IMG/VR virus record: IMGVR_UViG_3300030060_004280
Location: 32,001 to 96,000 of that record
Source of the DNA: a virus
Reading direction: 5' to 3' (one strand)
Length of the DNA: 64,000 nt
Part shown: positions 1 to 64,000 of the stretch, one piece after another
Position numbering within the stretch: position 1 is the stretch's first letter
Layout: each line of letters opens with the position of its first letter
Program-made: the position numbers and the translations under genes
The notes under the pieces: generated by a model
Told to the model about the DNA's origin: nothing
Seen by the model: only the letters and a program-made list of their open reading frames with translations
The model's database searches: none

Positions 1-645
1 ACAAGGCTACTGATGAAAGCAAACCTAACTCATGAAGGGTGGGGTAATATGACTCCGGCAGAAAAAGAAGAAGTGGCGAGAACAATGATGCATGAGATGT
101 TCACACCCGATGCGTCTTTTGAACCGCAACTTATGACAGCCGTTGATAACTACTACACATTAGTTAGAGGTATGGATAAACACATGAGTGATGTTGTATG
201 TTCTTTCATTCCGAATGTTCTATCTTACACAGTTCTCTTTGCTACTCACATTGCTATGATGAGAGTGATGAGAGATAACATACATGTTGAGGCTGAATGG
301 ACGGTAACAGGTGATGATGTTGAAATGGCCGCAGAAGTCATTTATGATATATACGAGCAACTTGTCCTTTGGCTTGAGTCCGAAGTTGAAGTTGGTGCTA
401 AGGCGGCTGAAAAAGCGGCGCGCATTGATGGTTGGATGAAGGCATACAAAGTGTGCAAGAGTGTCGAGGTTGAAGGTCGCGGTAATGGATGGGTTCTAAA
501 GAGTGACATGATGACCCGTTACATGAGCCAACAAGGTCGAAGCCAAACTGCAACCTATGAACGATTCAAGTCTGTCAAAGACAAGTTCCAAACAACGCGT
601 GTTAATAACTCGGTATATATTAGACCAAAGGAGGAATCACAATGA
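1..645 (+). CDS. 5'-truncated protein, possibly C-terminal AAA+ lid region of an MCM-like replication ATPase
   Basis: Frame is open to the window edge. 'HIAMMR...WTVTGDDVEMAAEVI' resembles the MCM-type lid segment (V-T-x-x-D-V-x-x-A). No Walker motifs in view. Confidence 0.35.
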   Translation, partial: TRLLMKANLTHEGWGNMTPAEKEEVARTMMHEMFTPDASFEPQLMTAVDNYYTLVRGMDKHMSDVVCSFIPNVLSYTVLFATHIAMMRVMRDNIHVEAEWTVTGDDVEMAAEVIYDIYEQLVLWLESEVEVGAKAAEKAARIDGWMKAYKVCKSVEVEGRGNGWVLKSDMMTRYMSQQGRSQTATYERFKSVKDKFQTTRVNNSVYIRPKEESQ

Positions 646-911
646 GTGAAGATAGAAGAGAACGCTTTGAAGCAAGGCGTAAAGAACAACAAGAGCATTA
701 CAAAGAATTACTTCGTGAAATACTTGACACCCTTGAAGGTGGTGATGTATCACTTGACTTTGAAGATGCACCAAGCGCGGCTACAACTATTCGTATCATA
801 GCCAATATTGCCGGAACTGCTTTGCGCGGTCTTGAATCAATTGAAGAATTAAAAAGAATATTGGATAAAGAGTTTGGTGATGAAGATAACCACAAGGAGA
901 TGAGCAAGTGA
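642..911 (+). CDS. hypothetical protein (89 aa, charged, helical)
   Basis: ATGA overlap with the upstream gene, GGAGG upstream, and overlap with the next start. Confidence 0.75.
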   Translation: MSEDRRERFEARRKEQQEHYKELLREILDTLEGGDVSLDFEDAPSAATTIRIIANIAGTALRGLESIEELKRILDKEFGDEDNHKEMSK

Positions 912-1525
912 GTAAAGTAATGGCTATTGACATTGAAACTTCAAACTACTCTTATGAGATTGGTGGATGGGATAAGACCCATCTGTTCGACCCTGTATGC
1001 GTAGCAACATGGGATGGAGAGAATGCACATATCTTCTCAAAAGAAAGCGATGTTCATGTCCCTCATGCTAATGTTCATCCACTACACCCAAGAGTATTAG
1101 GTGAGCATTTACAGAAGCATGTTGAAGCCGGTGGTAAGATTATCGGTCATAACATACGCGGATTCGACTTACCCGTTCTCCGAGATGCACTTGACATGCA
1201 CTATGCAGGTGTGTTGATTAAGAACGCTGACAAGCATTTGATTGATACTTCATGGACTCTTCGCTCAAGCGCGGGTCAAAGAGTCCCACTTGATGATGTA
1301 TGCAAGCATACGCTCGGTAAAGGTAAAGAGATAATGCATTCCGAAGATGCACCCGTTGCATGGCGTGAAGGACAGTTTTCTAAGGTAATGAAATACTGCT
1401 TGCAAGATTGTCAATTAAACTATGACCTGTTTGAACACGGTCGAAAGAAAGGCGTTGTAAAAGCGCGAAACGAGGATTCCGGCATCATCACAGACATTGA
1501 GGTGCTTTGGAAATTGGAGGAATAA
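908..1525 (+). CDS. DnaQ/DEDD-like 3'-5' exonuclease (RNase H fold)
   Basis: Exo I 'AIDIET', Exo II 'GHNIRGFDLPVL', Exo III 'YCLQD'. Confidence 0.85.
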   Translation: MSKVMAIDIETSNYSYEIGGWDKTHLFDPVCVATWDGENAHIFSKESDVHVPHANVHPLHPRVLGEHLQKHVEAGGKIIGHNIRGFDLPVLRDALDMHYAGVLIKNADKHLIDTSWTLRSSAGQRVPLDDVCKHTLGKGKEIMHSEDAPVAWREGQFSKVMKYCLQDCQLNYDLFEHGRKKGVVKARNEDSGIITDIEVLWKLEE

Positions 1526-1527
1526 AT

Positions 1528-3030
1528 ATGAGCGAAGAAAGAAAAAACGGACGCGAAGCCCAAATTAGCAATATACGAGCCGCCGTGAATATAGCGGAAA
1601 CCGTGAGGTCAACACTTGGCCCCGCAGGTATGGATAAGATGCTTGTCGATGAACAAGGACATACTATCGTTACTAACGATGGTGTGACAATCTTACGAGA
1701 ATTAGACACAGCCCATCCGGGTGCGAAGATGATGGTTGGTATCAGTCAAACGCAAGAGCAGGTCTGTAAAGATGGAACGACAAGTGTTGTTGTTCTTGGC
1801 GGACAGATGCTTGCGCTAAGCGAAGGTTTGTTACTAAGAGGTATTCATCCACAGACAATTGTTCGTGCTTACAACAACGCAAGTAATATCGCAATGAAAG
1901 CAGTTGAAGGACAAGCCAATAGCGGAGATGAAATCGCTATTGCTAAAACAGCACTACGAGGTAAAGCCGCAGAAAGTCATTTGGAAGATGCGGCTTCATT
2001 ATGTATTGAAGTTGCAGAAGCAGTTGAAGGTGATATGGACCGAGTTCGTATCATCACACAAGCGGGAGGTTCTATCAAAGATTCTTATTGGGATTCGGGA
2101 TTGATATTGAGTAAAGATTTTGCAATCCCAACAGAAAAGAAGTTTGAGGATGCGCGCATTCTATTGATTGATGGTGGGCTTGAAGGGTTTGATTTCAGCG
2201 AAGTTCAAATGCAAGTAACCGACCCTACTCAAATGCAACAAATACAACAGCAAGAGATGGCTATGCTCGGACATGCCGCGCAAGAGATTAGTGAGATATG
2301 TGATATACTCTTTGTTCGTGATGGAGTGCATGAAGCAGTTGTAAAGTATCTTGCCGCGAAAGACATAGGTGTTGTTTCTCGACTTCAACAATCGGACATG
2401 GACGCTCTAACCCGAATTACAGGTTTGAACTGTTATCATCGCTTTACAGACGCTCTTGAAGATGATTTGAAAGTGAAAGGTTCTGCGATAGGTAATCAGC
2501 GTATTGGTGACCTTGACTATGTTAGTGTGATAGTGCCTAACTCAACAGTTGTTACGATGGTTGTTCGTGGTGCTACTCGACAAACACTTGACGAGTATGA
2601 AAGAGCCTTCGATGATGCGCTCGGTGTAGTGTGTCTATACTTACAAGATACAGGAGATGGTGTTCTTGCAGGTGGTGGCGCGGCTTTGTCTAAAGCGTCT
2701 GTTGCTGTTCGTCAACATGCTCAAAAAGAGAAAAACATGAGTGCAAGAGAGCGTATGTGTTTAGAGGCATACGCAGACTCTCTTGAGATTATTCCTGCGG
2801 CTATCGCTAACAATGCAGGAATGGACCCGCTTGATGTTGTCATGGAATTACGGTCTTGTCCTTCTAATCACGGTTTATTCGTCAATGATGAGGGCGTTGG
2901 TTCTGTTTGTAATACATTCAAAGAAGGTGTTGTTGAGCCGACACAATTAGTTAGACAAATTATTAAGAGCGCAACCGAGGTAGCAACAGCGATTCTTCGT
3001 ATTGATGATATAGTAGCGCGTAAGGGATAA
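1528..3030 (+). CDS. ths: virus-encoded group II chaperonin (thermosome-like subunit)
   Basis: 'STLGPAGMDKMLVD', 'TNDGVTIL', 'DGTTS', 'AGGGA', 'GVVEP', 'ATEVATAILRIDD'. ATG at 1528 follows GGAGG. Confidence 0.95.
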   Translation: MSEERKNGREAQISNIRAAVNIAETVRSTLGPAGMDKMLVDEQGHTIVTNDGVTILRELDTAHPGAKMMVGISQTQEQVCKDGTTSVVVLGGQMLALSEGLLLRGIHPQTIVRAYNNASNIAMKAVEGQANSGDEIAIAKTALRGKAAESHLEDAASLCIEVAEAVEGDMDRVRIITQAGGSIKDSYWDSGLILSKDFAIPTEKKFEDARILLIDGGLEGFDFSEVQMQVTDPTQMQQIQQQEMAMLGHAAQEISEICDILFVRDGVHEAVVKYLAAKDIGVVSRLQQSDMDALTRITGLNCYHRFTDALEDDLKVKGSAIGNQRIGDLDYVSVIVPNSTVVTMVVRGATRQTLDEYERAFDDALGVVCLYLQDTGDGVLAGGGAALSKASVAVRQHAQKEKNMSARERMCLEAYADSLEIIPAAIANNAGMDPLDVVMELRSCPSNHGLFVNDEGVGSVCNTFKEGVVEPTQLVRQIIKSATEVATAILRIDDIVARKG

Positions 3031-3032
3031 TA

Positions 3033-3155
3033 ATGTGGAAAGAGATTGGTTTTATTTTAGGATTACTTATTGTAATCGAGATAGGTTATCGTTTATTCGA
3101 TTATATCCTATATCGACTCAACAACATGCCCGGTAAAATGGATGAAGAAGAGTGA
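3033..3155 (+). CDS. small putative membrane protein (40 aa, below ORF-track cutoff)
   Basis: Hand translation MWKEIGFILGLLIVIEIGYRLFDYILYRLNNMPGKMDEEE. Starts 2 nt after the chaperonin stop. Confidence 0.6.
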   Translation: MWKEIGFILGLLIVIEIGYRLFDYILYRLNNMPGKMDEEE

Positions 3156-3314
3156 TTATTGCGGTCCTTTTCTTAGACCGTTCCAATGCATCTTTTGTAA
3201 TTCTTCATCATCGTCAAAGAAGATTACATCTGTTCCGAGGTCGTCAAAAGAGAACCACATTGTTAGATAACCTGCTAAAAAGGCAACAATAAATAGCGCG
3301 AAGTAATACCACAT
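3156..3314 (-). CDS. small putative membrane protein (52 aa, not in ORF track)
   Basis: Hand translation MWYYFALFIVAFLAGYLTMWFSFDDLGTDVIFFDDDEELQKMHWNGLRKGPQ. N-terminal hydrophobic helix; its stop abuts the convergent + strand stop. Confidence 0.6.
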   Translation of the reverse strand: MWYYFALFIVAFLAGYLTMWFSFDDLGTDVIFFDDDEELQKMHWNGLRKGPQ

Positions 3315-3351
3315 GATTAACCCATAGCGGTGTAAAAATTAAACCTTTTTA

Positions 3352-3516
3352 TCAGTAGTAATTATCAATCATCTTCTTCAATGAAGATTTATTCTGCTTA
3401 TCTAACAAAGCATAGCAAGGACATTTCGGTGCAGTTTTAGAACACTCCATCTTATCTTTTAACATACAGACGCAAGGAGTTTTTTTAGTTGCACCGCAAC
3501 AGCATTTATCTTTCAT
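3352..3516 (-). CDS. Cys-rich metallothionein-like miniprotein (54 aa, not in ORF track)
   Basis: MKDKCCCGATKKTPCVCMLKDKMECSKTAPKCPCYALLDKQNKSSLKKMIDNYY, 8 Cys. ATGA overlap with the upstream stop. Confidence 0.65.
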   Translation of the reverse strand: MKDKCCCGATKKTPCVCMLKDKMECSKTAPKCPCYALLDKQNKSSLKKMIDNYY

Positions 3517-3710
3517 TTCTTCTTGCCACCCTTTTTCTTCTTGCCGAACTTACCGCGACAGTATTGAACAGCCCAACCGTTTGCATATGCTGATGGATAG
3601 ACTTTGAACTTGCGTTTAGCCGCCGCTTTACCTGCGGGGCATAACTTCTTTTCTATCGAATCCCATGCTTGATTTAGACAAGAGCAATGTTCACAATTAC
3701 ATTCATTCAT
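3513..3710 (-). CDS. small basic protein with AWxxIxK-like leader
   Basis: 'QAWDSIEK' then 'AAAKRKFKVYPSAYANGWAVQYC', a basic module I recall from marine phage proteins. Overlap-coupled on both sides. Confidence 0.75.
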   Translation of the reverse strand: MNECNCEHCSCLNQAWDSIEKKLCPAGKAAAKRKFKVYPSAYANGWAVQYCRGKFGKKKKGGKKK

Positions 3711-5256
3711 AGATACTCACCATTTTTACTATTGTAGGTTTTCCACCAACACCTTGTTTTCTGCTACGCTTGCGTTTAGTAGCCGCGCGTTTCTGTCCTT
3801 CGGACATAGAACCCGATGTTTTTGGAGTCTTATTTGATACCTTCACGCTTGGTCTGCACTTCGGATAACCCTTGCTTGATTTTTTTGCTTTACTACGCCC
3901 GCAAGGAGGGTGTTTGCCGTCTTTATTTTTACGCGAAACATCAACCCACTTCTCTTTGAACCATCGGTTGAGATTCTTCTTGAGTGTGCCGCGCTCTTTG
4001 AAATGTCTTGCGCGGTTAGCATGCATGTCTTCGGGAACAATCGTGCCTCTTGCTGTGTGGCTCATGTCCTTGCCACCTTTACCGGCTACTCCGCGCTTGC
4101 GTCGTTCTTGAGTTAATTCAGTTCGATACTTTCTGCGTTCCGGTGTGGACTCATACTTGGTATCGTATTCCTTTTTATGCTTCTTGGCTTCGGGACTCTC
4201 GGCATGTTTCAACAAGCGCATGGCTATATCCATTGGTTCACCTGTGCGTATATCGGGGTGTCGCATGTCCTGCATTGTCTTTGGAGGGTTACCTTGCGCA
4301 TCAACCAATTGTGTTACTTGTTGCGGCCTCATCGCATCTATCTTTATGTGTGGTTCAAAGTCGGGGTCGGGAGCCATTGGGAATAAACCCATAAAGCCAC
4401 TACCGCCGGGAGGTTTCTTTTTATCCTGCTGATATGTTCGCGTTGGTGTAACTTCACCAACTTTCACCCTGTCGAATTGTTGTCTTTTGTAATGCGGGCT
4501 ACCCATGTCATCTCCCACTTGCAACATATCGGGATGATTCGCTACACAATCTTCTGTTGAGCATCCTACCGCGCCTTCATCGGTGTATATTCTAAGACCT
4601 TCACCGCAATGTGAACACGGACCGCCACTATCTTCTAAATCTCTATCACCTTGAATTGGATTTCCATGCATGTCATAAGATGTGACAGCACTTCTTAGTG
4701 GATGGTTTTCATTTGTCATAGCGCTACCGAATGAATCTCCCAACTGTTTCTGTTTCTGTGCATACTTTTTAGCGGCGCGTTTCTTTTCCATGTAATCATG
4801 CAATCTCTTTTTTTCATCTTTTTCATCCCTGTCGTCGGGGTGAAAGATAGGCGCTTTCTGTATCATGCCGAGCATTTCCATTTCTTCAATTGTTGATTCA
4901 GCGCGTCGAAACCCCATGTTCTGTTGCCTTTCCTCTTCGTTCTCATTAACAACTTGCTGAATGTCTTGGTCGGGTTGAGGTATGGATAGTGTTTGTTGAC
5001 CCGGCTTCATCATTGCCGCGCGTTCAGCCTCATACTTTTCTTGCATCTTTCTGCGTCGTTCTCTTTCTTTTTCATCTGCTTCAACGCGTCGAAGATAGTC
5101 GCTAACTTCTGTTAGACCTGCGTTTTCCCCTGCAAGAGTTGCTTGCGGCGAATCTTGAATTAAAACTTGTTGACCGGGTTGCGCGGCGGCAATTGCCTTT
5201 GCTCTTTTGGATTTTAGCATATCAAAAGCCGAATCAAATACGGTGCTTTTTTTCAT
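3703..5256 (-). CDS. multi-module putative virion cargo polyprotein
   Basis: ATG at 5256 after GGAGG. Modules are separated by 'SAFDMLKS', 'GMIQKA', 'GEPMDIAMRLLKH' and 'TLKK'. Contains a CSHC..CSTEDC ribbon and a 'RWFKEKWVD..PCGR..GYPKCRP' basic domain. Confidence 0.8.
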   Translation of the reverse strand: MKKSTVFDSAFDMLKSKRAKAIAAAQPGQQVLIQDSPQATLAGENAGLTEVSDYLRRVEADEKERERRRKMQEKYEAERAAMMKPGQQTLSIPQPDQDIQQVVNENEEERQQNMGFRRAESTIEEMEMLGMIQKAPIFHPDDRDEKDEKKRLHDYMEKKRAAKKYAQKQKQLGDSFGSAMTNENHPLRSAVTSYDMHGNPIQGDRDLEDSGGPCSHCGEGLRIYTDEGAVGCSTEDCVANHPDMLQVGDDMGSPHYKRQQFDRVKVGEVTPTRTYQQDKKKPPGGSGFMGLFPMAPDPDFEPHIKIDAMRPQQVTQLVDAQGNPPKTMQDMRHPDIRTGEPMDIAMRLLKHAESPEAKKHKKEYDTKYESTPERRKYRTELTQERRKRGVAGKGGKDMSHTARGTIVPEDMHANRARHFKERGTLKKNLNRWFKEKWVDVSRKNKDGKHPPCGRSKAKKSSKGYPKCRPSVKVSNKTPKTSGSMSEGQKRAATKRKRSRKQGVGGKPTIVKMVSIYE

Positions 5257-5386
5257 ATGCCTCCCTCTTCTTTTCGCAACTTTCGCAATGACCCCATTCT
5301 CCAAGTGTTGCCGATGAGTCCCAATAACATCGACCGCAGAATGGCATCCATCGCTTATTCCACCTTTCTATTTCATCTTCGCTCAC
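5234..5386 (-). CDS. small Zn-finger protein (50 aa, not in ORF track)
   Basis: GTG start after GGAG. MSEDEIERWNKRWMPFCGRCYWDSSATLGEWGHCESCEKKREAYEKKHRI has two CxxC pairs and fills the gap between neighbours. Confidence 0.65.
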   Translation of the reverse strand: MSEDEIERWNKRWMPFCGRCYWDSSATLGEWGHCESCEKKREAYEKKHRI

Positions 5387-6614
5387 ACTTGCACACTCCG
5401 CGCGGTCCCTTCATTTGACCGCACCCTGCGCATTGCCTCATGAATGTCTTTTCTTTCTGTTCATCCTTTAACAAACGGAAAGCCAAATCCATAGGTTCAC
5501 TTAATGTGAATTGACCGTATTCGGGAAAATCGTCTGCCTCTTCTTCTTCTTCTAATGGGTTTGAAAGTTTTGTTGGTCTAACAGGTGGCGTAAATCCCGA
5601 ATATTCTTCTTGGAAAGTGGCTTCTCCGCGACCGCGCGGACCCAACTCTCTTAGAGTTTTACCTGTTCTTGTGGATGGTTTATCTTTTCGACCACCTTCA
5701 ACACCACCGCTTGCGCCGAAAGGAATTGTATGACCCGATGGCTCAAACATGAGGTTGTTCGCACCCTCCATTCTCTCATCGTCCGCATCTTCAAAATCTG
5801 CGCGCCTTGCTCCTGTATCAGCATCTATACCGAGTCTTTCTAAAAACTCCCTTGTATTTTTCTGCTCTCGCTCTTCATCTGTTACGCCAAAATTAGTTTT
5901 TTTGCCATGCTTTTCGTCAAGTAATTCATTGTATTCTTCATGCATTTCGTCAGTATATGGGTCATCCACATATCCGTCATCGTCCATGATATTACGCCGA
6001 ACACCAACCATCGCTCGTCTTTGCTCATAGCGCTGTTTTCCTAACTTCTGCATTTCATCTTTCAGTTTTCCAATGTCGACTCCTTCAAAGTTTTTAGAAC
6101 GGAGTGAAGATGGATTCATGCCTAACTTTCGCGCTAACAATGTGATATTAGCATTAGATAAATTGGTATCACCTTTATTTTCACCAAGAGAATAATTTTT
6201 CACCCATCTATCAAAGTGTGAAGTATCAAAGGGTTTCTTAGGCATCTTCTTACGCGAAGACCCTCCTGTTTGTTTGTTAGCGTATCTTAGATTTTGATTG
6301 ACTCCGCTTTCTCTATTCGCTCTTGCTTGGTCTATCTTTTGTTTTACTTCTTCACTCGCGGTTCCTGCGTTGTAAGCATCCATTTCTTTCGCTCTTTGCT
6401 CTCTTCGCGCTTGTCGCTCACGATAGGCTTGTTCTCTTTCTGCTCTTGTTTTTTTCTGTTTAAGGACATTGAAAGCCTTTTTCATTGACTTGTCTTTTTT
6501 GTAATTGCGCTCACCCGGACCCATCTTAGGGTGCTTTCCAACAGCAATAACTAAGACGGAGTGATTGCCTTTTTGCTCCTTGTTAGGTTTCATTACATCT
6601 TCACCTTTAGACAT
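5373..6614 (-). CDS. charged low-complexity protein with two AFxxLK tags and C-terminal Cys cluster
   Basis: 'KKAFNVLKQ' and 'SEPMDLAFRLLKD'; ends CAGC..CKC. GGTGA precedes the ATG at 6614. Confidence 0.8.
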   Translation of the reverse strand: MSKGEDVMKPNKEQKGNHSVLVIAVGKHPKMGPGERNYKKDKSMKKAFNVLKQKKTRAEREQAYRERQARREQRAKEMDAYNAGTASEEVKQKIDQARANRESGVNQNLRYANKQTGGSSRKKMPKKPFDTSHFDRWVKNYSLGENKGDTNLSNANITLLARKLGMNPSSLRSKNFEGVDIGKLKDEMQKLGKQRYEQRRAMVGVRRNIMDDDGYVDDPYTDEMHEEYNELLDEKHGKKTNFGVTDEEREQKNTREFLERLGIDADTGARRADFEDADDERMEGANNLMFEPSGHTIPFGASGGVEGGRKDKPSTRTGKTLRELGPRGRGEATFQEEYSGFTPPVRPTKLSNPLEEEEEADDFPEYGQFTLSEPMDLAFRLLKDEQKEKTFMRQCAGCGQMKGPRGVCKCERR

Positions 6615-6813
6615 CCAAATCACCTATTTTGTGTTTCTTAAACTTACCTTTGTTTAGGCGCGACTCCTGCCAAAGATGACCGCATGGCGGACACTCCCAA
6701 ATCAGCACACGCGTATCTCGTTCATTAACATAGCGCCCTTCTATACGACGCGCGAGAACATTTCTTTTACACATAGCGCATTGTTGACTTAATCTATCTT
6801 TTAATTTTCCCAT
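6607..6813 (-). CDS. Zn-ribbon protein
   Basis: CAMC...WECPPCGHLW. Confidence 0.75.
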   Translation of the reverse strand: MGKLKDRLSQQCAMCKRNVLARRIEGRYVNERDTRVLIWECPPCGHLWQESRLNKGKFKKHKIGDLDV

Positions 6814-6826
6814 ATTATCACTTCTA

Positions 6827-7615
6827 TCATGCAATAAATACCACTTTCATATAGCAAGACCCTACATATGTTGAACTACCGGAGGTTGGATTTGTAGTCG
6901 CTGTCGTAACAACGGGTTGTCCTTTCGCCGCGCCTGTTATCGTGAACTGCATTATCACTTCTGCTTGAGAGGATATGGCAGTTGTGTCAAACTCAATAAA
7001 CCCTGTTTGACTTCGCATTGGGTTTGCGCTCACATTAAAAGCCCCTCCCCCATTTAGGGGTATGGATGACGCATTTGCAACAACAGATGCATTAGCGGTA
7101 GCCGAAGGGTGGCTACCATTGTAAGAACCGTTTTGGTTGTAACCACTTATGATGTATCTAAGCATAACAATTTCTTGAAAATTATTAGTTGAAACATATA
7201 TGGTTCCGGGTTCCATTGTAATGCTGTTTAGATGAGTGAATCCTGTATTTGCTTGAGTTGTGGGTGGCGTTAATGATTGTAAAACAGTTGCTACATAATC
7301 AGCAACAACAATTTCGGTTTGTCCCGCCGTATTGATATTAGTGCCTCCGGCATTTGTTGCTTGAGCGTGACTATTAATCCCTGTGTTTGGGTCTAACTTT
7401 ATTGTATCTCTTACAAACACACTCGCCATAGTTTGATTGTTAGTAAAGGGTGGCGATAATGATTGATTCATTTCTGTTAGACTTACTACACCTAAATCAA
7501 AAGGCGCGCTACCTGTCGGGAAAACCCCCGGCGGTGGCGGTGGTGCGCCACCACCTGCGCGCTTTTTCTTATCCTTCATAGAAGTGCCTTTTTTCAACGC
7601 CCACATTGGATTCAT
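6827..7615 (-). CDS. hypothetical virion-associated beta-rich protein
   Basis: Directly after the tail fibre gene. T/N/S-rich body behind a basic and poly-Pro N-terminus ('MNPMWALKKG'). Confidence 0.6.
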   Translation of the reverse strand: MNPMWALKKGTSMKDKKKRAGGGAPPPPPGVFPTGSAPFDLGVVSLTEMNQSLSPPFTNNQTMASVFVRDTIKLDPNTGINSHAQATNAGGTNINTAGQTEIVVADYVATVLQSLTPPTTQANTGFTHLNSITMEPGTIYVSTNNFQEIVMLRYIISGYNQNGSYNGSHPSATANASVVANASSIPLNGGGAFNVSANPMRSQTGFIEFDTTAISSQAEVIMQFTITGAAKGQPVVTTATTNPTSGSSTYVGSCYMKVVFIA

Positions 7616-7619
7616 AGTA

Positions 7620-9689
7620 TCACAATCCTATTCCATACCAACCTAATATCGGCCCTGCGTAAATTAAAGTAACAGCCTCATGCGCGGGGAGCGAACCGTT
7701 GGTTGATGCACCGTTCAACAATTGCGCGTTTCCGTGTCCGCCACTTGCGGCTAATCCGGTTCTGTCAATCGTCACAGGAGTTCCCGCGCCCGGACCCATA
7801 TCAACATTGATGATGACATAGGTATCGCCCATGCTTGTTCCGTTGCCAAAAGTGGGGTCGGGTAGCCCCCAAGTTGTTCCTCCTGCCGCTAAAATTACCG
7901 TTCCCGCTTCGTCTATTACCAACTCATACTCCATTGCAGTTAATTGATATTGGCCGAAATCAACTACACTTGTTGATGCTCTAAATGTTTGTCCATTAGC
8001 CATAAGTATGTTAGCGTTTGAAACTGCTGTAACTGCTTGAAGGTCGTTGTATGCGGTAGCACCTGTGGCTACGCTATCTAATTTGGTTTTATCAGCCGCA
8101 GACATTGAACCTGCCGCGCCTGTTGTAGCGGCGTTGATGCTAATTGCCGGTGTTGCCCCTCCGGTTGATACAATTGGTAGTGTGCCGGTCACACCTGTCA
8201 CCGTTCCCGCATTGGCTGTTGCACCATCAGCGACATTCAATATCGCTCTTGCCGCCGTTGCGTCTATTTCTTCAATGATACCTGCACCCCCGCTATCACG
8301 ACCAAGCAACACATTCGTTTGTGATACATCTTGTATCTTCGCGTAGGTGATTGCATCGTTATCAACAGTCCATGTAGCGCCGCTACTGCTTACGGTAATG
8401 TCACCTTTGTCACCATCTGTTACTCCACCGCCCGCGATAGGGTAATTGCAACTCATCCATTTGCTACCTTCGTAAATGAATGTAGCGCGTTGACCGGGAT
8501 TCAATACAGCGTTGAGTTCCGGTTGGTCGAAGCGTATATTCCCTTTACCTGCAACTCCTTTGTTACATACTTCAATAACATGACCTTCGGGGAACTTGTA
8601 ATTGGTTCCATCTGTATCGGGGTTAAGAATTACCTCTTGTCCTGTTGCTACACTTAACATCAAAAAAGCATCACCATCAGCCGTTAATGTGTATGTTTGC
8701 CCTCCTGTTAATTCAGTCGTAGTTGCGTCAACACCTTGACCGTCAAGACGCACAGAATAATGACCTGTTGCTTCATTGTTGCGACCTGCAAAATACAAAT
8801 TGTTTCTTACATGATTAGTTCCTAAATCAACACCGCGCGATGGACCATGCCCGAATCCCGGTTGTCCCGATGTAGCAGGAACTTGCACATCTGCTGATGC
8901 GTCGTATCGCGGATGACTCGGCCACAAAGCAGTAATGCTATCGGTATGTGCTAAGTCACCTGTATCTGTTTGAAGCGCGTTTAGATGAGTGATTGTGTTA
9001 ATACCCTCCGTTCCTCCATCACTAACCCTGTTGCTCGCCAAAGCACCCAATGATAACGGAGCCATGTATCGAACAGAAGGAGGCAAGAATATGCGCTTAT
9101 CATTTATCTCTTGAATATCAACAGAATGGTTACCTGTTCCTCCGCCCTTAACTCTTACAATCGCGAGAACTATTGTTTTCATGTTACTTTGAGCAACACC
9201 TGTATTGTAATCTGTTAGATACGCCGAAGGTGCAACGGGATAAAAACCGTTAGTGGCATTGACCGGACCGCCACCTTCGTAGTGAACTTTCGCCTCACCA
9301 CCTGCTGATGCAACATACACTACATAGAGCGCTTCTTCGGATGCTGATGTTAACTGAACGCCACCATTACCGTCTGTTCCATCTCCTAAAACAAGAGTAG
9401 CGCTACCGCCCGGACCATTTGCAAACTCATACAATACACCATCAAGAGCGACATAACCTCCTGTTACTGTCAATGTATGTCCGCTTGCTTTCACCATAGC
9501 GCCCGGTTGTGAGTTAGTAGCGTTGCGCGTTGAACCATATGCACCATCTTCTAATCGGAGAATGCCATTACCGTGAAGTCCTTGTAGCGCATTTGTTAAA
9601 GTCGCTGTTGATAATGCGTCACCATCTCTTAACCCGTCTGCTCCAAGCGTATTCTGCGCGGCTGTGTGTCCCGATAAACTGTCTGTCAT
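7620..9689 (-). CDS. tail fibre / receptor-binding protein
   Basis: G/T/A-rich. Fibre-type segments 'DGDKGDITVSSSGATWTVDNDAITYAKIQ' and 'GSMSAADKTKLD'. Sits at the end of the tail module. Confidence 0.75.
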   Translation of the reverse strand: MTDSLSGHTAAQNTLGADGLRDGDALSTATLTNALQGLHGNGILRLEDGAYGSTRNATNSQPGAMVKASGHTLTVTGGYVALDGVLYEFANGPGGSATLVLGDGTDGNGGVQLTSASEEALYVVYVASAGGEAKVHYEGGGPVNATNGFYPVAPSAYLTDYNTGVAQSNMKTIVLAIVRVKGGGTGNHSVDIQEINDKRIFLPPSVRYMAPLSLGALASNRVSDGGTEGINTITHLNALQTDTGDLAHTDSITALWPSHPRYDASADVQVPATSGQPGFGHGPSRGVDLGTNHVRNNLYFAGRNNEATGHYSVRLDGQGVDATTTELTGGQTYTLTADGDAFLMLSVATGQEVILNPDTDGTNYKFPEGHVIEVCNKGVAGKGNIRFDQPELNAVLNPGQRATFIYEGSKWMSCNYPIAGGGVTDGDKGDITVSSSGATWTVDNDAITYAKIQDVSQTNVLLGRDSGGAGIIEEIDATAARAILNVADGATANAGTVTGVTGTLPIVSTGGATPAISINAATTGAAGSMSAADKTKLDSVATGATAYNDLQAVTAVSNANILMANGQTFRASTSVVDFGQYQLTAMEYELVIDEAGTVILAAGGTTWGLPDPTFGNGTSMGDTYVIINVDMGPGAGTPVTIDRTGLAASGGHGNAQLLNGASTNGSLPAHEAVTLIYAGPILGWYGIGL

Positions 9690-9691
9690 AA

Positions 9692-10039
9692 TTAATCCAA
9701 CTCCAATATGAATGAGAAACGCACTTCATTCTGTGCGCTCTTATTGAATCCATTTATATCTGCGCGATAAACAGGCACAAACTCACCCGTCGATGGGTCT
9801 TTGTATTGCAAATATATTTCTTTAATAGGTGAAGAATAAACATGCGAAGTGTTGAAACTGCCTTCAACCAATACGCTGTTATCATCAATAATAGTAACGG
9901 TAGGTGACACCCGCGCTAAGGTTCGTGCGCCTCCATCATCGGCTGATGCTACCGTTCCATCACTACCTATGTGTAATTCATTCACAAGCCCTGCAAGAGT
10001 TTCAACAAGTCTTCTCTTGATGCTGTTTAGTATCGGCAT
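9692..10039 (-). CDS. small tail/baseplate protein (fibre attachment type)
   Basis: 'LHIGSDGT..IKEIYL..FNKSAQNEVRF' pattern resembles tail-fibre attachment domains; lies between hub and fibre. Confidence 0.55.
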   Translation of the reverse strand: MPILNSIKRRLVETLAGLVNELHIGSDGTVASADDGGARTLARVSPTVTIIDDNSVLVEGSFNTSHVYSSPIKEIYLQYKDPSTGEFVPVYRADINGFNKSAQNEVRFSFILELD

Positions 10040-10626
10040 TATGCTACCCTCCGCGCTACAAAGTCATCTCCATCATAAATTAATCTATTATCGTCATAAT
10101 CAACAGGCACTACATGTTCTAAGTGTTCCGGTAAGATTCTCTTGCGGGATATTTGAGGGCGAGTGTGCCATTTCACCTTATCTCGCCCTTGTGCAAACTC
10201 TTTATCTTCTGTTATTTTACCTGCCGGTCGAGTCTTGATGCCTATTATCGCTTTTCTATCTCTTCTTTCATCATCTGTCACTCCACCCCAAGTGTCTTTG
10301 AACCATTCACCCGCTAAAAGAGGATTACCTTGAGTGGACCATTCGCCATGTTCTTCTGCCAAGTCAGCCCATTGTTTATTCGACAATTTGTTTCTTCCGA
10401 AACTCCATATAGCGGGGTCTGTTGAACCTGTGTATCTATCAAGTATATTTTTATCTTGCAGGGAAGAAGGTGCGCGAGGCTCTATGCCCTCCATTAATGT
10501 CTGTTGAACTGCACTCATTGGAATTGTTCTGTATGCTTGAAATTGGTTGTCATCTTGACTGAATGGCCTTACCCTCATAGCATCGTCACCCTTGAGAAAT
10601 ACCCAAGCGATTTCTATTGGTGACAT
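10039..10626 (-). CDS. AWxxLK-tagged protein, possible ADP-ribosyltransferase-fold domain
   Basis: Leader 'MSPIEIAWVFLKG'. 'QAYRTIPMSAVQQTLMEGIEPR' and C-terminal 'RILPEHL' resemble Tpt1/ART-like signatures. Confidence 0.4.
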   Translation of the reverse strand: MSPIEIAWVFLKGDDAMRVRPFSQDDNQFQAYRTIPMSAVQQTLMEGIEPRAPSSLQDKNILDRYTGSTDPAIWSFGRNKLSNKQWADLAEEHGEWSTQGNPLLAGEWFKDTWGGVTDDERRDRKAIIGIKTRPAGKITEDKEFAQGRDKVKWHTRPQISRKRILPEHLEHVVPVDYDDNRLIYDGDDFVARRVA

Positions 10627-12407
10627 TACAATCTTCTCCTTTGTTTTAACGCTTTGACTGTGCCTATTTCATGACCTCTTGCTCTCAACGATTTGACTTC
10701 AAATGGACCCGAAGGTATAGTTCCGCCACTTGGCGCTACTACACTAATGCCCGTAAAGGTAGTGGGTGTTTTGCCGGTATATACTATGGTAATTGAATCA
10801 TTAATGATTAACAATCCCTCCGTTTCATAAAATCCTGTTGTGCCGTTACCGGATATAGTTGTTAATGTATTTGTTCCGCTTGAATACACTCCGGTTCTTC
10901 TTTGCGTATAACCGCTACCGATAGCGCTACGAGTGGTGTTATTCGCATCGGTGTTTCTATGACCGATGATAAACCCTGCGTGGATTTCGCCGCGCACATT
11001 GTTTGGTGTTATACTTTCACCCTCGACTGTAAGTGTTCTATCTTTGAACGATGATACCCTGCGCACTTCGATATACATTTTAGATTTAATTTGAGCGCGA
11101 CCAATACCTGTCTTGTTAAGTTGCACGATTTGGCTTGACCTATCCGGCTCTTTTGTTTCAGCACTCATATCTGCATCGTCAGCAAACGCGTTAATGACAC
11201 CTTCAAGTCCACTTTCATAAGAAGCGAATTGAAACTCCGACTCTCCGCTTTGAGTATGTTCGACCTCAATAATAGCCATCTTTTCGTCAACTACACCTAC
11301 TGCTGATTGCGTGTATGATGCAACTTCTCCCGGCTGTAAATCCCAAGAGCGAGCATGTCTTTTTGATTTAAGCGCACCTTGCGCTTTTCGATTTAATCTC
11401 AACAACTGATTCGCTGAACGCCTTGCTTGTATTTCATCTTTGGCTGTTGGCACTTTAACCTTCATTTGTCGAATACTACCTTCTTTCTTTTGTGCTTCAA
11501 CATCATCCACCATCGAGCGTATTGTATCGTTTAGCGCAAATGCCTCACCTTCAACAACTATTCTATTTGCGGCGGCAACAATAGGGTCTGTTGAAGCGCC
11601 TCCTGCGCCTCTTCTTTGTCCTATTTCTCTATCAGTAATTTTGAATAATTTAGGAGAGTAAATGAAATTACCAAACCTGTCATGAAAAATACTGTAATGG
11701 TCGTATCTTGCTATTGCGCGAACTGCACTTGGTATTGGTGTTGAATAGAAATCTTTCGCTACAAATGTGTTACTGTGTCGGTTTCTCATATTGTCGCCAC
11801 TAATCGAGTTACTGTTAGTGATAGGCATTCCTACTCCAATACTATTCAAACCGTGTAAAGAGCCTTTGAATAATCTTTGAACAAGGTCTGTTGTTCTTAA
11901 CCCAACCGACAAAACCTGTGCCATTCTAACATGAGTTGTGTCACCCATGTCGAAATCTTTGAGTTTTTTACCGCGCATATTTGTAAGGACTACTTCAACA
12001 CCATAGGTTGATGAGATGATTCTATCCGCTTTCAATCTAAGATTATCGTCATCTGCGTCTATGAGAAGCGGAGCGAATGATGATGTTGGTGATAACAACT
12101 GTCCGTTATGGAAAGGTGCAGACTTTCTGTTTGTGTGCGCGACTCTAATACCGGATTCTTGTTCTGCGATAATGTATTTGCGCTGATGAGTTGGCATAAA
12201 ATCTGTTTGAGTTGGAGGTTTAATTTTTAATTTATTTAGTTTTACATCCCCAATAGATGATATTTCGTATATGCCATGATGAACTGCGTTATCAACAAAC
12301 TTAGGTTCTTCTATACGCGAGCCAATTTCGTTATGAATAGAGTCGCTTCTGCCGGTAGGTCTTGCAACATATGTCGCGTTAGCAGGAGCAGGTATAGTGT
12401 AAGTCAT
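10626..12407 (-). CDS. baseplate hub / tail-tip protein
   Basis: 'ANRIVVEG...EIQARRSANQLL...DLQPGEVA..IIEVEHT' resembles hub (gp27/Tal-like) domains; position after the giant tail protein. Confidence 0.6.
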   Translation of the reverse strand: MTYTIPAPANATYVARPTGRSDSIHNEIGSRIEEPKFVDNAVHHGIYEISSIGDVKLNKLKIKPPTQTDFMPTHQRKYIIAEQESGIRVAHTNRKSAPFHNGQLLSPTSSFAPLLIDADDDNLRLKADRIISSTYGVEVVLTNMRGKKLKDFDMGDTTHVRMAQVLSVGLRTTDLVQRLFKGSLHGLNSIGVGMPITNSNSISGDNMRNRHSNTFVAKDFYSTPIPSAVRAIARYDHYSIFHDRFGNFIYSPKLFKITDREIGQRRGAGGASTDPIVAAANRIVVEGEAFALNDTIRSMVDDVEAQKKEGSIRQMKVKVPTAKDEIQARRSANQLLRLNRKAQGALKSKRHARSWDLQPGEVASYTQSAVGVVDEKMAIIEVEHTQSGESEFQFASYESGLEGVINAFADDADMSAETKEPDRSSQIVQLNKTGIGRAQIKSKMYIEVRRVSSFKDRTLTVEGESITPNNVRGEIHAGFIIGHRNTDANNTTRSAIGSGYTQRRTGVYSSGTNTLTTISGNGTTGFYETEGLLIINDSITIVYTGKTPTTFTGISVVAPSGGTIPSGPFEVKSLRARGHEIGTVKALKQRRRL

Positions 12408-12412
12408 GTCAA

Positions 12413-15400
12413 TCAGTCCAATTCGTTATCGGTTCTATTACTTTCGCTTGTGTGAAGTGCTGTGTTTTGTTTATCACCGGGATAGAGAAGTTGTGTAAAT
12501 CGCGGTTGAATTGAATAGTTGTCACTCAAGAATATTTCATCATCTTCTTTGACCGATTGCCTTCTGCTTGCATCTCCACGATAGTGTTGTAGCGTATTAG
12601 AACTTACAGTCATTCTTGCAACAGGTTGCTTGAGTGAAAGCGTAAAAGATGGTGCTTCAAAACCGGGTAACTTCGGACCAAAACTTAGAGGGGTAGTTTC
12701 CGAACCGGCCACATCAAACAAATACACCGGAGGATAAGGAGCATTAGTTGGTGAAGGGTTGGTAGCGCGTAGGAAAGTTGTTTCTGCAAGATTGGCTTTT
12801 GCGTTAGGAGCATCGTAAGTAAAGATACCATATCGCCCTGCGGCTGTTGCGCTTCTAAAGTTGCCTTTATCTGTGCGGAAAATCTCAATGTGCTTATGGT
12901 CGAGAACGCGAACAGGTTTTACCAAGAACTTAATTGATTTATCAATTACATTTGTTTTTGTTGATATAGGGTTATTTGCTGTCGTTTGGTAAGGATTGCT
13001 ACTTCTATTGTTTGCATCTGCACCTGCGCGACCCCATCCTAAATCGCTGATTGGGTCTATGTAAGAAGATACTTCAAGAATGTAAGAGCCGCCAATTACA
13101 GGAATACCATGCGTTTGTCCGAATCTCATTACTTGTTTATTGGTTGACATATTCATCGCTGTCATATCGTAATCGCTAAGAGTTCGGTCAGTTGTTTTCA
13201 CTCCACCTGCTAATATGAAGCGTTGTCCTACCGCGCGGTCGGTATGTAGGCTTACTGCTTCTGTTCCAATGATACCATATTTTTTATCGGTAGTTCCAAT
13301 GATAGGCGCATCCAATCCTATTCTCGGTGCAGTTCTTGATATTGGCTCTTGGATAGATTCATTAGCGGGTAAGAATCCTGTTTCTGTTGTTGCTGTGTTT
13401 GAACCCATAGTGGCAGAAGGTTTAATCAATCCATCATCGCTTGATATTTCTAATCTATTACTGATACCGCGAGGCACTTCATAATTTTGTAAAGTGTCAT
13501 TTGATGCGCGAATGTAACCGCTTGTGAAAGGTGGTTCGGATGTATGATGAGAGAGAACCAAACCTGTCGGTCGTAACGGGGTGTCGACTGATTGTAGCAA
13601 GTCCTCATTAAATACGGTAGGCCATCGCGCACCTCGTCCATCGCCTCTATCACCGACCCTCTTTGCTGTTGCGGGATTATAGAAATCATTTACTGCTAAC
13701 GCCGCACCAATGTTTGACCTTTGCGCTATCATTGCTTCATCACTTACGGTTCTATCAGTTGAATGATATGCGTCTTCCGGGTCCCACGATGGGCGAATAC
13801 CAAATCCGCGAACAGGGAAACGACGCACTTCTTCTCCGGTAGTGTTACCCCACCAATCAACCATGTAATGCGCTTGAGCAAGCGCAAGACTGACTCTTTG
13901 ATTGACAACATCTGTGCCTTCAAGACCTGCCGGTGTGTCTGCGTGAAATAATCTAAATCCTGTTGTTGGATTAACAATATTTCGTAAAGCGCAACCAAAC
14001 GATTTTGTCATTCTGCGACCTTGACTGTATCTTACTTGCTGTCCCTTCAAATCGCTACCAATCAGCGCGCTTGCATTAGTGTGACGCTCAAGTATGCCTG
14101 TGTATGAAGCGGTATATGGTGCTTCACTAACTCCCGACGCGCTATCCGATTCAGTAAATGTGCTACCCGACCCTGTTTCTTGAGATACAAACGGACCATC
14201 AAGGTTAAAGTGATAAGAAGCGTAAGGGTCACGCAATCCTTGACCTCCTTTGATAGCCCATTTAGGTCGGTTGTAAGGTTGTCTAACTGATACACGATAA
14301 CCTACACCAACACGGCGTTTTGTTTCAACACCGACAATAGAATCAGTAAGTGATGTTGGGTCTGTTTCTGCAATAATGAAACCTTGCTCATTCCCGCTAA
14401 TTTGTATTGTTCCATCTTTACCACCCCACCCAATACAAGCAGTTCCGTATAATGTCAAATCGCTCATTTGCGCGCCAAAGCGATGACCTCCCGGCCAAAA
14501 TGCACCGTAATGATATTGTCGCGGAGAACTCATTGAATCTGTTCCTGCTTGATGTGGATAGTTAGCCGCGTCAGTCCAAGTGTTAACTAACGCATCACCC
14601 GGACCATCCCAAGCGCGCATACGGAACTTGAATGGTCCATCACTCATAGCGTATATGAAATCTTGATAGTGAACAGTTTCAAAGTGTTCCGGTAAATGAT
14701 TGTATGGGGCATGGTCGTAAGAAGGATTATTTGCGCTTGCCCTGTTACTTGTTGAGTCCGAGAACCATGTCATTGGGCGACCAAGATTGTAATGCCATAA
14801 ACAAAGATACGCGTCTGCTGTATGTGCTGAATTAGTATCGCGTGTTCCTGTAAGTAGTTGAGGTAAGTTACGAGTAGCAACACTTCTATCGGATTTGCTA
14901 TACACTTCTCCTTCAAGTATAGTAGCGGATGGTCCGGTAAGACGAACAGTTTGATTTTCTGCAAGTTTGCTCCAAACATAAGGTGTAGCAACTACGCCCA
15001 CGAAAACAGTTGTATTCTCTCCTGCATCGGGGTCACTAATGTAACCACGATTAGTATATGAAATGTGATATACAACACCATCTGTGCCTTCAATTGCTAA
15101 TTTATGGTTCTTGTAATCCGAACCAACAAGCGGGAATAACGCATTGTTGTCGACATACAATTTAGTCCCCGATTGGTCGACTCTCTTGATAACACATGTC
15201 GGTGTTAATGAGGTAAGATATTCAGTATAAACATCAAGATAATGAGTTGGATAACCTGTCATAGTCAGTTGAGAGCCAACACCGCCGAGAGTTGCGCGAC
15301 AAAACAAGTAGTAGTCATCGGGATGGTAATATGAAGTTTGCATCCATTTGTTACCCGAAAACACAGTTGATTGGTCGTAAGCGACAGACCACCACGGAAC

Positions 15401-18400
15401 AGTAATAGTTGGACCCGGAGTTGTTCTTCGGAACATATTTGGGTGATATGGCAAACTACGACGCGTGAATGCCCCCGATGAAGAAGCGTTTATTCCGAAT
15501 GGATTTTGCAATCCAAGCAAAGGAACATTAGTGAATTGTTCGCGTGTCGATGGGTCTATGTCAAGCATTAACTCATTCAAATATATTTCACAACCGCGCA
15601 CATCTGCCATTGTTGCTTCGGAAAGAATAAGGTCGTATCGGTGTGAAACTCCGTCCCATTGTAGCGATACAACAGTTGCTATAAGTTGGTCTGTAAGTAA
15701 TGGCTTTGTTGTTTGCGCAACGCCCGATGAATCAACAGGTGCATTTGTTGAACCAAATACTGTGTTAGCGCTATTACCCATTACTTGTTGACTGAATAGA
15801 TTTGGTTGAATTACAATTTGATATGCTCCAACTTCTAACGGGTCGGGGAAGTTCCATGATGTATTGTAATTTGTTCCTATTTCAAGCGCGATTTTATGTC
15901 CTCCTACCGCATTACATTCTGCGCTATCATCAGCAATACCATAACCATCAAATCGGATTTTAGTTTCTGTCATTAAAGTAAAACCGTCGCCATGAATATC
16001 GCTTGGTGGGTGCGGAGAAGTCACTCCCGAAAACCACACAAGAGTATCAGCATGTTGTTCGACATTCGCATATCCTGCCGCTTCTTCTGCTGATATTGTT
16101 GAGCCGTTACACATATTATTGCTTGCTGTTATTTGACGATAAGTTGGATGAGCCAAGTGACCGGGCATGATAGCCATAGTTGGTGTAACATAATGGTGTC
16201 CCATTCGCGGTAATGGCATTGGTGTAAGTTTGTTAGCCGCCCGAACAGCAGTAGCGGGGCTTGCGCTATTAGCAACACCCGCCCAATCAGTAAGCGGTTT
16301 GTCGGGACTGTTACCACTAACTTCTGCATGGTCGCGCAATCTGCGAGCCGCAAAGTGTCGTGTTGTTCCTGCGGGAATGTAGTAAGATGGTTTGATTGTA
16401 TCTCCTGCAATTGCTGTAAAGTCCGGTGCATAGACCACATTGTTCAAAACAGCAAAATCTCCATCATTGACATAACTTTCAAATGTAGCAATTGTTCCAT
16501 TTACAGACAAAAAGTATCGTCCATCGCGAGTAGGGTTTTGCAACCATGCTTGCGGCACAGTAATTTGCTCGTTGCATTTCAAAAAATTGCTACCTATCGT
16601 ATGAACGGTCAATGGATTGTGAGTCATTACACCATTTACAATACCAAGTGGTTCGCGTTCGGTGTGTGAATAACCCATCTTTGTGATGTGGAAATACAAT
16701 GCGCGGTCATGAGGTTCATATGCGGTCTTTAACAAGTTATCTTCATCAAGACCAAATTGACTATCGGGGAATGTATTAGGGTTGTTACTGATGCGCTCAT
16801 AACCTAATTGCTCCCAATAAGGCGCTGTGGTTGGTGTTTTACCGTCGTTTGTAAATGCATTTAATACTGATGCGCTTGGTTGTGCAGGATGTTGTAATCC
16901 ACCATCTCCCATTGTTTCATTTTGATACGCTTGTAATCTATCAAAACCACTACGGACAAGAATGTTTGAAGGTATTTCATCATGGTTTGGTAATTGTATT
17001 TTCATATTAGGCGCTAAGCCGGAATTAGTAAGCGCAGGTGATAATCCCGAACTTTCTCTATCGCTTACTAATTTGTAATCGCGAATAACAACACCAAGCG
17101 GAGAACCACCTGCAAGAGTATGAGTTTGTCCTGTATCATCAACAACAACCATCTGTTCAAATTGCAACTCTTCATTTGGTATTGCTAAAGCGTTTCTTAT
17201 TTCATACGGATATTGTTGCGCTAATGAAGGGTGTGCTAATTCTTGTGCTTGCACGATAGGGAACATTACATTGTTAGTTGTTTCAAATGAAAAGCGCGTA
17301 TTACCGTAAATGGTTTCTCCGAACTTGACATAGTTGCCTCCAACTTTATGCACTTGCCACGGTATAGCGCCAAGACCGCGAGCGTTAGGTGCAGGTAAAG
17401 ATAAGTTACCACCACTCATTCTCTTCCATACTACATGTTCGACAAAGAAGTTTCGCGCGGCTGAACGACCTACGGGATAATTCAAAACATCAGCAAGGTG
17501 GTCCCCATATGAAGTGTAACCTGTGTTTTGATTGACAAGTCTTTTATTATCAAATAATACTTCGCCTGTATCGCCAATACTATAATTCTTCAAACCGGGA
17601 TTGTGGTCTGCATCATAAAATAAATCACCTGTTGGGAATAGGCAAGTTTCCATTTGGAATAATGATGCTTGTGTTGATTGACTTGTTTGTGCAAGAGGCG
17701 CACCGTCAGTAGGAATAGTTGATGTTGATTCGTGCAACGCTTCGACATGAGGACCTGCATTTGATTCAGCATTGTATCGGTCATTGTTGAATCTTTCATT
17801 GTGGTATGCAACAACTGTTCCTCCCATATCACTCGACGACCATTTCAAAGACAACATATCGCCACATGTGGATTGACCGTTGCGCGAAGCCTTTGCAATA
17901 ATAGGTAAATCCCCTTCATACGATATAGCAATGTAATGTCTTTGATGAACTCTCGATGTAGCAGGATGCGCTGATACTGTTGGAACTATTTGATAAAGAG
18001 CATTTTCAATTCCTCCGTCAGCAGGAACAATTGTCATTTGAATAGAGTTGACTGTATGACATGATTGAGATGGCCCGTATGGATTAAAGCCCGAAGCGGG
18101 TAACCAAGCGCCTAATCCTGCGGCAACTTTAGGTCCGTTATCTGTAATAGTAAGACTGTTAAGATATGAATAACGCTCACCATGCCAACCAACAGCACCA
18201 ACAGCGCGAGTTCTGTCGATTGCATCTGTGACACCGTTGAAGTGAACTTGCGTTGCCGCTAAGTGGTCGAATACACTAAGAGTTCTATTATGCACTATAT
18301 CTGCTTCGGATGATACCGTTGTTGCTGAATCGCTACGGAGATTAACTGCGGCTGTTTGGAATCCGTTATCCCATCTTAAATTGCCGGATTTAGACCACAC

Positions 18401-21400
18401 ATATACTTGATAACCTCCAAGCGCGGCAGTATTCATTGCCGCTACAACGCTACTTGCTCCTGTTGCTACTGTTGGGTCTTCAAGTTTGTTTGCACCACTT
18501 CGGAAATTGTTGCCTAAGATGAATGCACCATCACTTCTATGAGAATAATATCCATAGAATGCATTTGTTCCATTACTAACGCGCACCCACCCGTTAGCAG
18601 GTAATGTCGAAGGCATTGTGTCGAAAGGATTTGTGGTGTTAAGAGTGATTACACCTTCAACATCATCGTATGAAGTTATTTCTTGATGTAGTTGAACCCA
18701 ACTATATCGGTCTTGTCTTTGCGCATCTTGGAATGAAGGTAAGAAAGAACCACCTATTGCTTTGAGGTTAGCAGGTCCCGGCCATGTATTGATAGCGGCG
18801 GCAACAATAGCGCCTAACTCTTCGCTGTTTTGACAACGAGTAGCGTCTATTACAAATGTGTCAAGTGGTGGTGTAGTGTCCGCATTAGTATCATACCCTG
18901 TTGCTACTGCCGCGCCAACACGGAACATAGTTGCATTGAGTCCTGTTATAATTGGTTGAGAGTTCCATGTAAGTGTTTGCGAACTCGCAACAGTCGCGCC
19001 TGTTGTTGGGTGTGGAGGGTTTTTGCGAATTGTGTTGTCAAACCAAGAGCCACCCGGCGAATATCCTCCGTCAAGATGGAATATTAATCTGTTTATTTTA
19101 TCGGGATTTACGGTGATACCTTTACCGAAGAATCTTGTTAACGCTTGATAATGAGAATATGGATGCGCTGTTGGTGGTGCGGCTGAATCAACAGAAGAAG
19201 GACTACCAAAATGGTTTGATACATTGCGAGAATAATTGAATAATGTTTGATTGTAATTACTATTAGCGAACCCAAGTGGAGTTTCCCAATGTCTAAACGC
19301 TTTACCCGGATATACATTATTTGCACCATAAGCGTCAGTAGGAGGTAATAATTGATTAGCCGCGCTATCAAGAGTTCCGTTATGTAATTCGTTAGGTAGT
19401 AAGTGGCCTGTATCTGTATGAGCCGAGAAAATGAAAGAAGTTGACCCATTTGATACAGCATATGTTTTTGCGGCAACAGTCCATTTACCCGAAGGTTCAG
19501 TTGATGTTTCCATTGATTGACTTTCACCTTTCCAATGCTTAGGTGCGGCTTGCCCCGGACCAAATATAACATACGCTACGCTATTATTGCTATCTGTATA
19601 TCGCGCGTATGGATGTGCAAAGCGTAGTATGATTGGAGAAGGTTTGACAACTTTGACATTTGTGTAAGTTGCACCGACACCTGTATGGCTGTTAGCATTA
19701 CCATCCATATCAGTAGCAAGAATAGCATCTTGATTAGCAAACGGAGGAACTGTTGAGCCGCGCATTTGGTCGCAAAGCGGAGTTCCGGGGAACATAGCAA
19801 ACATAGCGGCAGAATCAAGAAGGGCAAACGACCCCATTTTTTCTCCGATATTCTGCATACCCGCACATCCCGTTGGTCCGCTTGCGTAAGGATGTTCATT
19901 ATGTGTAGTGTAATCAATACGCGCACCATCGTTAATATCCATAGTAGCACCACTAAAACCGCCACCAAAGTAAAGCGGCACACTATGGTCGACACTATCA
20001 TGCGCGCCACGGAAATATGTCAAAGGTTCACCAATAGTGTTACCGGATAACCTCAAACCGCTAAATCGAGCATGGTCGTCTGTTTTGAACTCTTGACTGT
20101 ATATTGTCATGTAATTTGATTTAATACCTTTAGGGTATTGTCCTTGTAGCGGTTCAGTCCAATTCTCCGACCCATCTTCTGTCTTCATTAAGAAGCAATC
20201 TTTAACCGGATATACCAAAATTGATTCATCAGCATAATACAATGTTTTAGGCTCAACCCATGATATATCATGAGCGCCACCAAATGTATCTGTTGCCGCA
20301 GTAGTATGAGTGTAGTTGTCACTTGTCACAGCACCATAGCGATGAGTCCATGCGTATTCACGCCCTAATGGACCCGCACGATAAGTTTGGCCGACCCATC
20401 CATTATTACATCGTATTCTTTGTCGCGGTATTTCTGTTCCATCATCAACAAATACTTTTGCATATCCTGTAATTTCTTGTATAACGACGCGCGCATTATT
20501 AACTTTTGAAACAAGTAATGATGCGTCATTTCCACCACCCGATACTGCGAGTGTTTCACCATTAAGATAATGATTTGTCCCCCAATCCATAATTTCAGCA
20601 ACGCTTGTTATCCCACCATCACCATCGGTGTTAACTTGAATTTGAGCATTTGAACCACTACCGCCTGTTAGTGTGTATGTCACGCTTGAATCATATCCTG
20701 TTCCTGTTGCAACTTCGTTAATTTTTACTTTACCATTAGTGCCTCCGCTAATAGTTAAAATCTGTTCTGCGCTATACCCATTACCTGCTGATACGGGGGT
20801 TTCATCTAATTCTGCGATTACCCCATCTCTAATAATAACGGCTGTTAATTTGAAACCACTACCACTACCGCCTGTGAATGTTATAACATCACCCGTCGCG
20901 TGACCCGAACCTGTGTTTGTAAATAAATAACCATCAACTTGTCCGCCTCCTATTGTGCCTTGAATGAATACTGATGCATCTATACCGCTACCTGTTGATG
21001 ATGATTGAGTAACTGTGTCACCCGATGCGTAACCCGTTCCTGCGTTGTTAATTGCGCTTGTTCCTAATGCACCATTTTTGATAGCAGTTATTTTAACAAC
21101 AGCACCGTTACCGCTACCTCCTGTTGTAGCATGATTTCCAACTGTGTAACCGTAACCTTGATTCAATGCAAGATAACCAAATGGTTTTGAACTAATCAAA
21201 TTAACTTGGCCGCGAACTATAAGAGAGTAATTGTAAATGTATGCGTTATTTCCTATTGAATATGAATGTCCTATTTTTGTTACTTCACCTACACCTCTAA
21301 ATGGATTACCGTATCTAAATCGGCCTCCTTGTCCTTCTTTATCCATAGTAACTTCTGCACCTACACCGGAACCGCTTATGTTTTCAAGTTTGTATTGAAC

Positions 21401-24400
21401 TTCGGTGATATATCCTGTTCCTGCCGACCACGCCGCGTAAAGAGATGTGTGAACTAATCCACCGGATAAAGGAGGCGCTATACCAAATGGTAAATTATCT
21501 AATGCAGGTGTAATGTGGTCGCCTTCAAATCTTGTGAACTTTTCACCGCGCAAATGTTTTTTCCATTCCGATGTATCAACAGGATTATTGTTACTGTCAA
21601 TCAAAATAGGTGTAGCAGTATTAGCATTATGTCCGTAATATTTAGTGTTAATCTGTAAGACAGTCTTAGGTAAATATCCTCCATCAAACATCATACCTGC
21701 GTTTCTTTCTGTTTGTGTTAGTCCTCCCATATGCGGTTGTGGATTACTACCAATAATACTTGCGCGTGGTGCAGTTTGCGAACTTGACGCTTGTATTCCA
21801 TAATCGTGAAGTAAATCAATATTAAACAAATGATGAAGTGGAGTCACTTCTTTCTTTGAATTAAATGCTTTTATTTTGATAGCGGTTTCTGCATTATCGC
21901 CAAGCCATTCACTATATTTTCTGCCATCCGGTGCGTATAAATCACTACAATCAAAGTCTTCTCCATCTTCATTATTGGGGTCAATGGTAAATGCATGGGC
22001 GACAGCCGCCGCCAATAATTCATCAGTAACAATTGTTGTTTGATTAAGATGTGGGCTGATAATAACAGGCGCTTGAGCGTCCGATGAACTCATCGGACCT
22101 TGTTGAGCGACATTGGGGAACATTGCTGATGGTAATGTATTAGCGTCAACTCCTGTTAAACCAAAGAAGCCATGTTCACCATTATACGCGTTATGAGTTC
22201 TTCCTGTGTAATGAAATACTCGACCTACATGAGCCGCACCACTTGCATAATTTGTTGGTCCATCTGCACATGCAACCCATATCAACCCGCTATCGGGGAA
22301 TCCTAACCAACCAAGAACATCTAAATCAGCGCCTTCGGGTAACTCATGCCATATACCCGTATTTTGATTGCCTACCCCTGTTGGGTTACTGTTTGGTCCA
22401 CCGTCTTTTGTCAACCATAATGAATTAGGGTATGCGAAACCGGATAAAATACCCAAACTGTCAACTTTAACTTGCGCGTTTGTTCCTTCTAAGCCAAGAA
22501 TATCATCTTTAGCGTAACCGCTACCCGCCGATACTATTGCTGATATACCGTTAACTACCCCTCCGCCGCTTACTGTAACAGTTATTGATGCACCGCTACC
22601 TTGATTTGCACCGCTTATGTTGACTAAGTTGTATGTTCCTGCCGCTATTCCCGACCCTGTTACATGTATTGATAATTGAGCAGTATTTGTAATACCGCTT
22701 GTTCTTTCAAACATTTTACTATCTTTGACGGTAACAGCATAACCTGTGTTATGCGTTCTAATTCCACGCCATGTGTTACCTCTCCACGCTCTCACGCTTG
22801 ATGATGAAACAGAAACTTGATTTTCAACCGGAGTTCCCGACCCTCCAACCCCCCACATTCTATTACCGAGAGTGAATCCACCTTGCGCTACATCGCGGTC
22901 GTCAATGTAAATTACAATCTCTTCATCTATGGTTGGTGGTAATTTAGTATTTTTATGTGTAAATGATTCTCCGCATGTTCTATACACCATACGAATGATG
23001 TGATTTTTTCCACGATGGTCTGTTATCTTAAACCCATACAAAGGTGCATTACCAATAGCGTCATCAGTAGCGTCTGTGTGAGGAACATAAGAATCATAAA
23101 TAGAATATAATGCATTTCCTGTGCCTACATGACTACCGTATATTTTTTGGAATCTTGAAGTTGAATCACCTTCTGCACCGAAGCCCCATTTACCTGCGTC
23201 CGGCGCAAATCCCGGCACACCGGATGCAACAAGTCCACCAAAGTTAATTCTGCCAACTGCGCGTGTTCCTGTTTGTAATCCTTCACGAACAGTCATTTTT
23301 GAATTACCATCTTCAAATGACTCCATATTAATAGTGTTAGAGTTTCGACCTGTTGTTGCTTCTGTGTTTGGTGTGCCGCCACCGTTAGGACTTGATTCTC
23401 CGACGCTATTTGTGTTGTAATTTACATCGTAGCCAAGATTTTGTGAATTGGTTACATCTCCTAATTCTTCATCAAGAGATACATATTCGCGCAAAGTAGT
23501 TATTGGCGCAAACGGTTTTCCATTTTTATCAATAGGCATTGGTGCAGGATGCATATTTTCTCCTGCTATATCGGGCGGAGCGCAGTAATAATTACGGAAT
23601 CGACCACCGTGACCTACTAAGTATTGAGGTCGATATTCCGATTGACCTTTGCTATTATCGAGCCATACGCAGAAATTGCGTCCACTTGCACCCGGAACTG
23701 TGCTATGAATTACGATACTATATCCTTCATTACCGTCAATGTCTTCAACAACTCGACCTATATGTGCGCGTAAATAACCCATATGTGAACCACGATTATA
23801 AGAGGTAAATGCGCTATCATCCCAAAACGGAGAAGGGTCGTGAGTTCCACCTGTGGTTGCAAAATCAGCGTGATGATGAGCAGAAGTTGGGTCGCTTGGC
23901 TCAAATGTATCATCACCGCTTGCTGATACAGCGCGTCGGTTAATGTCGAACCTTTCTCCTTCTGCGGCATATTGGTCGGATGGTCTTCTTTGACTACTTC
24001 TGCCGTTGATTGCTCCTGCTTGATTAATCAACCTTACAACTTCTTTAGCGGCGGCTTCTATATCAGTTACACCATCTTTGATACCAACTTCACCGAAATC
24101 AATAGTGAGTCTTCTTGCGAAGTCCATAGCATACCAATGAGGTAAATGTTGTAGCGCGGGTTCATAATGTGAAGCGAGATTTAAGTTACTACCGCGCTTA
24201 CCTTTCATGCATAAGAAAGCAGGTATCACTCTTGTCCCATCCGGTGTATCGAAAAATGTTGAATTGAAATTGTAAGCATCTGCCGCATTACTTCTTATTT
24301 TTGCTGATTCTTCCGCTAACATATTTTCAGCATGGCGAATATTCGCCGCGCTAACATCAACTGAACTTGGCTCAACTCGGTCATGTTCTGTTGAAGTTAT

Positions 24401-27400
24401 TGCTGATGTTTTGACAATATGTTCTGTTTGGCGAGAAGGTCTTGAATAGTTATTATTAGGTGATGTAGCGTAACCCTCATCCATCAAATACCATGAAGCA
24501 TGCGCGTAAGCGCCTTCTGTATAGACTGACTTTCCTGCTTCGCTATGGAAATGATAATCAACACCACCAACTGCTTGAACAGGAGCCGTAACCGGGTTTT
24601 TTGCTCTATCTTTGTTTTGAGTAGCAAATCCTGCCGCTACATCTAATCCGTTTATTATTGGAGTTTTTGCGCTTGTTTGAACTTGCATATGTAAATCATG
24701 AAACGCGATAAACTCACGGTCGTGCGCAACATCATAAAGCAATACTCGCGCATGCTGTTCTGTGCTAAGATACGGGTCGAGATACGCTACAATTGGTGGA
24801 TTGTTAGTATGACCGAGTTCAGTCCAATTCAACTCAATGGTTTTATTGACATGTTGCACAAAGTTACGAGCAGTTTCAATGCAGGTGTTACCAATCAAGA
24901 AGTTTTCAAGAGGTAATGTTTCTCGCGCTTCAATACCTAAGTTGCCTTTACCACCATTAAAGCCCGTCCATACTTCATATTCATTTAGAACACCGCGCGA
25001 TTTTGCAAACAGCCCTTCGATAGCATGAGGGTTAGTATAATGCATATTCATCCAAACAGTATCACCATATCGTAATCCTCCCGGCGCGTATGGATGATTC
25101 CATGTTTTGTTAACTGTGCCATCGGATATTTTGTAAATATTGTTGCTAATTGAAGTAATAGTAAAAACATCGCCCGCAGATACAGCACCGCCTCCTGTTA
25201 GAATACTACATACATTAACCTCCATCGTGGCTGTATCGTAAGTAACATCGACTTGTTCACCTGTCAATTCATTTACTGCTTTGTAAAAATAACTTGCGGG
25301 TAATTCACCTTTAGGTAAATCACCTTTGAAAGTTGTAATAAATGGACCTGCACCACTTACTGATAAAGCAGTAATTTTAGCACATCCCGATTCAATACGC
25401 GCAAGATGAGGGTTAGCAAGTGGCCCTGCTTTGAACTCAACAGCGCTAACATATTGACGCAACCCATAGTCAATGTTGCCTCCTTGAGTTTGCACATTTG
25501 CGCGGTCATAATAAAACGGACGACGATATTCTTGAGCAGAAGTTAGGGTGTTATGTGTGGTATCAGTATCGAGAGGTTTGAAAATCTTGTATGGTTGTTG
25601 ACCGATTGTTAATATTGAGCCTTTTCTAATAGATGAAAAGAAATCAACACTATGATTACCCGGAGTTGTTAACAGTCTAATTCGCTTATTGATTCTGTCT
25701 TGATTAGAAGGGTCGTTTAACATAGCATAATAACACCATTCTCCATTATCAAGAATTACTTTTCTCACCCAATTTTCATAATTACTACCGGCATTGCGAA
25801 CATTTCCTCCCGCGCTTGGGTCGCTACTTGGTATTCTTTCTATTCCTTCTGCAATGTTAAGAATGACAGCATACCTGTTTCCAATGACACCGCCCATCGA
25901 CCCTGCAATAGCGCGAGTAGGCTCATTATTATACCATCTTTCATAATAAGAGCCGAATACTGTTTTGTCAACAGCAGGTAATCCTCTTGACCTTCGACCG
26001 ACAGGACTTGGACTCCATGTATGTGCGGTCATAGTAGCGTCAAGATGTATCTTCATGCTGTTATCGGGACCCGGAAATATATTCTGTTCCCTATTTTCAA
26101 AAAATTGATTTGGGAATAACGGTATTTCTGTAAGAGCGCGCGTCGAAGCGTATTGAGAACCAAGTTGATAATCATGAGATATTGTGCCTAATGATTGAAA
26201 CAATCTATCATTGACTGTTGTTCCATCTTCACATATACTTTGAGTATCGAAAAGAGGGTCAAGAACTAATTGGCTACCTATTTTTAATGCGTTAGCACTC
26301 ACAAAATCGTTAAATGAATCATGCTCATTACCGCTTGAAGCGATAAAACTACCCGATGATGTTAAACCCGTAGCAGTATCAAATGTGAATGTTGTTCCTG
26401 TTCTTGATTTGTATTCAGCATTAGCGCCGTTTAGTAAATGTATTCTGCCTGTTGGGGGAAAACAATATGTTCCCCAAGATGCAAGATTTGCTGATTTATT
26501 ATTCAAAGGTTGAACTGTTATTGTTCCTGCGGCTGTGTCTATACCTGTCACTTCAACTGCGCAATTTCTGCGAGTGTTCCAACCTACGCGCGATAAAGGC
26601 GACGGGTCCCATGAAGGTTTTGTGTTGATAGCGCCTTGACCTGCACCACCAAGAGTTACTGATACAACAGGTGCGCCCGGTTGTATTTCTTTTACGATGT
26701 GGGAATCCGGTGAACCGTCACCTGTGTATGTTACTGATTGGTCGGAAACATCGTCCATCAATCCACGCGCTCTCATGACTAATTCTCTTGAACCCTTATT
26801 GTCTGCTACTTGAAACGAGTTAATTCTGCCTTGACCTTGTATGTATTCAATGGTAGCGTAAGTGTGGTCTGCTGAATTATCTTTAGAGCCTACAACCCTT
26901 GATAGTTGCATAGTTCTGTTTTTGCGCGAAGGGTGAACTATTACATGATGAAAACTGCCTTCAATATAATTATCAATAATGTCAAACACTTCAAATGCCG
27001 CGCCTTGTTGAGATGCGGTCTGTTCTGCCACTTGATGAGAAATAGTTGTTCCTCCCGATGGTGGGCTGTTTTCGGGTTTTTCAATAGGTTTTAGAATTAA
27101 TTTGTTATAGACAGAAGGGTGTTTTACTTCTTCGTTTGCTCCATCAATAGCAAGAGGAATAGTGTTTGGTAAATCAGTTGCAAGAGCCGGAGTGTAATTG
27201 GCAGGTATTCTTGATTCGTTTAAGTTGTATTCCTTATCCGAACCGCCTGTATTATCTCCAACCAATCTATGCGCAATCATTACAGTTGATGATTCACCAA
27301 TCACATCGGATGAAAATGTAACAATACCTCCCGGCGCGTGTATGATAGCGTTAGAGGTATTAGCGATATGATGAGCAACGGTGTTACCATCAAGGCGCGT

Positions 27401-29299
27401 GTTAGCGCTTGGAATTGTTTTTTCGATTAACAAACAAGGATTACTCACACCCATTTTATTACCAACTAAATCTATTGCCTTGTAATGTATCTCAACATAC
27501 GGACAAGATGTAATTGTTGACACCTCCATAATAGCAACGCGCGAAGTGTCTTCGGGTATCATATGAAGAGTATGAGCAGGGTCGCCGGATTGAACATCAT
27601 TAAACCCATGACCCTTTAGCAAAAATGGTTTAATGTTATCAACACCGATAGCAATAACTCCATCTTGATTTGTAGCACCTATTGCCGACATTCCATTGCG
27701 AACTACATCGGTAACAGTAGCGCTTGTTGTTACTGAATGTATTGCTCCATAAAGAGCCATTTGTGTTAATGATATTTTTGAATTAATAGGGAGTTGGTCT
27801 TTAATACCTAAATTAGCCGCAGGGAAATGAACTCTCATGTTGTCTGCAAGACCATCAATAGTGCGCGTAATAACATGTTCTGTTGACGGCGGTAGCATTC
27901 TTAGGAAATGATGCCCTTCGCCATAATTGTAAAAGTGACGACCGCTATGACCTCTTTTGAACTCATCATTGATAATCCAATTACCCGAAGAAACCGTAAA
28001 TGGATTTCCGCTTTCATTCACAGAACATTGTCGAGAATAGATGAAACCATGAAAGTCATTTCCACTTTCATCAATAACCATCGCGCCTGTTCTATCAATT
28101 GCTTGACTTGCCATACCCGCCATTTGATGTGGTTTTCCGGTTTGACTGTCAATTAGCAAGTCCGAGCGAATAAGAACTATTGTGCTGTCAAGCGCTAATT
28201 GGTCTGTTGTATCATATGCGCTTCTTGCATGTAATACACCTCTCGCGCCATATGTGTCATCTGCATTGAAATCAAGATGAACGCTGTTAACAGTAATAGT
28301 TCCTGTATCACTAAGGCTAACCAAACGCACTCTTTCCGGTGGTTTGTTGTTTGGTAAGCGAGTCATAACATCTGTGCCTGTTGGATTAATCAAAAGATTC
28401 CAAGAACGATGAGGAATGCTAACTACCTGCTTACCATTTGGATGACCTGTATTCATAGCGCGATAATTACCAAGAGATTCGGGTGTGTATGTTCCTGTAA
28501 ATGAATCACTCTTACCGCTAATTATGCGATACAAAGTTTGAACTTGTGTGGTATCAAGAGTAATTGTTGTTGAACCCGCGCTAAGCGCGCTTTTAATGTG
28601 AAAGATTTCCGAATCGACTTCAATAGGTTCTTCAAATCTCCATAGACCTATTGTTCCCGCTTCTTTTGTCAAAGGTAATGCTCGCAAGTCTGTCGTTGGA
28701 ACTCCCTTTTTCCAATGAATACTCTCGATATATCCTCTATATTCCCCACCTTTACCACCAATGTAAAAGTCTTGAGTATTGATAGAAATAGAATATTTTT
28801 TGTTTAATTTTTCGTAAGCGATAAGTTCACCGTTAATATACAATCTCAATTGATTTTCGCTAAACGCGCCGATAATATGATACAATTCACGCTGTTCTGT
28901 ATTCAACCCAACATTGTTTGAAATAAAAGACCCTGCATTTGTTGGATAGTTATTCGCGCTTTGAACTGAAAATGACACTCCTTCTTGAGTATGAATTGTG
29001 AATATAGCGGGAGCAGGTGCGCCAACGCTACCCATTCTTAATTCAAACACTCCGTCTTTACTTGCAATGATACCGCCGCAATCGGGAGAAACCCATGCCT
29101 CTAAGGAAAACTTACCAAGTGATTGCATTGAAGTTTTCATTTGTCTATGATTATCGCCGTCTTGAAGGACATGAGATGAAGTGCGCGCACCATCTGCTAA
29201 TTGATGCCCTGTGTGGATAAATCCACCTTGAGGGCAAATGACGCTATCATTAACACCGTTGAAAAATAAAGCATTGCTTGATGCGCCGAATACTGCCAT
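12413..29299 (-). CDS. giant (about 5630 aa) tail/adhesion protein with N-terminal LamG/concanavalin-like domain
   Basis: Single uninterrupted 16.9-kb ORF. LamG-like 'FSLEAWV..YHIIGAF..LRLYING..FYIGG..YRGYIESI'. Internal GxGY beta repeats. Lies in the tail module. Confidence 0.85.
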   Translation of the reverse strand: MAVFGASSNALFFNGVNDSVICPQGGFIHTGHQLADGARTSSHVLQDGDNHRQMKTSMQSLGKFSLEAWVSPDCGGIIASKDGVFELRMGSVGAPAPAIFTIHTQEGVSFSVQSANNYPTNAGSFISNNVGLNTEQRELYHIIGAFSENQLRLYINGELIAYEKLNKKYSISINTQDFYIGGKGGEYRGYIESIHWKKGVPTTDLRALPLTKEAGTIGLWRFEEPIEVDSEIFHIKSALSAGSTTITLDTTQVQTLYRIISGKSDSFTGTYTPESLGNYRAMNTGHPNGKQVVSIPHRSWNLLINPTGTDVMTRLPNNKPPERVRLVSLSDTGTITVNSVHLDFNADDTYGARGVLHARSAYDTTDQLALDSTIVLIRSDLLIDSQTGKPHQMAGMASQAIDRTGAMVIDESGNDFHGFIYSRQCSVNESGNPFTVSSGNWIINDEFKRGHSGRHFYNYGEGHHFLRMLPPSTEHVITRTIDGLADNMRVHFPAANLGIKDQLPINSKISLTQMALYGAIHSVTTSATVTDVVRNGMSAIGATNQDGVIAIGVDNIKPFLLKGHGFNDVQSGDPAHTLHMIPEDTSRVAIMEVSTITSCPYVEIHYKAIDLVGNKMGVSNPCLLIEKTIPSANTRLDGNTVAHHIANTSNAIIHAPGGIVTFSSDVIGESSTVMIAHRLVGDNTGGSDKEYNLNESRIPANYTPALATDLPNTIPLAIDGANEEVKHPSVYNKLILKPIEKPENSPPSGGTTISHQVAEQTASQQGAAFEVFDIIDNYIEGSFHHVIVHPSRKNRTMQLSRVVGSKDNSADHTYATIEYIQGQGRINSFQVADNKGSRELVMRARGLMDDVSDQSVTYTGDGSPDSHIVKEIQPGAPVVSVTLGGAGQGAINTKPSWDPSPLSRVGWNTRRNCAVEVTGIDTAAGTITVQPLNNKSANLASWGTYCFPPTGRIHLLNGANAEYKSRTGTTFTFDTATGLTSSGSFIASSGNEHDSFNDFVSANALKIGSQLVLDPLFDTQSICEDGTTVNDRLFQSLGTISHDYQLGSQYASTRALTEIPLFPNQFFENREQNIFPGPDNSMKIHLDATMTAHTWSPSPVGRRSRGLPAVDKTVFGSYYERWYNNEPTRAIAGSMGGVIGNRYAVILNIAEGIERIPSSDPSAGGNVRNAGSNYENWVRKVILDNGEWCYYAMLNDPSNQDRINKRIRLLTTPGNHSVDFFSSIRKGSILTIGQQPYKIFKPLDTDTTHNTLTSAQEYRRPFYYDRANVQTQGGNIDYGLRQYVSAVEFKAGPLANPHLARIESGCAKITALSVSGAGPFITTFKGDLPKGELPASYFYKAVNELTGEQVDVTYDTATMEVNVCSILTGGGAVSAGDVFTITSISNNIYKISDGTVNKTWNHPYAPGGLRYGDTVWMNMHYTNPHAIEGLFAKSRGVLNEYEVWTGFNGGKGNLGIEARETLPLENFLIGNTCIETARNFVQHVNKTIELNWTELGHTNNPPIVAYLDPYLSTEQHARVLLYDVAHDREFIAFHDLHMQVQTSAKTPIINGLDVAAGFATQNKDRAKNPVTAPVQAVGGVDYHFHSEAGKSVYTEGAYAHASWYLMDEGYATSPNNNYSRPSRQTEHIVKTSAITSTEHDRVEPSSVDVSAANIRHAENMLAEESAKIRSNAADAYNFNSTFFDTPDGTRVIPAFLCMKGKRGSNLNLASHYEPALQHLPHWYAMDFARRLTIDFGEVGIKDGVTDIEAAAKEVVRLINQAGAINGRSSQRRPSDQYAAEGERFDINRRAVSASGDDTFEPSDPTSAHHHADFATTGGTHDPSPFWDDSAFTSYNRGSHMGYLRAHIGRVVEDIDGNEGYSIVIHSTVPGASGRNFCVWLDNSKGQSEYRPQYLVGHGGRFRNYYCAPPDIAGENMHPAPMPIDKNGKPFAPITTLREYVSLDEELGDVTNSQNLGYDVNYNTNSVGESSPNGGGTPNTEATTGRNSNTINMESFEDGNSKMTVREGLQTGTRAVGRINFGGLVASGVPGFAPDAGKWGFGAEGDSTSRFQKIYGSHVGTGNALYSIYDSYVPHTDATDDAIGNAPLYGFKITDHRGKNHIIRMVYRTCGESFTHKNTKLPPTIDEEIVIYIDDRDVAQGGFTLGNRMWGVGGSGTPVENQVSVSSSSVRAWRGNTWRGIRTHNTGYAVTVKDSKMFERTSGITNTAQLSIHVTGSGIAAGTYNLVNISGANQGSGASITVTVSGGGVVNGISAIVSAGSGYAKDDILGLEGTNAQVKVDSLGILSGFAYPNSLWLTKDGGPNSNPTGVGNQNTGIWHELPEGADLDVLGWLGFPDSGLIWVACADGPTNYASGAAHVGRVFHYTGRTHNAYNGEHGFFGLTGVDANTLPSAMFPNVAQQGPMSSSDAQAPVIISPHLNQTTIVTDELLAAAVAHAFTIDPNNEDGEDFDCSDLYAPDGRKYSEWLGDNAETAIKIKAFNSKKEVTPLHHLFNIDLLHDYGIQASSSQTAPRASIIGSNPQPHMGGLTQTERNAGMMFDGGYLPKTVLQINTKYYGHNANTATPILIDSNNNPVDTSEWKKHLRGEKFTRFEGDHITPALDNLPFGIAPPLSGGLVHTSLYAAWSAGTGYITEVQYKLENISGSGVGAEVTMDKEGQGGRFRYGNPFRGVGEVTKIGHSYSIGNNAYIYNYSLIVRGQVNLISSKPFGYLALNQGYGYTVGNHATTGGSGNGAVVKITAIKNGALGTSAINNAGTGYASGDTVTQSSSTGSGIDASVFIQGTIGGGQVDGYLFTNTGSGHATGDVITFTGGSGSGFKLTAVIIRDGVIAELDETPVSAGNGYSAEQILTISGGTNGKVKINEVATGTGYDSSVTYTLTGGSGSNAQIQVNTDGDGGITSVAEIMDWGTNHYLNGETLAVSGGGNDASLLVSKVNNARVVIQEITGYAKVFVDDGTEIPRQRIRCNNGWVGQTYRAGPLGREYAWTHRYGAVTSDNYTHTTAATDTFGGAHDISWVEPKTLYYADESILVYPVKDCFLMKTEDGSENWTEPLQGQYPKGIKSNYMTIYSQEFKTDDHARFSGLRLSGNTIGEPLTYFRGAHDSVDHSVPLYFGGGFSGATMDINDGARIDYTTHNEHPYASGPTGCAGMQNIGEKMGSFALLDSAAMFAMFPGTPLCDQMRGSTVPPFANQDAILATDMDGNANSHTGVGATYTNVKVVKPSPIILRFAHPYARYTDSNNSVAYVIFGPGQAAPKHWKGESQSMETSTEPSGKWTVAAKTYAVSNGSTSFIFSAHTDTGHLLPNELHNGTLDSAANQLLPPTDAYGANNVYPGKAFRHWETPLGFANSNYNQTLFNYSRNVSNHFGSPSSVDSAAPPTAHPYSHYQALTRFFGKGITVNPDKINRLIFHLDGGYSPGGSWFDNTIRKNPPHPTTGATVASSQTLTWNSQPIITGLNATMFRVGAAVATGYDTNADTTPPLDTFVIDATRCQNSEELGAIVAAAINTWPGPANLKAIGGSFLPSFQDAQRQDRYSWVQLHQEITSYDDVEGVITLNTTNPFDTMPSTLPANGWVRVSNGTNAFYGYYSHRSDGAFILGNNFRSGANKLEDPTVATGASSVVAAMNTAALGGYQVYVWSKSGNLRWDNGFQTAAVNLRSDSATTVSSEADIVHNRTLSVFDHLAATQVHFNGVTDAIDRTRAVGAVGWHGERYSYLNSLTITDNGPKVAAGLGAWLPASGFNPYGPSQSCHTVNSIQMTIVPADGGIENALYQIVPTVSAHPATSRVHQRHYIAISYEGDLPIIAKASRNGQSTCGDMLSLKWSSSDMGGTVVAYHNERFNNDRYNAESNAGPHVEALHESTSTIPTDGAPLAQTSQSTQASLFQMETCLFPTGDLFYDADHNPGLKNYSIGDTGEVLFDNKRLVNQNTGYTSYGDHLADVLNYPVGRSAARNFFVEHVVWKRMSGGNLSLPAPNARGLGAIPWQVHKVGGNYVKFGETIYGNTRFSFETTNNVMFPIVQAQELAHPSLAQQYPYEIRNALAIPNEELQFEQMVVVDDTGQTHTLAGGSPLGVVIRDYKLVSDRESSGLSPALTNSGLAPNMKIQLPNHDEIPSNILVRSGFDRLQAYQNETMGDGGLQHPAQPSASVLNAFTNDGKTPTTAPYWEQLGYERISNNPNTFPDSQFGLDEDNLLKTAYEPHDRALYFHITKMGYSHTEREPLGIVNGVMTHNPLTVHTIGSNFLKCNEQITVPQAWLQNPTRDGRYFLSVNGTIATFESYVNDGDFAVLNNVVYAPDFTAIAGDTIKPSYYIPAGTTRHFAARRLRDHAEVSGNSPDKPLTDWAGVANSASPATAVRAANKLTPMPLPRMGHHYVTPTMAIMPGHLAHPTYRQITASNNMCNGSTISAEEAAGYANVEQHADTLVWFSGVTSPHPPSDIHGDGFTLMTETKIRFDGYGIADDSAECNAVGGHKIALEIGTNYNTSWNFPDPLEVGAYQIVIQPNLFSQQVMGNSANTVFGSTNAPVDSSGVAQTTKPLLTDQLIATVVSLQWDGVSHRYDLILSEATMADVRGCEIYLNELMLDIDPSTREQFTNVPLLGLQNPFGINASSSGAFTRRSLPYHPNMFRRTTPGPTITVPWWSVAYDQSTVFSGNKWMQTSYYHPDDYYLFCRATLGGVGSQLTMTGYPTHYLDVYTEYLTSLTPTCVIKRVDQSGTKLYVDNNALFPLVGSDYKNHKLAIEGTDGVVYHISYTNRGYISDPDAGENTTVFVGVVATPYVWSKLAENQTVRLTGPSATILEGEVYSKSDRSVATRNLPQLLTGTRDTNSAHTADAYLCLWHYNLGRPMTWFSDSTSNRASANNPSYDHAPYNHLPEHFETVHYQDFIYAMSDGPFKFRMRAWDGPGDALVNTWTDAANYPHQAGTDSMSSPRQYHYGAFWPGGHRFGAQMSDLTLYGTACIGWGGKDGTIQISGNEQGFIIAETDPTSLTDSIVGVETKRRVGVGYRVSVRQPYNRPKWAIKGGQGLRDPYASYHFNLDGPFVSQETGSGSTFTESDSASGVSEAPYTASYTGILERHTNASALIGSDLKGQQVRYSQGRRMTKSFGCALRNIVNPTTGFRLFHADTPAGLEGTDVVNQRVSLALAQAHYMVDWWGNTTGEEVRRFPVRGFGIRPSWDPEDAYHSTDRTVSDEAMIAQRSNIGAALAVNDFYNPATAKRVGDRGDGRGARWPTVFNEDLLQSVDTPLRPTGLVLSHHTSEPPFTSGYIRASNDTLQNYEVPRGISNRLEISSDDGLIKPSATMGSNTATTETGFLPANESIQEPISRTAPRIGLDAPIIGTTDKKYGIIGTEAVSLHTDRAVGQRFILAGGVKTTDRTLSDYDMTAMNMSTNKQVMRFGQTHGIPVIGGSYILEVSSYIDPISDLGWGRAGADANNRSSNPYQTTANNPISTKTNVIDKSIKFLVKPVRVLDHKHIEIFRTDKGNFRSATAAGRYGIFTYDAPNAKANLAETTFLRATNPSPTNAPYPPVYLFDVAGSETTPLSFGPKLPGFEAPSFTLSLKQPVARMTVSSNTLQHYRGDASRRQSVKEDDEIFLSDNYSIQPRFTQLLYPGDKQNTALHTSESNRTDNELD

Positions 29300-29300
29300 A

Positions 29301-30500
29301 TCAAAGCCCCACAATCATATCAATTGGTTGGAATGTGACGCTACCCTCATAGATGTTATTTCCTGCGTCATATCCAAAGTTCATTCCTACAACAGTTCCG
29401 CGAATACCTGTGAACTTGTCAGTAACATTGAAATCTGTTCCGAACTCATTGTAATTTCCAATACTGCTTTGCTCTTCGATAGAGCGCGCACCGGACACGA
29501 TTAATAAGTTGCGTGTGACATATCCATCATTTGAAGTAACATTGTTTGTTTTTTGGACGAGAGAATTGTAAGGGATTTGAATACCGACAATGTAATCACC
29601 GGAACGGTCAGCAATAGAAAATGATGTATCAAGGCCATGTTCATCACTTTCGTTATCCAACCCAACATCAATAAGCGCGCCCGACACACCGGCAAGATTC
29701 GCATTACCTATCGCCGCGATAAGGTCTTGAAGTTTATCACCCGCGCTTTTACAATTATGCAATGTTCCACCACCAAACAATTCAAACTTGGGTTTAGCGA
29801 GAGTGCCACCATCACTCCAAAAATTAGGAGTAGCGTTGTTTCCATCCGGCCCTAATTCGACTGATGTTATTGTAAGTTTTGAACTGCCCGTCGATGCGAT
29901 AGAACCTACACCTACTGATATTGATAGCGCGTTTAGTATTGTATCACTTGTTGAACCTGTGCTTGTTAACTGAACATTGAATGATTGATTTTGATTAAAA
30001 GCGGCAACTACTCTTGCCGCAAGTTGCGCGCCCGTTGTTACAGATTGAATACCGACTGTCAATATGGGTGACCCTGTGGCATATGTATGACTTGTTGTAT
30101 CTTTATCAAACTTAATTGTAATAGGAGCGCGAACTCGACTTTTGTTTGTGTATGCTGTTGCAAGTTCAAATGTTTTATTGTCTAAATTAGCAACGGTTAT
30201 AGCGCCACCGTCACCGTCCATAAAGAAGTCATTACCTCCACCCGATGCATCAGCGCTTAGGCCAAAATCAATAGTGCAGAAAGCCGCATCTTGTTGAAAT
30301 GATGTTGCCGAGCAATCATCATCTCTCAATATACAGTCGATTTGAATATCACATTGAACCGTATTTATGTCAATGGCTAACCTTTCTGCAAGAATAGGAA
30401 TAGGTATTACCGGAACTGAACGAGATACGCTTAGCGTGTATGATGTAGCGTCAAGTTCAATCACTTGGTCGTCTTGTCTAATGAGTCTAATTCTTGACAT
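29301..30500 (-). CDS. distal-tail (Dit-like) protein with insertion
   Basis: Immediately after the tape measure. Tube-like beta pattern at both ends ('IELDATSYTLSVSR', 'IRGTVVGMNFGYDAG..YEGSVTF'). Confidence 0.55.
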   Translation of the reverse strand: MSRIRLIRQDDQVIELDATSYTLSVSRSVPVIPIPILAERLAIDINTVQCDIQIDCILRDDDCSATSFQQDAAFCTIDFGLSADASGGGNDFFMDGDGGAITVANLDNKTFELATAYTNKSRVRAPITIKFDKDTTSHTYATGSPILTVGIQSVTTGAQLAARVVAAFNQNQSFNVQLTSTGSTSDTILNALSISVGVGSIASTGSSKLTITSVELGPDGNNATPNFWSDGGTLAKPKFELFGGGTLHNCKSAGDKLQDLIAAIGNANLAGVSGALIDVGLDNESDEHGLDTSFSIADRSGDYIVGIQIPYNSLVQKTNNVTSNDGYVTRNLLIVSGARSIEEQSSIGNYNEFGTDFNVTDKFTGIRGTVVGMNFGYDAGNNIYEGSVTFQPIDMIVGL

Positions 30501-32263
30501 TACAACGCACCTCTCCTGTTACCATATCCTCTTCCGCTACGATTCATTTCTTCACGGATGGCTTCACCGATTTCGCGAGCAAGAGCGCGTTTATCGGTTC
30601 TGTCTGTAACGCCACCAACATTAACATTTATTGTTATTGGTCCTCCGCCCAATCCTAAACCTATACCCTGCGGATTGTTTTTCTTAGTTAGCGGTATAAC
30701 AGCCTCCGGCCCATCCTCACCGATTAGCGCGTTCGTGGGTTTGTCAACTATACCACCTTTCGCTAATTTCACTTTAGGTATTTTTGGTAGTCCAAACTTC
30801 TTACCACCAATCTTCGGAACCCACTTAGGAATCTTGATTTTCATTTTCTTAGCGAGCCAATTATAACCTTTTATGAATACATTGACTACACCTTCGGCAG
30901 ACTTCTTGGCTACCCTAATTATACGACTCGGCACACCAACAAGCCATGCTAATATTCCTTTCCAACCACCACTTAATGCGACTGTAAAAGAAATGTATAA
31001 GTCCATGAGAACATCATAAACAACTTTGAAAGGGGTTATGAGTATAATTGCTATTGTTGCTACAATACCGTATATTACTGCAATAACTACTGAAATTGCT
31101 CCTAAGATTACTGCAACAATACCTGCTAAAATAGCAACAAACCACTCACCAATAAAGACTAATCCCGCCCATATTGCTTCTCCTATGGCTATACCTATCG
31201 CTTTTACTTCGTCCCAATATTTGATAACAAGAGCAACTATAAAAATTACAAGCGCGGTTATTGCAACTGCGGGCCATGCTATAACACCAAGAATTGCTAA
31301 ACCAACTGCAATTGCCGCCGCACTTATTGCACCAACAAGCCATCCTAACCATCCGTCAATCTTACCTGTAATAAAAGCCCAAAGACCAACAATACCACCG
31401 ATAACAAGACCAATACCAAGTAAAAATGTTCCAATTAGGAAAGTCCAACTGTTCGCCATCGCCGCCGCCGTCACACCACCTGCGGCAATTACCGCTTTCA
31501 ATGTCAAAAATAAACCGATAAGAACTGCCGCCGTAGCCGCCGCCGCCGCAAATGCGGCAGTTGTGCTACCTGTTTCTTTCTTAACAAGTTGAAATGCTCC
31601 CGCTACAAGAATTAAACTTCCCGAAATTAAAGCGGCTTTAGCGCCAAACAAAAACCAAATAGGTAATGCTACTATTAGCGCGGCTGTAACAATGTTCAAC
31701 GCACCATAGAAACCGCCTTCGCCTTCACCCGTCATTGCTAAGATTAACCCCTGCAACGCTTGGTCTGCCCCCCACACTCCATCTGTGTATGAAAGTAAAG
31801 GACTTTCAGCACCACTAAACGCAATTGATACTGCGGCAATAGCAAATGCAACAAGTAAGAATATCGAAAGAATACCGAATACACTCATAGTTAATCTTCG
31901 CCATAGTGATACTCCGTTCTTTACCATCTTGTTTTGCATTTTACCATAAGCGGTAGCGGTCACCATTGTCGCCATTAATTTAGTTAATCCTGTTGCGTTT
32001 TTCTCATATTCTGCTCTTTGCTCATCTGTTAAGTTTGTCGCTTGTGTCTGCAATACATGGAATGTTTTGAGTTGTTTTCCAACACCCAAAATTGATTTTC
32101 CAAATTGAACTATTGGATTCTTTTTGAAAGCCGCTTGTAACTTACTTTGTTGCTTTTCTAAAATACCTGCGGTTTTACCATACGCGTTTCCGATGACACC
32201 CAACTCTTGTAGCGATGTTTTCAAATCAGCAAAGTCTTTTGCGAGTGCTTGAACATCGGACAT
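30500..32263 (-). CDS. tail tape measure protein
   Basis: Ala/Gly/Ile-rich hydrophobic helices with periodic Trp. C-terminal 'LAKGGIVDKPTNALIGEDGPEAVIPL'. Follows the chaperone pair. Confidence 0.9.
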   Translation of the reverse strand: MSDVQALAKDFADLKTSLQELGVIGNAYGKTAGILEKQQSKLQAAFKKNPIVQFGKSILGVGKQLKTFHVLQTQATNLTDEQRAEYEKNATGLTKLMATMVTATAYGKMQNKMVKNGVSLWRRLTMSVFGILSIFLLVAFAIAAVSIAFSGAESPLLSYTDGVWGADQALQGLILAMTGEGEGGFYGALNIVTAALIVALPIWFLFGAKAALISGSLILVAGAFQLVKKETGSTTAAFAAAAATAAVLIGLFLTLKAVIAAGGVTAAAMANSWTFLIGTFLLGIGLVIGGIVGLWAFITGKIDGWLGWLVGAISAAAIAVGLAILGVIAWPAVAITALVIFIVALVIKYWDEVKAIGIAIGEAIWAGLVFIGEWFVAILAGIVAVILGAISVVIAVIYGIVATIAIILITPFKVVYDVLMDLYISFTVALSGGWKGILAWLVGVPSRIIRVAKKSAEGVVNVFIKGYNWLAKKMKIKIPKWVPKIGGKKFGLPKIPKVKLAKGGIVDKPTNALIGEDGPEAVIPLTKKNNPQGIGLGLGGGPITINVNVGGVTDRTDKRALAREIGEAIREEMNRSGRGYGNRRGAL

Positions 32264-32275
32264 TTATCTCTCTCC

Positions 32276-32584
32276 TTAATCGCTGAACGGCATAGGTGTT
32301 CCCGCGTCTGTTCCTGCTACGCTCATTTTACCCTTAGAGTCATTGGTCGCTTTTTCAATTTCTTCTGCCTCTATCTTCTTTGCCGCAGACGCAAATGCAA
32401 AAGATTCTTCAAACTCATATAGCGACATATCCCATACATCGCCTAAGCGTATTCCGTAATGTTTCGCTACAAAATACGCAGAAGAGTTCATGTAAATCTC
32501 AATATCCAAATCTTCGGGTTTCTGTGCGGGGGATTTCATAAACGCATAGACTTCTTCTATGCGTCTTCCCCATCGCTCAAAGGG
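32276..32584 (-). CDS. tail assembly chaperone, frameshift-extended part (gpT-like)
   Basis: The -1 frame opens exactly at slippery CCCTTTG and runs into the 87-aa ORF ('VAKHYGIRLGDVWDMSLYEF'). Confidence 0.75.
   Translation of the reverse strand, partial: PFERWGRRIEEVYAFMKSPAQKPEDLDIEIYMNSSAYFVAKHYGIRLGDVWDMSLYEFEESFAFASAAKKIEAEEIEKATNDSKGKMSVAGTDAGTPMPFSD
32542..32584 (-). promoter_or_regulatory. programmed -1 ribosomal frameshift signal (slippery heptamer and hairpin)
   Basis: C CCT TTG at 32584-32578. Downstream 9-bp stem ACGCATAGA/TCTATGCGT with 5-nt loop at 32564-32542. Confidence 0.75.
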
Positions 32585-32946
32585 TTACTAATCAAATCCT
32601 GCGGTTGCGGCAATAGCGCGGTAATCTGTTGAGCAACATAAGGTTGCAATTGCATCATTTGAGTTGGTGTAATACGAGGCTCGGTCTTTTCAATGCACTC
32701 CGCGAACATATGTTTCCAATAAGCGGCAAGGTCAATGTCAACATTACCTGTTGCGGTGATGTTCAAAAAGGTCTTGATGGCGTTCTGCATTTGTATAAAT
32801 GATAAGTCGCGAACCCACACTTTCAATCCTATATCGGGATTGTCGGGGTCTGCACTTATCATATGTTCTTTTGCTGATGTATTCACCAATAGGCTTACTG
32901 CGCTGTCAACCAACTGCGTCGGTTGTTTCTGTTTCGTCGGATTCAT
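32557..32946 (-). CDS. tail assembly chaperone (gpG-like)
   Basis: Between tail tube and tape measure; slippery heptamer near its 3' end. Confidence 0.75.
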   Translation of the reverse strand: MNPTKQKQPTQLVDSAVSLLVNTSAKEHMISADPDNPDIGLKVWVRDLSFIQMQNAIKTFLNITATGNVDIDLAAYWKHMFAECIEKTEPRITPTQMMQLQPYVAQQITALLPQPQDLISNPLSDGEDA

Positions 32947-33361
32947 TACTTACACTTCCTGTTTCGTCGCTTGATACTGCCTCTTGCGAGGGGGTATCTT
33001 CGGCCACTTCAACAGCCTCTTGCGAGGGGGCATCCGCGTCCAATAGACGGGCAACTAATTCCGCCTTTTTTCCTCCAACTGCCAAACCTTGCGCACGACA
33101 TAACGCGCGTAGTTCTTCGACAGTCATGGAATTGTAATCAAGTATATCTTCTAATACTTCTTCAACTGTTTCTTCAACCACTTCTTCTTCGATAGGTGGT
33201 TCTTCGGGGAATGGATTGCCGTCAGTTTTGGCGGCTTCGGGATGGAAGATTTCTTCTTCAACTACTTCTTCTTCGATGGGTGGTTCTGCGATATACGCTT
33301 TTTTCTCAACAGCAATCCATCTTCGGGTGCGCGTTCCGCCTAAGTGCATACTCTCCTTCAT
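32906..33361 (-). CDS. acidic protein with SAP (helix-extension-helix) domain
   Basis: 'YNSMTVEELRALCRAQGLAVGGKKAELVARL' is a SAP signature. Duplicated 'EPPIEEEVVEE' and 'PSQEAV'. Confidence 0.85.
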   Translation of the reverse strand: MKESMHLGGTRTRRWIAVEKKAYIAEPPIEEEVVEEEIFHPEAAKTDGNPFPEEPPIEEEVVEETVEEVLEDILDYNSMTVEELRALCRAQGLAVGGKKAELVARLLDADAPSQEAVEVAEDTPSQEAVSSDETGSVSNESDETETTDAVG

Positions 33362-33365
33362 ATTA

Positions 33366-33719
33366 TCACTCCTGTTCTTGCAACTCTTTCAACTTATCTA
33401 TACTCAAACCGAGAGGATTTGGGTCAGTCTGCGGAACAGGAGGTGCGCTACCATCAACAAACTTTGTGTTTGGGTTAAGTTCTTGTATGCGCTCTTTTGA
33501 ATCAAATATGTTCGCTATCTCCGGTTTTTGCATTTTATCGCGCGCATGGTTGTTTTTTGCTTCTGTAATGAATTTGATTGCATCTTCACTACTCATTTCG
33601 GGGAATGATTCTTTCATTGACGCTAACGCTTCTTGCATATTCTTTGACTCTCTCGCTATCAAATCTATGGTGCTAAATCCACCTTTGATAACAGACCAAG
33701 AAGCGTTAAGAGGGGACAT
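33366..33719 (-). CDS. tagged hypothetical protein
   Basis: Leader 'MSPLNASWSVIKG'; tightly packed in the operon. Confidence 0.7.
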   Translation of the reverse strand: MSPLNASWSVIKGGFSTIDLIARESKNMQEALASMKESFPEMSSEDAIKFITEAKNNHARDKMQKPEIANIFDSKERIQELNPNTKFVDGSAPPVPQTDPNPLGLSIDKLKELQEQE

Positions 33720-33721
33720 AC

Positions 33722-34291
33722 TCAACATCCCATCTTTTCACATGTTGAACCATGAGGCTCGCACTTAGGGCAACACTTTGCTTTTTCCTTAATGATAGAC
33801 CACGCGGCGTTAGTTGCCATAGGGTAACCTGTTGCGACAGGAACAGGTTGCTGTTGTTGCGGTTTCTTCTTCTGTTGCATTTGTTGAGATGCCGCTTGAG
33901 TTGGGTGTAATGCTTCGGGGTTTTGCCCTTGATGAACAAATGATGGAGTGTCGAAAACAGACTCTCCTGTTCCGTGTGTGCCGAATGACTGTTCTTGACC
34001 GACACCTTGCATTTGCTGTCCTTCGACACCATGACCGCCGCTTTGACCGCCGTAGGTAATATTACCGCTTCTCATAGCGCCCGGTTGCATTCTTTCACCT
34101 CGTCGGTCCAATCTTTGTCCCATAGTCATTTTGTTTCGGTTATACAAGTTCTCATCACCCATCTCGGCATGCGCTAACGGTTCATACCCGCCTTGATGAT
34201 GGACAGCGCTACCTTCACCCGAACCCTGTAAGTTTGGTTTTACATATTCTTTCTTCAATTTATTCCATGCTATGTTTATTATATTATTCAT
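33722..34291 (-). CDS. doubly tagged Gln/Gly-rich protein with C-terminal Cys cluster
   Basis: 'INIAWNKLKK' and 'PMATNAAWSIIKE', followed by CCPKC..C..C. Confidence 0.75.
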   Translation of the reverse strand: MNNIINIAWNKLKKEYVKPNLQGSGEGSAVHHQGGYEPLAHAEMGDENLYNRNKMTMGQRLDRRGERMQPGAMRSGNITYGGQSGGHGVEGQQMQGVGQEQSFGTHGTGESVFDTPSFVHQGQNPEALHPTQAASQQMQQKKKPQQQQPVPVATGYPMATNAAWSIIKEKAKCCPKCEPHGSTCEKMGC

Positions 34292-34295
34292 TTTA

Positions 34296-36770
34296 TCACA
34301 ATCCTAAAAATGCATCATGTGAAATAACACGGACATGCTTTGGCATAATTGTCATTTCGCTCTTGATGACACCCTTATCTTCGGGGATTGGTAGCGGTGC
34401 TTCGCTGATGATATAATCATCAACTACGATGATTACTTCTTCTCGATTGCTACCTGCTCCTGCTTTGGTAAGGGTGAGTGTAATTGGTTCTGTGTGTCCG
34501 TGACTACGGTTGGTTCTGTATTCATGCCATAGTAGCGGGTCGGAAACAATGATTGTCATTTTCATTTCATACTCAACTTGCTTTTCAATTGTCAAGTTAG
34601 GATTGCGCGAACCGCCAAATGGAACTTGCTCAAGCGATTGTCCGAGAGAGTTTCTTGATTCCTTAAACGCGGAGCCACGAACTGTTAGAATATTCTCTAT
34701 GTTGTTGTTTCCTGTAAGTGAGAAGTTTGTGATTTGCGCGAGGTTAATACCAAAAGCGTTAATCTGTCCGTTGTAAAAGAAGTATGGCTTTTCTGTGTTT
34801 GGCGCTATACCCGCTTTCTTTCTTTCCGCTTTACCGTTAGCGATGTTCTCAAACATTCGGTGAGTGCTGTATCTGTCACCCTTGTTTTCGGGTGTGTCAT
34901 CTTCAAGACGGCCTGTATCTGTGTAACAATATAGCGCATCAAAGTTGACGGTCAACTTAACTTCTGCATCTGCATCTGCGGCGATTGCAAAGTCCTTCAC
35001 TTTGCACCCTCTCCAAATACGAGTTAGTTGTTTGTTATCGGATGCTGAACCCGGTGGCGCTTCGCTACCTGTCGAACTTGCATTGTAAGAGCCGGTGTTG
35101 CGCGTTCGCATACTTGTTTCAAGAGTAAAGGATGGAACGGTAGCGCCTTGAAAAATCAAGCGCGACATTCGATTTTGTATTTCCCCATAACTACCCGTAG
35201 CGGAGTTAAAGTGTGGAGAACCATTCGCGTTATCATCTGCAAAAGGTATGACCTTTAGAGTAAAGTTACCAAGTGCATGGTCGAAGGTGAACGGCTCTTC
35301 AACATAGATTCGCTTACCAACTGCATCATGCAAAATAACACGGCGTATTTCATTACGCTCGGCATTTTCCATATCAACACCAAGACCATCATTACCCCAC
35401 TTCTTACCACTTGCGGCTACTGCTCGGTCTGTTGGAAACTCAACTGCTGTTCCATCAACGACGAGTAAGTATTCTCCTGCAAATGGCGCATTTGACATAG
35501 TTCCTGTATATTCATAATAACTGTCACCTGCGGCTATATCTTTGTTAGTGTTACCTGTTGGCGCGATTCTAAAGTGAGTTCCTGCGCTTGCTCCTACATC
35601 GTCAACGACCTGCGCGCCAAGAGAGTAGTATAACCAACGGGCGCTGTTCATCATCATTTCAATAGAGCCGCCTTCATTCTTCATGCTTTGAGGCTCTTGA
35701 ATAACTACATCACGACCAAGACCGATAACATGGCTTCGGCGGATTTCGACTTTGGTTTCCGGTAGCGCTACCGTAGCGGCAAGTCCAACAAATTGGTCTG
35801 TGAGAACGGACTCATCGGATAGTTTAGCACTTGCGTTGTAAGTCATTCCTGTGTCCATAGTTGGTGTTCCAATTGTATCAATGAGTATTTCATCGTTAGC
35901 ACTTGACGCACCATTCTCTTTCATCTTTGGAGTGACTGTGATAACATTAGCGCTATTGGCTACAATAGTGTATGTATTACCTGTTGTAGCGTAATCGTCA
36001 GCGTCATAATTTGCGCTTGAACCTCTAACGCGAAGTGTTGAACCAACAAGCATTCCCGCAGGGTATTTGAGATTACCACTTGCGTCGAACATTCCGCTTG
36101 TTGCTTGTGTAAATGTAATATCTGTGCAATCGGCGTTTGAAGCGTTGGTTGTTTTAGTAAATAGTAATCCACCTGCTGTAAGAGATGTTACGGCAACTGT
36201 TCCTCCTGTTCCTGTTCCAAGAGTTAACACATCGCCTACATTATATCCTGTTCCTGCTACGGATGGACTTGCAGTAATTGTTGCAATTACACCATTAGCA
36301 ATTGCTGTTACTACAACTTTGAATGTGCCACCACCGCTACCACCTGTGTCTAAAGTGATAACATCATCGACAGCATGCCCTGTTCCGCTATTTGTGACAG
36401 TATATGTTAAAACACCACCTGTGCCTGTTACTGTGTCTATTGTGATTGCTAAACCTACTCCTGCTCCTGTTGAAGCGCTCGCGCCGGATTGTGAAACATT
36501 TTCTGCCGCAACATAACTTGCACCTGCGTCGTCAACAGCAGAAGTGGTAATCACACCATTATCAACTGATGCTATTGCAATTGTTGCACCTGTTCCGCTA
36601 CCGCCGGTTGTAGCAACCGTAGCGACAGAATATCCCGAACCTCCGGTAGCCGGAGCAGTATTTACAGCCGCTATCGCACCTGCTCCAAATGCTCCATTCT
36701 TTAGCGCTACTCCGCATTCATGCCCGAATGTTACTTCTGCTAAGTCACCCTTATACACCGTCGATACCAT
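34296..36770 (-). CDS. major tail (tube) protein with large decorative insertions
   Basis: Position before the chaperones and tape measure. Tube-like 'VPSFTLE..RIWRGCKVKDFAI..PYFFYNG..ITNFSLTGNNN'. Gly/Thr-rich insert near the N-terminus. Confidence 0.75.
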   Translation of the reverse strand: MVSTVYKGDLAEVTFGHECGVALKNGAFGAGAIAAVNTAPATGGSGYSVATVATTGGSGTGATIAIASVDNGVITTSAVDDAGASYVAAENVSQSGASASTGAGVGLAITIDTVTGTGGVLTYTVTNSGTGHAVDDVITLDTGGSGGGTFKVVVTAIANGVIATITASPSVAGTGYNVGDVLTLGTGTGGTVAVTSLTAGGLLFTKTTNASNADCTDITFTQATSGMFDASGNLKYPAGMLVGSTLRVRGSSANYDADDYATTGNTYTIVANSANVITVTPKMKENGASSANDEILIDTIGTPTMDTGMTYNASAKLSDESVLTDQFVGLAATVALPETKVEIRRSHVIGLGRDVVIQEPQSMKNEGGSIEMMMNSARWLYYSLGAQVVDDVGASAGTHFRIAPTGNTNKDIAAGDSYYEYTGTMSNAPFAGEYLLVVDGTAVEFPTDRAVAASGKKWGNDGLGVDMENAERNEIRRVILHDAVGKRIYVEEPFTFDHALGNFTLKVIPFADDNANGSPHFNSATGSYGEIQNRMSRLIFQGATVPSFTLETSMRTRNTGSYNASSTGSEAPPGSASDNKQLTRIWRGCKVKDFAIAADADAEVKLTVNFDALYCYTDTGRLEDDTPENKGDRYSTHRMFENIANGKAERKKAGIAPNTEKPYFFYNGQINAFGINLAQITNFSLTGNNNIENILTVRGSAFKESRNSLGQSLEQVPFGGSRNPNLTIEKQVEYEMKMTIIVSDPLLWHEYRTNRSHGHTEPITLTLTKAGAGSNREEVIIVVDDYIISEAPLPIPEDKGVIKSEMTIMPKHVRVISHDAFLGL

Positions 36771-36787
36771 TTCTATTCCTCTTTTTA

Positions 36788-37225
36788 TTATGCTATTAAT
36801 TCGCTGAAAATTACTATCTCAACTTGGAAGGTCATGCGGTGTAACCGCTTCGTTCTGTCCGAAAGGTCAGTTCTTGTTTTATAGAGTAATCGGTCAAAAT
36901 TAGCCCCATCTCCCTTTCTGTTAGCGTGAACTATACGCCTTATTTCATCCTCCATCTTTGACAGTTGTGCGCGCCCCTCCATAGTCCGAGCATCGACTGT
37001 CACATTTATACGCGTATGCACAAAATCATAAAAGATTTCGGGTTGTTCTTCGTTATGTGCTGTTTCATACAAGACAACTGCATCGGAGCGCGCTAAGTCA
37101 AGACGCTTACCTCCCGGCTCAACAGTAGTAATGTCTTGTATGACAGGTTTTCTTTGAGAAGTGTTACCGCGATTCCAACCATCATTAAACAATTTTTTGA
37201 TAAGTTCGATAGACTCAAGCCCCAT
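36788..37225 (-). CDS. tail terminator / head-tail completion protein
   Basis: 145 aa directly upstream of the tail tube; 'INVTVDART..DEIRRIV..RMTFQVEI' pattern. Confidence 0.6.
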   Translation of the reverse strand: MGLESIELIKKLFNDGWNRGNTSQRKPVIQDITTVEPGGKRLDLARSDAVVLYETAHNEEQPEIFYDFVHTRINVTVDARTMEGRAQLSKMEDEIRRIVHANRKGDGANFDRLLYKTRTDLSDRTKRLHRMTFQVEIVIFSELIA

Positions 37226-37491
37226 TAGAAATCCCTCCCGATAGGACTTTCGTTAGCCGCTTGTTTCATAGCGCTCTCTATAATAGTGTTGTAATCGGGA
37301 TGTTTCGATTCCATTTTAGAACCATTTTTATCTAATATGAAACCATTTCTATCAACATCATACCCCATAGCGTCAGCCGCCGCTATAAGGAATATGCGAC
37401 CTTCTTTACCGTATATTGACAGTTTCCTTACTTCTCGTAGCGGAACTGCCAACTCCTTGAGTATAGCGTCTTTATCCCACAACTCACTCAA
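37225..37491 (-). CDS. hypothetical protein
   Basis: Overlap-coupled ORF in the head-tail region. Confidence 0.65.
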   Translation of the reverse strand: MSELWDKDAILKELAVPLREVRKLSIYGKEGRIFLIAAADAMGYDVDRNGFILDKNGSKMESKHPDYNTIIESAMKQAANESPIGRDF

Positions 37492-39073
37492 GCGTCATCA
37501 CCTCCACATAGCGCGGTAAGGTTTCCGCTACTTGAGCCTTTAGGAGTTGGTATTTTGAACCCAAATCAACATTCTGTGTTCCTTCGGGTAATAACACGCT
37601 TCGGTCATCGGATAGAATCAAATCCATCGCTACAAGTTTAGTGCATATATCTTCGATTGCTTTTTCCACATAGCGCTCACCATAAACATACGATACCTTA
37701 ACAGCATTCCATGAGAAATACGGGTATGTGTTATTGAAATAAATGATACCTAAGTCGTAGTCAGCCCACCAATCGCGCAATCGCGCTTCGTCACCCGATG
37801 TCGAACTTACATAATCAATCTTGAATCGGTTTTGATGCACGATAGCGTCAGTTGTAGCCGCCGCACTTATGTCACCTGTAAGGTCGGCAACACCTGTCAG
37901 TTGGTTACCTGTTTTACCTGTGTAGTAACCAACTGCTGAACCTATCTTGATAAGACCATATTCAGCAAAAGGTGATGCATCAACTAAAGTTATTTCAGTC
38001 GCGGTTGAACTTGCTACTTTACCTTGAAAAGAATTACAACCTGTAATGTCGATACCCTCTTCGTTTGTTATAGCAATTGTAGCGGTTTCTCCTGCATCGC
38101 CTCGACGCATGGATGTTATCTTGATTTGACCGCCACCGTAGTCATTGTTAGCAGAAGACATAAACTCATGATGAACATTTGCTACAACTGAACCATCATC
38201 TGCTTGCGCATCTTCAAGACTAAACGATGGAGAAAATGTAATTGCTTCTTTACCACGCCTCAAATCCTTATTGATAAGGTCGGATAATTGTTGCGCGGTT
38301 GTAACATTATCAAATTGAGCATTAAACTTTGATTTGTTAGTTCCTGCTGTGAGAGTGGCGACACCGCCACCACCCGGACAAAGATACACCGCGTCTGTAT
38401 CTGCTGTCAATTTAGTAAAATCAAGAACTTTCAAACGCACTTCTGCGGTAGCAATCTCTCTATATTCATGTCCTTGCCATACTTCAAGTCGAAGTATTTG
38501 TTGAACATTACGGAAATATAGCGGAACTGAACCAACATAATCTGTATAGTATCTTCTTCTGTATGGCTTGTATGTATCGAAGTTGACATATTCTGCCGTC
38601 TGTAACATAGGTCGCCATGAGTTGTTAGTAAGATTGTCAATTTTATCTTGAGTGCGCAGAATAAGAGTTTCAACTTGTTTCTTTGTAACACCTTTGCGCT
38701 TACCGTTTGTGAATGATTGTAGCGGTTGAACATATGCGTTATCGGCAGTATCGTAATCTCCTGTAAGGCCACCAACCCATGTTAGTATAACATTGCTACC
38801 ATCGCGCGAAACATTAGTTAGTGTTACTTCTTCACCCATTTCAACATCGCTTGCAATCTCAATCTTATCACCGATTTCAAATCCGGTATGTCTGTAATCA
38901 CTTGCTGAAATTGTAGCGGTAGTAGCGCTTGTGTTAGAGTCACTTACAAGATAAACAGGGTCGGGTAGCGGTATCTGTAATATGTCCGCTACTTTTTGCG
39001 CAGTAGTGTAGTATAAGCGCGTAGGGTCAAGTGGTCTTGGCGCTCTTTCTCCTGTTTGGAAAACTGTCGGCAT
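37484..39073 (-). CDS. head-tail adaptor (gp6/gp15-like) with large insertions
   Basis: 'YYTTAQKVADIL..ILRTQDKIDNLTNNSW' and 'VKVSYVYG..IEDICTKLVAMDL' are adaptor-like termini. Confidence 0.6.
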   Translation of the reverse strand: MPTVFQTGERAPRPLDPTRLYYTTAQKVADILQIPLPDPVYLVSDSNTSATTATISASDYRHTGFEIGDKIEIASDVEMGEEVTLTNVSRDGSNVILTWVGGLTGDYDTADNAYVQPLQSFTNGKRKGVTKKQVETLILRTQDKIDNLTNNSWRPMLQTAEYVNFDTYKPYRRRYYTDYVGSVPLYFRNVQQILRLEVWQGHEYREIATAEVRLKVLDFTKLTADTDAVYLCPGGGGVATLTAGTNKSKFNAQFDNVTTAQQLSDLINKDLRRGKEAITFSPSFSLEDAQADDGSVVANVHHEFMSSANNDYGGGQIKITSMRRGDAGETATIAITNEEGIDITGCNSFQGKVASSTATEITLVDASPFAEYGLIKIGSAVGYYTGKTGNQLTGVADLTGDISAAATTDAIVHQNRFKIDYVSSTSGDEARLRDWWADYDLGIIYFNNTYPYFSWNAVKVSYVYGERYVEKAIEDICTKLVAMDLILSDDRSVLLPEGTQNVDLGSKYQLLKAQVAETLPRYVEVMTLE

Positions 39074-39300
39074 TAGACTTCACTCCTTCTTGCTTGCTCT
39101 TCTCGCAGTTGCGCTTCTAATTTATCCGCTTCTGCTCTCTTCTCTTCTATGAGTCTTCTTAACTCATCAAAATGAGGCGCGTATTCTTGCGCTCCCTGTT
39201 CGATTTGTTGTCGTTGCTGTTCTCGCTTCGCTTGCTCTTCTGCGAGCATTCTGCCAATTTCAGCAGGGTCATTTTTGAGAAGAAGAATCCATTTCATCAT
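39073..39300 (-). CDS. short coiled-coil protein with WxxLLK leader
   Basis: 'MMKWILLLKND' followed by an E/Q/R-rich helix. Confidence 0.6.
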   Translation of the reverse strand: MMKWILLLKNDPAEIGRMLAEEQAKREQQRQQIEQGAQEYAPHFDELRRLIEEKRAEADKLEAQLREEQARRSEV

Positions 39301-39584
39301 ATCACCTTCTCGACCTTACCGAGATTGTATTCCATTGGTTTGCCGCAAGAACCACAGCGCTCAAGATAGCAGAAGTGAAGCATGCCGCAATGACGACAAC
39401 GCGTTCCGCTACCGATATTGAGAACATCGCGAATGTTGCGCGAACGGATGTTTTGTTGTTTGACAACGCCTTCTAATTTGTCGCGTTTGTTTGAATCAAC
39501 GCGGTCGCCTTCGTCTTGAACCCAACCTTGCTTAGCCATTCTGTGAATGTCTTGCGGTGTTAGTCCCATGTCGCTCACCTTCAA
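39297..39584 (-). CDS. Zn-ribbon protein
   Basis: CRHCG...CGSCG at the C-terminus. Confidence 0.75.
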   Translation of the reverse strand: MKVSDMGLTPQDIHRMAKQGWVQDEGDRVDSNKRDKLEGVVKQQNIRSRNIRDVLNIGSGTRCRHCGMLHFCYLERCGSCGKPMEYNLGKVEKVI

Positions 39585-39754
39585 GCGGTGACAACAACAA
39601 CATAGAGATTACCTTGCATCGTGTAAGATGTTATACTCTCAACGGTCTTAGCGTTGGTATAATCATCAAGCACCTTTTGGACTCCACCTTCAACCAACGC
39701 GCCTGTTTCACAAGCCTCGTTAGGTGTGAACTCAAACACTTTAGTATCGGACAA
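39581..39754 (-). CDS. small hypothetical protein (57 aa, not in ORF track)
   Basis: TTG start after GGTGA. MSDTKVFEFTPNEACETGALVEGGVQKVLDDYTNAKTVESITSYTMQGNLYVVVVTA fills the gap exactly. Confidence 0.65.
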   Translation of the reverse strand: MSDTKVFEFTPNEACETGALVEGGVQKVLDDYTNAKTVESITSYTMQGNLYVVVVTA

Positions 39755-39765
39755 GGTGAATCACC

Positions 39766-40017
39766 TTATCTCTTGCCAAGTGCGAATAGTCGTCCACCGG
39801 ACGCATGAGAAATGTCCGAGAAAGAAACAGTTGTTCCCGCTACTTTCGCTACACTTGCAGTTCCCGACGCGTGTGAAGGTTGAACCTGTGCCATGAGTAT
39901 TTCTGTCATGAAAGCACTAAGGTCAACGCTTGTGTCGCCGTTCGCTACTGTTCCGGTAATTGCTATCAAATCGCCTAATACATGTGGTCTGTTATCGCTT
40001 GTAAATGCCATATTCAT
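39766..40017 (-). CDS. small beta-rich virion protein (head decoration-like)
   Basis: Downstream of the capsid gene; small-residue beta composition. Confidence 0.55.
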   Translation of the reverse strand: MNMAFTSDNRPHVLGDLIAITGTVANGDTSVDLSAFMTEILMAQVQPSHASGTASVAKVAGTTVSFSDISHASGGRLFALGKR

Positions 40018-40397
40018 TCATCTCCTGTTGTGTTATCCATATCGCCTTCGCTCATAGAGTCTTCGGTAACTTTGGGCGGGTTAAGGTGTGCATCGACTTT
40101 AGCAAGTAATTTTGCTTTGGTTGATAGCGCGCTATATTCAACGCTATTATCATCCATCCATGTCATAATGTCACCTTTAGTCCACTTCATATCGGGTATG
40201 CCGTCATTGCCTTCATCTTCTTTAGCGGCAGGTAGCGCGAAAGGCACACCGTCCACTAAGAACTCTCCAACAAGAGCATGCGCATAATGGTCGACCCATT
40301 CTTGCGTTTTGCTTTCTGCTTTACCCCAAGTCCAAAATCCTAAGCGACCCATATTACAGCCCGCCTTATGGCGACCTTTGTAAGTTACAGTCGGCAT
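40014..40397 (-). CDS. protein with C-terminal HeH/Rho-N-like domain
   Basis: 'WTKGDIMTWMDDNSVEYSALSTKAKLLAKV'; likely start MPTVTYKG. Confidence 0.65.
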   Translation of the reverse strand: MPTVTYKGRHKAGCNMGRLGFWTWGKAESKTQEWVDHYAHALVGEFLVDGVPFALPAAKEDEGNDGIPDMKWTKGDIMTWMDDNSVEYSALSTKAKLLAKVDAHLNPPKVTEDSMSEGDMDNTTGDE

Positions 40398-40408
40398 TGG
40401 AATCAGCC

Positions 40409-40825
40409 TCAAGCAACAATCATCCATGCTGTAACATTAGCACCCGGCGCACCAACTACTGTGAATTGAGCAACACCGTTAGTAATGTTCTTTAGTTCAA
40501 CACCTGCGTTTGCGACGCTTGTAGCACCAACAAGAACTGCAATAATTTTATTTGCACCACCGGACAATGTGAGGGTTTCATCATCAGCAAGAACGGTTGT
40601 GAACTTTCCACAAACCAATTTCAATCCTGCCGTTGTTGTTCCGTCAGTCTGTCGAGCCTCAAATTGCCCTAATGTCCCCGGATAATAAACACCTGCTTTT
40701 GAAGCGGCGGTTGCGCCACCTGCAAGCCATTCACCATCAGTAGTCGGACTACCTGCGTATAGGTCTAAACTAAAACTTTCAGTAAATACTGCGCTTCCAT
40801 CTGTTGTATATGTTATATCTGCCAT
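40409..40825 (-). CDS. putative capsid decoration/cement protein
   Basis: Directly after the capsid gene, with strong RBS (GGAGATGA); A/T/G-rich. Confidence 0.55.
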   Translation of the reverse strand: MADITYTTDGSAVFTESFSLDLYAGSPTTDGEWLAGGATAASKAGVYYPGTLGQFEARQTDGTTTAGLKLVCGKFTTVLADDETLTLSGGANKIIAVLVGATSVANAGVELKNITNGVAQFTVVGAPGANVTAWMIVA

Positions 40826-40840
40826 TCTTCATCATCTCCT

Positions 40841-41992
40841 TCATTGTAGGTCGCGAATTGAACCGCTTGCACCAAAGAAACTACCCCATAGTTCACCCAT
40901 AGTTCGGTAAAGTCCTTCCTGTCCGAGCCTGTTAATCGCGAATGGGTCACCTGTTTCAATACCACTTTCAAAGTATTGTGTTGGAATTGCGGTTTGGAAC
41001 CACAAGTAGTCAGTATCAAGATAATAGATACGGGATAGAGAACTTGCACCTTCGTCCGGCATATCCTTTGTTGGGATAATTGGAACTCCGTTGTAAGTTG
41101 CTACAATAAATCCTGCTTCGATACCCGGAACACCCTTCACACCGGAATAGGTAGGGGTGATTCTCTTAGAATCCATGAATCTTTGTTGAGATTGCAACAG
41201 TTGTTGAGCGCGCATAAGCGTATCATATCCTGTTAGCATAACCTTTGGATTACCACCGCGAGTCCAAATCTGTTGGAATAGACCATCAAGTTGGTTTAGC
41301 GATAGGTTTCTCTTATTGTTTGCATCTGTTGATACATCAACTTCTGCGCTATGGAAATCTTTTGTTCCGTCGCGAGTAATAGAATACATATCGTGCTTAG
41401 TTAGCGAAGTAGTAATGTGGTTTGTTCCTGTTGTCATCTTGTCCGGGTCGGATGTGAGTCTGTCAAGTGACTCAAAGTTGTTACCGGCAGTTGTGTCAAC
41501 ATCAACAAGAAGCATCTTGTTAATCATTTCAGCGTGATGCTTACCCATTTCTTCTTTTAGAACCTGTCTAACATCGCCAAGTCCATCATCCTTATCGGAT
41601 AGGAACATGCTTACTTCGGATAGGTCGAAGGTGTGCGCGATAGTCTTAGGCTTAGCCGCTACATGCAGGAACTCCGGTCTTTTGGTTTCCGGTAGTGTTC
41701 CATTTTCTGCGATACCACCGCTAACGCCGGATTCAGCGCGCTCGGTGAGGATTCTCCATCCACTTCGCTCCCACGGTTTCTTAGGAAGAATTGAAAACGC
41801 GTTAAACTCTTGGTTTAACTGCGACCATACTTTACGGCCATAAACCGCTTGATATGTTCCTGCGGTTGTTGACATAAGTGGGCTGTCTGCCTTCAAAATG
41901 TCGCCGCTTGAGTAGGTGTAGCCTGTTTGAGCCGCACCACCGTAGTAGTATCTTTCCATGTCTTGAACTGTTCTTACATAATTTCGTGCCAT
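40841..41992 (-). CDS. major capsid protein (HK97 fold)
   Basis: 383 aa right after the protease. 'VWSQLNQE..LPKKPW..GWR', 'TYNGVPIIP', 'IYYLDTDYL', 'GSIRDL'. ATG at 41992. Confidence 0.9.
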   Translation of the reverse strand: MARNYVRTVQDMERYYYGGAAQTGYTYSSGDILKADSPLMSTTAGTYQAVYGRKVWSQLNQEFNAFSILPKKPWERSGWRILTERAESGVSGGIAENGTLPETKRPEFLHVAAKPKTIAHTFDLSEVSMFLSDKDDGLGDVRQVLKEEMGKHHAEMINKMLLVDVDTTAGNNFESLDRLTSDPDKMTTGTNHITTSLTKHDMYSITRDGTKDFHSAEVDVSTDANNKRNLSLNQLDGLFQQIWTRGGNPKVMLTGYDTLMRAQQLLQSQQRFMDSKRITPTYSGVKGVPGIEAGFIVATYNGVPIIPTKDMPDEGASSLSRIYYLDTDYLWFQTAIPTQYFESGIETGDPFAINRLGQEGLYRTMGELWGSFFGASGSIRDLQ

Positions 41993-41997
41993 ATTAT

Positions 41998-43410
41998 TCA
42001 CTCTCCCCTCAATGCTTTGTCGGCCATGCGGTGAACTTCGTCCCACGACATGTTTGCCATTTCCGTAGTATCGGGAATTGTAATTGATGTGGTTGAAGCA
42101 CTCTTAGTAAGAGTTTCTCCACCACCGGATGAAACGCGACTGATTCTTTCATCAAGCGCTACAACTGCTTTTTGCAATTCAAGAAGAGGTTTGCGGGAGT
42201 CAAAGTTTGCTCGCGCTTTCTCATTCTTTGCGATTCGCTGTTCTTTAGAAAGTCTGTCAGCGAAGTAGTCACCGAGAGAACCTTTGAATTGTTGCTCAAC
42301 GGATGCCGCCTTATAGACTTCGTAAGCCGCTTCAATGTCACTTTGAGAAACATTTTCGGGCATAATAAAATCGCTCTTAATTACATTCTTGTTACCGGAT
42401 GGTGCGCTACCAAAGTTTTGCTTTGGTCGCTTGCCGGAATCATCTTCGCCCGCACCTTCAAGAGAACCTTGTCCTCTATGGTCGTAGCCGGATTGTCCCG
42501 GTCCATATCCTTTATTCACGCTGTCGAAGTGTGCGCGAGCATCAGCAATGTCGTGTCCTTGACTCTTTGCTGTTTGCTCAAGCCAATTCAAATAGTCCAT
42601 TGTTATCATATCATCTGCTTTTGCTGTCATGTCATCACCATACATCATATCGTCGTCCTCATCATCCTCTTCATCCTCTTCTTCATCGTCAAGGTCAAGT
42701 TTAGGTTTGGACTCTTTCTTTTTGTCACCGAATGGGCCGGGGTCGCCGTCACCATCCGGGTCAAGTTGTGGAGGCATGCCTTTGTCAGCATCCTCGTCTT
42801 TCTTTTTCTTATCATCTTCTTCATCATCGAGTTTTTTCGATAGTCGTTCTAATACATTCTGTAATTCTGTCATAGGGTCGCTCATGGTATCACCTGTGTC
42901 CTCCTTGAGAATCCTAAATTGTGCTTCGGGGTTGATACCCTTCTCGCAAATAGTTACCTCATGGAGTTCCATACGACGGATTTCACGGTAATCACCGCGA
43001 GTAGCGTCGCTCTTGTTAACACGCTCAAAGGCTTGACCGCCTATTGAGAATGACCGAAGGTTGCCCTTGCGGATTTCGGATGCAACTTCGCGGGCTTTTT
43101 CAATATCGCCGCGTAGTTTAATCACAACAAACATGCCGGTATCATCCACTTCGGATTTCCATACACGGCCATTGCTATCTGTGTAAGAAGGTATTACCGT
43201 TCCTACTTGAATATTGGAGTGCGCAAGTTGAACATTGCGGAATCCATCTGCTTTCATAAATCCACTAAACGCATCTTTCAAAGCGCTACGGGTAATTAGG
43301 TCGCCTTGCTTGTCGACCATTTCAACCGATGCATAACCTGCAACTACCAAATCGTCACCGAACCCCTTGAGAACAAGAGGGTTAGATTGAGAAGGTGCAA
43401 GAATTGCCAT
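41998..43410 (-). CDS. prohead protease (XkdF/S78-like) fused to acidic scaffold
   Basis: 'VVAGYASVEMVDKQGDLI', 'LAHSN', 'LRSFSIGG', 'LHEVTIC..GINPEA'; D/E-rich and coiled C-terminal half. Confidence 0.9.
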   Translation of the reverse strand: MAILAPSQSNPLVLKGFGDDLVVAGYASVEMVDKQGDLITRSALKDAFSGFMKADGFRNVQLAHSNIQVGTVIPSYTDSNGRVWKSEVDDTGMFVVIKLRGDIEKAREVASEIRKGNLRSFSIGGQAFERVNKSDATRGDYREIRRMELHEVTICEKGINPEAQFRILKEDTGDTMSDPMTELQNVLERLSKKLDDEEDDKKKKDEDADKGMPPQLDPDGDGDPGPFGDKKKESKPKLDLDDEEEDEEDDEDDDMMYGDDMTAKADDMITMDYLNWLEQTAKSQGHDIADARAHFDSVNKGYGPGQSGYDHRGQGSLEGAGEDDSGKRPKQNFGSAPSGNKNVIKSDFIMPENVSQSDIEAAYEVYKAASVEQQFKGSLGDYFADRLSKEQRIAKNEKARANFDSRKPLLELQKAVVALDERISRVSSGGGETLTKSASTTSITIPDTTEMANMSWDEVHRMADKALRGE

Positions 43411-43437
43411 TGTCCCGCTTCATGCGCTACAACTATA

Positions 43438-46400
43438 TCAAACGCGCGGTTGTGTTATTGTGACATTTCCTTTGTAGTCTGTAACGCCTTCTTCACCCGC
43501 AGTAGTGCGAATAACCTTTGGTTTTTTATCGGTTGTAGCGCGCTTTTCTTTGTATTCTCTCGATGAAGGGTCAAAGTCCGGTAGCGTATCATCATTCATG
43601 TTGGTTGTTGGACCTCGCGGGGACTCAACATCAGCGCCCGCATAATCTATACCAAGACCTTCAACCCCTGTATGAGTAATTTTTTCTTTTGATACGCGCT
43701 CTAACATCAATTCAGCCATTTCAAGACCGCGTTTGATAACTTCTTCTTCTTTCGGTAACACTTTTTTGCGCTCTTTAGTGTGACCTGCCGGTGCTTCGGG
43801 GTCAACTTCTTTACTCTTGTAGCGCTTTGGAGTGTTGAAAGCCTTTTCCTTATCTTTTTTGAGAAGAATAGTTGCTATTGGAGTCCAATGAGGTCGCAAA
43901 TCTTCGGACAATTTAATGAAATATTCTTCTCCGTGACCCCATAGAGTGTTTTGAGGTTCAAGCATCCACCCACCTTCTTCTTCATTCACTTTGTAAATCA
44001 CTTCATCATCAAGTGATGGGAATAAAATATGAATAGCGCCTTTATTCAGTCTAACTTTATGAGGTATTTTTGAATCGCTACACATCATGCTTAGCGATTC
44101 AACACTATCTGCGGCTTGAGGGTGTGCATCTCGGTCAACTCTTGCCGAGCGTATAGTATATGTTGGGTTTTCATCACCTTTGGATGTTACACCTGTGCAA
44201 AATACAGTAATGTATTCGCCTTTATCATACCCTCTTGGACCCTTAGCAGTTCCAACATCCATGTAGTGTTCTCCGTTCAACTCCACCGAGCGCGCACCGT
44301 AGTGTTCGGGATGCATAATTGGACCAATACCAATTCTGTAATTCATACCTTTACGGTCAAGAATAATCACATCAATTTTCTTTTCTTTACTCAAAAGAAT
44401 CCACTTGGGGTGTCGTATCTCTCCCCTCATGTATGTAGCGGAGGCATCTCGTAGTAGTATATCGCATGGTGATTCTTCGCGCAATAAATGAACTGCTTCT
44501 TCTAACCCTTCATCATCTGTGCGCTTTGTGTTATATGGTTCGGGCATTTTGATAGTTTCTGTTGATTCAAAATGAGCGCGTAAATGTCTAACTCGGTCTT
44601 TAGCGGGCATATTGTGTGTCTTTTCATCTGCCGCTTCAAGAAGGTCGATGAAATACAATTTATCTCCATCCACGATAGCGTGAACTACAAAGTCTTTATC
44701 ATTCACTTTACCCATGTCCTCTTCACAACAATCTGCTAATTCGACCAATTTCATGTCTGCGTTGTATGCTTTTACGCGCTTTCCTTTCTTTTGTAATATG
44801 ACAGGTTCACCTTTTGGTATGTGTGACGCTATCCAATCACCACTAAAACCACGAAGATGTTTCAAATCGCTAAGGTCAAAGATTCTATGCATTGATTTCA
44901 TTGGAACAGGGCGACCGTCTTCTTTGAAAATTAGTGTATCGTCTGTAAGAGAGTCAAGCATTTCGCTATCCGAGAGTAGCAACTGTTGACCCGACCCCAT
45001 ACCCGAAAACACCGGAAGGTTGCTATTAACACTTTGGCCGGGTATGCCGGATGGTTGCATAGCGACAGGAGGAAATTGTGTGCCTTTATCTGCTGATACA
45101 TCATATGGCGGTAGCGCGGAATCAAAATCTCTAAGCCTGTAAGGGTCTAAAGACGCTCTCATTAACAAATCACCTTGATGAAAGTCGCCTTTGTCGTCAT
45201 GAATTATGAGTGCATTACTTCTTAGCGCGTGTGTTGCTATTCTATGTGATGGGCGAATAACATGGCCTAATTTTTTATTAGCGGCTGAACATGTATGAAC
45301 TGCGGGTAATTGCAACTCATTAACTCCCATACCTCCTGTTCCAACATGTCGCGAATTGGTGTTTATTTTTCCAATTTCATTATTGACACCTTTTACATCA
45401 CCTTTCAAACGCTGAATGAAAGTTTCCATTCTGTTAGTCAAATCATTAAATCCTTCATCACCTTTGGTTTTTGGTAAAGGTGCTGTCTTGCGAGCAACTG
45501 TATCAATACCATTAGCGCTACCTTTAGAGTGTTTTACTAACGCATGATAGACAGCGTTTAGCGCTTTAATTTCAGCATGCATTTTGTAAGGTTTTCCCAT
45601 TTTATTAGTTATTGCATCTCCACCACTCATTAACGGATTATCTTCATCAATTTCTGCATTATGATGGTGACCTCCGGTGACGCTTTTGTAACCATACACC
45701 CTGCCAACAAAATCACCATCGTCGGTGCTTCTCCCGCTACCTTGACCGAAACCAACTAAAGATTGCGGAGTCATTATCCTCATAAGGTTTTGACCTCCTG
45801 TTTCATTCTCTTCACCTTCTTCATTTTCTATCATTTGTTTAGCGCTATGCGGAATATACCGAGCATGTAGCACATCTGCAAAATCTTGGGATGTAGCGTC
45901 TTTAGGCAAGACGCGTCTTACTTCATCAAATATCTTCTTAACTAACTCGTTATTGTTCACTTTACCGGCTAACTCTAAAGGATAATGTGCTGAATCTAAT
46001 TCACCATTGACATACTTTTGCATCAAACCCATAACTGAATTATCTTCACCCATATCGACATTACGCTTTATGTCCCCCGCTTGGAAAAATTGCCTCATCA
46101 TTGGGGCTGTGGTGTCTTTGATTAAACCATCAATCTGCTGTTCAATAGCGCTGTCACTCATTCCCTTATCCTTAAAATGCTCCTGTAATATCTCCATCAC
46201 AGGTTTTCCTGTTTCGCGCGAACAGTTAACTTTGGCATTCTTAATCCAATTTTTTCTCTCTTTAGGGCTAAGTGTTCTCATCCATGTTTCACATAAATGT
46301 GCGAGCATTTTGGTATCAGCCCATGCTTGATTAGCATGTTTAGGAGTATGAGTTTGAAACAAATCGGGATTGGCCCACTTCAATAAAGGTTTCATGATTT

Positions 46401-49400
46401 GACTTGCCGCTACTGCTTGCTCATGCATTGTTTGCGCATCTTCAAAATACAATTTGCGCATTTCATGTTCTGTTATAGGAGGCAACTCGCCTATGTTATC
46501 AACAATATATTTTCCTTGCTCGGTTGCTAATTTTTCAAAGTTGGTAGCGCTGACTGTTGAACCATCTCTATGCGCTTGTCGCGCCGAGTCGCGGTATTTT
46601 TCTAAAGCCTCTTGATAGTGTGATAATGGATTGAGAGCAACAATGTATTGTTTTCCATCCCCATAATAACCTGTAAAATCGCTATCTTGTTTGATAGAGC
46701 GCTTCAATCTATTTCTCGATGCCGGTCCTAATTCGCTAAACATCGCGCCATTAGATTCTTGATGAAAACTATTCCCTTTATCGTCCGGCGCTGTTAACTC
46801 CTGCACTAATTCTGTGCGGTCGGTTATGTTATCTCTTAGTGGTGTTGGTAGTCGTAGTATCTTACCTTCGTCTTCATAGCGCTTCATAGCGCTCTCGTAT
46901 TCATCTTTGTCATAAATAGCAATCTTCGCATCAAAATCGCCACCAAGTAATTCGTTTTGATACAAACCTCCTGCATTATCACCCCTACCTAATGGGTCAC
47001 GATGCTTACTTGTATAGGTCGCTCCGGGTTTAAGTTGCTTTGTGTTATGCGTTTTATGGTCTTCTTCGCTGTAATTATCAATTCCATGATGTGCTTGAAA
47101 TAGTAAAGTGTGTAACATCAACATACGATTATATGCTTCATCTGCGCTTATCTCACTTGAGTGCAAATCCATTTTCTTTTTTCCAATTCTGCCTTTTTTT
47201 GGTGAATGGTCTTCAAGACCTCTCACATCTCGACCAAAAGTGGAGTCACCTACTCGCCTCAAAGTATTACCTTCTGTGTCTTTTTTAGCGCGACTTCTTG
47301 ACACTCCACCTATGTTATCCGATACAAGTCGCGCATGCCTCATTGCCATTATTGAATCCATAGGCGTGTTATGATTTTCTATACCGCGTAACCAATGATG
47401 TTTGAAATCAGCCGAAAAGTGATTTGGATTCCTTTCTGTTTCAAGAGCATTTGTATGACTTAAAAGTGGCGCTATAAAAGCGGAGTGACCTGCTGTTACA
47501 GGGGCGGATGCAGGAGTATATTCTAAATACTTATCAAGACCCATTTCCGGTATTTTATCGAGCATGTATTCCTCTTCACTAACCTCTTCTGCTTGACGCG
47601 CACTTACATTCCTTGAGTAACCTTCACGGTCTGCTTGAAATCCTTGCGGGAACTCGACTTCAACACCATTTCCTTCATTAAATCGCTCAAGCATTTTATC
47701 TTGCGCATCATCACTCATTCCTGCGTTATTCATAGCGCGTTCTAAATCCAACTTAATTCTTGCATGTGCAGGGTCGTCGGGGTCTGCTTGAAATCTTTCA
47801 TTATACTTCTTTTCGGATAATTTTTTACCCTTTGCTGATTGATATGTGTTCTTGACTGATGGTAATGTTGGCTCTCTTTCTTCTTCATCATCGACAAGTG
47901 GTTGTTCTCGATGAACAAATACAGACGGGAATGCACCATACACTAAATCATCCCAATGCGAAAACGCTTCACCCATAGCACCTTCAAAACCACCGATAGC
48001 GCGTTGCATATAGTATTGCGGAGTCCTTTCTAACTCCGGCTCTCCGTCTAACGGATTGAAAAAGAAGTTTTGATTCTTCAATTTGAAAAGATGCTTAACA
48101 TTTCGTAAAAAATCCATGTTGTCTGCGGTTGAACTGCTATCACCATGCATTTTAGCCAACTCGCTCATTACATCTTTTAGTTCATCTTCGGACAGTATAG
48201 CGTGATAGTTGGGCGTGTCTTCACCATCTCCAACTTTTTCTAACAAACCTTGACGGTTAAGAACTTCATTTTGCTCTTCGCGTGTGATACCCAACTCGTC
48301 GATGTATCGAATAACCTTCTCCGGTGTCATGTCGGAATTGGCTTTTCCTTGCATCAAAAGTTTCTTCTTTACATCTTTATTTTGCATCATTTCTATTTGA
48401 CCGCGCGTTCGACCTTTTTCACCCATAGGTAAAGAGTTGTGACCCGATGTTCCAATGTTACCCGAATAAGTAGCGTGAAGAGCATGAGCAAAGTTAGAGC
48501 AATGTCTTGATAGAAAACCTCTCGCATTATGACCTAATATTTGATTAATTGCCTTATCATCAAAGCGCGGATTGCTTCTGTTATAGTCTTCACCGTCAAC
48601 ATGCCCTGCACCGTCTAAGAACCATTCTGCAAACTTTATTTTATCTTCATAATCTATGAGGGGTATTCCAAAATAAAGAGGAAAGAAACCATCGCGCAAC
48701 TTAGAAGAATCTCTCGATTCGCTTTTGGCTTTGAGTTTCTTGGTAGCGCTTTCGGATATGAAACCAATATCATCATACAAGTTTTCCCATATGTAATCAT
48801 TAGGAACACCGCGTATTTCCCATATTTTATGATTAAGGAAATGGTGTTTTAGTGCAGTATTTTCTAAGATAAGGCGAGCGCGCTCTTCTGTCATATCTTT
48901 ATCGTCAGCATACTCTTGTATTTTTTTGGGCGGTATGGGTAGCGATGTATATATTTCTTTGAATTTATCGCGATACTTTTTGAAAGAATCAACAAATTGC
49001 TTATCGTAAGACGCTTCATTATCCGAATTGCTCCACTTACCCATGTTTTGAGTTTGCGCTAATCTGTGATTAACTCCCATATCTGTCATCGCTTTATCCA
49101 TGAGTTTGCGCGTAGGAACACCACCTTCACTTGTGTTGAATATTGCTTGAATGTATTGGGTTGTTATCGGAGTTGTTGAGTTTGCTGATGGAAAAGAAGA
49201 TGATGAGTGAAACCAATTCATGTGTCGAGTTGGATGGTCTTCGGAATCAAACTCGCTATCTTCACCCGGCATTGTTGGTAACTGCCAACTCAAAAAGCGT
49301 TGACATAATTCTCTCCTTCTTTGAGGATTAGGGTTATCACCATTTGGACCGCAATCATACCATTCATCAAAGTTGAACATTGGTATTGGTATTCTGTTGT

Positions 49401-49683
49401 GCGGTTTATCCCTACCTTCGTATTGAGTAGTTCTGTTAGAAATAATGTTGGCTTGCTCTCTCCGTGATAATGTTTTATCCGCGACTGTTGCAATTTTAGC
49501 CTTCGCTAAATATCTTTCAACATCATGAATAAATGACGGAACGCAATAGTTATGATTTTCTAAATTGTTAGCGCTAAATATTACATCTGCCGCTTCGTTA
49601 AGCGCAGGTAATCCCTCAAAATACGACTTTAGGAAAAGGTCTATTGTGCGCGAATGGTATTGTGTTGGGTTGTCTTTTGACAC
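43438..49683 (-). CDS. 2081-aa head-module protein with C-terminal degenerate ATP-dependent ligase-like domain
   Basis: 'WIASHIPKGEPVILQKKGKRVKAYN', 'LYFIDLL', 'ILLRDASATY..G..HPKWI' and an OB-like tail follow ligase motif order. Confidence 0.7.
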   Translation of the reverse strand: MSKDNPTQYHSRTIDLFLKSYFEGLPALNEAADVIFSANNLENHNYCVPSFIHDVERYLAKAKIATVADKTLSRREQANIISNRTTQYEGRDKPHNRIPIPMFNFDEWYDCGPNGDNPNPQRRRELCQRFLSWQLPTMPGEDSEFDSEDHPTRHMNWFHSSSSFPSANSTTPITTQYIQAIFNTSEGGVPTRKLMDKAMTDMGVNHRLAQTQNMGKWSNSDNEASYDKQFVDSFKKYRDKFKEIYTSLPIPPKKIQEYADDKDMTEERARLILENTALKHHFLNHKIWEIRGVPNDYIWENLYDDIGFISESATKKLKAKSESRDSSKLRDGFFPLYFGIPLIDYEDKIKFAEWFLDGAGHVDGEDYNRSNPRFDDKAINQILGHNARGFLSRHCSNFAHALHATYSGNIGTSGHNSLPMGEKGRTRGQIEMMQNKDVKKKLLMQGKANSDMTPEKVIRYIDELGITREEQNEVLNRQGLLEKVGDGEDTPNYHAILSEDELKDVMSELAKMHGDSSSTADNMDFLRNVKHLFKLKNQNFFFNPLDGEPELERTPQYYMQRAIGGFEGAMGEAFSHWDDLVYGAFPSVFVHREQPLVDDEEEREPTLPSVKNTYQSAKGKKLSEKKYNERFQADPDDPAHARIKLDLERAMNNAGMSDDAQDKMLERFNEGNGVEVEFPQGFQADREGYSRNVSARQAEEVSEEEYMLDKIPEMGLDKYLEYTPASAPVTAGHSAFIAPLLSHTNALETERNPNHFSADFKHHWLRGIENHNTPMDSIMAMRHARLVSDNIGGVSRSRAKKDTEGNTLRRVGDSTFGRDVRGLEDHSPKKGRIGKKKMDLHSSEISADEAYNRMLMLHTLLFQAHHGIDNYSEEDHKTHNTKQLKPGATYTSKHRDPLGRGDNAGGLYQNELLGGDFDAKIAIYDKDEYESAMKRYEDEGKILRLPTPLRDNITDRTELVQELTAPDDKGNSFHQESNGAMFSELGPASRNRLKRSIKQDSDFTGYYGDGKQYIVALNPLSHYQEALEKYRDSARQAHRDGSTVSATNFEKLATEQGKYIVDNIGELPPITEHEMRKLYFEDAQTMHEQAVAASQIMKPLLKWANPDLFQTHTPKHANQAWADTKMLAHLCETWMRTLSPKERKNWIKNAKVNCSRETGKPVMEILQEHFKDKGMSDSAIEQQIDGLIKDTTAPMMRQFFQAGDIKRNVDMGEDNSVMGLMQKYVNGELDSAHYPLELAGKVNNNELVKKIFDEVRRVLPKDATSQDFADVLHARYIPHSAKQMIENEEGEENETGGQNLMRIMTPQSLVGFGQGSGRSTDDGDFVGRVYGYKSVTGGHHHNAEIDEDNPLMSGGDAITNKMGKPYKMHAEIKALNAVYHALVKHSKGSANGIDTVARKTAPLPKTKGDEGFNDLTNRMETFIQRLKGDVKGVNNEIGKINTNSRHVGTGGMGVNELQLPAVHTCSAANKKLGHVIRPSHRIATHALRSNALIIHDDKGDFHQGDLLMRASLDPYRLRDFDSALPPYDVSADKGTQFPPVAMQPSGIPGQSVNSNLPVFSGMGSGQQLLLSDSEMLDSLTDDTLIFKEDGRPVPMKSMHRIFDLSDLKHLRGFSGDWIASHIPKGEPVILQKKGKRVKAYNADMKLVELADCCEEDMGKVNDKDFVVHAIVDGDKLYFIDLLEAADEKTHNMPAKDRVRHLRAHFESTETIKMPEPYNTKRTDDEGLEEAVHLLREESPCDILLRDASATYMRGEIRHPKWILLSKEKKIDVIILDRKGMNYRIGIGPIMHPEHYGARSVELNGEHYMDVGTAKGPRGYDKGEYITVFCTGVTSKGDENPTYTIRSARVDRDAHPQAADSVESLSMMCSDSKIPHKVRLNKGAIHILFPSLDDEVIYKVNEEEGGWMLEPQNTLWGHGEEYFIKLSEDLRPHWTPIATILLKKDKEKAFNTPKRYKSKEVDPEAPAGHTKERKKVLPKEEEVIKRGLEMAELMLERVSKEKITHTGVEGLGIDYAGADVESPRGPTTNMNDDTLPDFDPSSREYKEKRATTDKKPKVIRTTAGEEGVTDYKGNVTITQPRV

Positions 49684-49695
49684 ACAATCACCACC

Positions 49696-50037
49696 TCAAT
49701 AATAGTCTGTTGCGCCTGTAAATGCACTTGGAGGACTCTTATCCGGGTCACCACCCGCTACATTCTCATGTGCTGATAGCGCATCATCGTGAGATGAATG
49801 TTGCTTTTCGTCTAAATTAACTTCTTCTTTCTTTGGGTCTGTGCGCTTTACATCTTCAACTTCAATAGTTTGATTATTGGTATGATAATATCCCGGCTTT
49901 ACTTTCTCGACACCGCGAACACTCTCAAACCCTGTTGCGTTTTTAGACCCAAACTTGCCTTCAACGGCTTTTGCTTCTTTCAATAGCGCTTCTAAATCCG
50001 GTGCGTGTTGCCCTGCTTCGACTTTCATTGGTTTCAT
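49696..50037 (-). CDS. hypothetical head-module protein
   Basis: ATGA-coupled ORF with GGAGG upstream. Confidence 0.7.
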   Translation of the reverse strand: MKPMKVEAGQHAPDLEALLKEAKAVEGKFGSKNATGFESVRGVEKVKPGYYHTNNQTIEVEDVKRTDPKKEEVNLDEKQHSSHDDALSAHENVAGGDPDKSPPSAFTGATDYY

Positions 50038-50381
50038 GAGTCAACCCTCCTGCCTTCTGCTACTGCGGCTACATTAGCCATAGCGTGAATATCCTCCCAT
50101 GACATTGCATGCCAATCTTCATTTGAACTTGGCATATCTATACCCATACTTTCACTTATTTCCTTAGATGCTTTTGAAATAACTTCATCGCGCTCTCCGC
50201 GAAGTGGGTCACCCCACACATCTTCACTTGCAGGAGTAACTGCTTTTACAAATCCCGACTTGCGTAACATTGCTTGAGGATTAGATACTTGCTTTCGCAA
50301 CATACCTAATTCTGCATCCATCGCCTCCATCTTACCAATTAGCGCTTTCATAAGCACCATAGCGTCGGCTTCTTGGGACAA
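50034..50381 (-). CDS. putative accessory scaffolding protein
   Basis: N-terminal coiled coil. C-terminal 'MSWEDIHAMA' matches the protease-scaffold C-terminus 'MSWDEVHRMA'. Confidence 0.6.
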   Translation of the reverse strand: MSQEADAMVLMKALIGKMEAMDAELGMLRKQVSNPQAMLRKSGFVKAVTPASEDVWGDPLRGERDEVISKASKEISESMGIDMPSSNEDWHAMSWEDIHAMANVAAVAEGRRVDS

Positions 50382-50384
50382 GTA

Positions 50385-50738
50385 TCACACCTGCCCTTGC
50401 TTCTTGAAAACGCCACCGATTCTATCCGGTCCAATGTAACCCATAGGTCGGTCTTCTCCTTTAGCAATGACATTCTCTATACTGTTGAATTGCATTACAG
50501 GAACACCGCCCGCGTAGCGGTCGTTAATTCCTTCAATTTTGACTTCGGTTTGAGATTTGTAAATAGCGGTTACATCATCAGCAAGATAATCACTTGTTGT
50601 TTGTATGCTTCTTAGAAATTGTTCTGCTGAAACAAGGTCATTATTTGATAGCGCTATTTTGAACTCGGCCATCGCTGTTTCTAACTTGCGAACCATCGGG
50701 TCCATCTTATTCAGTAGGTCGCTCATAGGTAAGCCCAT
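50385..50738 (-). CDS. hypothetical helical head-module protein
   Basis: Follows the portal; true start probably 50738 or 50726. Confidence 0.65.
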   Translation of the reverse strand: MGLPMSDLLNKMDPMVRKLETAMAEFKIALSNNDLVSAEQFLRSIQTTSDYLADDVTAIYKSQTEVKIEGINDRYAGGVPVMQFNSIENVIAKGEDRPMGYIGPDRIGGVFKKQGQV

Positions 50739-50766
50739 ATCTGCCCGACTCTTGAAGGTATCGGCA

Positions 50767-52620
50767 TTAAAAACCGCTTTCTTGGTTCTTACTTGTAGGG
50801 TCTTTAGCGGCTTCAACAGCGTCAAGAGCCTGTTCAGTTACCGTTTTTTCCGAGCCGCGCTGATTCTTTTTTGAAGTGGGTGCGCCACTCAAGTGCGTTT
50901 CCGAACTAAGAGGCGCGGGTCCATTATCGCGCTGTCCTGTTCCTTCACCAAGTCCCATAGCGCCGCCCTTTTCCATCATCATGATAGCCTGTCCGCCTCC
51001 CGATGCTCCGCCTTGAGGCGGTAGCCCCCCGCCGCCTTGAGGAATCATTGCACCGCCCGGAGGTGTCCCTTGTTGTGGTGGCGGCATAGGCATACCGCCG
51101 CCGGGAGTTGGAGGTGGCATTCCACCCGGAGGCGGCGCTCCACCCGGAGGCGGCGCTCCACCTGCACCACCGGCAGGAGGTTGTTGAGGTTGAGGGTCGG
51201 GCTTCTTGTAAGTGAATCGTATATCTCGCCCTGCATCTTCGGTTAATTCCGGTTGGAAACCAAGCGCTTGCATACGCTGTGCAATATTGACTTCTTGCTC
51301 ATCGCGTCGTAGTCTTGTAACATCATCCTCTTCTTCGTTAGGGTAAAGAGTCAATTCCCATTCGTCGACACCCATTTCTTTCAATAGGCGCGGGAATAGA
51401 TTTTTTGCATATATTTTCTGTCCGTATTCAACAGCACGATTAGTGACAAGAATCTGCATACCCTCATTGTTGAGTCCGCCGGACTTACCTGCGTCCATCA
51501 TAAAGATACTCGATACACCATAAAATGCCGCTATACGCATTCTTACTTCATCACGAACCTGCGCGTATTGCATTTCATCAAGGCTATCCATGAAGCGCAC
51601 AAACTCAACTTTACCTCGACCGGATGCTGATTCTATACCAACTTTCGGAATATAATGAGGGTCGCGTTCCATCTTCTCTTCTGCGCCTTTCCAAAACGAT
51701 GCAGTTGATTGAATGTTATCAGTAGTGATTGCGAGAACACCACGCGGTATTCTTCGCTTTTGATATGCAAGGTAAATGTAATTATCCATAGCGGTAAGAG
51801 TTTGGGCTTGCCTCCACATTGTAGCGACAGGACTACGCCCATACAATTTAGAAGGATTAAACTTACTTGTGTGAATAATTTCACCATCAATGTAATACTG
51901 CGTTTTACCACTACCTGCGGTGTTGATGTAGTGAACATCTTGTAATGGTAGCGAGCAAACTTCACACTTTTTATGGTCGCCATTGTGAGGGTATGTTCTG
52001 TCACGATGAACAGGGCATATGAGATACCTGCCACCTCTTGCTCCGCGCTTATCAGCAACTATCCTCATGAAAGTTGGGTCACCACGCATAACTTCTTTAA
52101 TTCGGAAAAACTCTATACCGCCGCTATCGGGGTCAATGAAATACTCTTTGATAAGAATAAGGAATGCATCATCAACAATGTCTAAATCCCATTCTATTTC
52201 ACGCATAACATCCATAAAAGATTGGTCCATGCTGTTGCGTTGGTCTAACAACCAACGAGGATAAAGAACTTGGTCTGCGCTTGGGCTTTTGAACTCTTCA
52301 TTACCGCATATTCGACATTCTGCAACGGTATCATGATTGTATTCTTCGCCACAATTGGTGCATTTTTTGTGAAACTTTTTTTGCCAATAATGGCCGCGCC
52401 TAAATATTTCTTGACATAGTGTGTTAATTGTAGTTCTCAAAACAACTGATTCTTGAACAGTTGCATATAGCGCGGGAATGCTTACACCTTGAACAAGAAC
52501 AGGCTCTTGAATACCACTTTTCCAAAGCGGCATAATTGGTTCGGGTGTAGTTCTGCGACGGAATGGTTTTGACAAAGACGACAAGAATCTGCCGACTACA
52601 CCTTTCTTTTCTTCAACCAT
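50767..52620 (-). CDS. portal protein with two Zn-finger insertions and Pro/Gly-rich tail
   Basis: 'DLDIVDDAFL', 'LYGRSPV', 'IPRGVL', 'RIAAFYGVS..M...GGLNNEG'; lies between TerL and protease. Confidence 0.9.
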   Translation of the reverse strand: MVEEKKGVVGRFLSSLSKPFRRRTTPEPIMPLWKSGIQEPVLVQGVSIPALYATVQESVVLRTTINTLCQEIFRRGHYWQKKFHKKCTNCGEEYNHDTVAECRICGNEEFKSPSADQVLYPRWLLDQRNSMDQSFMDVMREIEWDLDIVDDAFLILIKEYFIDPDSGGIEFFRIKEVMRGDPTFMRIVADKRGARGGRYLICPVHRDRTYPHNGDHKKCEVCSLPLQDVHYINTAGSGKTQYYIDGEIIHTSKFNPSKLYGRSPVATMWRQAQTLTAMDNYIYLAYQKRRIPRGVLAITTDNIQSTASFWKGAEEKMERDPHYIPKVGIESASGRGKVEFVRFMDSLDEMQYAQVRDEVRMRIAAFYGVSSIFMMDAGKSGGLNNEGMQILVTNRAVEYGQKIYAKNLFPRLLKEMGVDEWELTLYPNEEEDDVTRLRRDEQEVNIAQRMQALGFQPELTEDAGRDIRFTYKKPDPQPQQPPAGGAGGAPPPGGAPPPGGMPPPTPGGGMPMPPPQQGTPPGGAMIPQGGGGLPPQGGASGGGQAIMMMEKGGAMGLGEGTGQRDNGPAPLSSETHLSGAPTSKKNQRGSEKTVTEQALDAVEAAKDPTSKNQESGF

Positions 52621-54056
52621 TAAATCAGCCTCTCTATGCGGTGAATGTCGTCGACGAGCCGTATAACTTCATTGTCGCGCTGTCCCCATGCAAGAACTTC
52701 TGCCTCATCAACTTTCCACTCTCGGAGCAATTTATCACGCTCTTCGGGAACATCTTTCCAATTTTCCCACTTCACTATACGATATAATTCTTCTCTTCGT
52801 GATTTAACAAGGTTGCTTTTAGACCCTCTTAAATCGAGTAAATGCAATACTGCGTTGGCTTGATTCTTTTTCATTTGTAAATGAGGCGTTATACCTTTGA
52901 GTAATTTGCGCAAATCATCAGCACCATAAAACTGCAAACGATGTTGTGTGCGCTTACTATTCTTGTGTATTTTCAAATCAGTCTGTAACACTCCGCATCC
53001 AAGCGACTTATGCAATTGCTCACAATGCAACTTGCCCCTACCCCCTGTCGCTACAAACCCTGCTCTTGGTTCTCCGCGTTTTGTGATTGTGATATACCCG
53101 TCAGCATCGAGAAATCCTGCGGCATAAGCCCATATATCTTTGACAATTACAGTATCGTCTTGTATGATTCCATAGTTAGTGCCTATCTTTTCAATATCAT
53201 ATTCGACACCATGCATCTTCAACAAAGATGCCATTTTTCTAATAGTTAGATGTTTAGGTGAACCTATTGAATTGTATATTTCATTTGAAGATAGTGGACC
53301 TCTTTCTATAAGAATGTCTGCTGAACGCGTAAGCCATATTGCTTCTTGTTTCTTTATGTCGTCTATCGGATGCAATGTCTTTCTCCATTGGGATTTGGCA
53401 TCCTTTCTCATTTGTCTTGAATCAAGCCATAATTGCAATTGGTCTTGGTTAAAGTCACCTTCTATTTGAGATAATTTAGTAATTACATCGTTAGCCTTCT
53501 CCCACATAGCGCATGCTCTTCGCAAAGACATTTCCTTTGTCACGCCATGTTTTCTCAAAGCGTGTAAGTTTCTATCGGAAACTCCAAGAGCGCGTATAGA
53601 TGATAAGTGCTTATTAGCCCACGGTATAGATTTCAATGTTGATTCAACCTCTTCTTTTTTCGCAATTCGTATAGCGTCTATGGCAAGGTCTATGTCTTCT
53701 CGCATATCTTTTCTATCGCGTCGCGCCATTCGCAACTCCTTCACCATTGATTCTGCATCTTTTCCAAACATTGATTGAAACCAACCATTGTGAGGCATAG
53801 CGCTTTTGAGTTGTTGCGTAGGTTGAACTGATTGTTGTTGCGCTACCACTTCTTGTATTTTCTTTTTCTCTTTATCCTGTTCCATCGCATCGGGTTGAGA
53901 TGGGGTTGTTGGTGCGGATAATTCACCTTCTCCTTGTGACTGTGTTTTAGGAGCATCGCCCATATTTGGATTTGCTACTGTTCCTGTTGCTTTACGCAGA
54001 ATGGCATCTATTTCTTCATCCCTAAGAATAGAGCCGGTCCACATTAACAATTCCAC
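52620..54056 (-). CDS. fusion protein: helical N-terminus, winged-HTH-like segment, single LAGLIDADG domain
   Basis: 'WAYAAGFLDADGYITI', 'LHKSLGCG', 'LLKGITPHLQMKKNQA'. Confidence 0.85.
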   Translation of the reverse strand: MELLMWTGSILRDEEIDAILRKATGTVANPNMGDAPKTQSQGEGELSAPTTPSQPDAMEQDKEKKKIQEVVAQQQSVQPTQQLKSAMPHNGWFQSMFGKDAESMVKELRMARRDRKDMREDIDLAIDAIRIAKKEEVESTLKSIPWANKHLSSIRALGVSDRNLHALRKHGVTKEMSLRRACAMWEKANDVITKLSQIEGDFNQDQLQLWLDSRQMRKDAKSQWRKTLHPIDDIKKQEAIWLTRSADILIERGPLSSNEIYNSIGSPKHLTIRKMASLLKMHGVEYDIEKIGTNYGIIQDDTVIVKDIWAYAAGFLDADGYITITKRGEPRAGFVATGGRGKLHCEQLHKSLGCGVLQTDLKIHKNSKRTQHRLQFYGADDLRKLLKGITPHLQMKKNQANAVLHLLDLRGSKSNLVKSRREELYRIVKWENWKDVPEERDKLLREWKVDEAEVLAWGQRDNEVIRLVDDIHRIERLI

Positions 54057-54457
54057 CTTTTCAAAGCCGCGCCTTTCGGAGTCAATTTACCGCCTTTACT
54101 TGTTGGTCCTTTCACTCCACCCATTCTCGCACAAAACGATTTGCGCCTTTTTGCTTTTTTACCACCGGGTTTCAACTTACTCGGTTTAGTTGTAACCGGA
54201 GGTTTTAGATTCGCGCCGCTTTTTCGCTTTGCGGCGGCTCGACCTTTAGCGTTCAATCCACCTTTACGGCTGTGTTTATTTGGATTGTAACCATGAAACG
54301 GCTTGCTTTTCTTTTTGGCTTTGAGAACTTCAAGAGCAACTTGAACAGGTGAGCAACAATCACAAAATGTAACCTCTTTTGCTATATCGCTATCATTCAT
54401 CATCGCTAACTCTTCTGCCGTTATTGGCTCATGTTCTATGTATTCGTATTCTGTCAA
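54044..54457 (-). CDS. tagged highly basic protein
   Basis: Acidic leader ending 'SPVQVALEVLKA', then 'GGLNAKGR..NLKPPV..RRKSFCARM..ALKRWNC', a basic module I recall from marine phages. Confidence 0.8.
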   Translation of the reverse strand: MTEYEYIEHEPITAEELAMMNDSDIAKEVTFCDCCSPVQVALEVLKAKKKSKPFHGYNPNKHSRKGGLNAKGRAAAKRKSGANLKPPVTTKPSKLKPGGKKAKRRKSFCARMGGVKGPTSKGGKLTPKGAALKRWNC

Positions 54458-55854
54458 TCAATCAACCCCGCCATCATTTCATCAATGTCGACTATTCTTT
54501 CACGGAACTCGGTAGTTCCCCAATGCGCTAATGCAAGCGCGATAGCAAAGTCATCATGTCGCCCGATGCTATCTAACTTACCCTTCTTAGACATACCGAA
54601 CATGAGTAGTTCCCGTTCTAACTCGCTCATAAGGGTTCGGGAGTTTTCATCACCCCACGGTAATCTTAACTGTTCTTTTTCAAAACGCATAACCAACCCC
54701 ATCAATAATGATTCTCGGCGTTGACGCGTTGAAATAAATGTCTTAATTGGTAAATCTGTATCTGCGCGTAGTTCAGTTGCAAACACACGCTGAAAGTTGT
54801 TGGCTTCAAGTTCTATAACCATAGGTGCAAACTTGGCATTGATTTTCTGTATCTCCATAATTTGTGTTCGGAAATCCATATTCTTTCTGCGAACTACATG
54901 CACTAATTCAAGCAGTTCGGGATTGGTTGATGGGCGGCGTAATACCACCATAACAGTATAGTCAGCGCTTCTATCCGATGAAATAGCGGGGTCCCAACCG
55001 ACAAAGTATTGGTCGTCGGGGTCGCCTTCTGCTCTATTGATAATTCTTAAATCGCTATCTTTAGCGGCCTGTAATACCAACGATGGGAATAAACTGCTCA
55101 TATCGTCCATCGGTTCACAAAGATATTCTCGCGCAAAAGCAATAGCGGGCATATCGTTACGCCTCGCATCAAGTGAATCTAAATCCCAACGCTCCGGCCA
55201 TAGCGCTACACCCTTTGAGTTGATAGCGGGATATGTTTCAACAAGGTAACCCTCACGCTGTTCTAACTCGGTGTAAAGGTCAGTCGGTGTAAAAGGTGTT
55301 CCGACAATCATTAATTTTGAAGTGTGGTGAAGTGTAGGAACAAGAACTTCATAAAACCAACTTGCAACTCTTTGCAATTCTGTATCTGTTGTTCCCCACA
55401 GAATGTCGTCACAAAGAATCAAGTCCGGGTGAATACCACGGATAGCGCCACCAACCGACTTCGCGCTAATGTTAGAACCGTTGCTAAATCCAAAGAATGT
55501 TTTAGACCACGCATCGGCTTTTTTCATTTTTGCTAAAAATGGTATTCCGTCAATCAAATCGTTTAATGTGCGCATATGGTGTATAGACTGATGCAAACTG
55601 TGGCTGATAAGAACCGCTTTACATTTTGGATTGAACGCTACTTTCCAAAGCAAATAGCCGAGAAATAGCGTTGACTTACCGTGGTCCCTTGCCGCTTTTA
55701 CACAATAGCGCTTTTGAGTTTCAAGATTATTATACCATTCTTCGTGATGATGTGATAACTGAAAGCCAAGAATATCTTCAAAGAAGAACTTGAAGTCGCG
55801 CTTCGCTACTTCATAATCTATCTCTTCAAGTGTTTCAAGGCTCAAGCCCTGCAT
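54454..55854 (-). CDS. terL: terminase large subunit
   Basis: Walker A 'ARDHGKST', Walker B 'ILCDDI', 'IVGTP', nuclease 'VGWDPA' and 'HDDFAIALALA'. Confidence 0.95.
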   Translation of the reverse strand: MQGLSLETLEEIDYEVAKRDFKFFFEDILGFQLSHHHEEWYNNLETQKRYCVKAARDHGKSTLFLGYLLWKVAFNPKCKAVLISHSLHQSIHHMRTLNDLIDGIPFLAKMKKADAWSKTFFGFSNGSNISAKSVGGAIRGIHPDLILCDDILWGTTDTELQRVASWFYEVLVPTLHHTSKLMIVGTPFTPTDLYTELEQREGYLVETYPAINSKGVALWPERWDLDSLDARRNDMPAIAFAREYLCEPMDDMSSLFPSLVLQAAKDSDLRIINRAEGDPDDQYFVGWDPAISSDRSADYTVMVVLRRPSTNPELLELVHVVRRKNMDFRTQIMEIQKINAKFAPMVIELEANNFQRVFATELRADTDLPIKTFISTRQRRESLLMGLVMRFEKEQLRLPWGDENSRTLMSELERELLMFGMSKKGKLDSIGRHDDFAIALALAHWGTTEFRERIVDIDEMMAGLID

Positions 55855-55858
55855 GCGC

Positions 55859-57535
55859 TCACCTCACATTCAACCTTTTCAGTAGCAAACCATATTCCGG
55901 TATTTCATCATATGAGGCTAATATACCCGTTCCATCATCATCACCTTCGTCAAACTCCATTGGCTCTTCTTTAGGCTCTTCTTTCTTAGGCTTCTCTTCT
56001 TCATCGAAGTCCATTGGTTCTTCTTTAGGTTCTTCTTTCTTAGGAGTAGCCTTTGCCTTCTTAGGCTTGGCATCTTTCTTAGGAGTAGTCTTCTTCTTAG
56101 GTTTAGCCTCTTTCTTAGGTTTAGCCTCTTTCTTAGGAGTAGCCTTCTTAGCCTTTGGTTTAGCGGGCTTTGCTTCTTCTTTTGCCGGTGGTGCTTCTTC
56201 TCCTGCACCCGCGTCTTCGACAATTTGCTCCGCTACATCGGGGCTTACATTGAAAGAATCCATAATTAGTTTTATTATTCCCTTTTTATCCATGTCGCTA
56301 CCGCGAGGACCTTTGAATCCATGAACTGCTTCAACTAATTCTTTCTTAGTAGGATTTCTGCCTTCTGCTTTCGCTTTATCAACAAGAGGTTGGATAGCGG
56401 CAACCCACTTCTTAGCCGTCTTCTTTGAATAATTATCGTTAATGGCTTGTTGCCAAGAGTTTGCATCACCCTCATCTTTCTGCGGTTTAGCCGATATATC
56501 AGTTGGCATTTTTTCTTCGGGTCCTTGAACCGGCGTATCAGTCATTGCTTCTTCGGGTATTCCTTCTCCCATTTCTCGTATTTTTTCTTCTAATTGTGGG
56601 TCGGTATCTTCATCAAATGGTATTTCTCCTTGCTCATGCATCATTGATGGGTCTAATGTTCTGCCTACTGATTCCATCCTTTGCGGATATGGCGGTTCGG
56701 GATTCTTCATTGGGTTGGGGTCTGCTTTCCACTTCGCGTTTGCCCTATCCTTCATTCTCTCTTCGTTAGTTCTGCCTAATCTTCTCGCTTCATCAGTTGC
56801 ACCTACTTTATCTTCGGCTTGTGTTAACAACTTAACATTGTGGTCGTAAATCTGTCTTTGGGAGGGCGACATATCATCGGGGTCAATTCCCGCAAATCTG
56901 TTTAGAACATTTTGAGCATCTAACTTTGTTCTATTAGCCTGTCTTTGAGTTGAAGCATCTTTCATACCTTGTAACCCTGTAATCAAACGGGCTTTTGGAT
57001 TGAGTCTATCGCGAAGTCGATAGCGTTCTTTCATCTTTCCTGCCGTTCCTGCCGAAGCATCAAGAGCGCCGCCACGCGAATGAGCGCCACCTGTGAAAAG
57101 ATTCTTGACTCCCGCTACTAATGCTTGACCGGGTTTTCCTGCTTGCATCAATTCCGCACCTGTTGGTTTTGGATTGTAATTAAGAGGATTCCCTTGTGAA
57201 TCTTTTGCGTTTTGTTGCGCTTGCATTCTTTCTTGATATGCCGCAACTTGTTGTGCGTTAATAGCGTCTTTCATATTTCGAGGTTGTGACGCTTGTGTTT
57301 GTTGCGCTACATCCTTCAACAGTATATCGGGGTGTGTGTTTAGCGCGGATGATGCGGCTTTGATAAGAGGCATGGATGTATCATCTTGTATATCCCAAAC
57401 GACATAGTTAATATCAGCCCAACTATGCCCTTTTGCTATCATAAACTCGTAAGTTCCGATAACTTTACCGCTTTTTATCATGTATGAGTTCCATTCTAAT
57501 TCTGTTTCAATATTCATGTTAATGCCTCCAAACAC
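55859..57535 (-). CDS. low-complexity protein with histone H1-like Lys/Pro/Ala repeats
   Basis: KKATPKKEAKPKKEAKPKK... then duplicated KKEEPKEEPM[DE]FDE. Confidence 0.8.
   Translation of the reverse strand: MFGGINMNIETELEWNSYMIKSGKVIGTYEFMIAKGHSWADINYVVWDIQDDTSMPLIKAASSALNTHPDILLKDVAQQTQASQPRNMKDAINAQQVAAYQERMQAQQNAKDSQGNPLNYNPKPTGAELMQAGKPGQALVAGVKNLFTGGAHSRGGALDASAGTAGKMKERYRLRDRLNPKARLITGLQGMKDASTQRQANRTKLDAQNVLNRFAGIDPDDMSPSQRQIYDHNVKLLTQAEDKVGATDEARRLGRTNEERMKDRANAKWKADPNPMKNPEPPYPQRMESVGRTLDPSMMHEQGEIPFDEDTDPQLEEKIREMGEGIPEEAMTDTPVQGPEEKMPTDISAKPQKDEGDANSWQQAINDNYSKKTAKKWVAAIQPLVDKAKAEGRNPTKKELVEAVHGFKGPRGSDMDKKGIIKLIMDSFNVSPDVAEQIVEDAGAGEEAPPAKEEAKPAKPKAKKATPKKEAKPKKEAKPKKKTTPKKDAKPKKAKATPKKEEPKEEPMDFDEEEKPKKEEPKEEPMEFDEGDDDGTGILASYDEIPEYGLLLKRLNVR
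55950..56190 (-). repeat. coding tandem repeats (PKKEAK / PKKEEPKEEPM)
   Basis: Repeated 'ttcttagg' units, with a tandem 18-nt unit (ttcttaggtttagcctct) around 56094-56137. Confidence 0.85.
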
Positions 57536-59322
57536 GACGCTTTGATAATGTCAACCACATCGCGCCCTACTTGAAAATGTTCCGCTACTTTCGACCAATC
57601 TCCAATACTCATAGCAATAGCGCGAACATCTGTTGATTCAAGGTCAAGTTGTTTCGCTAAAACTATCATATGGTTTCGATTATGAGGATTTAGATTAGTA
57701 TATTGAACGCTTTTCATTATTTGCGCGTTTTCCCATGTGTCGTGCATTTGCACTCTTTCCATAACTGCGGCGATAGCGCCCATCGGGTCGTCAAAAGAAG
57801 TCATAAAATTATCATCTTGTTGATTACGCATTGTTGTCGTCCCTTCGGGCGCAAATGGGTCATTCGCTGATGGACCCGCGCCAAGATTAGGGTCATTCAA
57901 AGGTGGACCACCACCTACACCTGCGGGTGGTAATTGTTGATTTTCCATCATTGGGTCATAATCTCCTACACTAATATGGTCGGGTAATTGGTCGTGAAGG
58001 TGTCCTAACTCATCTGTTATTCTGCCATGCATTTCATGATGCTCTTGAGCAATACCCATGTTCATCAAATCAACAGGTCTGCCTCCTTGTTGTATAGCGA
58101 ATGATTTCCAACCGCTAATAACTGATGCCGGAGGTTTTGAAATACCAAGCGCGGGTGTAATATCAACCCCTAACTCTTCTGCTGTTTTGAGAGTAGCCAA
58201 TATTCTCTTCGCCGCGTCTGTTCTGCCTCTATCAGCACCACCAATTCTCCCGTCAAAGTGACTTCTATGCTTATGATACATGTCCGCTATGGTGTTATCT
58301 TTGTTTTGACCGTCTATACCAATGTATGTCTGTATTCGATTGACGATATTATTGAGTTGAGTGGCTGAACCCTTTTTGCCTCGACCCATAATTAACTGTG
58401 CGGCGGGTGCGCGAGCCATTGCTTCTGCTCTTCGCGCTGATACACCTTCTCTAACTAACGCATTTATCACTTGTAGCGGTGGCCTACCCTTTGAAGTAGG
58501 AACAAAAAACGCATCCGGTAAAGATGCGATAATATCAGCAGGTCTTATCTGCCCGTATTGGGTTTTTTCATTATATTTTTCCGAGCCATATTCGGGAAAA
58601 TGGTGATTATCTTTACTTGTTGGGTCTTTCATGTTACTGCTGTATCTTTCAAGAAGGCTTCTCATTCTGTATGAACCATCAGCCATCTTTTCGGGTGCGC
58701 GAACTATATGTTGAGGCTCAAGAACATTTTGCCTCGCTCCTAAATCGCTTTCAACGCCTAACGCTTGTATAATTTTACGGAACTCTTTTTCAAAATGGAA
58801 CGCTCCCGACTCAAGGAAACGACCGAGAGTGTTATGTCTAACGCTATTATAGTGCAAATTGATGAGTTGACCCTTTGAATCTCGCGTTTTTCTTGCAGAA
58901 GTTGGAACATTTCGTGCTTCGTGTTGCCCGTAATGATTACTTTTGTATTCGGGATGCAAATTACCGTTCTCATCAAAGGGAATTGGCACAGTATGAAAGT
59001 TATCACCTTCGTTTCTTTTAGTCCTGTTGAAGTCGATAGCGGCTTTATTCATGATTTCTTTAGCCTTTTGTAGCGCTAAATTACCCGGAAACATTTGCCT
59101 TAACTTTTTATTTTCTGCAAGATACCTTGCCGCCGCCTCCATAGGCCAATGACGCATGTTATCGGGTATCTCTTTGTGCGGTTTCCCTGTTGAATGGTCT
59201 ATATGAAAATGTGACATTTCTTTATGCGGTGAACTCGGATGAGGAAATGACATTGGAATCAATTTACCTCCTGCTCCGCGCTTATACACACCTTTTCCCT
59301 TGATGATATTATCATTCATCAT
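57514..59322 (-). CDS. hypothetical 602-aa basic, His-rich protein
   Basis: Long ORF coupled to neighbours; no recognised catalytic motif. Confidence 0.8.
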   Translation of the reverse strand: MMNDNIIKGKGVYKRGAGGKLIPMSFPHPSSPHKEMSHFHIDHSTGKPHKEIPDNMRHWPMEAAARYLAENKKLRQMFPGNLALQKAKEIMNKAAIDFNRTKRNEGDNFHTVPIPFDENGNLHPEYKSNHYGQHEARNVPTSARKTRDSKGQLINLHYNSVRHNTLGRFLESGAFHFEKEFRKIIQALGVESDLGARQNVLEPQHIVRAPEKMADGSYRMRSLLERYSSNMKDPTSKDNHHFPEYGSEKYNEKTQYGQIRPADIIASLPDAFFVPTSKGRPPLQVINALVREGVSARRAEAMARAPAAQLIMGRGKKGSATQLNNIVNRIQTYIGIDGQNKDNTIADMYHKHRSHFDGRIGGADRGRTDAAKRILATLKTAEELGVDITPALGISKPPASVISGWKSFAIQQGGRPVDLMNMGIAQEHHEMHGRITDELGHLHDQLPDHISVGDYDPMMENQQLPPAGVGGGPPLNDPNLGAGPSANDPFAPEGTTTMRNQQDDNFMTSFDDPMGAIAAVMERVQMHDTWENAQIMKSVQYTNLNPHNRNHMIVLAKQLDLESTDVRAIAMSIGDWSKVAEHFQVGRDVVDIIKASCLEALT

Positions 59323-60521
59323 GATATTCCGCCCCTTCTAACATACAACCCATAAGCATGCGCGCCCCACATTGTAGGGTCATCTTCGGGGTCTGCTTCT
59401 GTTGCACCTGTTGGCGCAGAAGTCATGCGGCGATGAGCGTTAGGTGTCGGTCCATCCGGTGCAGGGTCAAGCGATGCATCCGCTTTTCGCGTTAAACCTC
59501 TCAATAACTTCTCAAGTTTTTGAATTAGACGACGATATTCTTGTTTATCTCGCATCGTCATACCTTTAGCAAGTAGCGCGGCGAAAGGTGATGAACCACC
59601 CATCGCTAAGTCAGTAGCCTTTGAGTGTTCTGCACCCATTGGAGTGTCGGGTTTTCTCGGCGTGTGTGTTTTCTTTGGTCCTTTAGTCGCGTCCCTGTGT
59701 TCAGCCGTTCCTCTTGGTGCATGAGCAATTCGCGATTCGGGCAATTCTGTTGGAATTGAAGGAGTAACAGGTTGAGTTGGCATAGAACCCGATATTTCTG
59801 CTCTTCTTGCTTCGGATTCGCGAGCGCGGGGTGAACTCATCATAGCGGGAGGACCCGAACGCATAGATGCTGTTGTAAGATAATTGGGAGTGGTGCGAGT
59901 TTGCCTACTGTATTGCATTGAAGGTTGAGTAGCCCTATGTGATGCGATAACTCCGGTATATTTACCCGGATTACGACCTGTATCAACTCTTAGAGGGTTA
60001 CCTGCTTTGCGTTTGCGGGTCTTTTTCTTAGAATCTATTGTTTTAGTTTTCTCTTTACGACTCTTACGACCCTTTTCAGCGCGCTGTCTTGCGCGAACTG
60101 TGTCTATTGTAGTAGTTTTCTTAGGCTTTTCCCTGTCGTATTTTGGCGCGTCTTTTTTTTTAATTACATCAAAAGCCAAATCCATAGGTTCGCCGGTCAT
60201 AACACCCATACCTAACCCATTACCTTGTGGATTAGCGCCCGGAACAACCTCGCTTTGCCCCACTTGACCCATTTGACCGGCTTCTTCTTGAAGTCGCTCT
60301 TCATCTTCTTTGTTTTGCTGTGGTATTTTGATTTTCAAATGCTGAATACCTTGCAATAATCGAGCGCGTTTCTCTTGCTCATTCTGTTTTTTAGCGTTAT
60401 GCTTGGCGCGCTCTTCGGAATCTTCACGCCCTACCGAAGAATCTTCTTCGATTTCTTCTGCGCTTTGGCGTGGATTGAACCGCAAATTACCTGCGCTACC
60501 CGAACCATCTCCCATCGGCAT
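59319..60521 (-). CDS. tagged basic disordered protein
   Basis: Internal 'GEPMDLAFDVIKK' followed by a K/R-rich region. Confidence 0.8.
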   Translation of the reverse strand: MPMGDGSGSAGNLRFNPRQSAEEIEEDSSVGREDSEERAKHNAKKQNEQEKRARLLQGIQHLKIKIPQQNKEDEERLQEEAGQMGQVGQSEVVPGANPQGNGLGMGVMTGEPMDLAFDVIKKKDAPKYDREKPKKTTTIDTVRARQRAEKGRKSRKEKTKTIDSKKKTRKRKAGNPLRVDTGRNPGKYTGVIASHRATQPSMQYSRQTRTTPNYLTTASMRSGPPAMMSSPRARESEARRAEISGSMPTQPVTPSIPTELPESRIAHAPRGTAEHRDATKGPKKTHTPRKPDTPMGAEHSKATDLAMGGSSPFAALLAKGMTMRDKQEYRRLIQKLEKLLRGLTRKADASLDPAPDGPTPNAHRRMTSAPTGATEADPEDDPTMWGAHAYGLYVRRGGIS

Positions 60522-60955
60522 TAGTCATCACCATCACACAATGATTCAAAAGTCCTTTGGAGAACACTCGCTATATTGTAATAAAATAAACACACTTCTT
60601 CATTCTCCTTAAACACACCTGCATATGCGCTAAAAATAGTATGTATCGCTAACATCATATGCGCTAATATGGATTTAGCGTGTATGAACTTCTCTCCATC
60701 ATCAACAGTCATAATTTTGAATTGTGTTTCCACATCTCGCACTATACCTCTATGAGTATGATACTCGGCGTATATATGTGGAGCCATGTTACTAACTGCA
60801 TGATGCCAACGGTCTATAACGACATTAATTAATTTGAAAAATCTATCATATTCATCGACTGTCAATGCGCGATTTGCTTGCAACAAGTCGCTATCGTCAA
60901 TATCTTGACATTGGATGAACGGAACAAATACAGTAGCCTCACTCATTACCTTCAC
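60521..60955 (-). CDS. hypothetical helical protein
   Basis: Coupled ORF, 144 aa. Confidence 0.7.
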   Translation of the reverse strand: MKVMSEATVFVPFIQCQDIDDSDLLQANRALTVDEYDRFFKLINVVIDRWHHAVSNMAPHIYAEYHTHRGIVRDVETQFKIMTVDDGEKFIHAKSILAHMMLAIHTIFSAYAGVFKENEEVCLFYYNIASVLQRTFESLCDGDD

Positions 60956-61610
60956 CCATCAATTTACCCCTTAATTTTCGCCAAACTTCGGGAGATTCTT
61001 TGGCTAACTCAACTTTGAGAATGTTGATTGTCTGCGCGTTGATATTTTCTGTCACATTACCTGCGGCTCGGTCTTGTATTTTTATCATCATGTTGACGGT
61101 ATCACGAACTTCTTTGTGTAACGATACAATATTACGCACATATTGAGGGTCATTACGGTCTGCATCGTCGAGAAAATGCGCTAACTCACCATTTAATCGA
61201 GCAAGATTACCGCGTATGGAGTTCATTTCATCACCGGCTTCGATAGCGATTATATCAGCCGCGCCTTTTTGCACGATAGGTTTGAGATGATGTTTCAAAT
61301 GATGATATGCGCTTGATTCGGGCATTCCTATATCTTGCGCTATTTCTTCTGTCGTCATTGAGCCATTGTAATATGCGTGTTCAAGAGATTCGCGTTTAAC
61401 TGATGTGCAAAACTTACATTCGCTGTTAGAACCCATATGATATTCGCCCATATGGTTACGAAAATGGCGGTCTGCTGTGCCTTCTCGCCAACCTTTGTCT
61501 TTATCCAATTGTTTAGCGTCGATGAAACCATCTTTCATCAATTGCTCTAAACTATCTCGTTCTTCATCTTGACAAAACGGACAAGATGCTCGCGTTACTC
61601 TCTCGCCCAC
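60939..61610 (-). CDS. putative terminase small subunit / DNA-binding protein with duplicated CxxC-HTH-HxxxH units
   Basis: CPFC..HFRNHM and CKFC..HLKHHL repeats plus a C-terminal coiled coil; heads the gene block leading to TerL. Confidence 0.5.
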   Translation of the reverse strand: MGERVTRASCPFCQDEERDSLEQLMKDGFIDAKQLDKDKGWREGTADRHFRNHMGEYHMGSNSECKFCTSVKRESLEHAYYNGSMTTEEIAQDIGMPESSAYHHLKHHLKPIVQKGAADIIAIEAGDEMNSIRGNLARLNGELAHFLDDADRNDPQYVRNIVSLHKEVRDTVNMMIKIQDRAAGNVTENINAQTINILKVELAKESPEVWRKLRGKLMGEGNE

Positions 61611-61661
61611 ATGGGAATGCAGAACGAAACACTTGAAAATAATTGCGATGTAGGGTCCGCT

Positions 61662-61964
61662 ATGAGAACTCCTACAAAAACCCCACGAATAGCAGGAATA
61701 CCATTGAATAAAAGTTCCGCTATCAGCCTCGGAAAAGGAGTTATGGATTCTTTATTAAATCGCAAAGTCGATACAGCAGAAAGAGATAGAAGATTGAAGA
61801 TATGTCACTCTTGTGAACACTTTAGCGCACCAAGATGCACATTATGTGGCTGTTTTATGAACTTCAAAACAACGCTATCGTCAAGCAATTGCCCTGTTAA
61901 CAAATGGTTACCCGTTGGAGAACTTGCGATAGACCAATCCGGTAAAACTGAAAAGAGCGAATAA
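61662..61964 (+). CDS. Cys-rich small protein (DUF6171-like from memory)
   Basis: 'RLKICHSCEHF..RCTLCGCFM..K......CPVNKW'; the only credible + strand gene in the late region. Confidence 0.75.
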   Translation: MRTPTKTPRIAGIPLNKSSAISLGKGVMDSLLNRKVDTAERDRRLKICHSCEHFSAPRCTLCGCFMNFKTTLSSSNCPVNKWLPVGELAIDQSGKTEKSE

Positions 61965-62150
61965 CACTACAAGCAAGTAGGATAGGTTAGTTGAACTCAT
62001 ACTGTTGCTATTGAAAGCAATAATCATAAAACATCCAAGTGTTAAACTGATTAATTGAACCATAATCATGTCAACAATGACTGATTTGCGCATATTGCTA
62101 AAATCACTAATAGCGGTGAATAAACCACCCGTCCAATCTCCACCTTGCAT
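61908..62150 (-). CDS. two-TM small membrane protein
   Basis: Two hydrophobic helices with a short basic tail. Confidence 0.7.
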   Translation of the reverse strand: MQGGDWTGGLFTAISDFSNMRKSVIVDMIMVQLISLTLGCFMIIAFNSNSMSSTNLSYLLVVLFALFSFTGLVYRKFSNG

Positions 62151-62151
62151 C

Positions 62152-62733
62152 TTAACGACCTCCTGTTGCTAATCCACGCACTAACGAACCAAGACCGCCA
62201 CCGACGCTTTGCATCATGCCGGGGTCAGCGATAGCCTCATTCAACATATTTTGCATCATACTTTGATTTGCAAGTTGAACCATTTGTTGAAACTGCATAG
62301 TTTTTTGTTGAACATTGTTTGATGACGCGTTAAGGATTTGAGTTTGCGCCATTGTTACGCTATCAGCCGTTGGCATACCTGTAACTGCGCTAAAATCAAA
62401 CTTATACCCATCCCCATCTTCGACTAAGCGCGCATTAGCGAGCATAGTATTGACTGATACCGCTACAAGACTACTTAACAATGAAATAAGCATATTCATA
62501 TTTGCACCATTGTTATCGGATAACCACTTGTCAATCAACGGGTTAGATGTTATCATTGCGGATAGAATCTCCATTTCGGATGGCGGCGCTTGATATTGCA
62601 ATCCGTATGGCTGTTGTTGCCCCCATTGTTGCTGTCCTTGCGCCGGAACTTGTTGTTGACCCCCTGCTAAGCCGAGATTCAACGCGCCTTGCTGTTGTTG
62701 TTGCTGATTGTTACCATTAAACGGCCATACCAT
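62152..62733 (-). CDS. Gln/Met-rich hypothetical protein
   Basis: GGTGG RBS, poly-Q N-terminus, amphipathic helices. Confidence 0.75.
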   Translation of the reverse strand: MVWPFNGNNQQQQQQGALNLGLAGGQQQVPAQGQQQWGQQQPYGLQYQAPPSEMEILSAMITSNPLIDKWLSDNNGANMNMLISLLSSLVAVSVNTMLANARLVEDGDGYKFDFSAVTGMPTADSVTMAQTQILNASSNNVQQKTMQFQQMVQLANQSMMQNMLNEAIADPGMMQSVGGGLGSLVRGLATGGR

Positions 62734-62742
62734 GATACCACC

Positions 62743-63636
62743 TCACGCGCTCCCATCATTTGATTCTGTCGGTAAAGGCATTGGTTGTGCTTGAACGGCT
62801 TGTTGTTGCATTTGGTGCATCGCTAACGCGTCAAACAAAAGGCGAGTGTTGCCATTATTTTGGAATTGACGCATATCGAACATCACAATTACCAAATCGT
62901 TAATCCCCGTAGCGGTATTTGTCATATGCGTAACAGGAATATTGTCTTTTTTAAGCATTTCAAAGAACGGTTGGTATTTAGCGAGTGTTGGAGGCGTGTT
63001 ATCCTTCTTTTTGATGGTGCTAATAGGAACAGCCACCACAGAAACCCCCTTCTTGAGTTTGGCTTTGAGTGTTCCACTCTTTGCTTCTTGCTCGGCTTCT
63101 TCTTCTTTTTCCCATTTTGTAAGCATATGATAGAGATGCAAGTGTTCGGGACAATATGTTCCGCGCATCTTGCGCCCACTTGTGACATTTTCACGCGCTA
63201 CAAAGGCTTCGGGTTCTCCGGTTACCGGATTATGGAAATACAACTCCCATAGCGACTTACCTGTTTCCTCATCTAAGATTTGGTCGTAAATATTACCCGC
63301 TAAACGGATAAGATTCTCAACATCCGCCCCATCAATAACACATCGCATAGTATTGGTGTTGTATCGGTATTTTCCCCCGAAAAACCACCTTCTTGGCGAA
63401 AAAATACTTCTTTTCGTCGGTTTTAACAGTTTATACGCCTGTTTTATGTCTTGACGGCGCGCTTTTGTTGGATTCGGGTGTCTTGAAGGGTAAAAATTGA
63501 CTTGAGGCACTTCAATTACACCCGCTTGCTCTTGCATAGCGGCTTGAACCATCGCCTGTTGCTGTATTTGCGCCAATGGCATATTCGTTTGTGCGGCAAG
63601 CCTCAATAAGTCTGTCTGTGATTGTTTTCCAAGCAT
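62743..63636 (-). CDS. hypothetical protein with Gln-rich ends and possible metal site
   Basis: 'CVIDG' ... 'YCPEH'; coupled in the operon. Confidence 0.75.
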   Translation of the reverse strand: MLGKQSQTDLLRLAAQTNMPLAQIQQQAMVQAAMQEQAGVIEVPQVNFYPSRHPNPTKARRQDIKQAYKLLKPTKRSIFSPRRWFFGGKYRYNTNTMRCVIDGADVENLIRLAGNIYDQILDEETGKSLWELYFHNPVTGEPEAFVARENVTSGRKMRGTYCPEHLHLYHMLTKWEKEEEAEQEAKSGTLKAKLKKGVSVVAVPISTIKKKDNTPPTLAKYQPFFEMLKKDNIPVTHMTNTATGINDLVIVMFDMRQFQNNGNTRLLFDALAMHQMQQQAVQAQPMPLPTESNDGSA

Positions 63637-63640
63637 TTTT

Positions 63641-64000
63641 TCACCAACTTAACATTTCCAATAGTGTTTTCTCCACATTCCATCCTATATTTGTAGCCAT
63701 CATAGATACGCGGCAAGGAATACCCGCTTTTTGTAATCTGCGCATAGCAGGTCTATGCACATCGAAGACTTTGTGTTCGCGAAGTCGATTAGATTGCCAA
63801 AGTATGTTTGCATTGTCATCCCACCATTCATCAGCCTTGTTTGCTATAATCCATACTTGTTTGGGGGAGTAGCGCTTACCTTTGAGTCTTGTTTTCAATC
63901 TTCTATATTTCCATCGCTTTTCTATCAATGCATCAACAAGGAACTCTAATCCACCCACCACATCAATGACTTGACTCCCATTACCTTTCAAGGCGCGTGT
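63641..64000 (-). CDS. 5'-truncated small GTPase-like protein (C-terminal half)
   Basis: G4-like 'VWIIANKADEW' and G5-like 'MATNIGWNVEKTL'; frame open to the window edge. Confidence 0.6.
   Translation of the reverse strand, partial: TRALKGNGSQVIDVVGGLEFLVDALIEKRWKYRRLKTRLKGKRYSPKQVWIIANKADEWWDDNANILWQSNRLREHKVFDVHRPAMRRLQKAGIPCRVSMMATNIGWNVEKTLLEMLSW

Follow-up and report, generated by a model that had tools for sequence, protein, structure and literature searches.

In bacteriophage T4, the capsid-targeting sequence (CTS) is found exclusively at the N terminus, and the gp21 protease cuts it off at L/I-x-E; the packaged protein Alt is an ADP-ribosyltransferase (ART). Encapsulin cargo-loading peptides, about 10 residues long, stand at either end of the cargo and dock diverse proteins inside an HK97-fold shell, and adenovirus pVII/pX and ASFV pp220/pp62 contain basic core modules strung with a repeated protease signal. 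To our knowledge, no CTS-like example has been described earlier in archaeal viruses. The internal-protein loci of T-even phages encode diverse proteins with only the CTS in common (PMC3012670), and in the jumbo phages SPN3US and phiKZ, the prohead protease cuts many head-internal proteins, which are ejected into the host, at a common motif (PMC7411985, PMC10052503).

Here, we analyzed a 64,000-nucleotide stretch of a viral genome (positions 32,001 to 96,000 of IMG/VR record IMGVR_UViG_3300030060_004280, hereafter the window), in which dissimilar proteins share a conserved helical tag of 10 to 12 residues with the consensus P-M-D-x-A-W/F-x-L-L-K. The tag has the form of an amphipathic helix, a Pro N-cap being followed by M/F-D/E-x-A-W/F-x-L/V-L-K. 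As an earlier sequence-only reading of the window had proposed, the architecture is T4-like, with a short peptide as the only common feature of diverse proteins in variable arrays (PMC3012670). Similar to the T4 internal-protein and Alt genes, the hypervariable tagged arrays lie near the head genes, a prohead protease is encoded nearby, and the cargo includes a predicted ART-fold enzyme. Unlike the T4 CTS, however, the magrovirus tag may be N-terminal (in only 226 of 594 cases), internal, or C-terminal, and it is often multicopy; it has no sequence similarity to the CTS, the protease is of the S78 type, the host is archaeal, and packaging and cleavage are steps that we infer here. As in the encapsulin system, the shell protein is HK97-like, and the position independence of the tag fits encapsulin-type docking better than a cleaved leader; on the other hand, the consensus differs, and the tagged genes are 10 to 40 kb from the shell gene in a 100-kb genome rather than adjacent to it. 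What the SPN3US and phiKZ proteins have in common is a cleavage motif instead of a helix of 10 residues, and they carry long propeptides that are mutually unrelated. Tag-module units are fused in some magrovirus genomes and split in others; the fused multitag open reading frames (ORFs) look like secondary fusions, and the majority of units are genes in their own right, each tagged, unlike the adenovirus and ASFV polyproteins.

All tags, as well as the protease and capsid genes described below, are on the minus strand of the window. The strongest match to the tag profile (16.9 bits) is the N-terminal tag SPIEIAWVFLK / MSPIEIAWVFLKG (10588 to 10623) of ORF 10039-10626. ORF 3703-5256/5304 carries a canonical internal tag, GEPMDIAMRLLK / GEPMDIAMRLLKH (4204 to 4242; 16.7 bits), followed by a phrog_6437-like module and then a DUF5872 module (PHROG and Pfam matches). 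In ORF 5373-6623, the canonical tag SEPMDLAFRLLK / SEPMDLAFRLLKD (5463 to 5501; 16.1 bits) precedes a 29-residue Cys-rich tail, and KAFNVLKQ (6456 to 6479; in full S-M-K-K-A-F-N-V-L-K) lies past a conserved N-terminal domain. The latter belongs to a subclass, S-M-P-M-K-K-A-[WMF]-x-x-L-K, which has 9 unique contexts versus 0 in shuffles and follows the same upstream domain in four related loci (L023, L024, L045, and L054). ORF 59319-60521 has an acidic N-terminal part, a canonical internal tag, GEPMDLAFDVIK / GEPMDLAFDVIKK (60156 to 60194; 12.2 bits), and a basic C-terminal part; the tag is the best-conserved island in the alignment of its orthologues, down to 43% identity. Lower scores were obtained for the N-terminal tag SPLNASWSVIK / SPLNASWSVIKG (33681 to 33716; 7.1 bits) of ORF 33366-33728, whose homologue in genome G003 bears PFDSAWALLK, and for PMATNAAWSIIK / PMATNAAWSIIKE (33785 to 33823; 6.0 bits), which is located near the C terminus of ORF 33722-34291 and is followed by a 20-residue Cys-rich tail. 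A diverged tag, SPVQVALEVLK / SPVQVALEVLKA (54317 to 54352), stands immediately before the DUF6321 module of ORF 54044-54457, where orthologues have the canonical NPMDEAWAVLK or TPMEKAFALIK. ORF 3513-3710, which matches phrog_27331 (E = 6e-16), has a degenerate tag-like QAWDSIEK (3648 to 3671) before its DUF5872-like or phrog_27331 module, and this site is kept family-wide as G-M-x-x-A-[WF]-D-x-L-E-K-K (33 homologues). SAFDMLKS (5209 to 5232; 6 residues past the ATG at 5256) is weak, its 3.8 bits not being significant alone, and NIAWNKLKK is likewise weak, with less than 3 bits against the profile; their N-terminal position is the sole point favoring these two peptides.

Every peptide quoted in the sequence-only reading was found where it had been placed, and 7 to 8 of its 10 named proteins are upheld as tagged; the two unsupported peptides, NPMWALKK (6827-7615) and KWILLLKN (39073-39300), gave no profile score and no homologues among the related loci. 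The profile, obtained by iteration over about 200 related loci, derives mainly from genomes other than that of the window; it replaced a strict HMM of the EPMD instances only, which was too sharp to detect the W and N-terminal forms. By both regular expression and profile, the tag is far above shuffled sequence in the window and in its relatives. The pattern P[MLIV]x(2-4)[AS][WFML]xx[LIV]K matches 7 times in the 21,163-residue window proteome versus 0.14 times in shuffles (maximum 2), and 6 window instances reach at least 6 bits in the profile versus 0.3 per shuffle. Neither method detected a tag in the major capsid protein (MCP), portal (50767 to 52620), or TerL of the window, nor in the tape measure, 5633-residue, and 2081-residue proteins; the sequence-only reading had likewise seen none in the core tail proteins.

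Across about 200 related viral contigs, about 720 profile matches of at least 7 bits were obtained, versus 7 in shuffled ORFs. At the DNA level, the pattern EPMDxAFxxLxK was found at 66 loci, where less than 1 would be expected by chance (an estimate based on the information content of the pattern, about 42 bits), and its W form at more than 120. Among 594 unique tags, 226 are N-terminal, beginning directly past the initiator Met, 316 are internal, and 52 are C-terminal, located 0 to 10 residues from the end and mostly 2 to 4, where cleavage would be pointless. The N-terminal and intermodule placements recognized from the window alone are therefore both common, and a C-terminal placement has to be added to them; some proteins are tagged at both ends, and several copies are often present. 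The invariant P, A, L, and D codons show an entropy of 1.6 to 1.8 bits at their third positions, compared with about 0 to 0.5 at the first and second; because the third positions vary freely, selection acts on the peptide. The tag is real, enriched, selected at the peptide level, and found at any position in the protein.

The cargo is as dissimilar as had been suggested, 521 unique downstream modules falling into about 240 clusters, and Pfam gave no significant match for most of them. Tagged families include DUF6321, DUF5872, an HD domain (HD_4), and an ART-fold family, together with an HExxH-motif protein and many basic or Zn-binding peptides. The DUF5872 and DUF6321 cargo is basic; the module of ORF 54044-54457 matches DUF6321 with an E value of 5e-15, and in pelagiphage HTVC131P, DUF6321 is located between the scaffold and capsid genes and lacks any tag. 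In line with the ART-like domain reported from the window, one cargo family, YHGT, adopts an ART fold according to its structure model (pLDDT of 77). The top structure matches of this model all belong to the ART superfamily (Tpt1/KptA, PARPs, exotoxin A, and pertussis toxin), with a best E value of 8e-4 and a TM score of about 0.4, and the match to Pfam PARP reaches only E = 0.029. Of the catalytic H/R-Y/S-E triad, the family shows an invariant H-G-T and a strand resembling G-x-Y-A-[ST]; the third, acidic residue is not placed. The same model displays the tag as a separate helix (residues 5 to 16) on a low-confidence linker. The cargo of ORF 10039-10626 is possibly ART-like too, the likeness lying solely in a short Y-R-T-I-P region common to the YHGT/YRG family (its own model, with a pLDDT of 42, was unusable). 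This cargo is free-standing behind its N-terminal tag in the window and internal in locus L186, behind the canonical tag of a 1029-residue ORF; a locus search with ORF 10039-10626 yielded no relatives. Overall, the cargo is of the kinds expected for proteins that are injected or reside in the head.

The tag had been noted as absent from the early genes; tagged genes are found in the late/structural block, in variable gene arrays. In G005, a complete genome, a co-oriented array at 44.8 to 61.5 kb accounts for about 20 of the 22 tags and immediately precedes the TerL-portal-protease-MCP block, with one or two weak tags outside the late block; G004 and G003 are similar. Hypervariable arrays were located at 44.8 to 55 kb in G005, 53.7 to 58.8 kb in G004, and 83.7 to 89.7 kb in G003, and the array content differs from genome to genome. 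In the window, tagged genes are 7 to 37 kb from the MCP gene, and some occur among the tail genes (33.4 to 34.3 kb and 10.0 to 10.6 kb). All contigs that could be placed are thermosome-encoding magroviruses with MCPs 69 to 94% identical to that of the window, and a search for related loci by MCP alignment recovered close relatives only (at least 72% identity). No tag was found in the late half of halovirus HVTV-1, a cultured relative, or in 596 Gb of cellular genomes, save for two mis-binned magrovirus contigs. The tag is no common property of archaeal viruses; it is confined to a single lineage of uncultured magroviruses.

We consider head targeting, i.e., the loading of accessory proteins into the head, the best reading of the tag, with a probability of roughly 0.5. 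The tag could instead dock to a viral hub other than the capsid, serving as a client signal for the thermosome or as an anchor to the tail, the baseplate, or the giant 5633-residue protein. A thermosome-type chaperonin, whose gene is at 1507 to 3030 in the window, is encoded in all tagged genomes amenable to this check (12 of 13 genomes that are near complete, plus 3 of 3 additional fragments), and the distribution therefore allows another shared viral partner; the tagged genes among the tail genes and the lack of a receptor found in the head agree with such a hub. We know of no group II chaperonin that uses a sequence tag, and tiny basic or Zn-binding peptides would hardly need a chaperonin. 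The chaperonin gene, moreover, belongs to the replicative block, and a role for its product in assisting replication proteins has been suggested (PMC5434244). The tagged arrays adjoin the head genes in the same orientation. We regard a noncapsid hub as unlikely, albeit the most serious competitor.

The protein encoded at 41998 to 43410 had been taken for the protease of the system, and its match to Peptidase_S78 (PF04586; E = 3e-9) confirms that the tagged genome encodes an S78 (HK97-type) prohead protease. It is fused through an acidic linker to a scaffold-like C-terminal region, and the fusion is a candidate for both the tag-processing enzyme and the tag receptor. The protease domain ends in F-R-I-L-K (42904 to 42918), which is invariant in 7 orthologues and matches the C-terminal half of the tag; [FWM][RQ][ILVM]LK occurs 3 times in the window proteome versus 0.11 expected, and F-R-I-L-K is the sole nontag match. 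F-R-I-L-K may be an autoprocessing site. The HK97-like MCP (40841 to 41992; SU10_MCP and Phage_capsid matches) has a conserved [DE]-[IL]-L-K-A-D at residues 31 to 36, with I-L-K at nucleotides 41891 to 41899; L33, K34, A35, and D36 are invariant in 12 sequences and are preceded by I or L, and this segment is a possible maturation site. HK97 is cleaved at K103/S104 (PMC10275583), and a cut by the S78 protease after the tag Lys is plausible.

These features raise the question of whether the tag is solely a recognition and cleavage signal of the S78 protease that splits polyproteins and has no targeting role. The 316 internal tags in multimodule ORFs, the conservation of K (86%) and L (91%) within the tags, and the F-R-I-L-K terminus, together with HK97 cutting after Lys (PMC10275583), are consistent with this. 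However, cutting at the 226 tags at the start of proteins and the 52 within 0 to 10 residues of the stop would free nothing useful, no P1' preference was detected among the residues after the tag Lys, and ten conserved residues, including the helix-face A and W/F, exceed what protease subsites usually need. A role in cleavage alone therefore appears improbable, slightly more so than the noncapsid hub. For the same reason, the proposal that the tag is a leader cut after K may hold for N-terminal tags but not in all cases (52 of 594 are C-terminal, and some proteins are tagged at both ends): with C-terminal tags, cleavage cannot be the only role, and with tags at both ends as well, the common function must be docking, with cleavage optional.

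The extreme turnover of cargo beside a constant element, along with the fusion and fission of tag-module units between genomes, might also suggest a shuffling joint, a boundary kept for cassette recombination and devoid of protein function; this is very improbable, as constant amino acids are encoded with near-random third codon positions, which leaves the tag DNA too diverged for homologous recombination. The codon evidence largely refutes any such DNA-repeat or recombination-joint interpretation. Short conserved helices of viral effectors often mimic host motifs, but binding of the tag to a host hub protein after infection is equally far-fetched and was rejected, because a scan of 185,579 prokaryote species (one genome each) gave 7 matches versus about 6.5 by chance (our own estimate), none of them a cellular gene family and 2 of them mis-binned magrovirus.

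For the favored head-loading function, we infer that tagged proteins dock in the head, undergo cleavage, and are delivered to the host. The tag, held on a flexible linker, would act as a portable docking peptide, or address label, by which a conserved partner within the forming procapsid most likely captures accessory proteins. This partner could be the protease-scaffold fusion, through either its scaffold region or its protease, or the HK97-like capsid protein, through its inner face. The cargo, which includes small DNA-binding peptides of a basic or Zn-binding kind as well as enzymes (ART-fold and HD-domain), would be packaged together with the viral DNA and pass into the host on infection. 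The co-packaged S78 protease may cut past the tag Lys, by which N-terminally tagged cargo would be freed and multimodule ORFs split into units. A more specific form of this idea, in which the tag would be a universal, position-independent encapsidation signal docking directly inside the viral HK97 procapsid (shell or scaffold), draws on the analogy with encapsulins and is put forward tentatively, as somewhat less likely than not to be right in full.

Magroviruses are reported to be the dominant archaeal viruses in surface ocean waters (PMC5434244), and we found no description of the tag in the magrovirus papers that we searched. Most magrovirus accessory genes are ORFans. A single tag marks a large, fast-evolving set of probable virion-delivered proteins, and it enables the direct listing of candidate effectors of host takeover and antidefense for uncultured archaea. 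Should the tag prove to be a head-loading signal, it would represent a CTS-like system whose sequence is unrelated and whose grammar is more flexible, provide a mechanistic connection between viral capsids and the cargo loading of encapsulins, and supply a small packaging tag for engineering. If the encapsidation reading is true, 12 added residues would be enough to load any protein, and abundant archaeal viruses of the ocean would be capable of the open-ended injection of hundreds of interchangeable effectors.

The window comes from an archaeal tailed virus of the magrovirus type and spans its late (structural) half; nearly all of the genes lie on the minus strand. Pfam assigns the large terminase, TerL (54454-55854), the portal (50767-52620), an HK97-like major capsid protein (MCP; 40841-41992), and a prohead protease of the HK97-type S78 family fused to a scaffold-like region (41998-43410). 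The MCP is 69 to 94% identical to the MCPs of hundreds of IMG/VR contigs, versus approximately 33% for those of haloarchaeal siphoviruses, HVTV-1 among them. A 478-amino-acid ORF without a Pfam match, located between the portal and TerL (52620-54056), carries a LAGLIDADG-like G-F-L-D-A-D-G-Y motif; its position is kept in three related genomes, G003 to G005.

A regular expression for the full motif of a short tag shared by otherwise unrelated proteins yields seven matches in the window, versus 0.14 in shuffles, and an iterated profile finds six matches of at least 6 bits, versus 0.3 per shuffle. The sequence-only reading had proposed this tag as a capsid-cargo loading signal on about 10 proteins, and every peptide it quoted was located in place. 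KAFNVLKQ is a member of a recurring P-M-K-K-A-W subclass, QAWDSIEK is a degenerate form specific to its family, and SPVQVALEVLK, ahead of a DUF6321 module, is a diverged tag at a site where canonical tags align in orthologues. SAFDMLKS and NIAWNKLKK are weak instances, while NPMWALKK and KWILLLKN are unsupported. Given the profile matches together with orthologue and subclass support, 7 to 8 of the 10 named proteins therefore stand. Tagged genes occur at either end of the late block as well as between the tail genes.

In a viral collection, back-translated EPMDxAFxxLxK occurs at 66 loci, where fewer than one would be expected by chance (our own estimate from approximately 42 bits of pattern information). 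The string [GS]-E-P-M-D-[IL]-A-F-[QR]-L-L-K is nearly invariant across these loci, and the ORFs bearing it differ widely in length and content; the W form, PMDxAWxxLK, is present at 120 loci or more. An HMM iterated on all ORFs of both groups of loci (2.4 million residues) recovers approximately 720 instances of at least 7 bits, versus 7 in shuffled ORFs. The resulting consensus is x-[GSM]-[ESTN]-P-[MF]-[DE]-x-A-[WF]-x-[LVI]-L-K, with A the most conserved residue, followed by K and the L before it. The tag is lineage-specific; every near-complete tag-bearing contig in three sets encodes a magrovirus MCP (10/10, 2/2, and 1/1), and a profile search of the late half of HVTV-1 gave nothing above 2.8 bits. 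The founding magrovirus paper (PMC5434244) mentions no motif, and the sole motif mentioned in a 2025 survey is HTH.

The tag works at any position in a protein. Among 594 unique contexts, the tag directly follows the initiator Met in 226 and is internal in 316; in the remaining 52 it is no more than 10 residues, mostly 2 to 4, from the stop. Some proteins carry a tag at each end, or three tags. Structure models show the tag as a helix of its own, attached through a linker modelled at low confidence, and G, S, T, and P abound in the 20 residues ahead of it. In G005 (complete, 115.5 kb), approximately 20 of 22 tags fall within a single co-oriented array (44.8 to 61.5 kb) directly upstream of the TerL-portal-protease-MCP block, with a tag at the start of each of many neighbouring small genes. 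The pattern recurs in G004 and G003 with other content, and G003 has a second tag cluster beyond a giant tail-region gene.

The 521 unique modules downstream of the tag form 240 clusters. Identifiable cargo comprises basic DUF6321 and DUF5872 proteins, an HD_4 phosphohydrolase, DnaJ-type zinc fingers, and an HExxH protein, and Cys-rich tails frequently follow tags; most remaining modules are ORFans in Pfam. C-x-C-x-H-C and C-D-C-C clusters also occur directly upstream of the tag in DUF5872-like and DUF6321 families (3352-3516, 3513-3710, and 54044-54457). The tagged HD_4 (RelA/SpoT-type HD) protein of locus L088 (1844-2269; E=5e-7), with relatives in L110, L148, L158, and L176, may hydrolyse an alarmone or a nucleotide signal. 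An H-E-V-G-H motif in a 450-residue protein tagged at both ends (L111:5902-7251) hints at a zinc metalloprotease. Members of the "RQTTLGEFHPD...YHGT" family have an N-terminal tag (L153:2715-3191, L103, L140, L092, and others); the family model (pLDDT 77) matches ADP-ribosyltransferase-superfamily structures only, Tpt1/KptA first and then PARPs, exotoxin A, and pertussis toxin. The family is thus predicted to adopt an ADP-ribosyltransferase fold nearest Tpt1/KptA and is a candidate NAD+-dependent effector.

Tag-module units are exchangeable. The cargo of 10039-10626 is free-standing in the window, and in the related locus L186 it follows a canonical internal tag within a 1029-residue ORF; DUF6321 proteins are tag-initial in some genomes and have extensions of 36 to approximately 170 residues ahead of the tag in others. 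Pelagiphage HTVC131P (L202, gp35) encodes a small basic DUF6321 protein without a tag between its scaffold and capsid genes; DUF6321 cargo therefore predates the tag, and its gene position associates it with the head, suggesting that DUF6321 is a widespread head-associated protein.

Position independence and C-terminal tags are better explained by a docking peptide, of the kind used for encapsulin cargo loading, than by a cleaved leader. In the main rival reading, the tag would dock to some other conserved protein of the virus; a thermosome-type chaperonin, located at 1507-3030 in the window, is encoded in every tagged genome that could be checked. A signal for cleavage only fails, because tags occur at both N and C termini. 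A recombination joint fails on the codons of the invariant P, A, L, and D, whose first and second positions are fixed and third positions almost random; the tag is therefore a peptide and not a DNA repeat. Host mimicry fails because 7 matches turned up in a scan of prokaryote genomes, one per species, versus approximately 6.5 expected by our own chance estimate. Two of the seven are contigs of magroviruses that were mis-binned into bacterial MAGs, L205 (NZMJ01000140.1, "Maricaulis sp.") and L206 (NZQM01000026.1, "Parvibaculum sp."), with canonical tags and homologues of window proteins 60939-61610, 62743-63636, and 63641-63991.

For the proposed docking tag, a protease cut after its Lys would be a plausible second step, on indirect hints: the prohead protease is of the S78 family, the HK97 protease cleaves at K103/S104, and K and the L before it are, after A, the best-conserved tag residues. 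In addition, an invariant F-R-I-L-K closes the protease domain and is the sole non-tag match to the C-terminal half of the tag across the proteome, and the MCP has an invariant L-K-A-D after I or L, of which K-A-D is common to HVTV-1. A second short motif, [ML]-[ST]-W-[DEA]-[DE]-[IV]-H-x-[ML]-A, distinct from the cargo tag, lies approximately 17 to 23 residues from the C terminus of two different head-module proteins, the protease-scaffold (41998-42060) and a 115-residue protein downstream of the portal (50034-50110). It is kept in all magrovirus orthologues seen and may be a capsid- or portal-binding motif of core assembly proteins.

T-even internal proteins are diverse, and their only common feature is the capsid targeting sequence (CTS), which directs them into the scaffolding core (PMC3012670). 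The magrovirus system closely parallels their loci; both combine a constant short peptide, hypervariable cargo, and arrays by head genes, and both include basic peptides and an enzyme of ADP-ribosyltransferase fold, predicted in the magrovirus case. The tag is a putative CTS-like portable tag that differs from the CTS in its unrelated sequence, flexible position, archaeal host, and different protease family.

Follow-up and report, generated by a model that had tools for sequence, protein, structure and literature searches.

Lysine-terminated peptide tags punctuate shuffled modular proteins of a magrovirus: a putative address and processing signal

Tagged-protein genes in the magrovirus window

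The window, the whole 64-kb stretch of DNA analyzed here, comes from a magrovirus. Magroviruses are tailed viruses that infect marine group II archaea; few archaeal viruses are more abundant in surface ocean waters, and the majority of magrovirus genes are unexplained (PMC5434244). A gene for a group II chaperonin (thermosome; 1507-3030) adjoins a cassette of genes whose proteins carry a short recurrent peptide, the tag. The tagged-protein genes sit at the end of the tail operon, away from the head genes. The 517-aa, 413-aa, and 189-aa proteins, all encoded on the minus strand, were confirmed as the sequence-only reading had described them. No publication describing tag-punctuated magrovirus proteins was found.

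3703..5256, minus strand: 517-aa tagged multi-module protein (ORF and start backed by homologues P0001-P0003)
5212..5256, minus strand: its N-terminal degenerate tag MKKSTVFDSAFDMLK, residues 1-15 (relatives begin MNPNDVAFSVIK or MLPNDAAFSILK)
Residues 16-123, minus strand: its Q/E-rich coil
4855..4887, minus strand: degenerate tag EEMEMLGMIQK, joining the coil to the next bead, residues 124-134
4246..4854, minus strand: bead with Cys motifs CSHCGEG...GCSTEDC, residues 135-337
4207..4245, minus strand: canonical helix tag TGEPMDIAMRLLK, residues 338-350 (tag profile 13.5 bits)
3976..4206, minus strand: module A, 77 aa, net charge +8, ending RGTLKK, residues 351-427 (phrog_6437-like)
3724..3975, minus strand: module B, 84 aa, net charge about +25, residues 428-511 (C-terminal half of DUF5872; phrog_23735)
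3706..3723, minus strand: 6-aa tail MVSIYE after GGKPTIVK, residues 512-517
5373..6614, minus strand: 413-aa protein with leader, helical domain, disordered acidic half, tag, and Cys tail (16 colinear homologues, 39-80% identity)
5466..5504, minus strand: its C-terminal tag LSEPMDLAFRLLK
5376..5465, minus strand: its 30-aa Cys-rich tail (CxxC...CxC, 4 Cys)
33722..34291, minus strand: 189-aa protein with a G/Q-rich body (ORF, translation, homologue comparison)
34253-34291, minus strand: its N-terminal tag MNNIINIAWNKLK
33788-33829, minus strand: its C-terminal tag GYPMATNAAWSIIK
33725-33787, minus strand: its 21-aa Cys tail, 5 Cys
10591..10626, minus strand: N-terminal tag MSPIEIAWVFLK of a 195-aa protein (tag profile and pattern)
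33684..33728, minus strand: N-terminal tag MLSMSPLNASWSVIK of a 120-aa protein (tag profile and pattern)
60156..60194, minus strand: internal tag TGEPMDLAFDVIK in a 400-aa protein, followed by a very basic region (tag profile and pattern)

The beads-on-a-string layout proposed for the 517-aa protein was borne out, with modules parted by helix tags or by short hydrophobic-x-Lys joints. The joint read earlier as 'IQK|A' is the end of the degenerate tag EEMEMLGMIQK; the A/B joint, given as 'TLK|K', had to be corrected, the boundary lying after the second Lys (TLKK|N). Module B is recognized by the landmarks NLNRWFKEKWVD...PCGR...YPKCRP...GGKPTIVK, and in relatives the tail behind it reads MVAVK or MVRVI before the stop, or MVLVK followed by module A.

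As also described before, the 413-aa and 189-aa proteins end with a tag plus a short Cys-rich peptide. The start of the 413-aa protein at 6614 is backed by homologues. In its AF2 model, the N-terminal helical region reached a pLDDT of 80-91 in most blocks, and the C-terminal half remained at 40-56, except for short helices of up to about 70. Residues P, M, L, A, F, R, L, and K of its tag are invariant in 15 homologues with varying flanks; the C-terminal half varies across this family, and no other block in it is invariant. N-terminal tags are encoded in the window by the genes at 3703-5256, 10039-10626, 33366-33728, and 33722-34291; the 195-aa product of one of these (10039-10626) has a single homologue, 86% identical.

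Sequence, distribution, and coding of the tag

The helix tag has the consensus [T/A][G/S]EPMD[I/L]A[W/M/F][R/Q]LLK. In a logo of 194 internal tags, the terminal Lys was present in 100%, and the information fell from 4.4 bits at this residue to 1.0 at the next position and about 0.3 beyond. The strict pattern P[MILV][DEN]x[AS][WFMY]xx[LIVM]K occurred five times in the 20,473 aa of window proteins, compared with 0.01 in shuffles, and a loose tag core occurred 16 times against 3.8. Full-length matches to the tag profile were confined to real minus-strand genes of the window. Three complete genomes contained 16, 11, and 8 tags; 34 of these 35 lie on a single strand, and the reversed pattern, used as a control, gave none in the same genomes. 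The density within single proteins can be high: P0046 carries seven near-identical tags in 1040 aa, and one ORF crossing a contig end (G001) carries at least 12.

The strict pattern was found in 83 stretches of viral contigs and not once in 596 Gb of prokaryote sequence (185,579 genomes); because of this absence, the strict tag was not copied from a host motif. When 50,697 records of cultured phages were searched by tblastn with a 20-aa tag, the matches were at chance level only.

At the loci of relatives, 37 tags are N-terminal, 1-3 aa after the Met, and 201 are internal; in about 18, a stop codon follows 0-8 aa after the Lys, and one protein has both an N-terminal and a C-terminal tag. Because tags sit at extreme N-termini and near stops, the tag cannot be a mere cutting linker, and it probably acts as an address or docking peptide too. 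Third codon positions of the tag are near saturation (entropy of 1.2-2.0 bits; in the fixed residues, positions 1-2 stay at about 0); they vary freely, and selection therefore acts on the tag peptide. The same codon analysis ruled out an origin of the tag as a DNA repeat or recombination hotspot.

In the AF2 models, both tags came out as helices of low confidence that lie outside the cores, and disorder was predicted for many tagged segments. Helix tags can be replaced by strand joints (SVLVLK, VLIVK, TIVK, TLKK), which consist of a short hydrophobic-x-Lys sequence. The number of hydrophobic-hydrophobic-Lys triplets per window protein was not clearly enriched, and the short rule alone does not discriminate. 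Nor did the charge differ between the two flanks of internal tags (-1.6 on each, p = 0.89).

Identity and mobility of the modules

Besides A and B, two further basic modules are encoded in the window.

3513..3710, minus strand: 65-aa ORF with a Cys-rich leader and the basic 'YPSAYANGWAVQ' (SAYAN) module (Pfam and PHROG matches)
54320..54457, minus strand: acidic, Cys-containing leader ending SPVQVALEVLK, before a basic DUF6321 module (Pfam DUF6321, 5.3e-15)

Module A has a PHROG match at 3.9e-16. Its AF2 model shows an alpha-alpha-beta-beta-alpha order with a core pLDDT of about 84, and it closes with beta-beta-alpha and contains invariant D, S, H, N, and R residues. For a possible relationship with HNH (beta-beta-alpha-metal) nucleases, Atlas feature matches scored only 0.87-0.88; Foldseek with this model gave nothing significant, and VIA-align returned a best Z of 3.6, with HNH rows at Z 3.4 and 2.5 and rmsd >8, none of them significant. 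Module B matches Pfam DUF5872 (8.5e-8, 33.2 bits against a cut-off of 27.5, residues 402-498) and was found at >589 viral loci with 70-93% identity. The 65-aa ORF overlaps the end of the 517-aa gene and corresponds to the N-terminal half of DUF5872 (profile positions 4-42, score under the cut-off). In L007 and L037, its SAYAN module forms part of a fusion with ORFs that contain A, and in L008 and L010-L013 the DUF6321 module is joined on behind module B.

Eight long tagged proteins and seven ORFs of complete relatives yielded DUF5872 as the only Pfam match above threshold; the sub-threshold matches in relatives included GNAT (E 0.05-0.07), SAM lyase, and a DnaJ zinc finger. A PDB sequence search gave nothing for the 517-aa or the 195-aa protein. 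HExxH motifs were present in beads of P0001, P0007, and P0046, GHHR-like motifs were seen by eye in relatives, and no HExxH occurred in any protein of the window.

For the 517-aa protein, the expectation that inter-tag segments are movable units was confirmed: modules A and B were found solo, swapped, split, and embedded, with boundaries at tags or Lys joints. Stand-alone copies are ORFs of 100-110 aa; elsewhere the two modules follow each other in reverse order, occupy adjacent genes, or lie within a 747-aa ORF, and the ORFs that enclose A or B reach about 1350 aa. The homologues are mosaics, with no full-length colinear protein among the best 150 of 1561; within them, module A frequently ends exactly at the C-terminus and module B frequently begins at residues 2-13. 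When alignment end-points were collected from 150 representatives, 19% of the internal ends lay 0-5 aa past a tag Lys, compared with 2.3% for random positions. Behind the CSHCGEG bead and its C-terminal tag, the 517-aa protein, P0001, P0002, P0004, and L027 each continue with a different module, five in all, and in P0007 the Lys of an EEMEMLGMIQK-type joint directly precedes the bead that P0001 has after a canonical tag.

The residue ahead of module A is Lys in 51 of 52 distinct contexts (25 with helix tags, 21 with strand-type joints, and 6 of other kinds), and the P3 residue is hydrophobic in all 52. Lys also directly precedes module B (103/103 contexts), SAYAN (53/53), and DUF6321 (26/26). 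In L001, the closest relative of the window, VVRK stands before module A at the place of the window's helix tag. The Lys residues before A and B could, however, belong to the modules' own conserved N-termini.

The two shorter proteins were modular only in part. Their Cys tails swap behind an invariant tag, and their main bodies are colinear in homologues. The tail of the 413-aa protein consists of two mini-modules that some homologues have and others lack (P0160 and P0161 retain only 7 aa), and the Cys peptide of the 189-aa protein follows another tag on another body in L001 and P0175.

Head protease, proposed role of the tag, and alternatives

The head genes of the window include a candidate processing enzyme.

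41998..43410, minus strand: prohead protease (Peptidase_S78) fused to scaffold (Pfam 3.2e-9; PHROG head maturation protease)
40841..41992, minus strand: HK97-fold major capsid protein (phrog_24667, 6.8e-53)

The protease-scaffold protein contains a conserved P-h-h-L-K|G leader and an FRILK|E junction, and its C-terminus, E[ML]A[ND][ML]SWD[DE]VHR, has the tag core; the core regex common to tag and scaffold matched only three times in the window proteins, against 0.26 expected. The N-terminus of the capsid protein (GDILK|AD) is too conserved in 80 relatives to inform on cleavage. In HK97, the type system for S78, the capsid protein is matured at F-N-K103|S104 (PMC5701804).

We consider, with a probability of roughly 0.45, that these genes encode modular magrovirus cargo proteins in which the tag is both an address peptide and a mark for S78 cutting after Lys. 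The 12-residue amphipathic helix with its invariant terminal Lys would be a portable address peptide that docks a protein on the head-assembly machinery, probably at the binding place of the scaffold C-terminal helix. The HK97-type S78 head protease would then cut behind the tag Lys and free the small basic modules (A, B, SAYAN, DUF6321), Cys-rich knuckles, and larger effector-like beads, which may remain with the DNA or be ejected with it. We tentatively extend this to a tag-and-cut system in which a scaffold-mimicking address helix loads any adjoining module into the procapsid and S78 cuts after Lys. The earlier proposal that single genes yield several mini-proteins after protease processing agrees with the module mobility of the 517-aa chain, and the cleavage itself is what we infer. 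Against cutting at the tags, the stops close behind the Lys of about 18 tags and the protein tagged at both ends mean that a cut there would free nothing useful; the place of the genes at the tail operon's end, away from those for the head, also speaks against the main reading. Against S78 as the enzyme, the HK97 precedent is a single site, and the HExxH beads of some relatives could process the chains.

The T4 internal proteins IPI-III and Alt carry a capsid targeting sequence (CTS) that is removed by the prohead protease gp21. Like the CTS, the magrovirus tag is an amphipathic peptide of roughly ten residues common to otherwise unrelated proteins, at whose N-termini it can stand, with a hydrophobic-x-charged end (L/I-x-E in T4), and several cargoes are small and basic in both. 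The magrovirus tag differs in ending in Lys, in being paired with an S78 protease instead of a gp21-type enzyme that cuts after Glu in L/I-x-E, in recurring inside long ORFs (12 or more times) and at C-termini, and in its archaeal host; for this uncultured virus, cargo loading and leader removal are predicted. The gp4 protease of HK97 is of the same S78 family, and its cut at Lys103 in F-N-K|S resembles the magrovirus hydrophobic-x-Lys joints, but it is known to act on the capsid delta domain and on itself, not on a tagged cargo set.

Phage polyvalent proteins are likewise long late-gene chains in which numerous unrelated domains are rapidly shuffled; it has been proposed that the chains are delivered together with the DNA and processed to separate units (Iyer et al. 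2017, PMC5512222). Magrovirus late-gene polypeptides also combine several unrelated domains that are shuffled among relatives. Phage polyvalent proteins, however, have no described conserved inter-domain peptide and depend on built-in zincin peptidases, whereas each magrovirus joint has a near-identical 12-aa tag, the window is devoid of HExxH, and most beads match no known family. Encapsulin cargo-loading peptides are also short, conserved, placed at either terminus of diverse cargo, and co-encoded with an HK97-fold shell; they differ in sequence, are uncut, and do not punctuate polyproteins, and the magrovirus shell packages DNA. In potyvirus and picornavirus polyproteins, the same short motif, conserved on the P side (the repeated protease heptapeptide), stands at every module joint. 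The magrovirus chains have the same motif per joint, and their modules occur solo or permuted with breakpoints at the motif. Those RNA viruses, in contrast, translate whole genomes, whereas magroviruses are dsDNA viruses in which only accessory late genes are concerned and the module order is highly variable.

A rather unlikely alternative is that the tag helix only addresses or docks proteins to one shared partner (the capsid interior, the scaffold, the portal, or some other hub), with the multi-module chains staying intact as multivalent polyvalent proteins. The free position of the tag relative to its cargo, the protein tagged at both ends, a conserved 12-aa block that exceeds most protease sites in length, and the likeness to the scaffold C-terminus, which suits a binding motif, all agree with docking only. 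It accommodates less well that strand joints with just hydrophobic-x-Lys take the helix's exact place before module A, as VVRK does in L001, and that the information drop past the invariant Lys and the post-Lys breakpoints suit a scissile bond better.

We regard it as improbable that the tags are cut by another enzyme, either a zincin-like metallopeptidase bead or a host protease, acting ahead of packaging or following ejection, in the manner proposed for phage polyvalent proteins. The HExxH beads of P0001, P0007, and P0046 and the polyvalent-protein model, which proposes processing by such a metallopeptidase (PMC5512222), point in this direction, but the window has tags without any HExxH protein, and the strict tag, absent from the 185,579 prokaryote genomes, does not copy a host motif.

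Neutral linkers, recombination scars, or DNA-level exchange repeats with no peptide function would account for module exchange exactly at the tags; this reading is very improbable, as identical peptides arise from different codons, the tag is the only block kept in the variable half of the 413-aa family, and N-terminal tags lie 1-3 residues behind the start codon. Recruitment of the virus-encoded group II chaperonin to fold unusual cargo, suggested by the adjoining thermosome gene and by the T4 propeptides proposed as chaperonin recruiters (PMC10052503), is equally hard to credit, as just 12 of 26 magroviruses encode a chaperonin (PMC5434244) and many tagged segments are predicted to be disordered.

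A single recognizable tag would group about a dozen proteins of each genome into one functional class, probably that of virion cargo, would give exact module borders for hundreds of dark-matter proteins, and would predict that processing by S78 head proteases follows a Lys-specific rule. If loading holds true, foreign proteins could also be packed into an HK97-fold capsid by means of this small, portable peptide. If the tag-and-cut reading is true, it would be the first case of a polyprotein strategy among archaeal tailed viruses, and single genes would bring varying sets of mini-proteins that coat DNA, and of effectors, into the cells of marine group II archaea.

Layout of the tagged proteins

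The late genes for head and tail form one long operon on the minus strand of the window. With its thermosome gene and halovirus-type head genes, the virus matches the published magroviruses, which infect marine group II Euryarchaeota (PMC5434244).

Late operon of the window and the gene beyond its end
54454-55854, minus: terminase
50767-52620, minus: portal
41998-43410, minus: S78 protease fused to scaffold
40841-42046, minus: HK97-fold capsid protein
34296-36770, minus: tail tube protein
Minus: 5633-aa giant protein, then fibre-like genes
5373-6614, 3703-5256 and 3513-3710, minus: operon end
Plus, directly past these tagged genes: group II chaperonin

A 75-aa zinc-ribbon protein (6607-6834; DUF7479-like, 4.9e-5), whose position is kept in relatives, separates the tagged cassette from the fibre-like genes. 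The 478-aa ORF between terminase and portal (52620-54056; HNH endonuclease match to phrog_5046, 1.3e-10) occupies the homing endonuclease site of published magroviruses. Upstream of the terminase, a 558-aa protein (55859-57535) carries a histone-H1-like A/K/P repeat run near its end (AKPKKEAKPKKK...), followed by acidic EEPM(D/E)FDE repeats.

The sequence-only reading had described the 517-aa protein (3703-5256) as beads on a string, and this was borne out: tags, which are helical peptides ending in Lys, or other joints alternate with modules along the whole chain.

Segments of the 517-aa protein
1-15: degenerate N-terminal tag
Q/E-rich coil, ending in EEMEMLGMIQK (124-134)
135-337: Cys-containing bead
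338-350: canonical tag, TGEPMDIAMRLLK
351-427: basic module A
428-511: basic module B, net charge about +25
C-terminal end: 6-aa tail

The proposed 'IQK|A' joint gained support from the homologue P0007, in which MLGMIQK directly precedes a bead that in P0001 comes after a canonical tag. Module B corresponds to the C-terminal half of DUF5872, the N-terminal half of which is matched by the neighboring 65-aa ORF, and module A matches phrog_6437. The model of module A ends in a beta-beta-alpha unit with invariant D, S, H, N, and R; structure searches with it gave no significant match. In the ESM Atlas, each of the two modules forms a viral family of its own (about 90-100 aa), and most of the larger beads had no match to known families in Pfam.

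Shuffling of modules in relatives

A full HMMER search of 1.8 billion representatives returned 1561 homologues of the 517-aa protein, and none of the best 150 was colinear with it over the full length. Three proteins matched residues 8-353 alone. Proteins of 140-1350 aa frequently ended exactly with module A, and module B frequently began at residues 2-13 or formed the protein end. Module B was found at 70-93% identity in more than 589 viral loci; among the 80 closest relatives, capsid protein identity is 83-95%, and the two are therefore similarly conserved.

As anticipated for independent segments, A and B were found alone (ORFs of 100-110 aa), swapped (L018, L029, L033, L034, L043, L053, and L064), split between neighboring genes (L007, L037, L050, L052, L061, L062, and L065), or embedded in a 747-aa ORF (L002) among the fetched viral loci; in L008 and L010-L013, B was fused to the DUF6321 protein adjoining the terminase. 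The Cys-containing bead and its C-terminal tag move as a unit, with five different modules behind them in five proteins. The predicted breakpoints at tags were also recovered, since 19% of internal alignment ends, compared with 2.3% of random positions, fell 0-5 aa past a tag Lys, a figure not fully independent given that the 150 representatives were chosen by homology to the 517-aa protein.

The 413-aa (5373-6614) and 189-aa (33722-34291) proteins do end in a tag and a short Cys-rich tail (30 and 21 aa, respectively), but the mosaic expectation failed for both: the 16 members of the 413-aa family (39-80% identity) and the homologues of the 189-aa protein are colinear. In the 413-aa family, the tag is the sole invariant block of the variable C-terminal half, and the tail gains and loses two Cys mini-modules, leaving just 7 aa in two members. 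In the AlphaFold2 model, most blocks of the N-terminal helical region reached pLDDT 80-91 and most of the C-terminal half 40-56, with the tag as an isolated helix inside that half; the tag before module A was likewise modeled, with low confidence, as a helix lying apart from the folded core. The 189-aa Cys peptide recurs in L001, the closest relative, where it follows another tag on a body like that of the 413-aa protein, and on an unrelated body in P0175. The 457-aa ORF L001:6102-7472, with a 413-type N-terminal region, a canonical tag, and a 189-type Cys tail, is a natural chimera of two window genes.

Distribution of the tag and its joints

The strict tag pattern occurred five times in the window proteins compared to 0.01 in shuffles, and full-length matches to the tag profile were confined to real genes. 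One relative has seven near-identical tags in a 1040-aa protein, and another genome has at least 12 in one ORF that crosses the contig end. Loose-pattern tags numbered 16, 11, and 8 in three complete genomes (about 105-109 kb); 34 of the 35 lay on one strand, and a reversed-pattern control had no match. The strict DNA pattern was found in 83 stretches of viral contigs, mostly of 30-110 kb, with no match in 596 Gb of prokaryote genomes; cultured phages gave chance-level tag matches only. Selection acts on the tag peptide itself, because codon choice differs between identical peptides and variation at third positions is close to saturation.

In the relative G001, beads of a giant tag-punctuated ORF (L247:1-3615, L248:3570-4649) carry ParB-like GHHR motifs and, in one bead, a GNAT-like R-G-x-G motif; another GNAT-like motif lies in a separate adjoining ORF (L247:5809-6999). 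The Pfam matches in this region are sub-threshold (E 0.05-0.07).

The logo of 194 non-redundant internal tags was [T/A][G/S]EPMD[I/L]A[W/M/F][R/Q]LLK, with an invariant Lys and information falling from 4.4 bits at this residue to 1.0 at +1. Listing each distinct sequence upstream of each module gave 52 contexts for module A (25 helix tags, 21 strand-type joints such as SVLVLK and VVRK, and six others), with Lys directly before the module in 51 and a hydrophobic P3 in all 52. Lys also preceded module B (103/103), the SAYAN module of the 65-aa ORF (53/53), and the DUF6321 module (26/26). In L001, VVRK stands at the exact position of the window's helix tag. In the fetched loci, about 9% of tags have Met immediately after their Lys, which suggests that many joints were born by fusion of a tag-ended gene to the next gene's start codon. 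Distinct leader variants precede the small basic modules, namely CSPxExAxxVLK (DUF6321, 54044-54457) and xFDIAWDSLEK (SAYAN, 3513-3710); both window ORFs have a CxC(H/C) motif just upstream, and the DUF6321 leader is acidic.

Proposed cutting and docking

Several points favor the proposed cleavage of the chains after the tag Lys. Helix and strand separators have only hydrophobic-x-Lys in common, at a fixed position, and conservation stops sharply at Lys. The virus encodes a Peptidase_S78 protease, the candidate enzyme for such a cut, and the capsid protein of HK97, which serves as the S78 reference system, is matured at F-N-K103|S104 (PMC5701804), a site resembling the magrovirus joints. Also conserved are P-h-h-L-K|G in the leader of the protease and FRILK|E where protease and scaffold join. 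Processing by a peptidase built into the chains remains a rival, with HExxH beads in some relatives and a similar process proposed for phage polyvalent proteins (PMC5512222), but no window protein contains an HExxH motif.

Besides marking a putative cut, the tag must have a further role, because 37 tags directly follow a start codon, about 18 have a stop codon 0-8 aa away, and one protein is tagged at both ends. Among known systems, the T4 capsid targeting sequence and phage polyvalent proteins come closest. The magrovirus papers examined mention no polyprotein, conserved motif, propeptide, fusion, or internal protein, and speak of cleavage in other senses only; the original description does not mention motifs or repeats (PMC5434244).

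The conserved C-terminal helix of the scaffold (41998-42060), E[ML]A[ND][ML]SWD[DE]VHR[LM]A, has the core [DEN]-h-[AS]-W-x-x-h in common with the tag. The core expression matched three times in 20,473 aa (0.26 expected), in the tail of the scaffold and in two tags at N-termini, which suggests that the tag would dock where the scaffold binds the capsid. The tags may imitate the scaffold C-terminal helix as the natural ligand.
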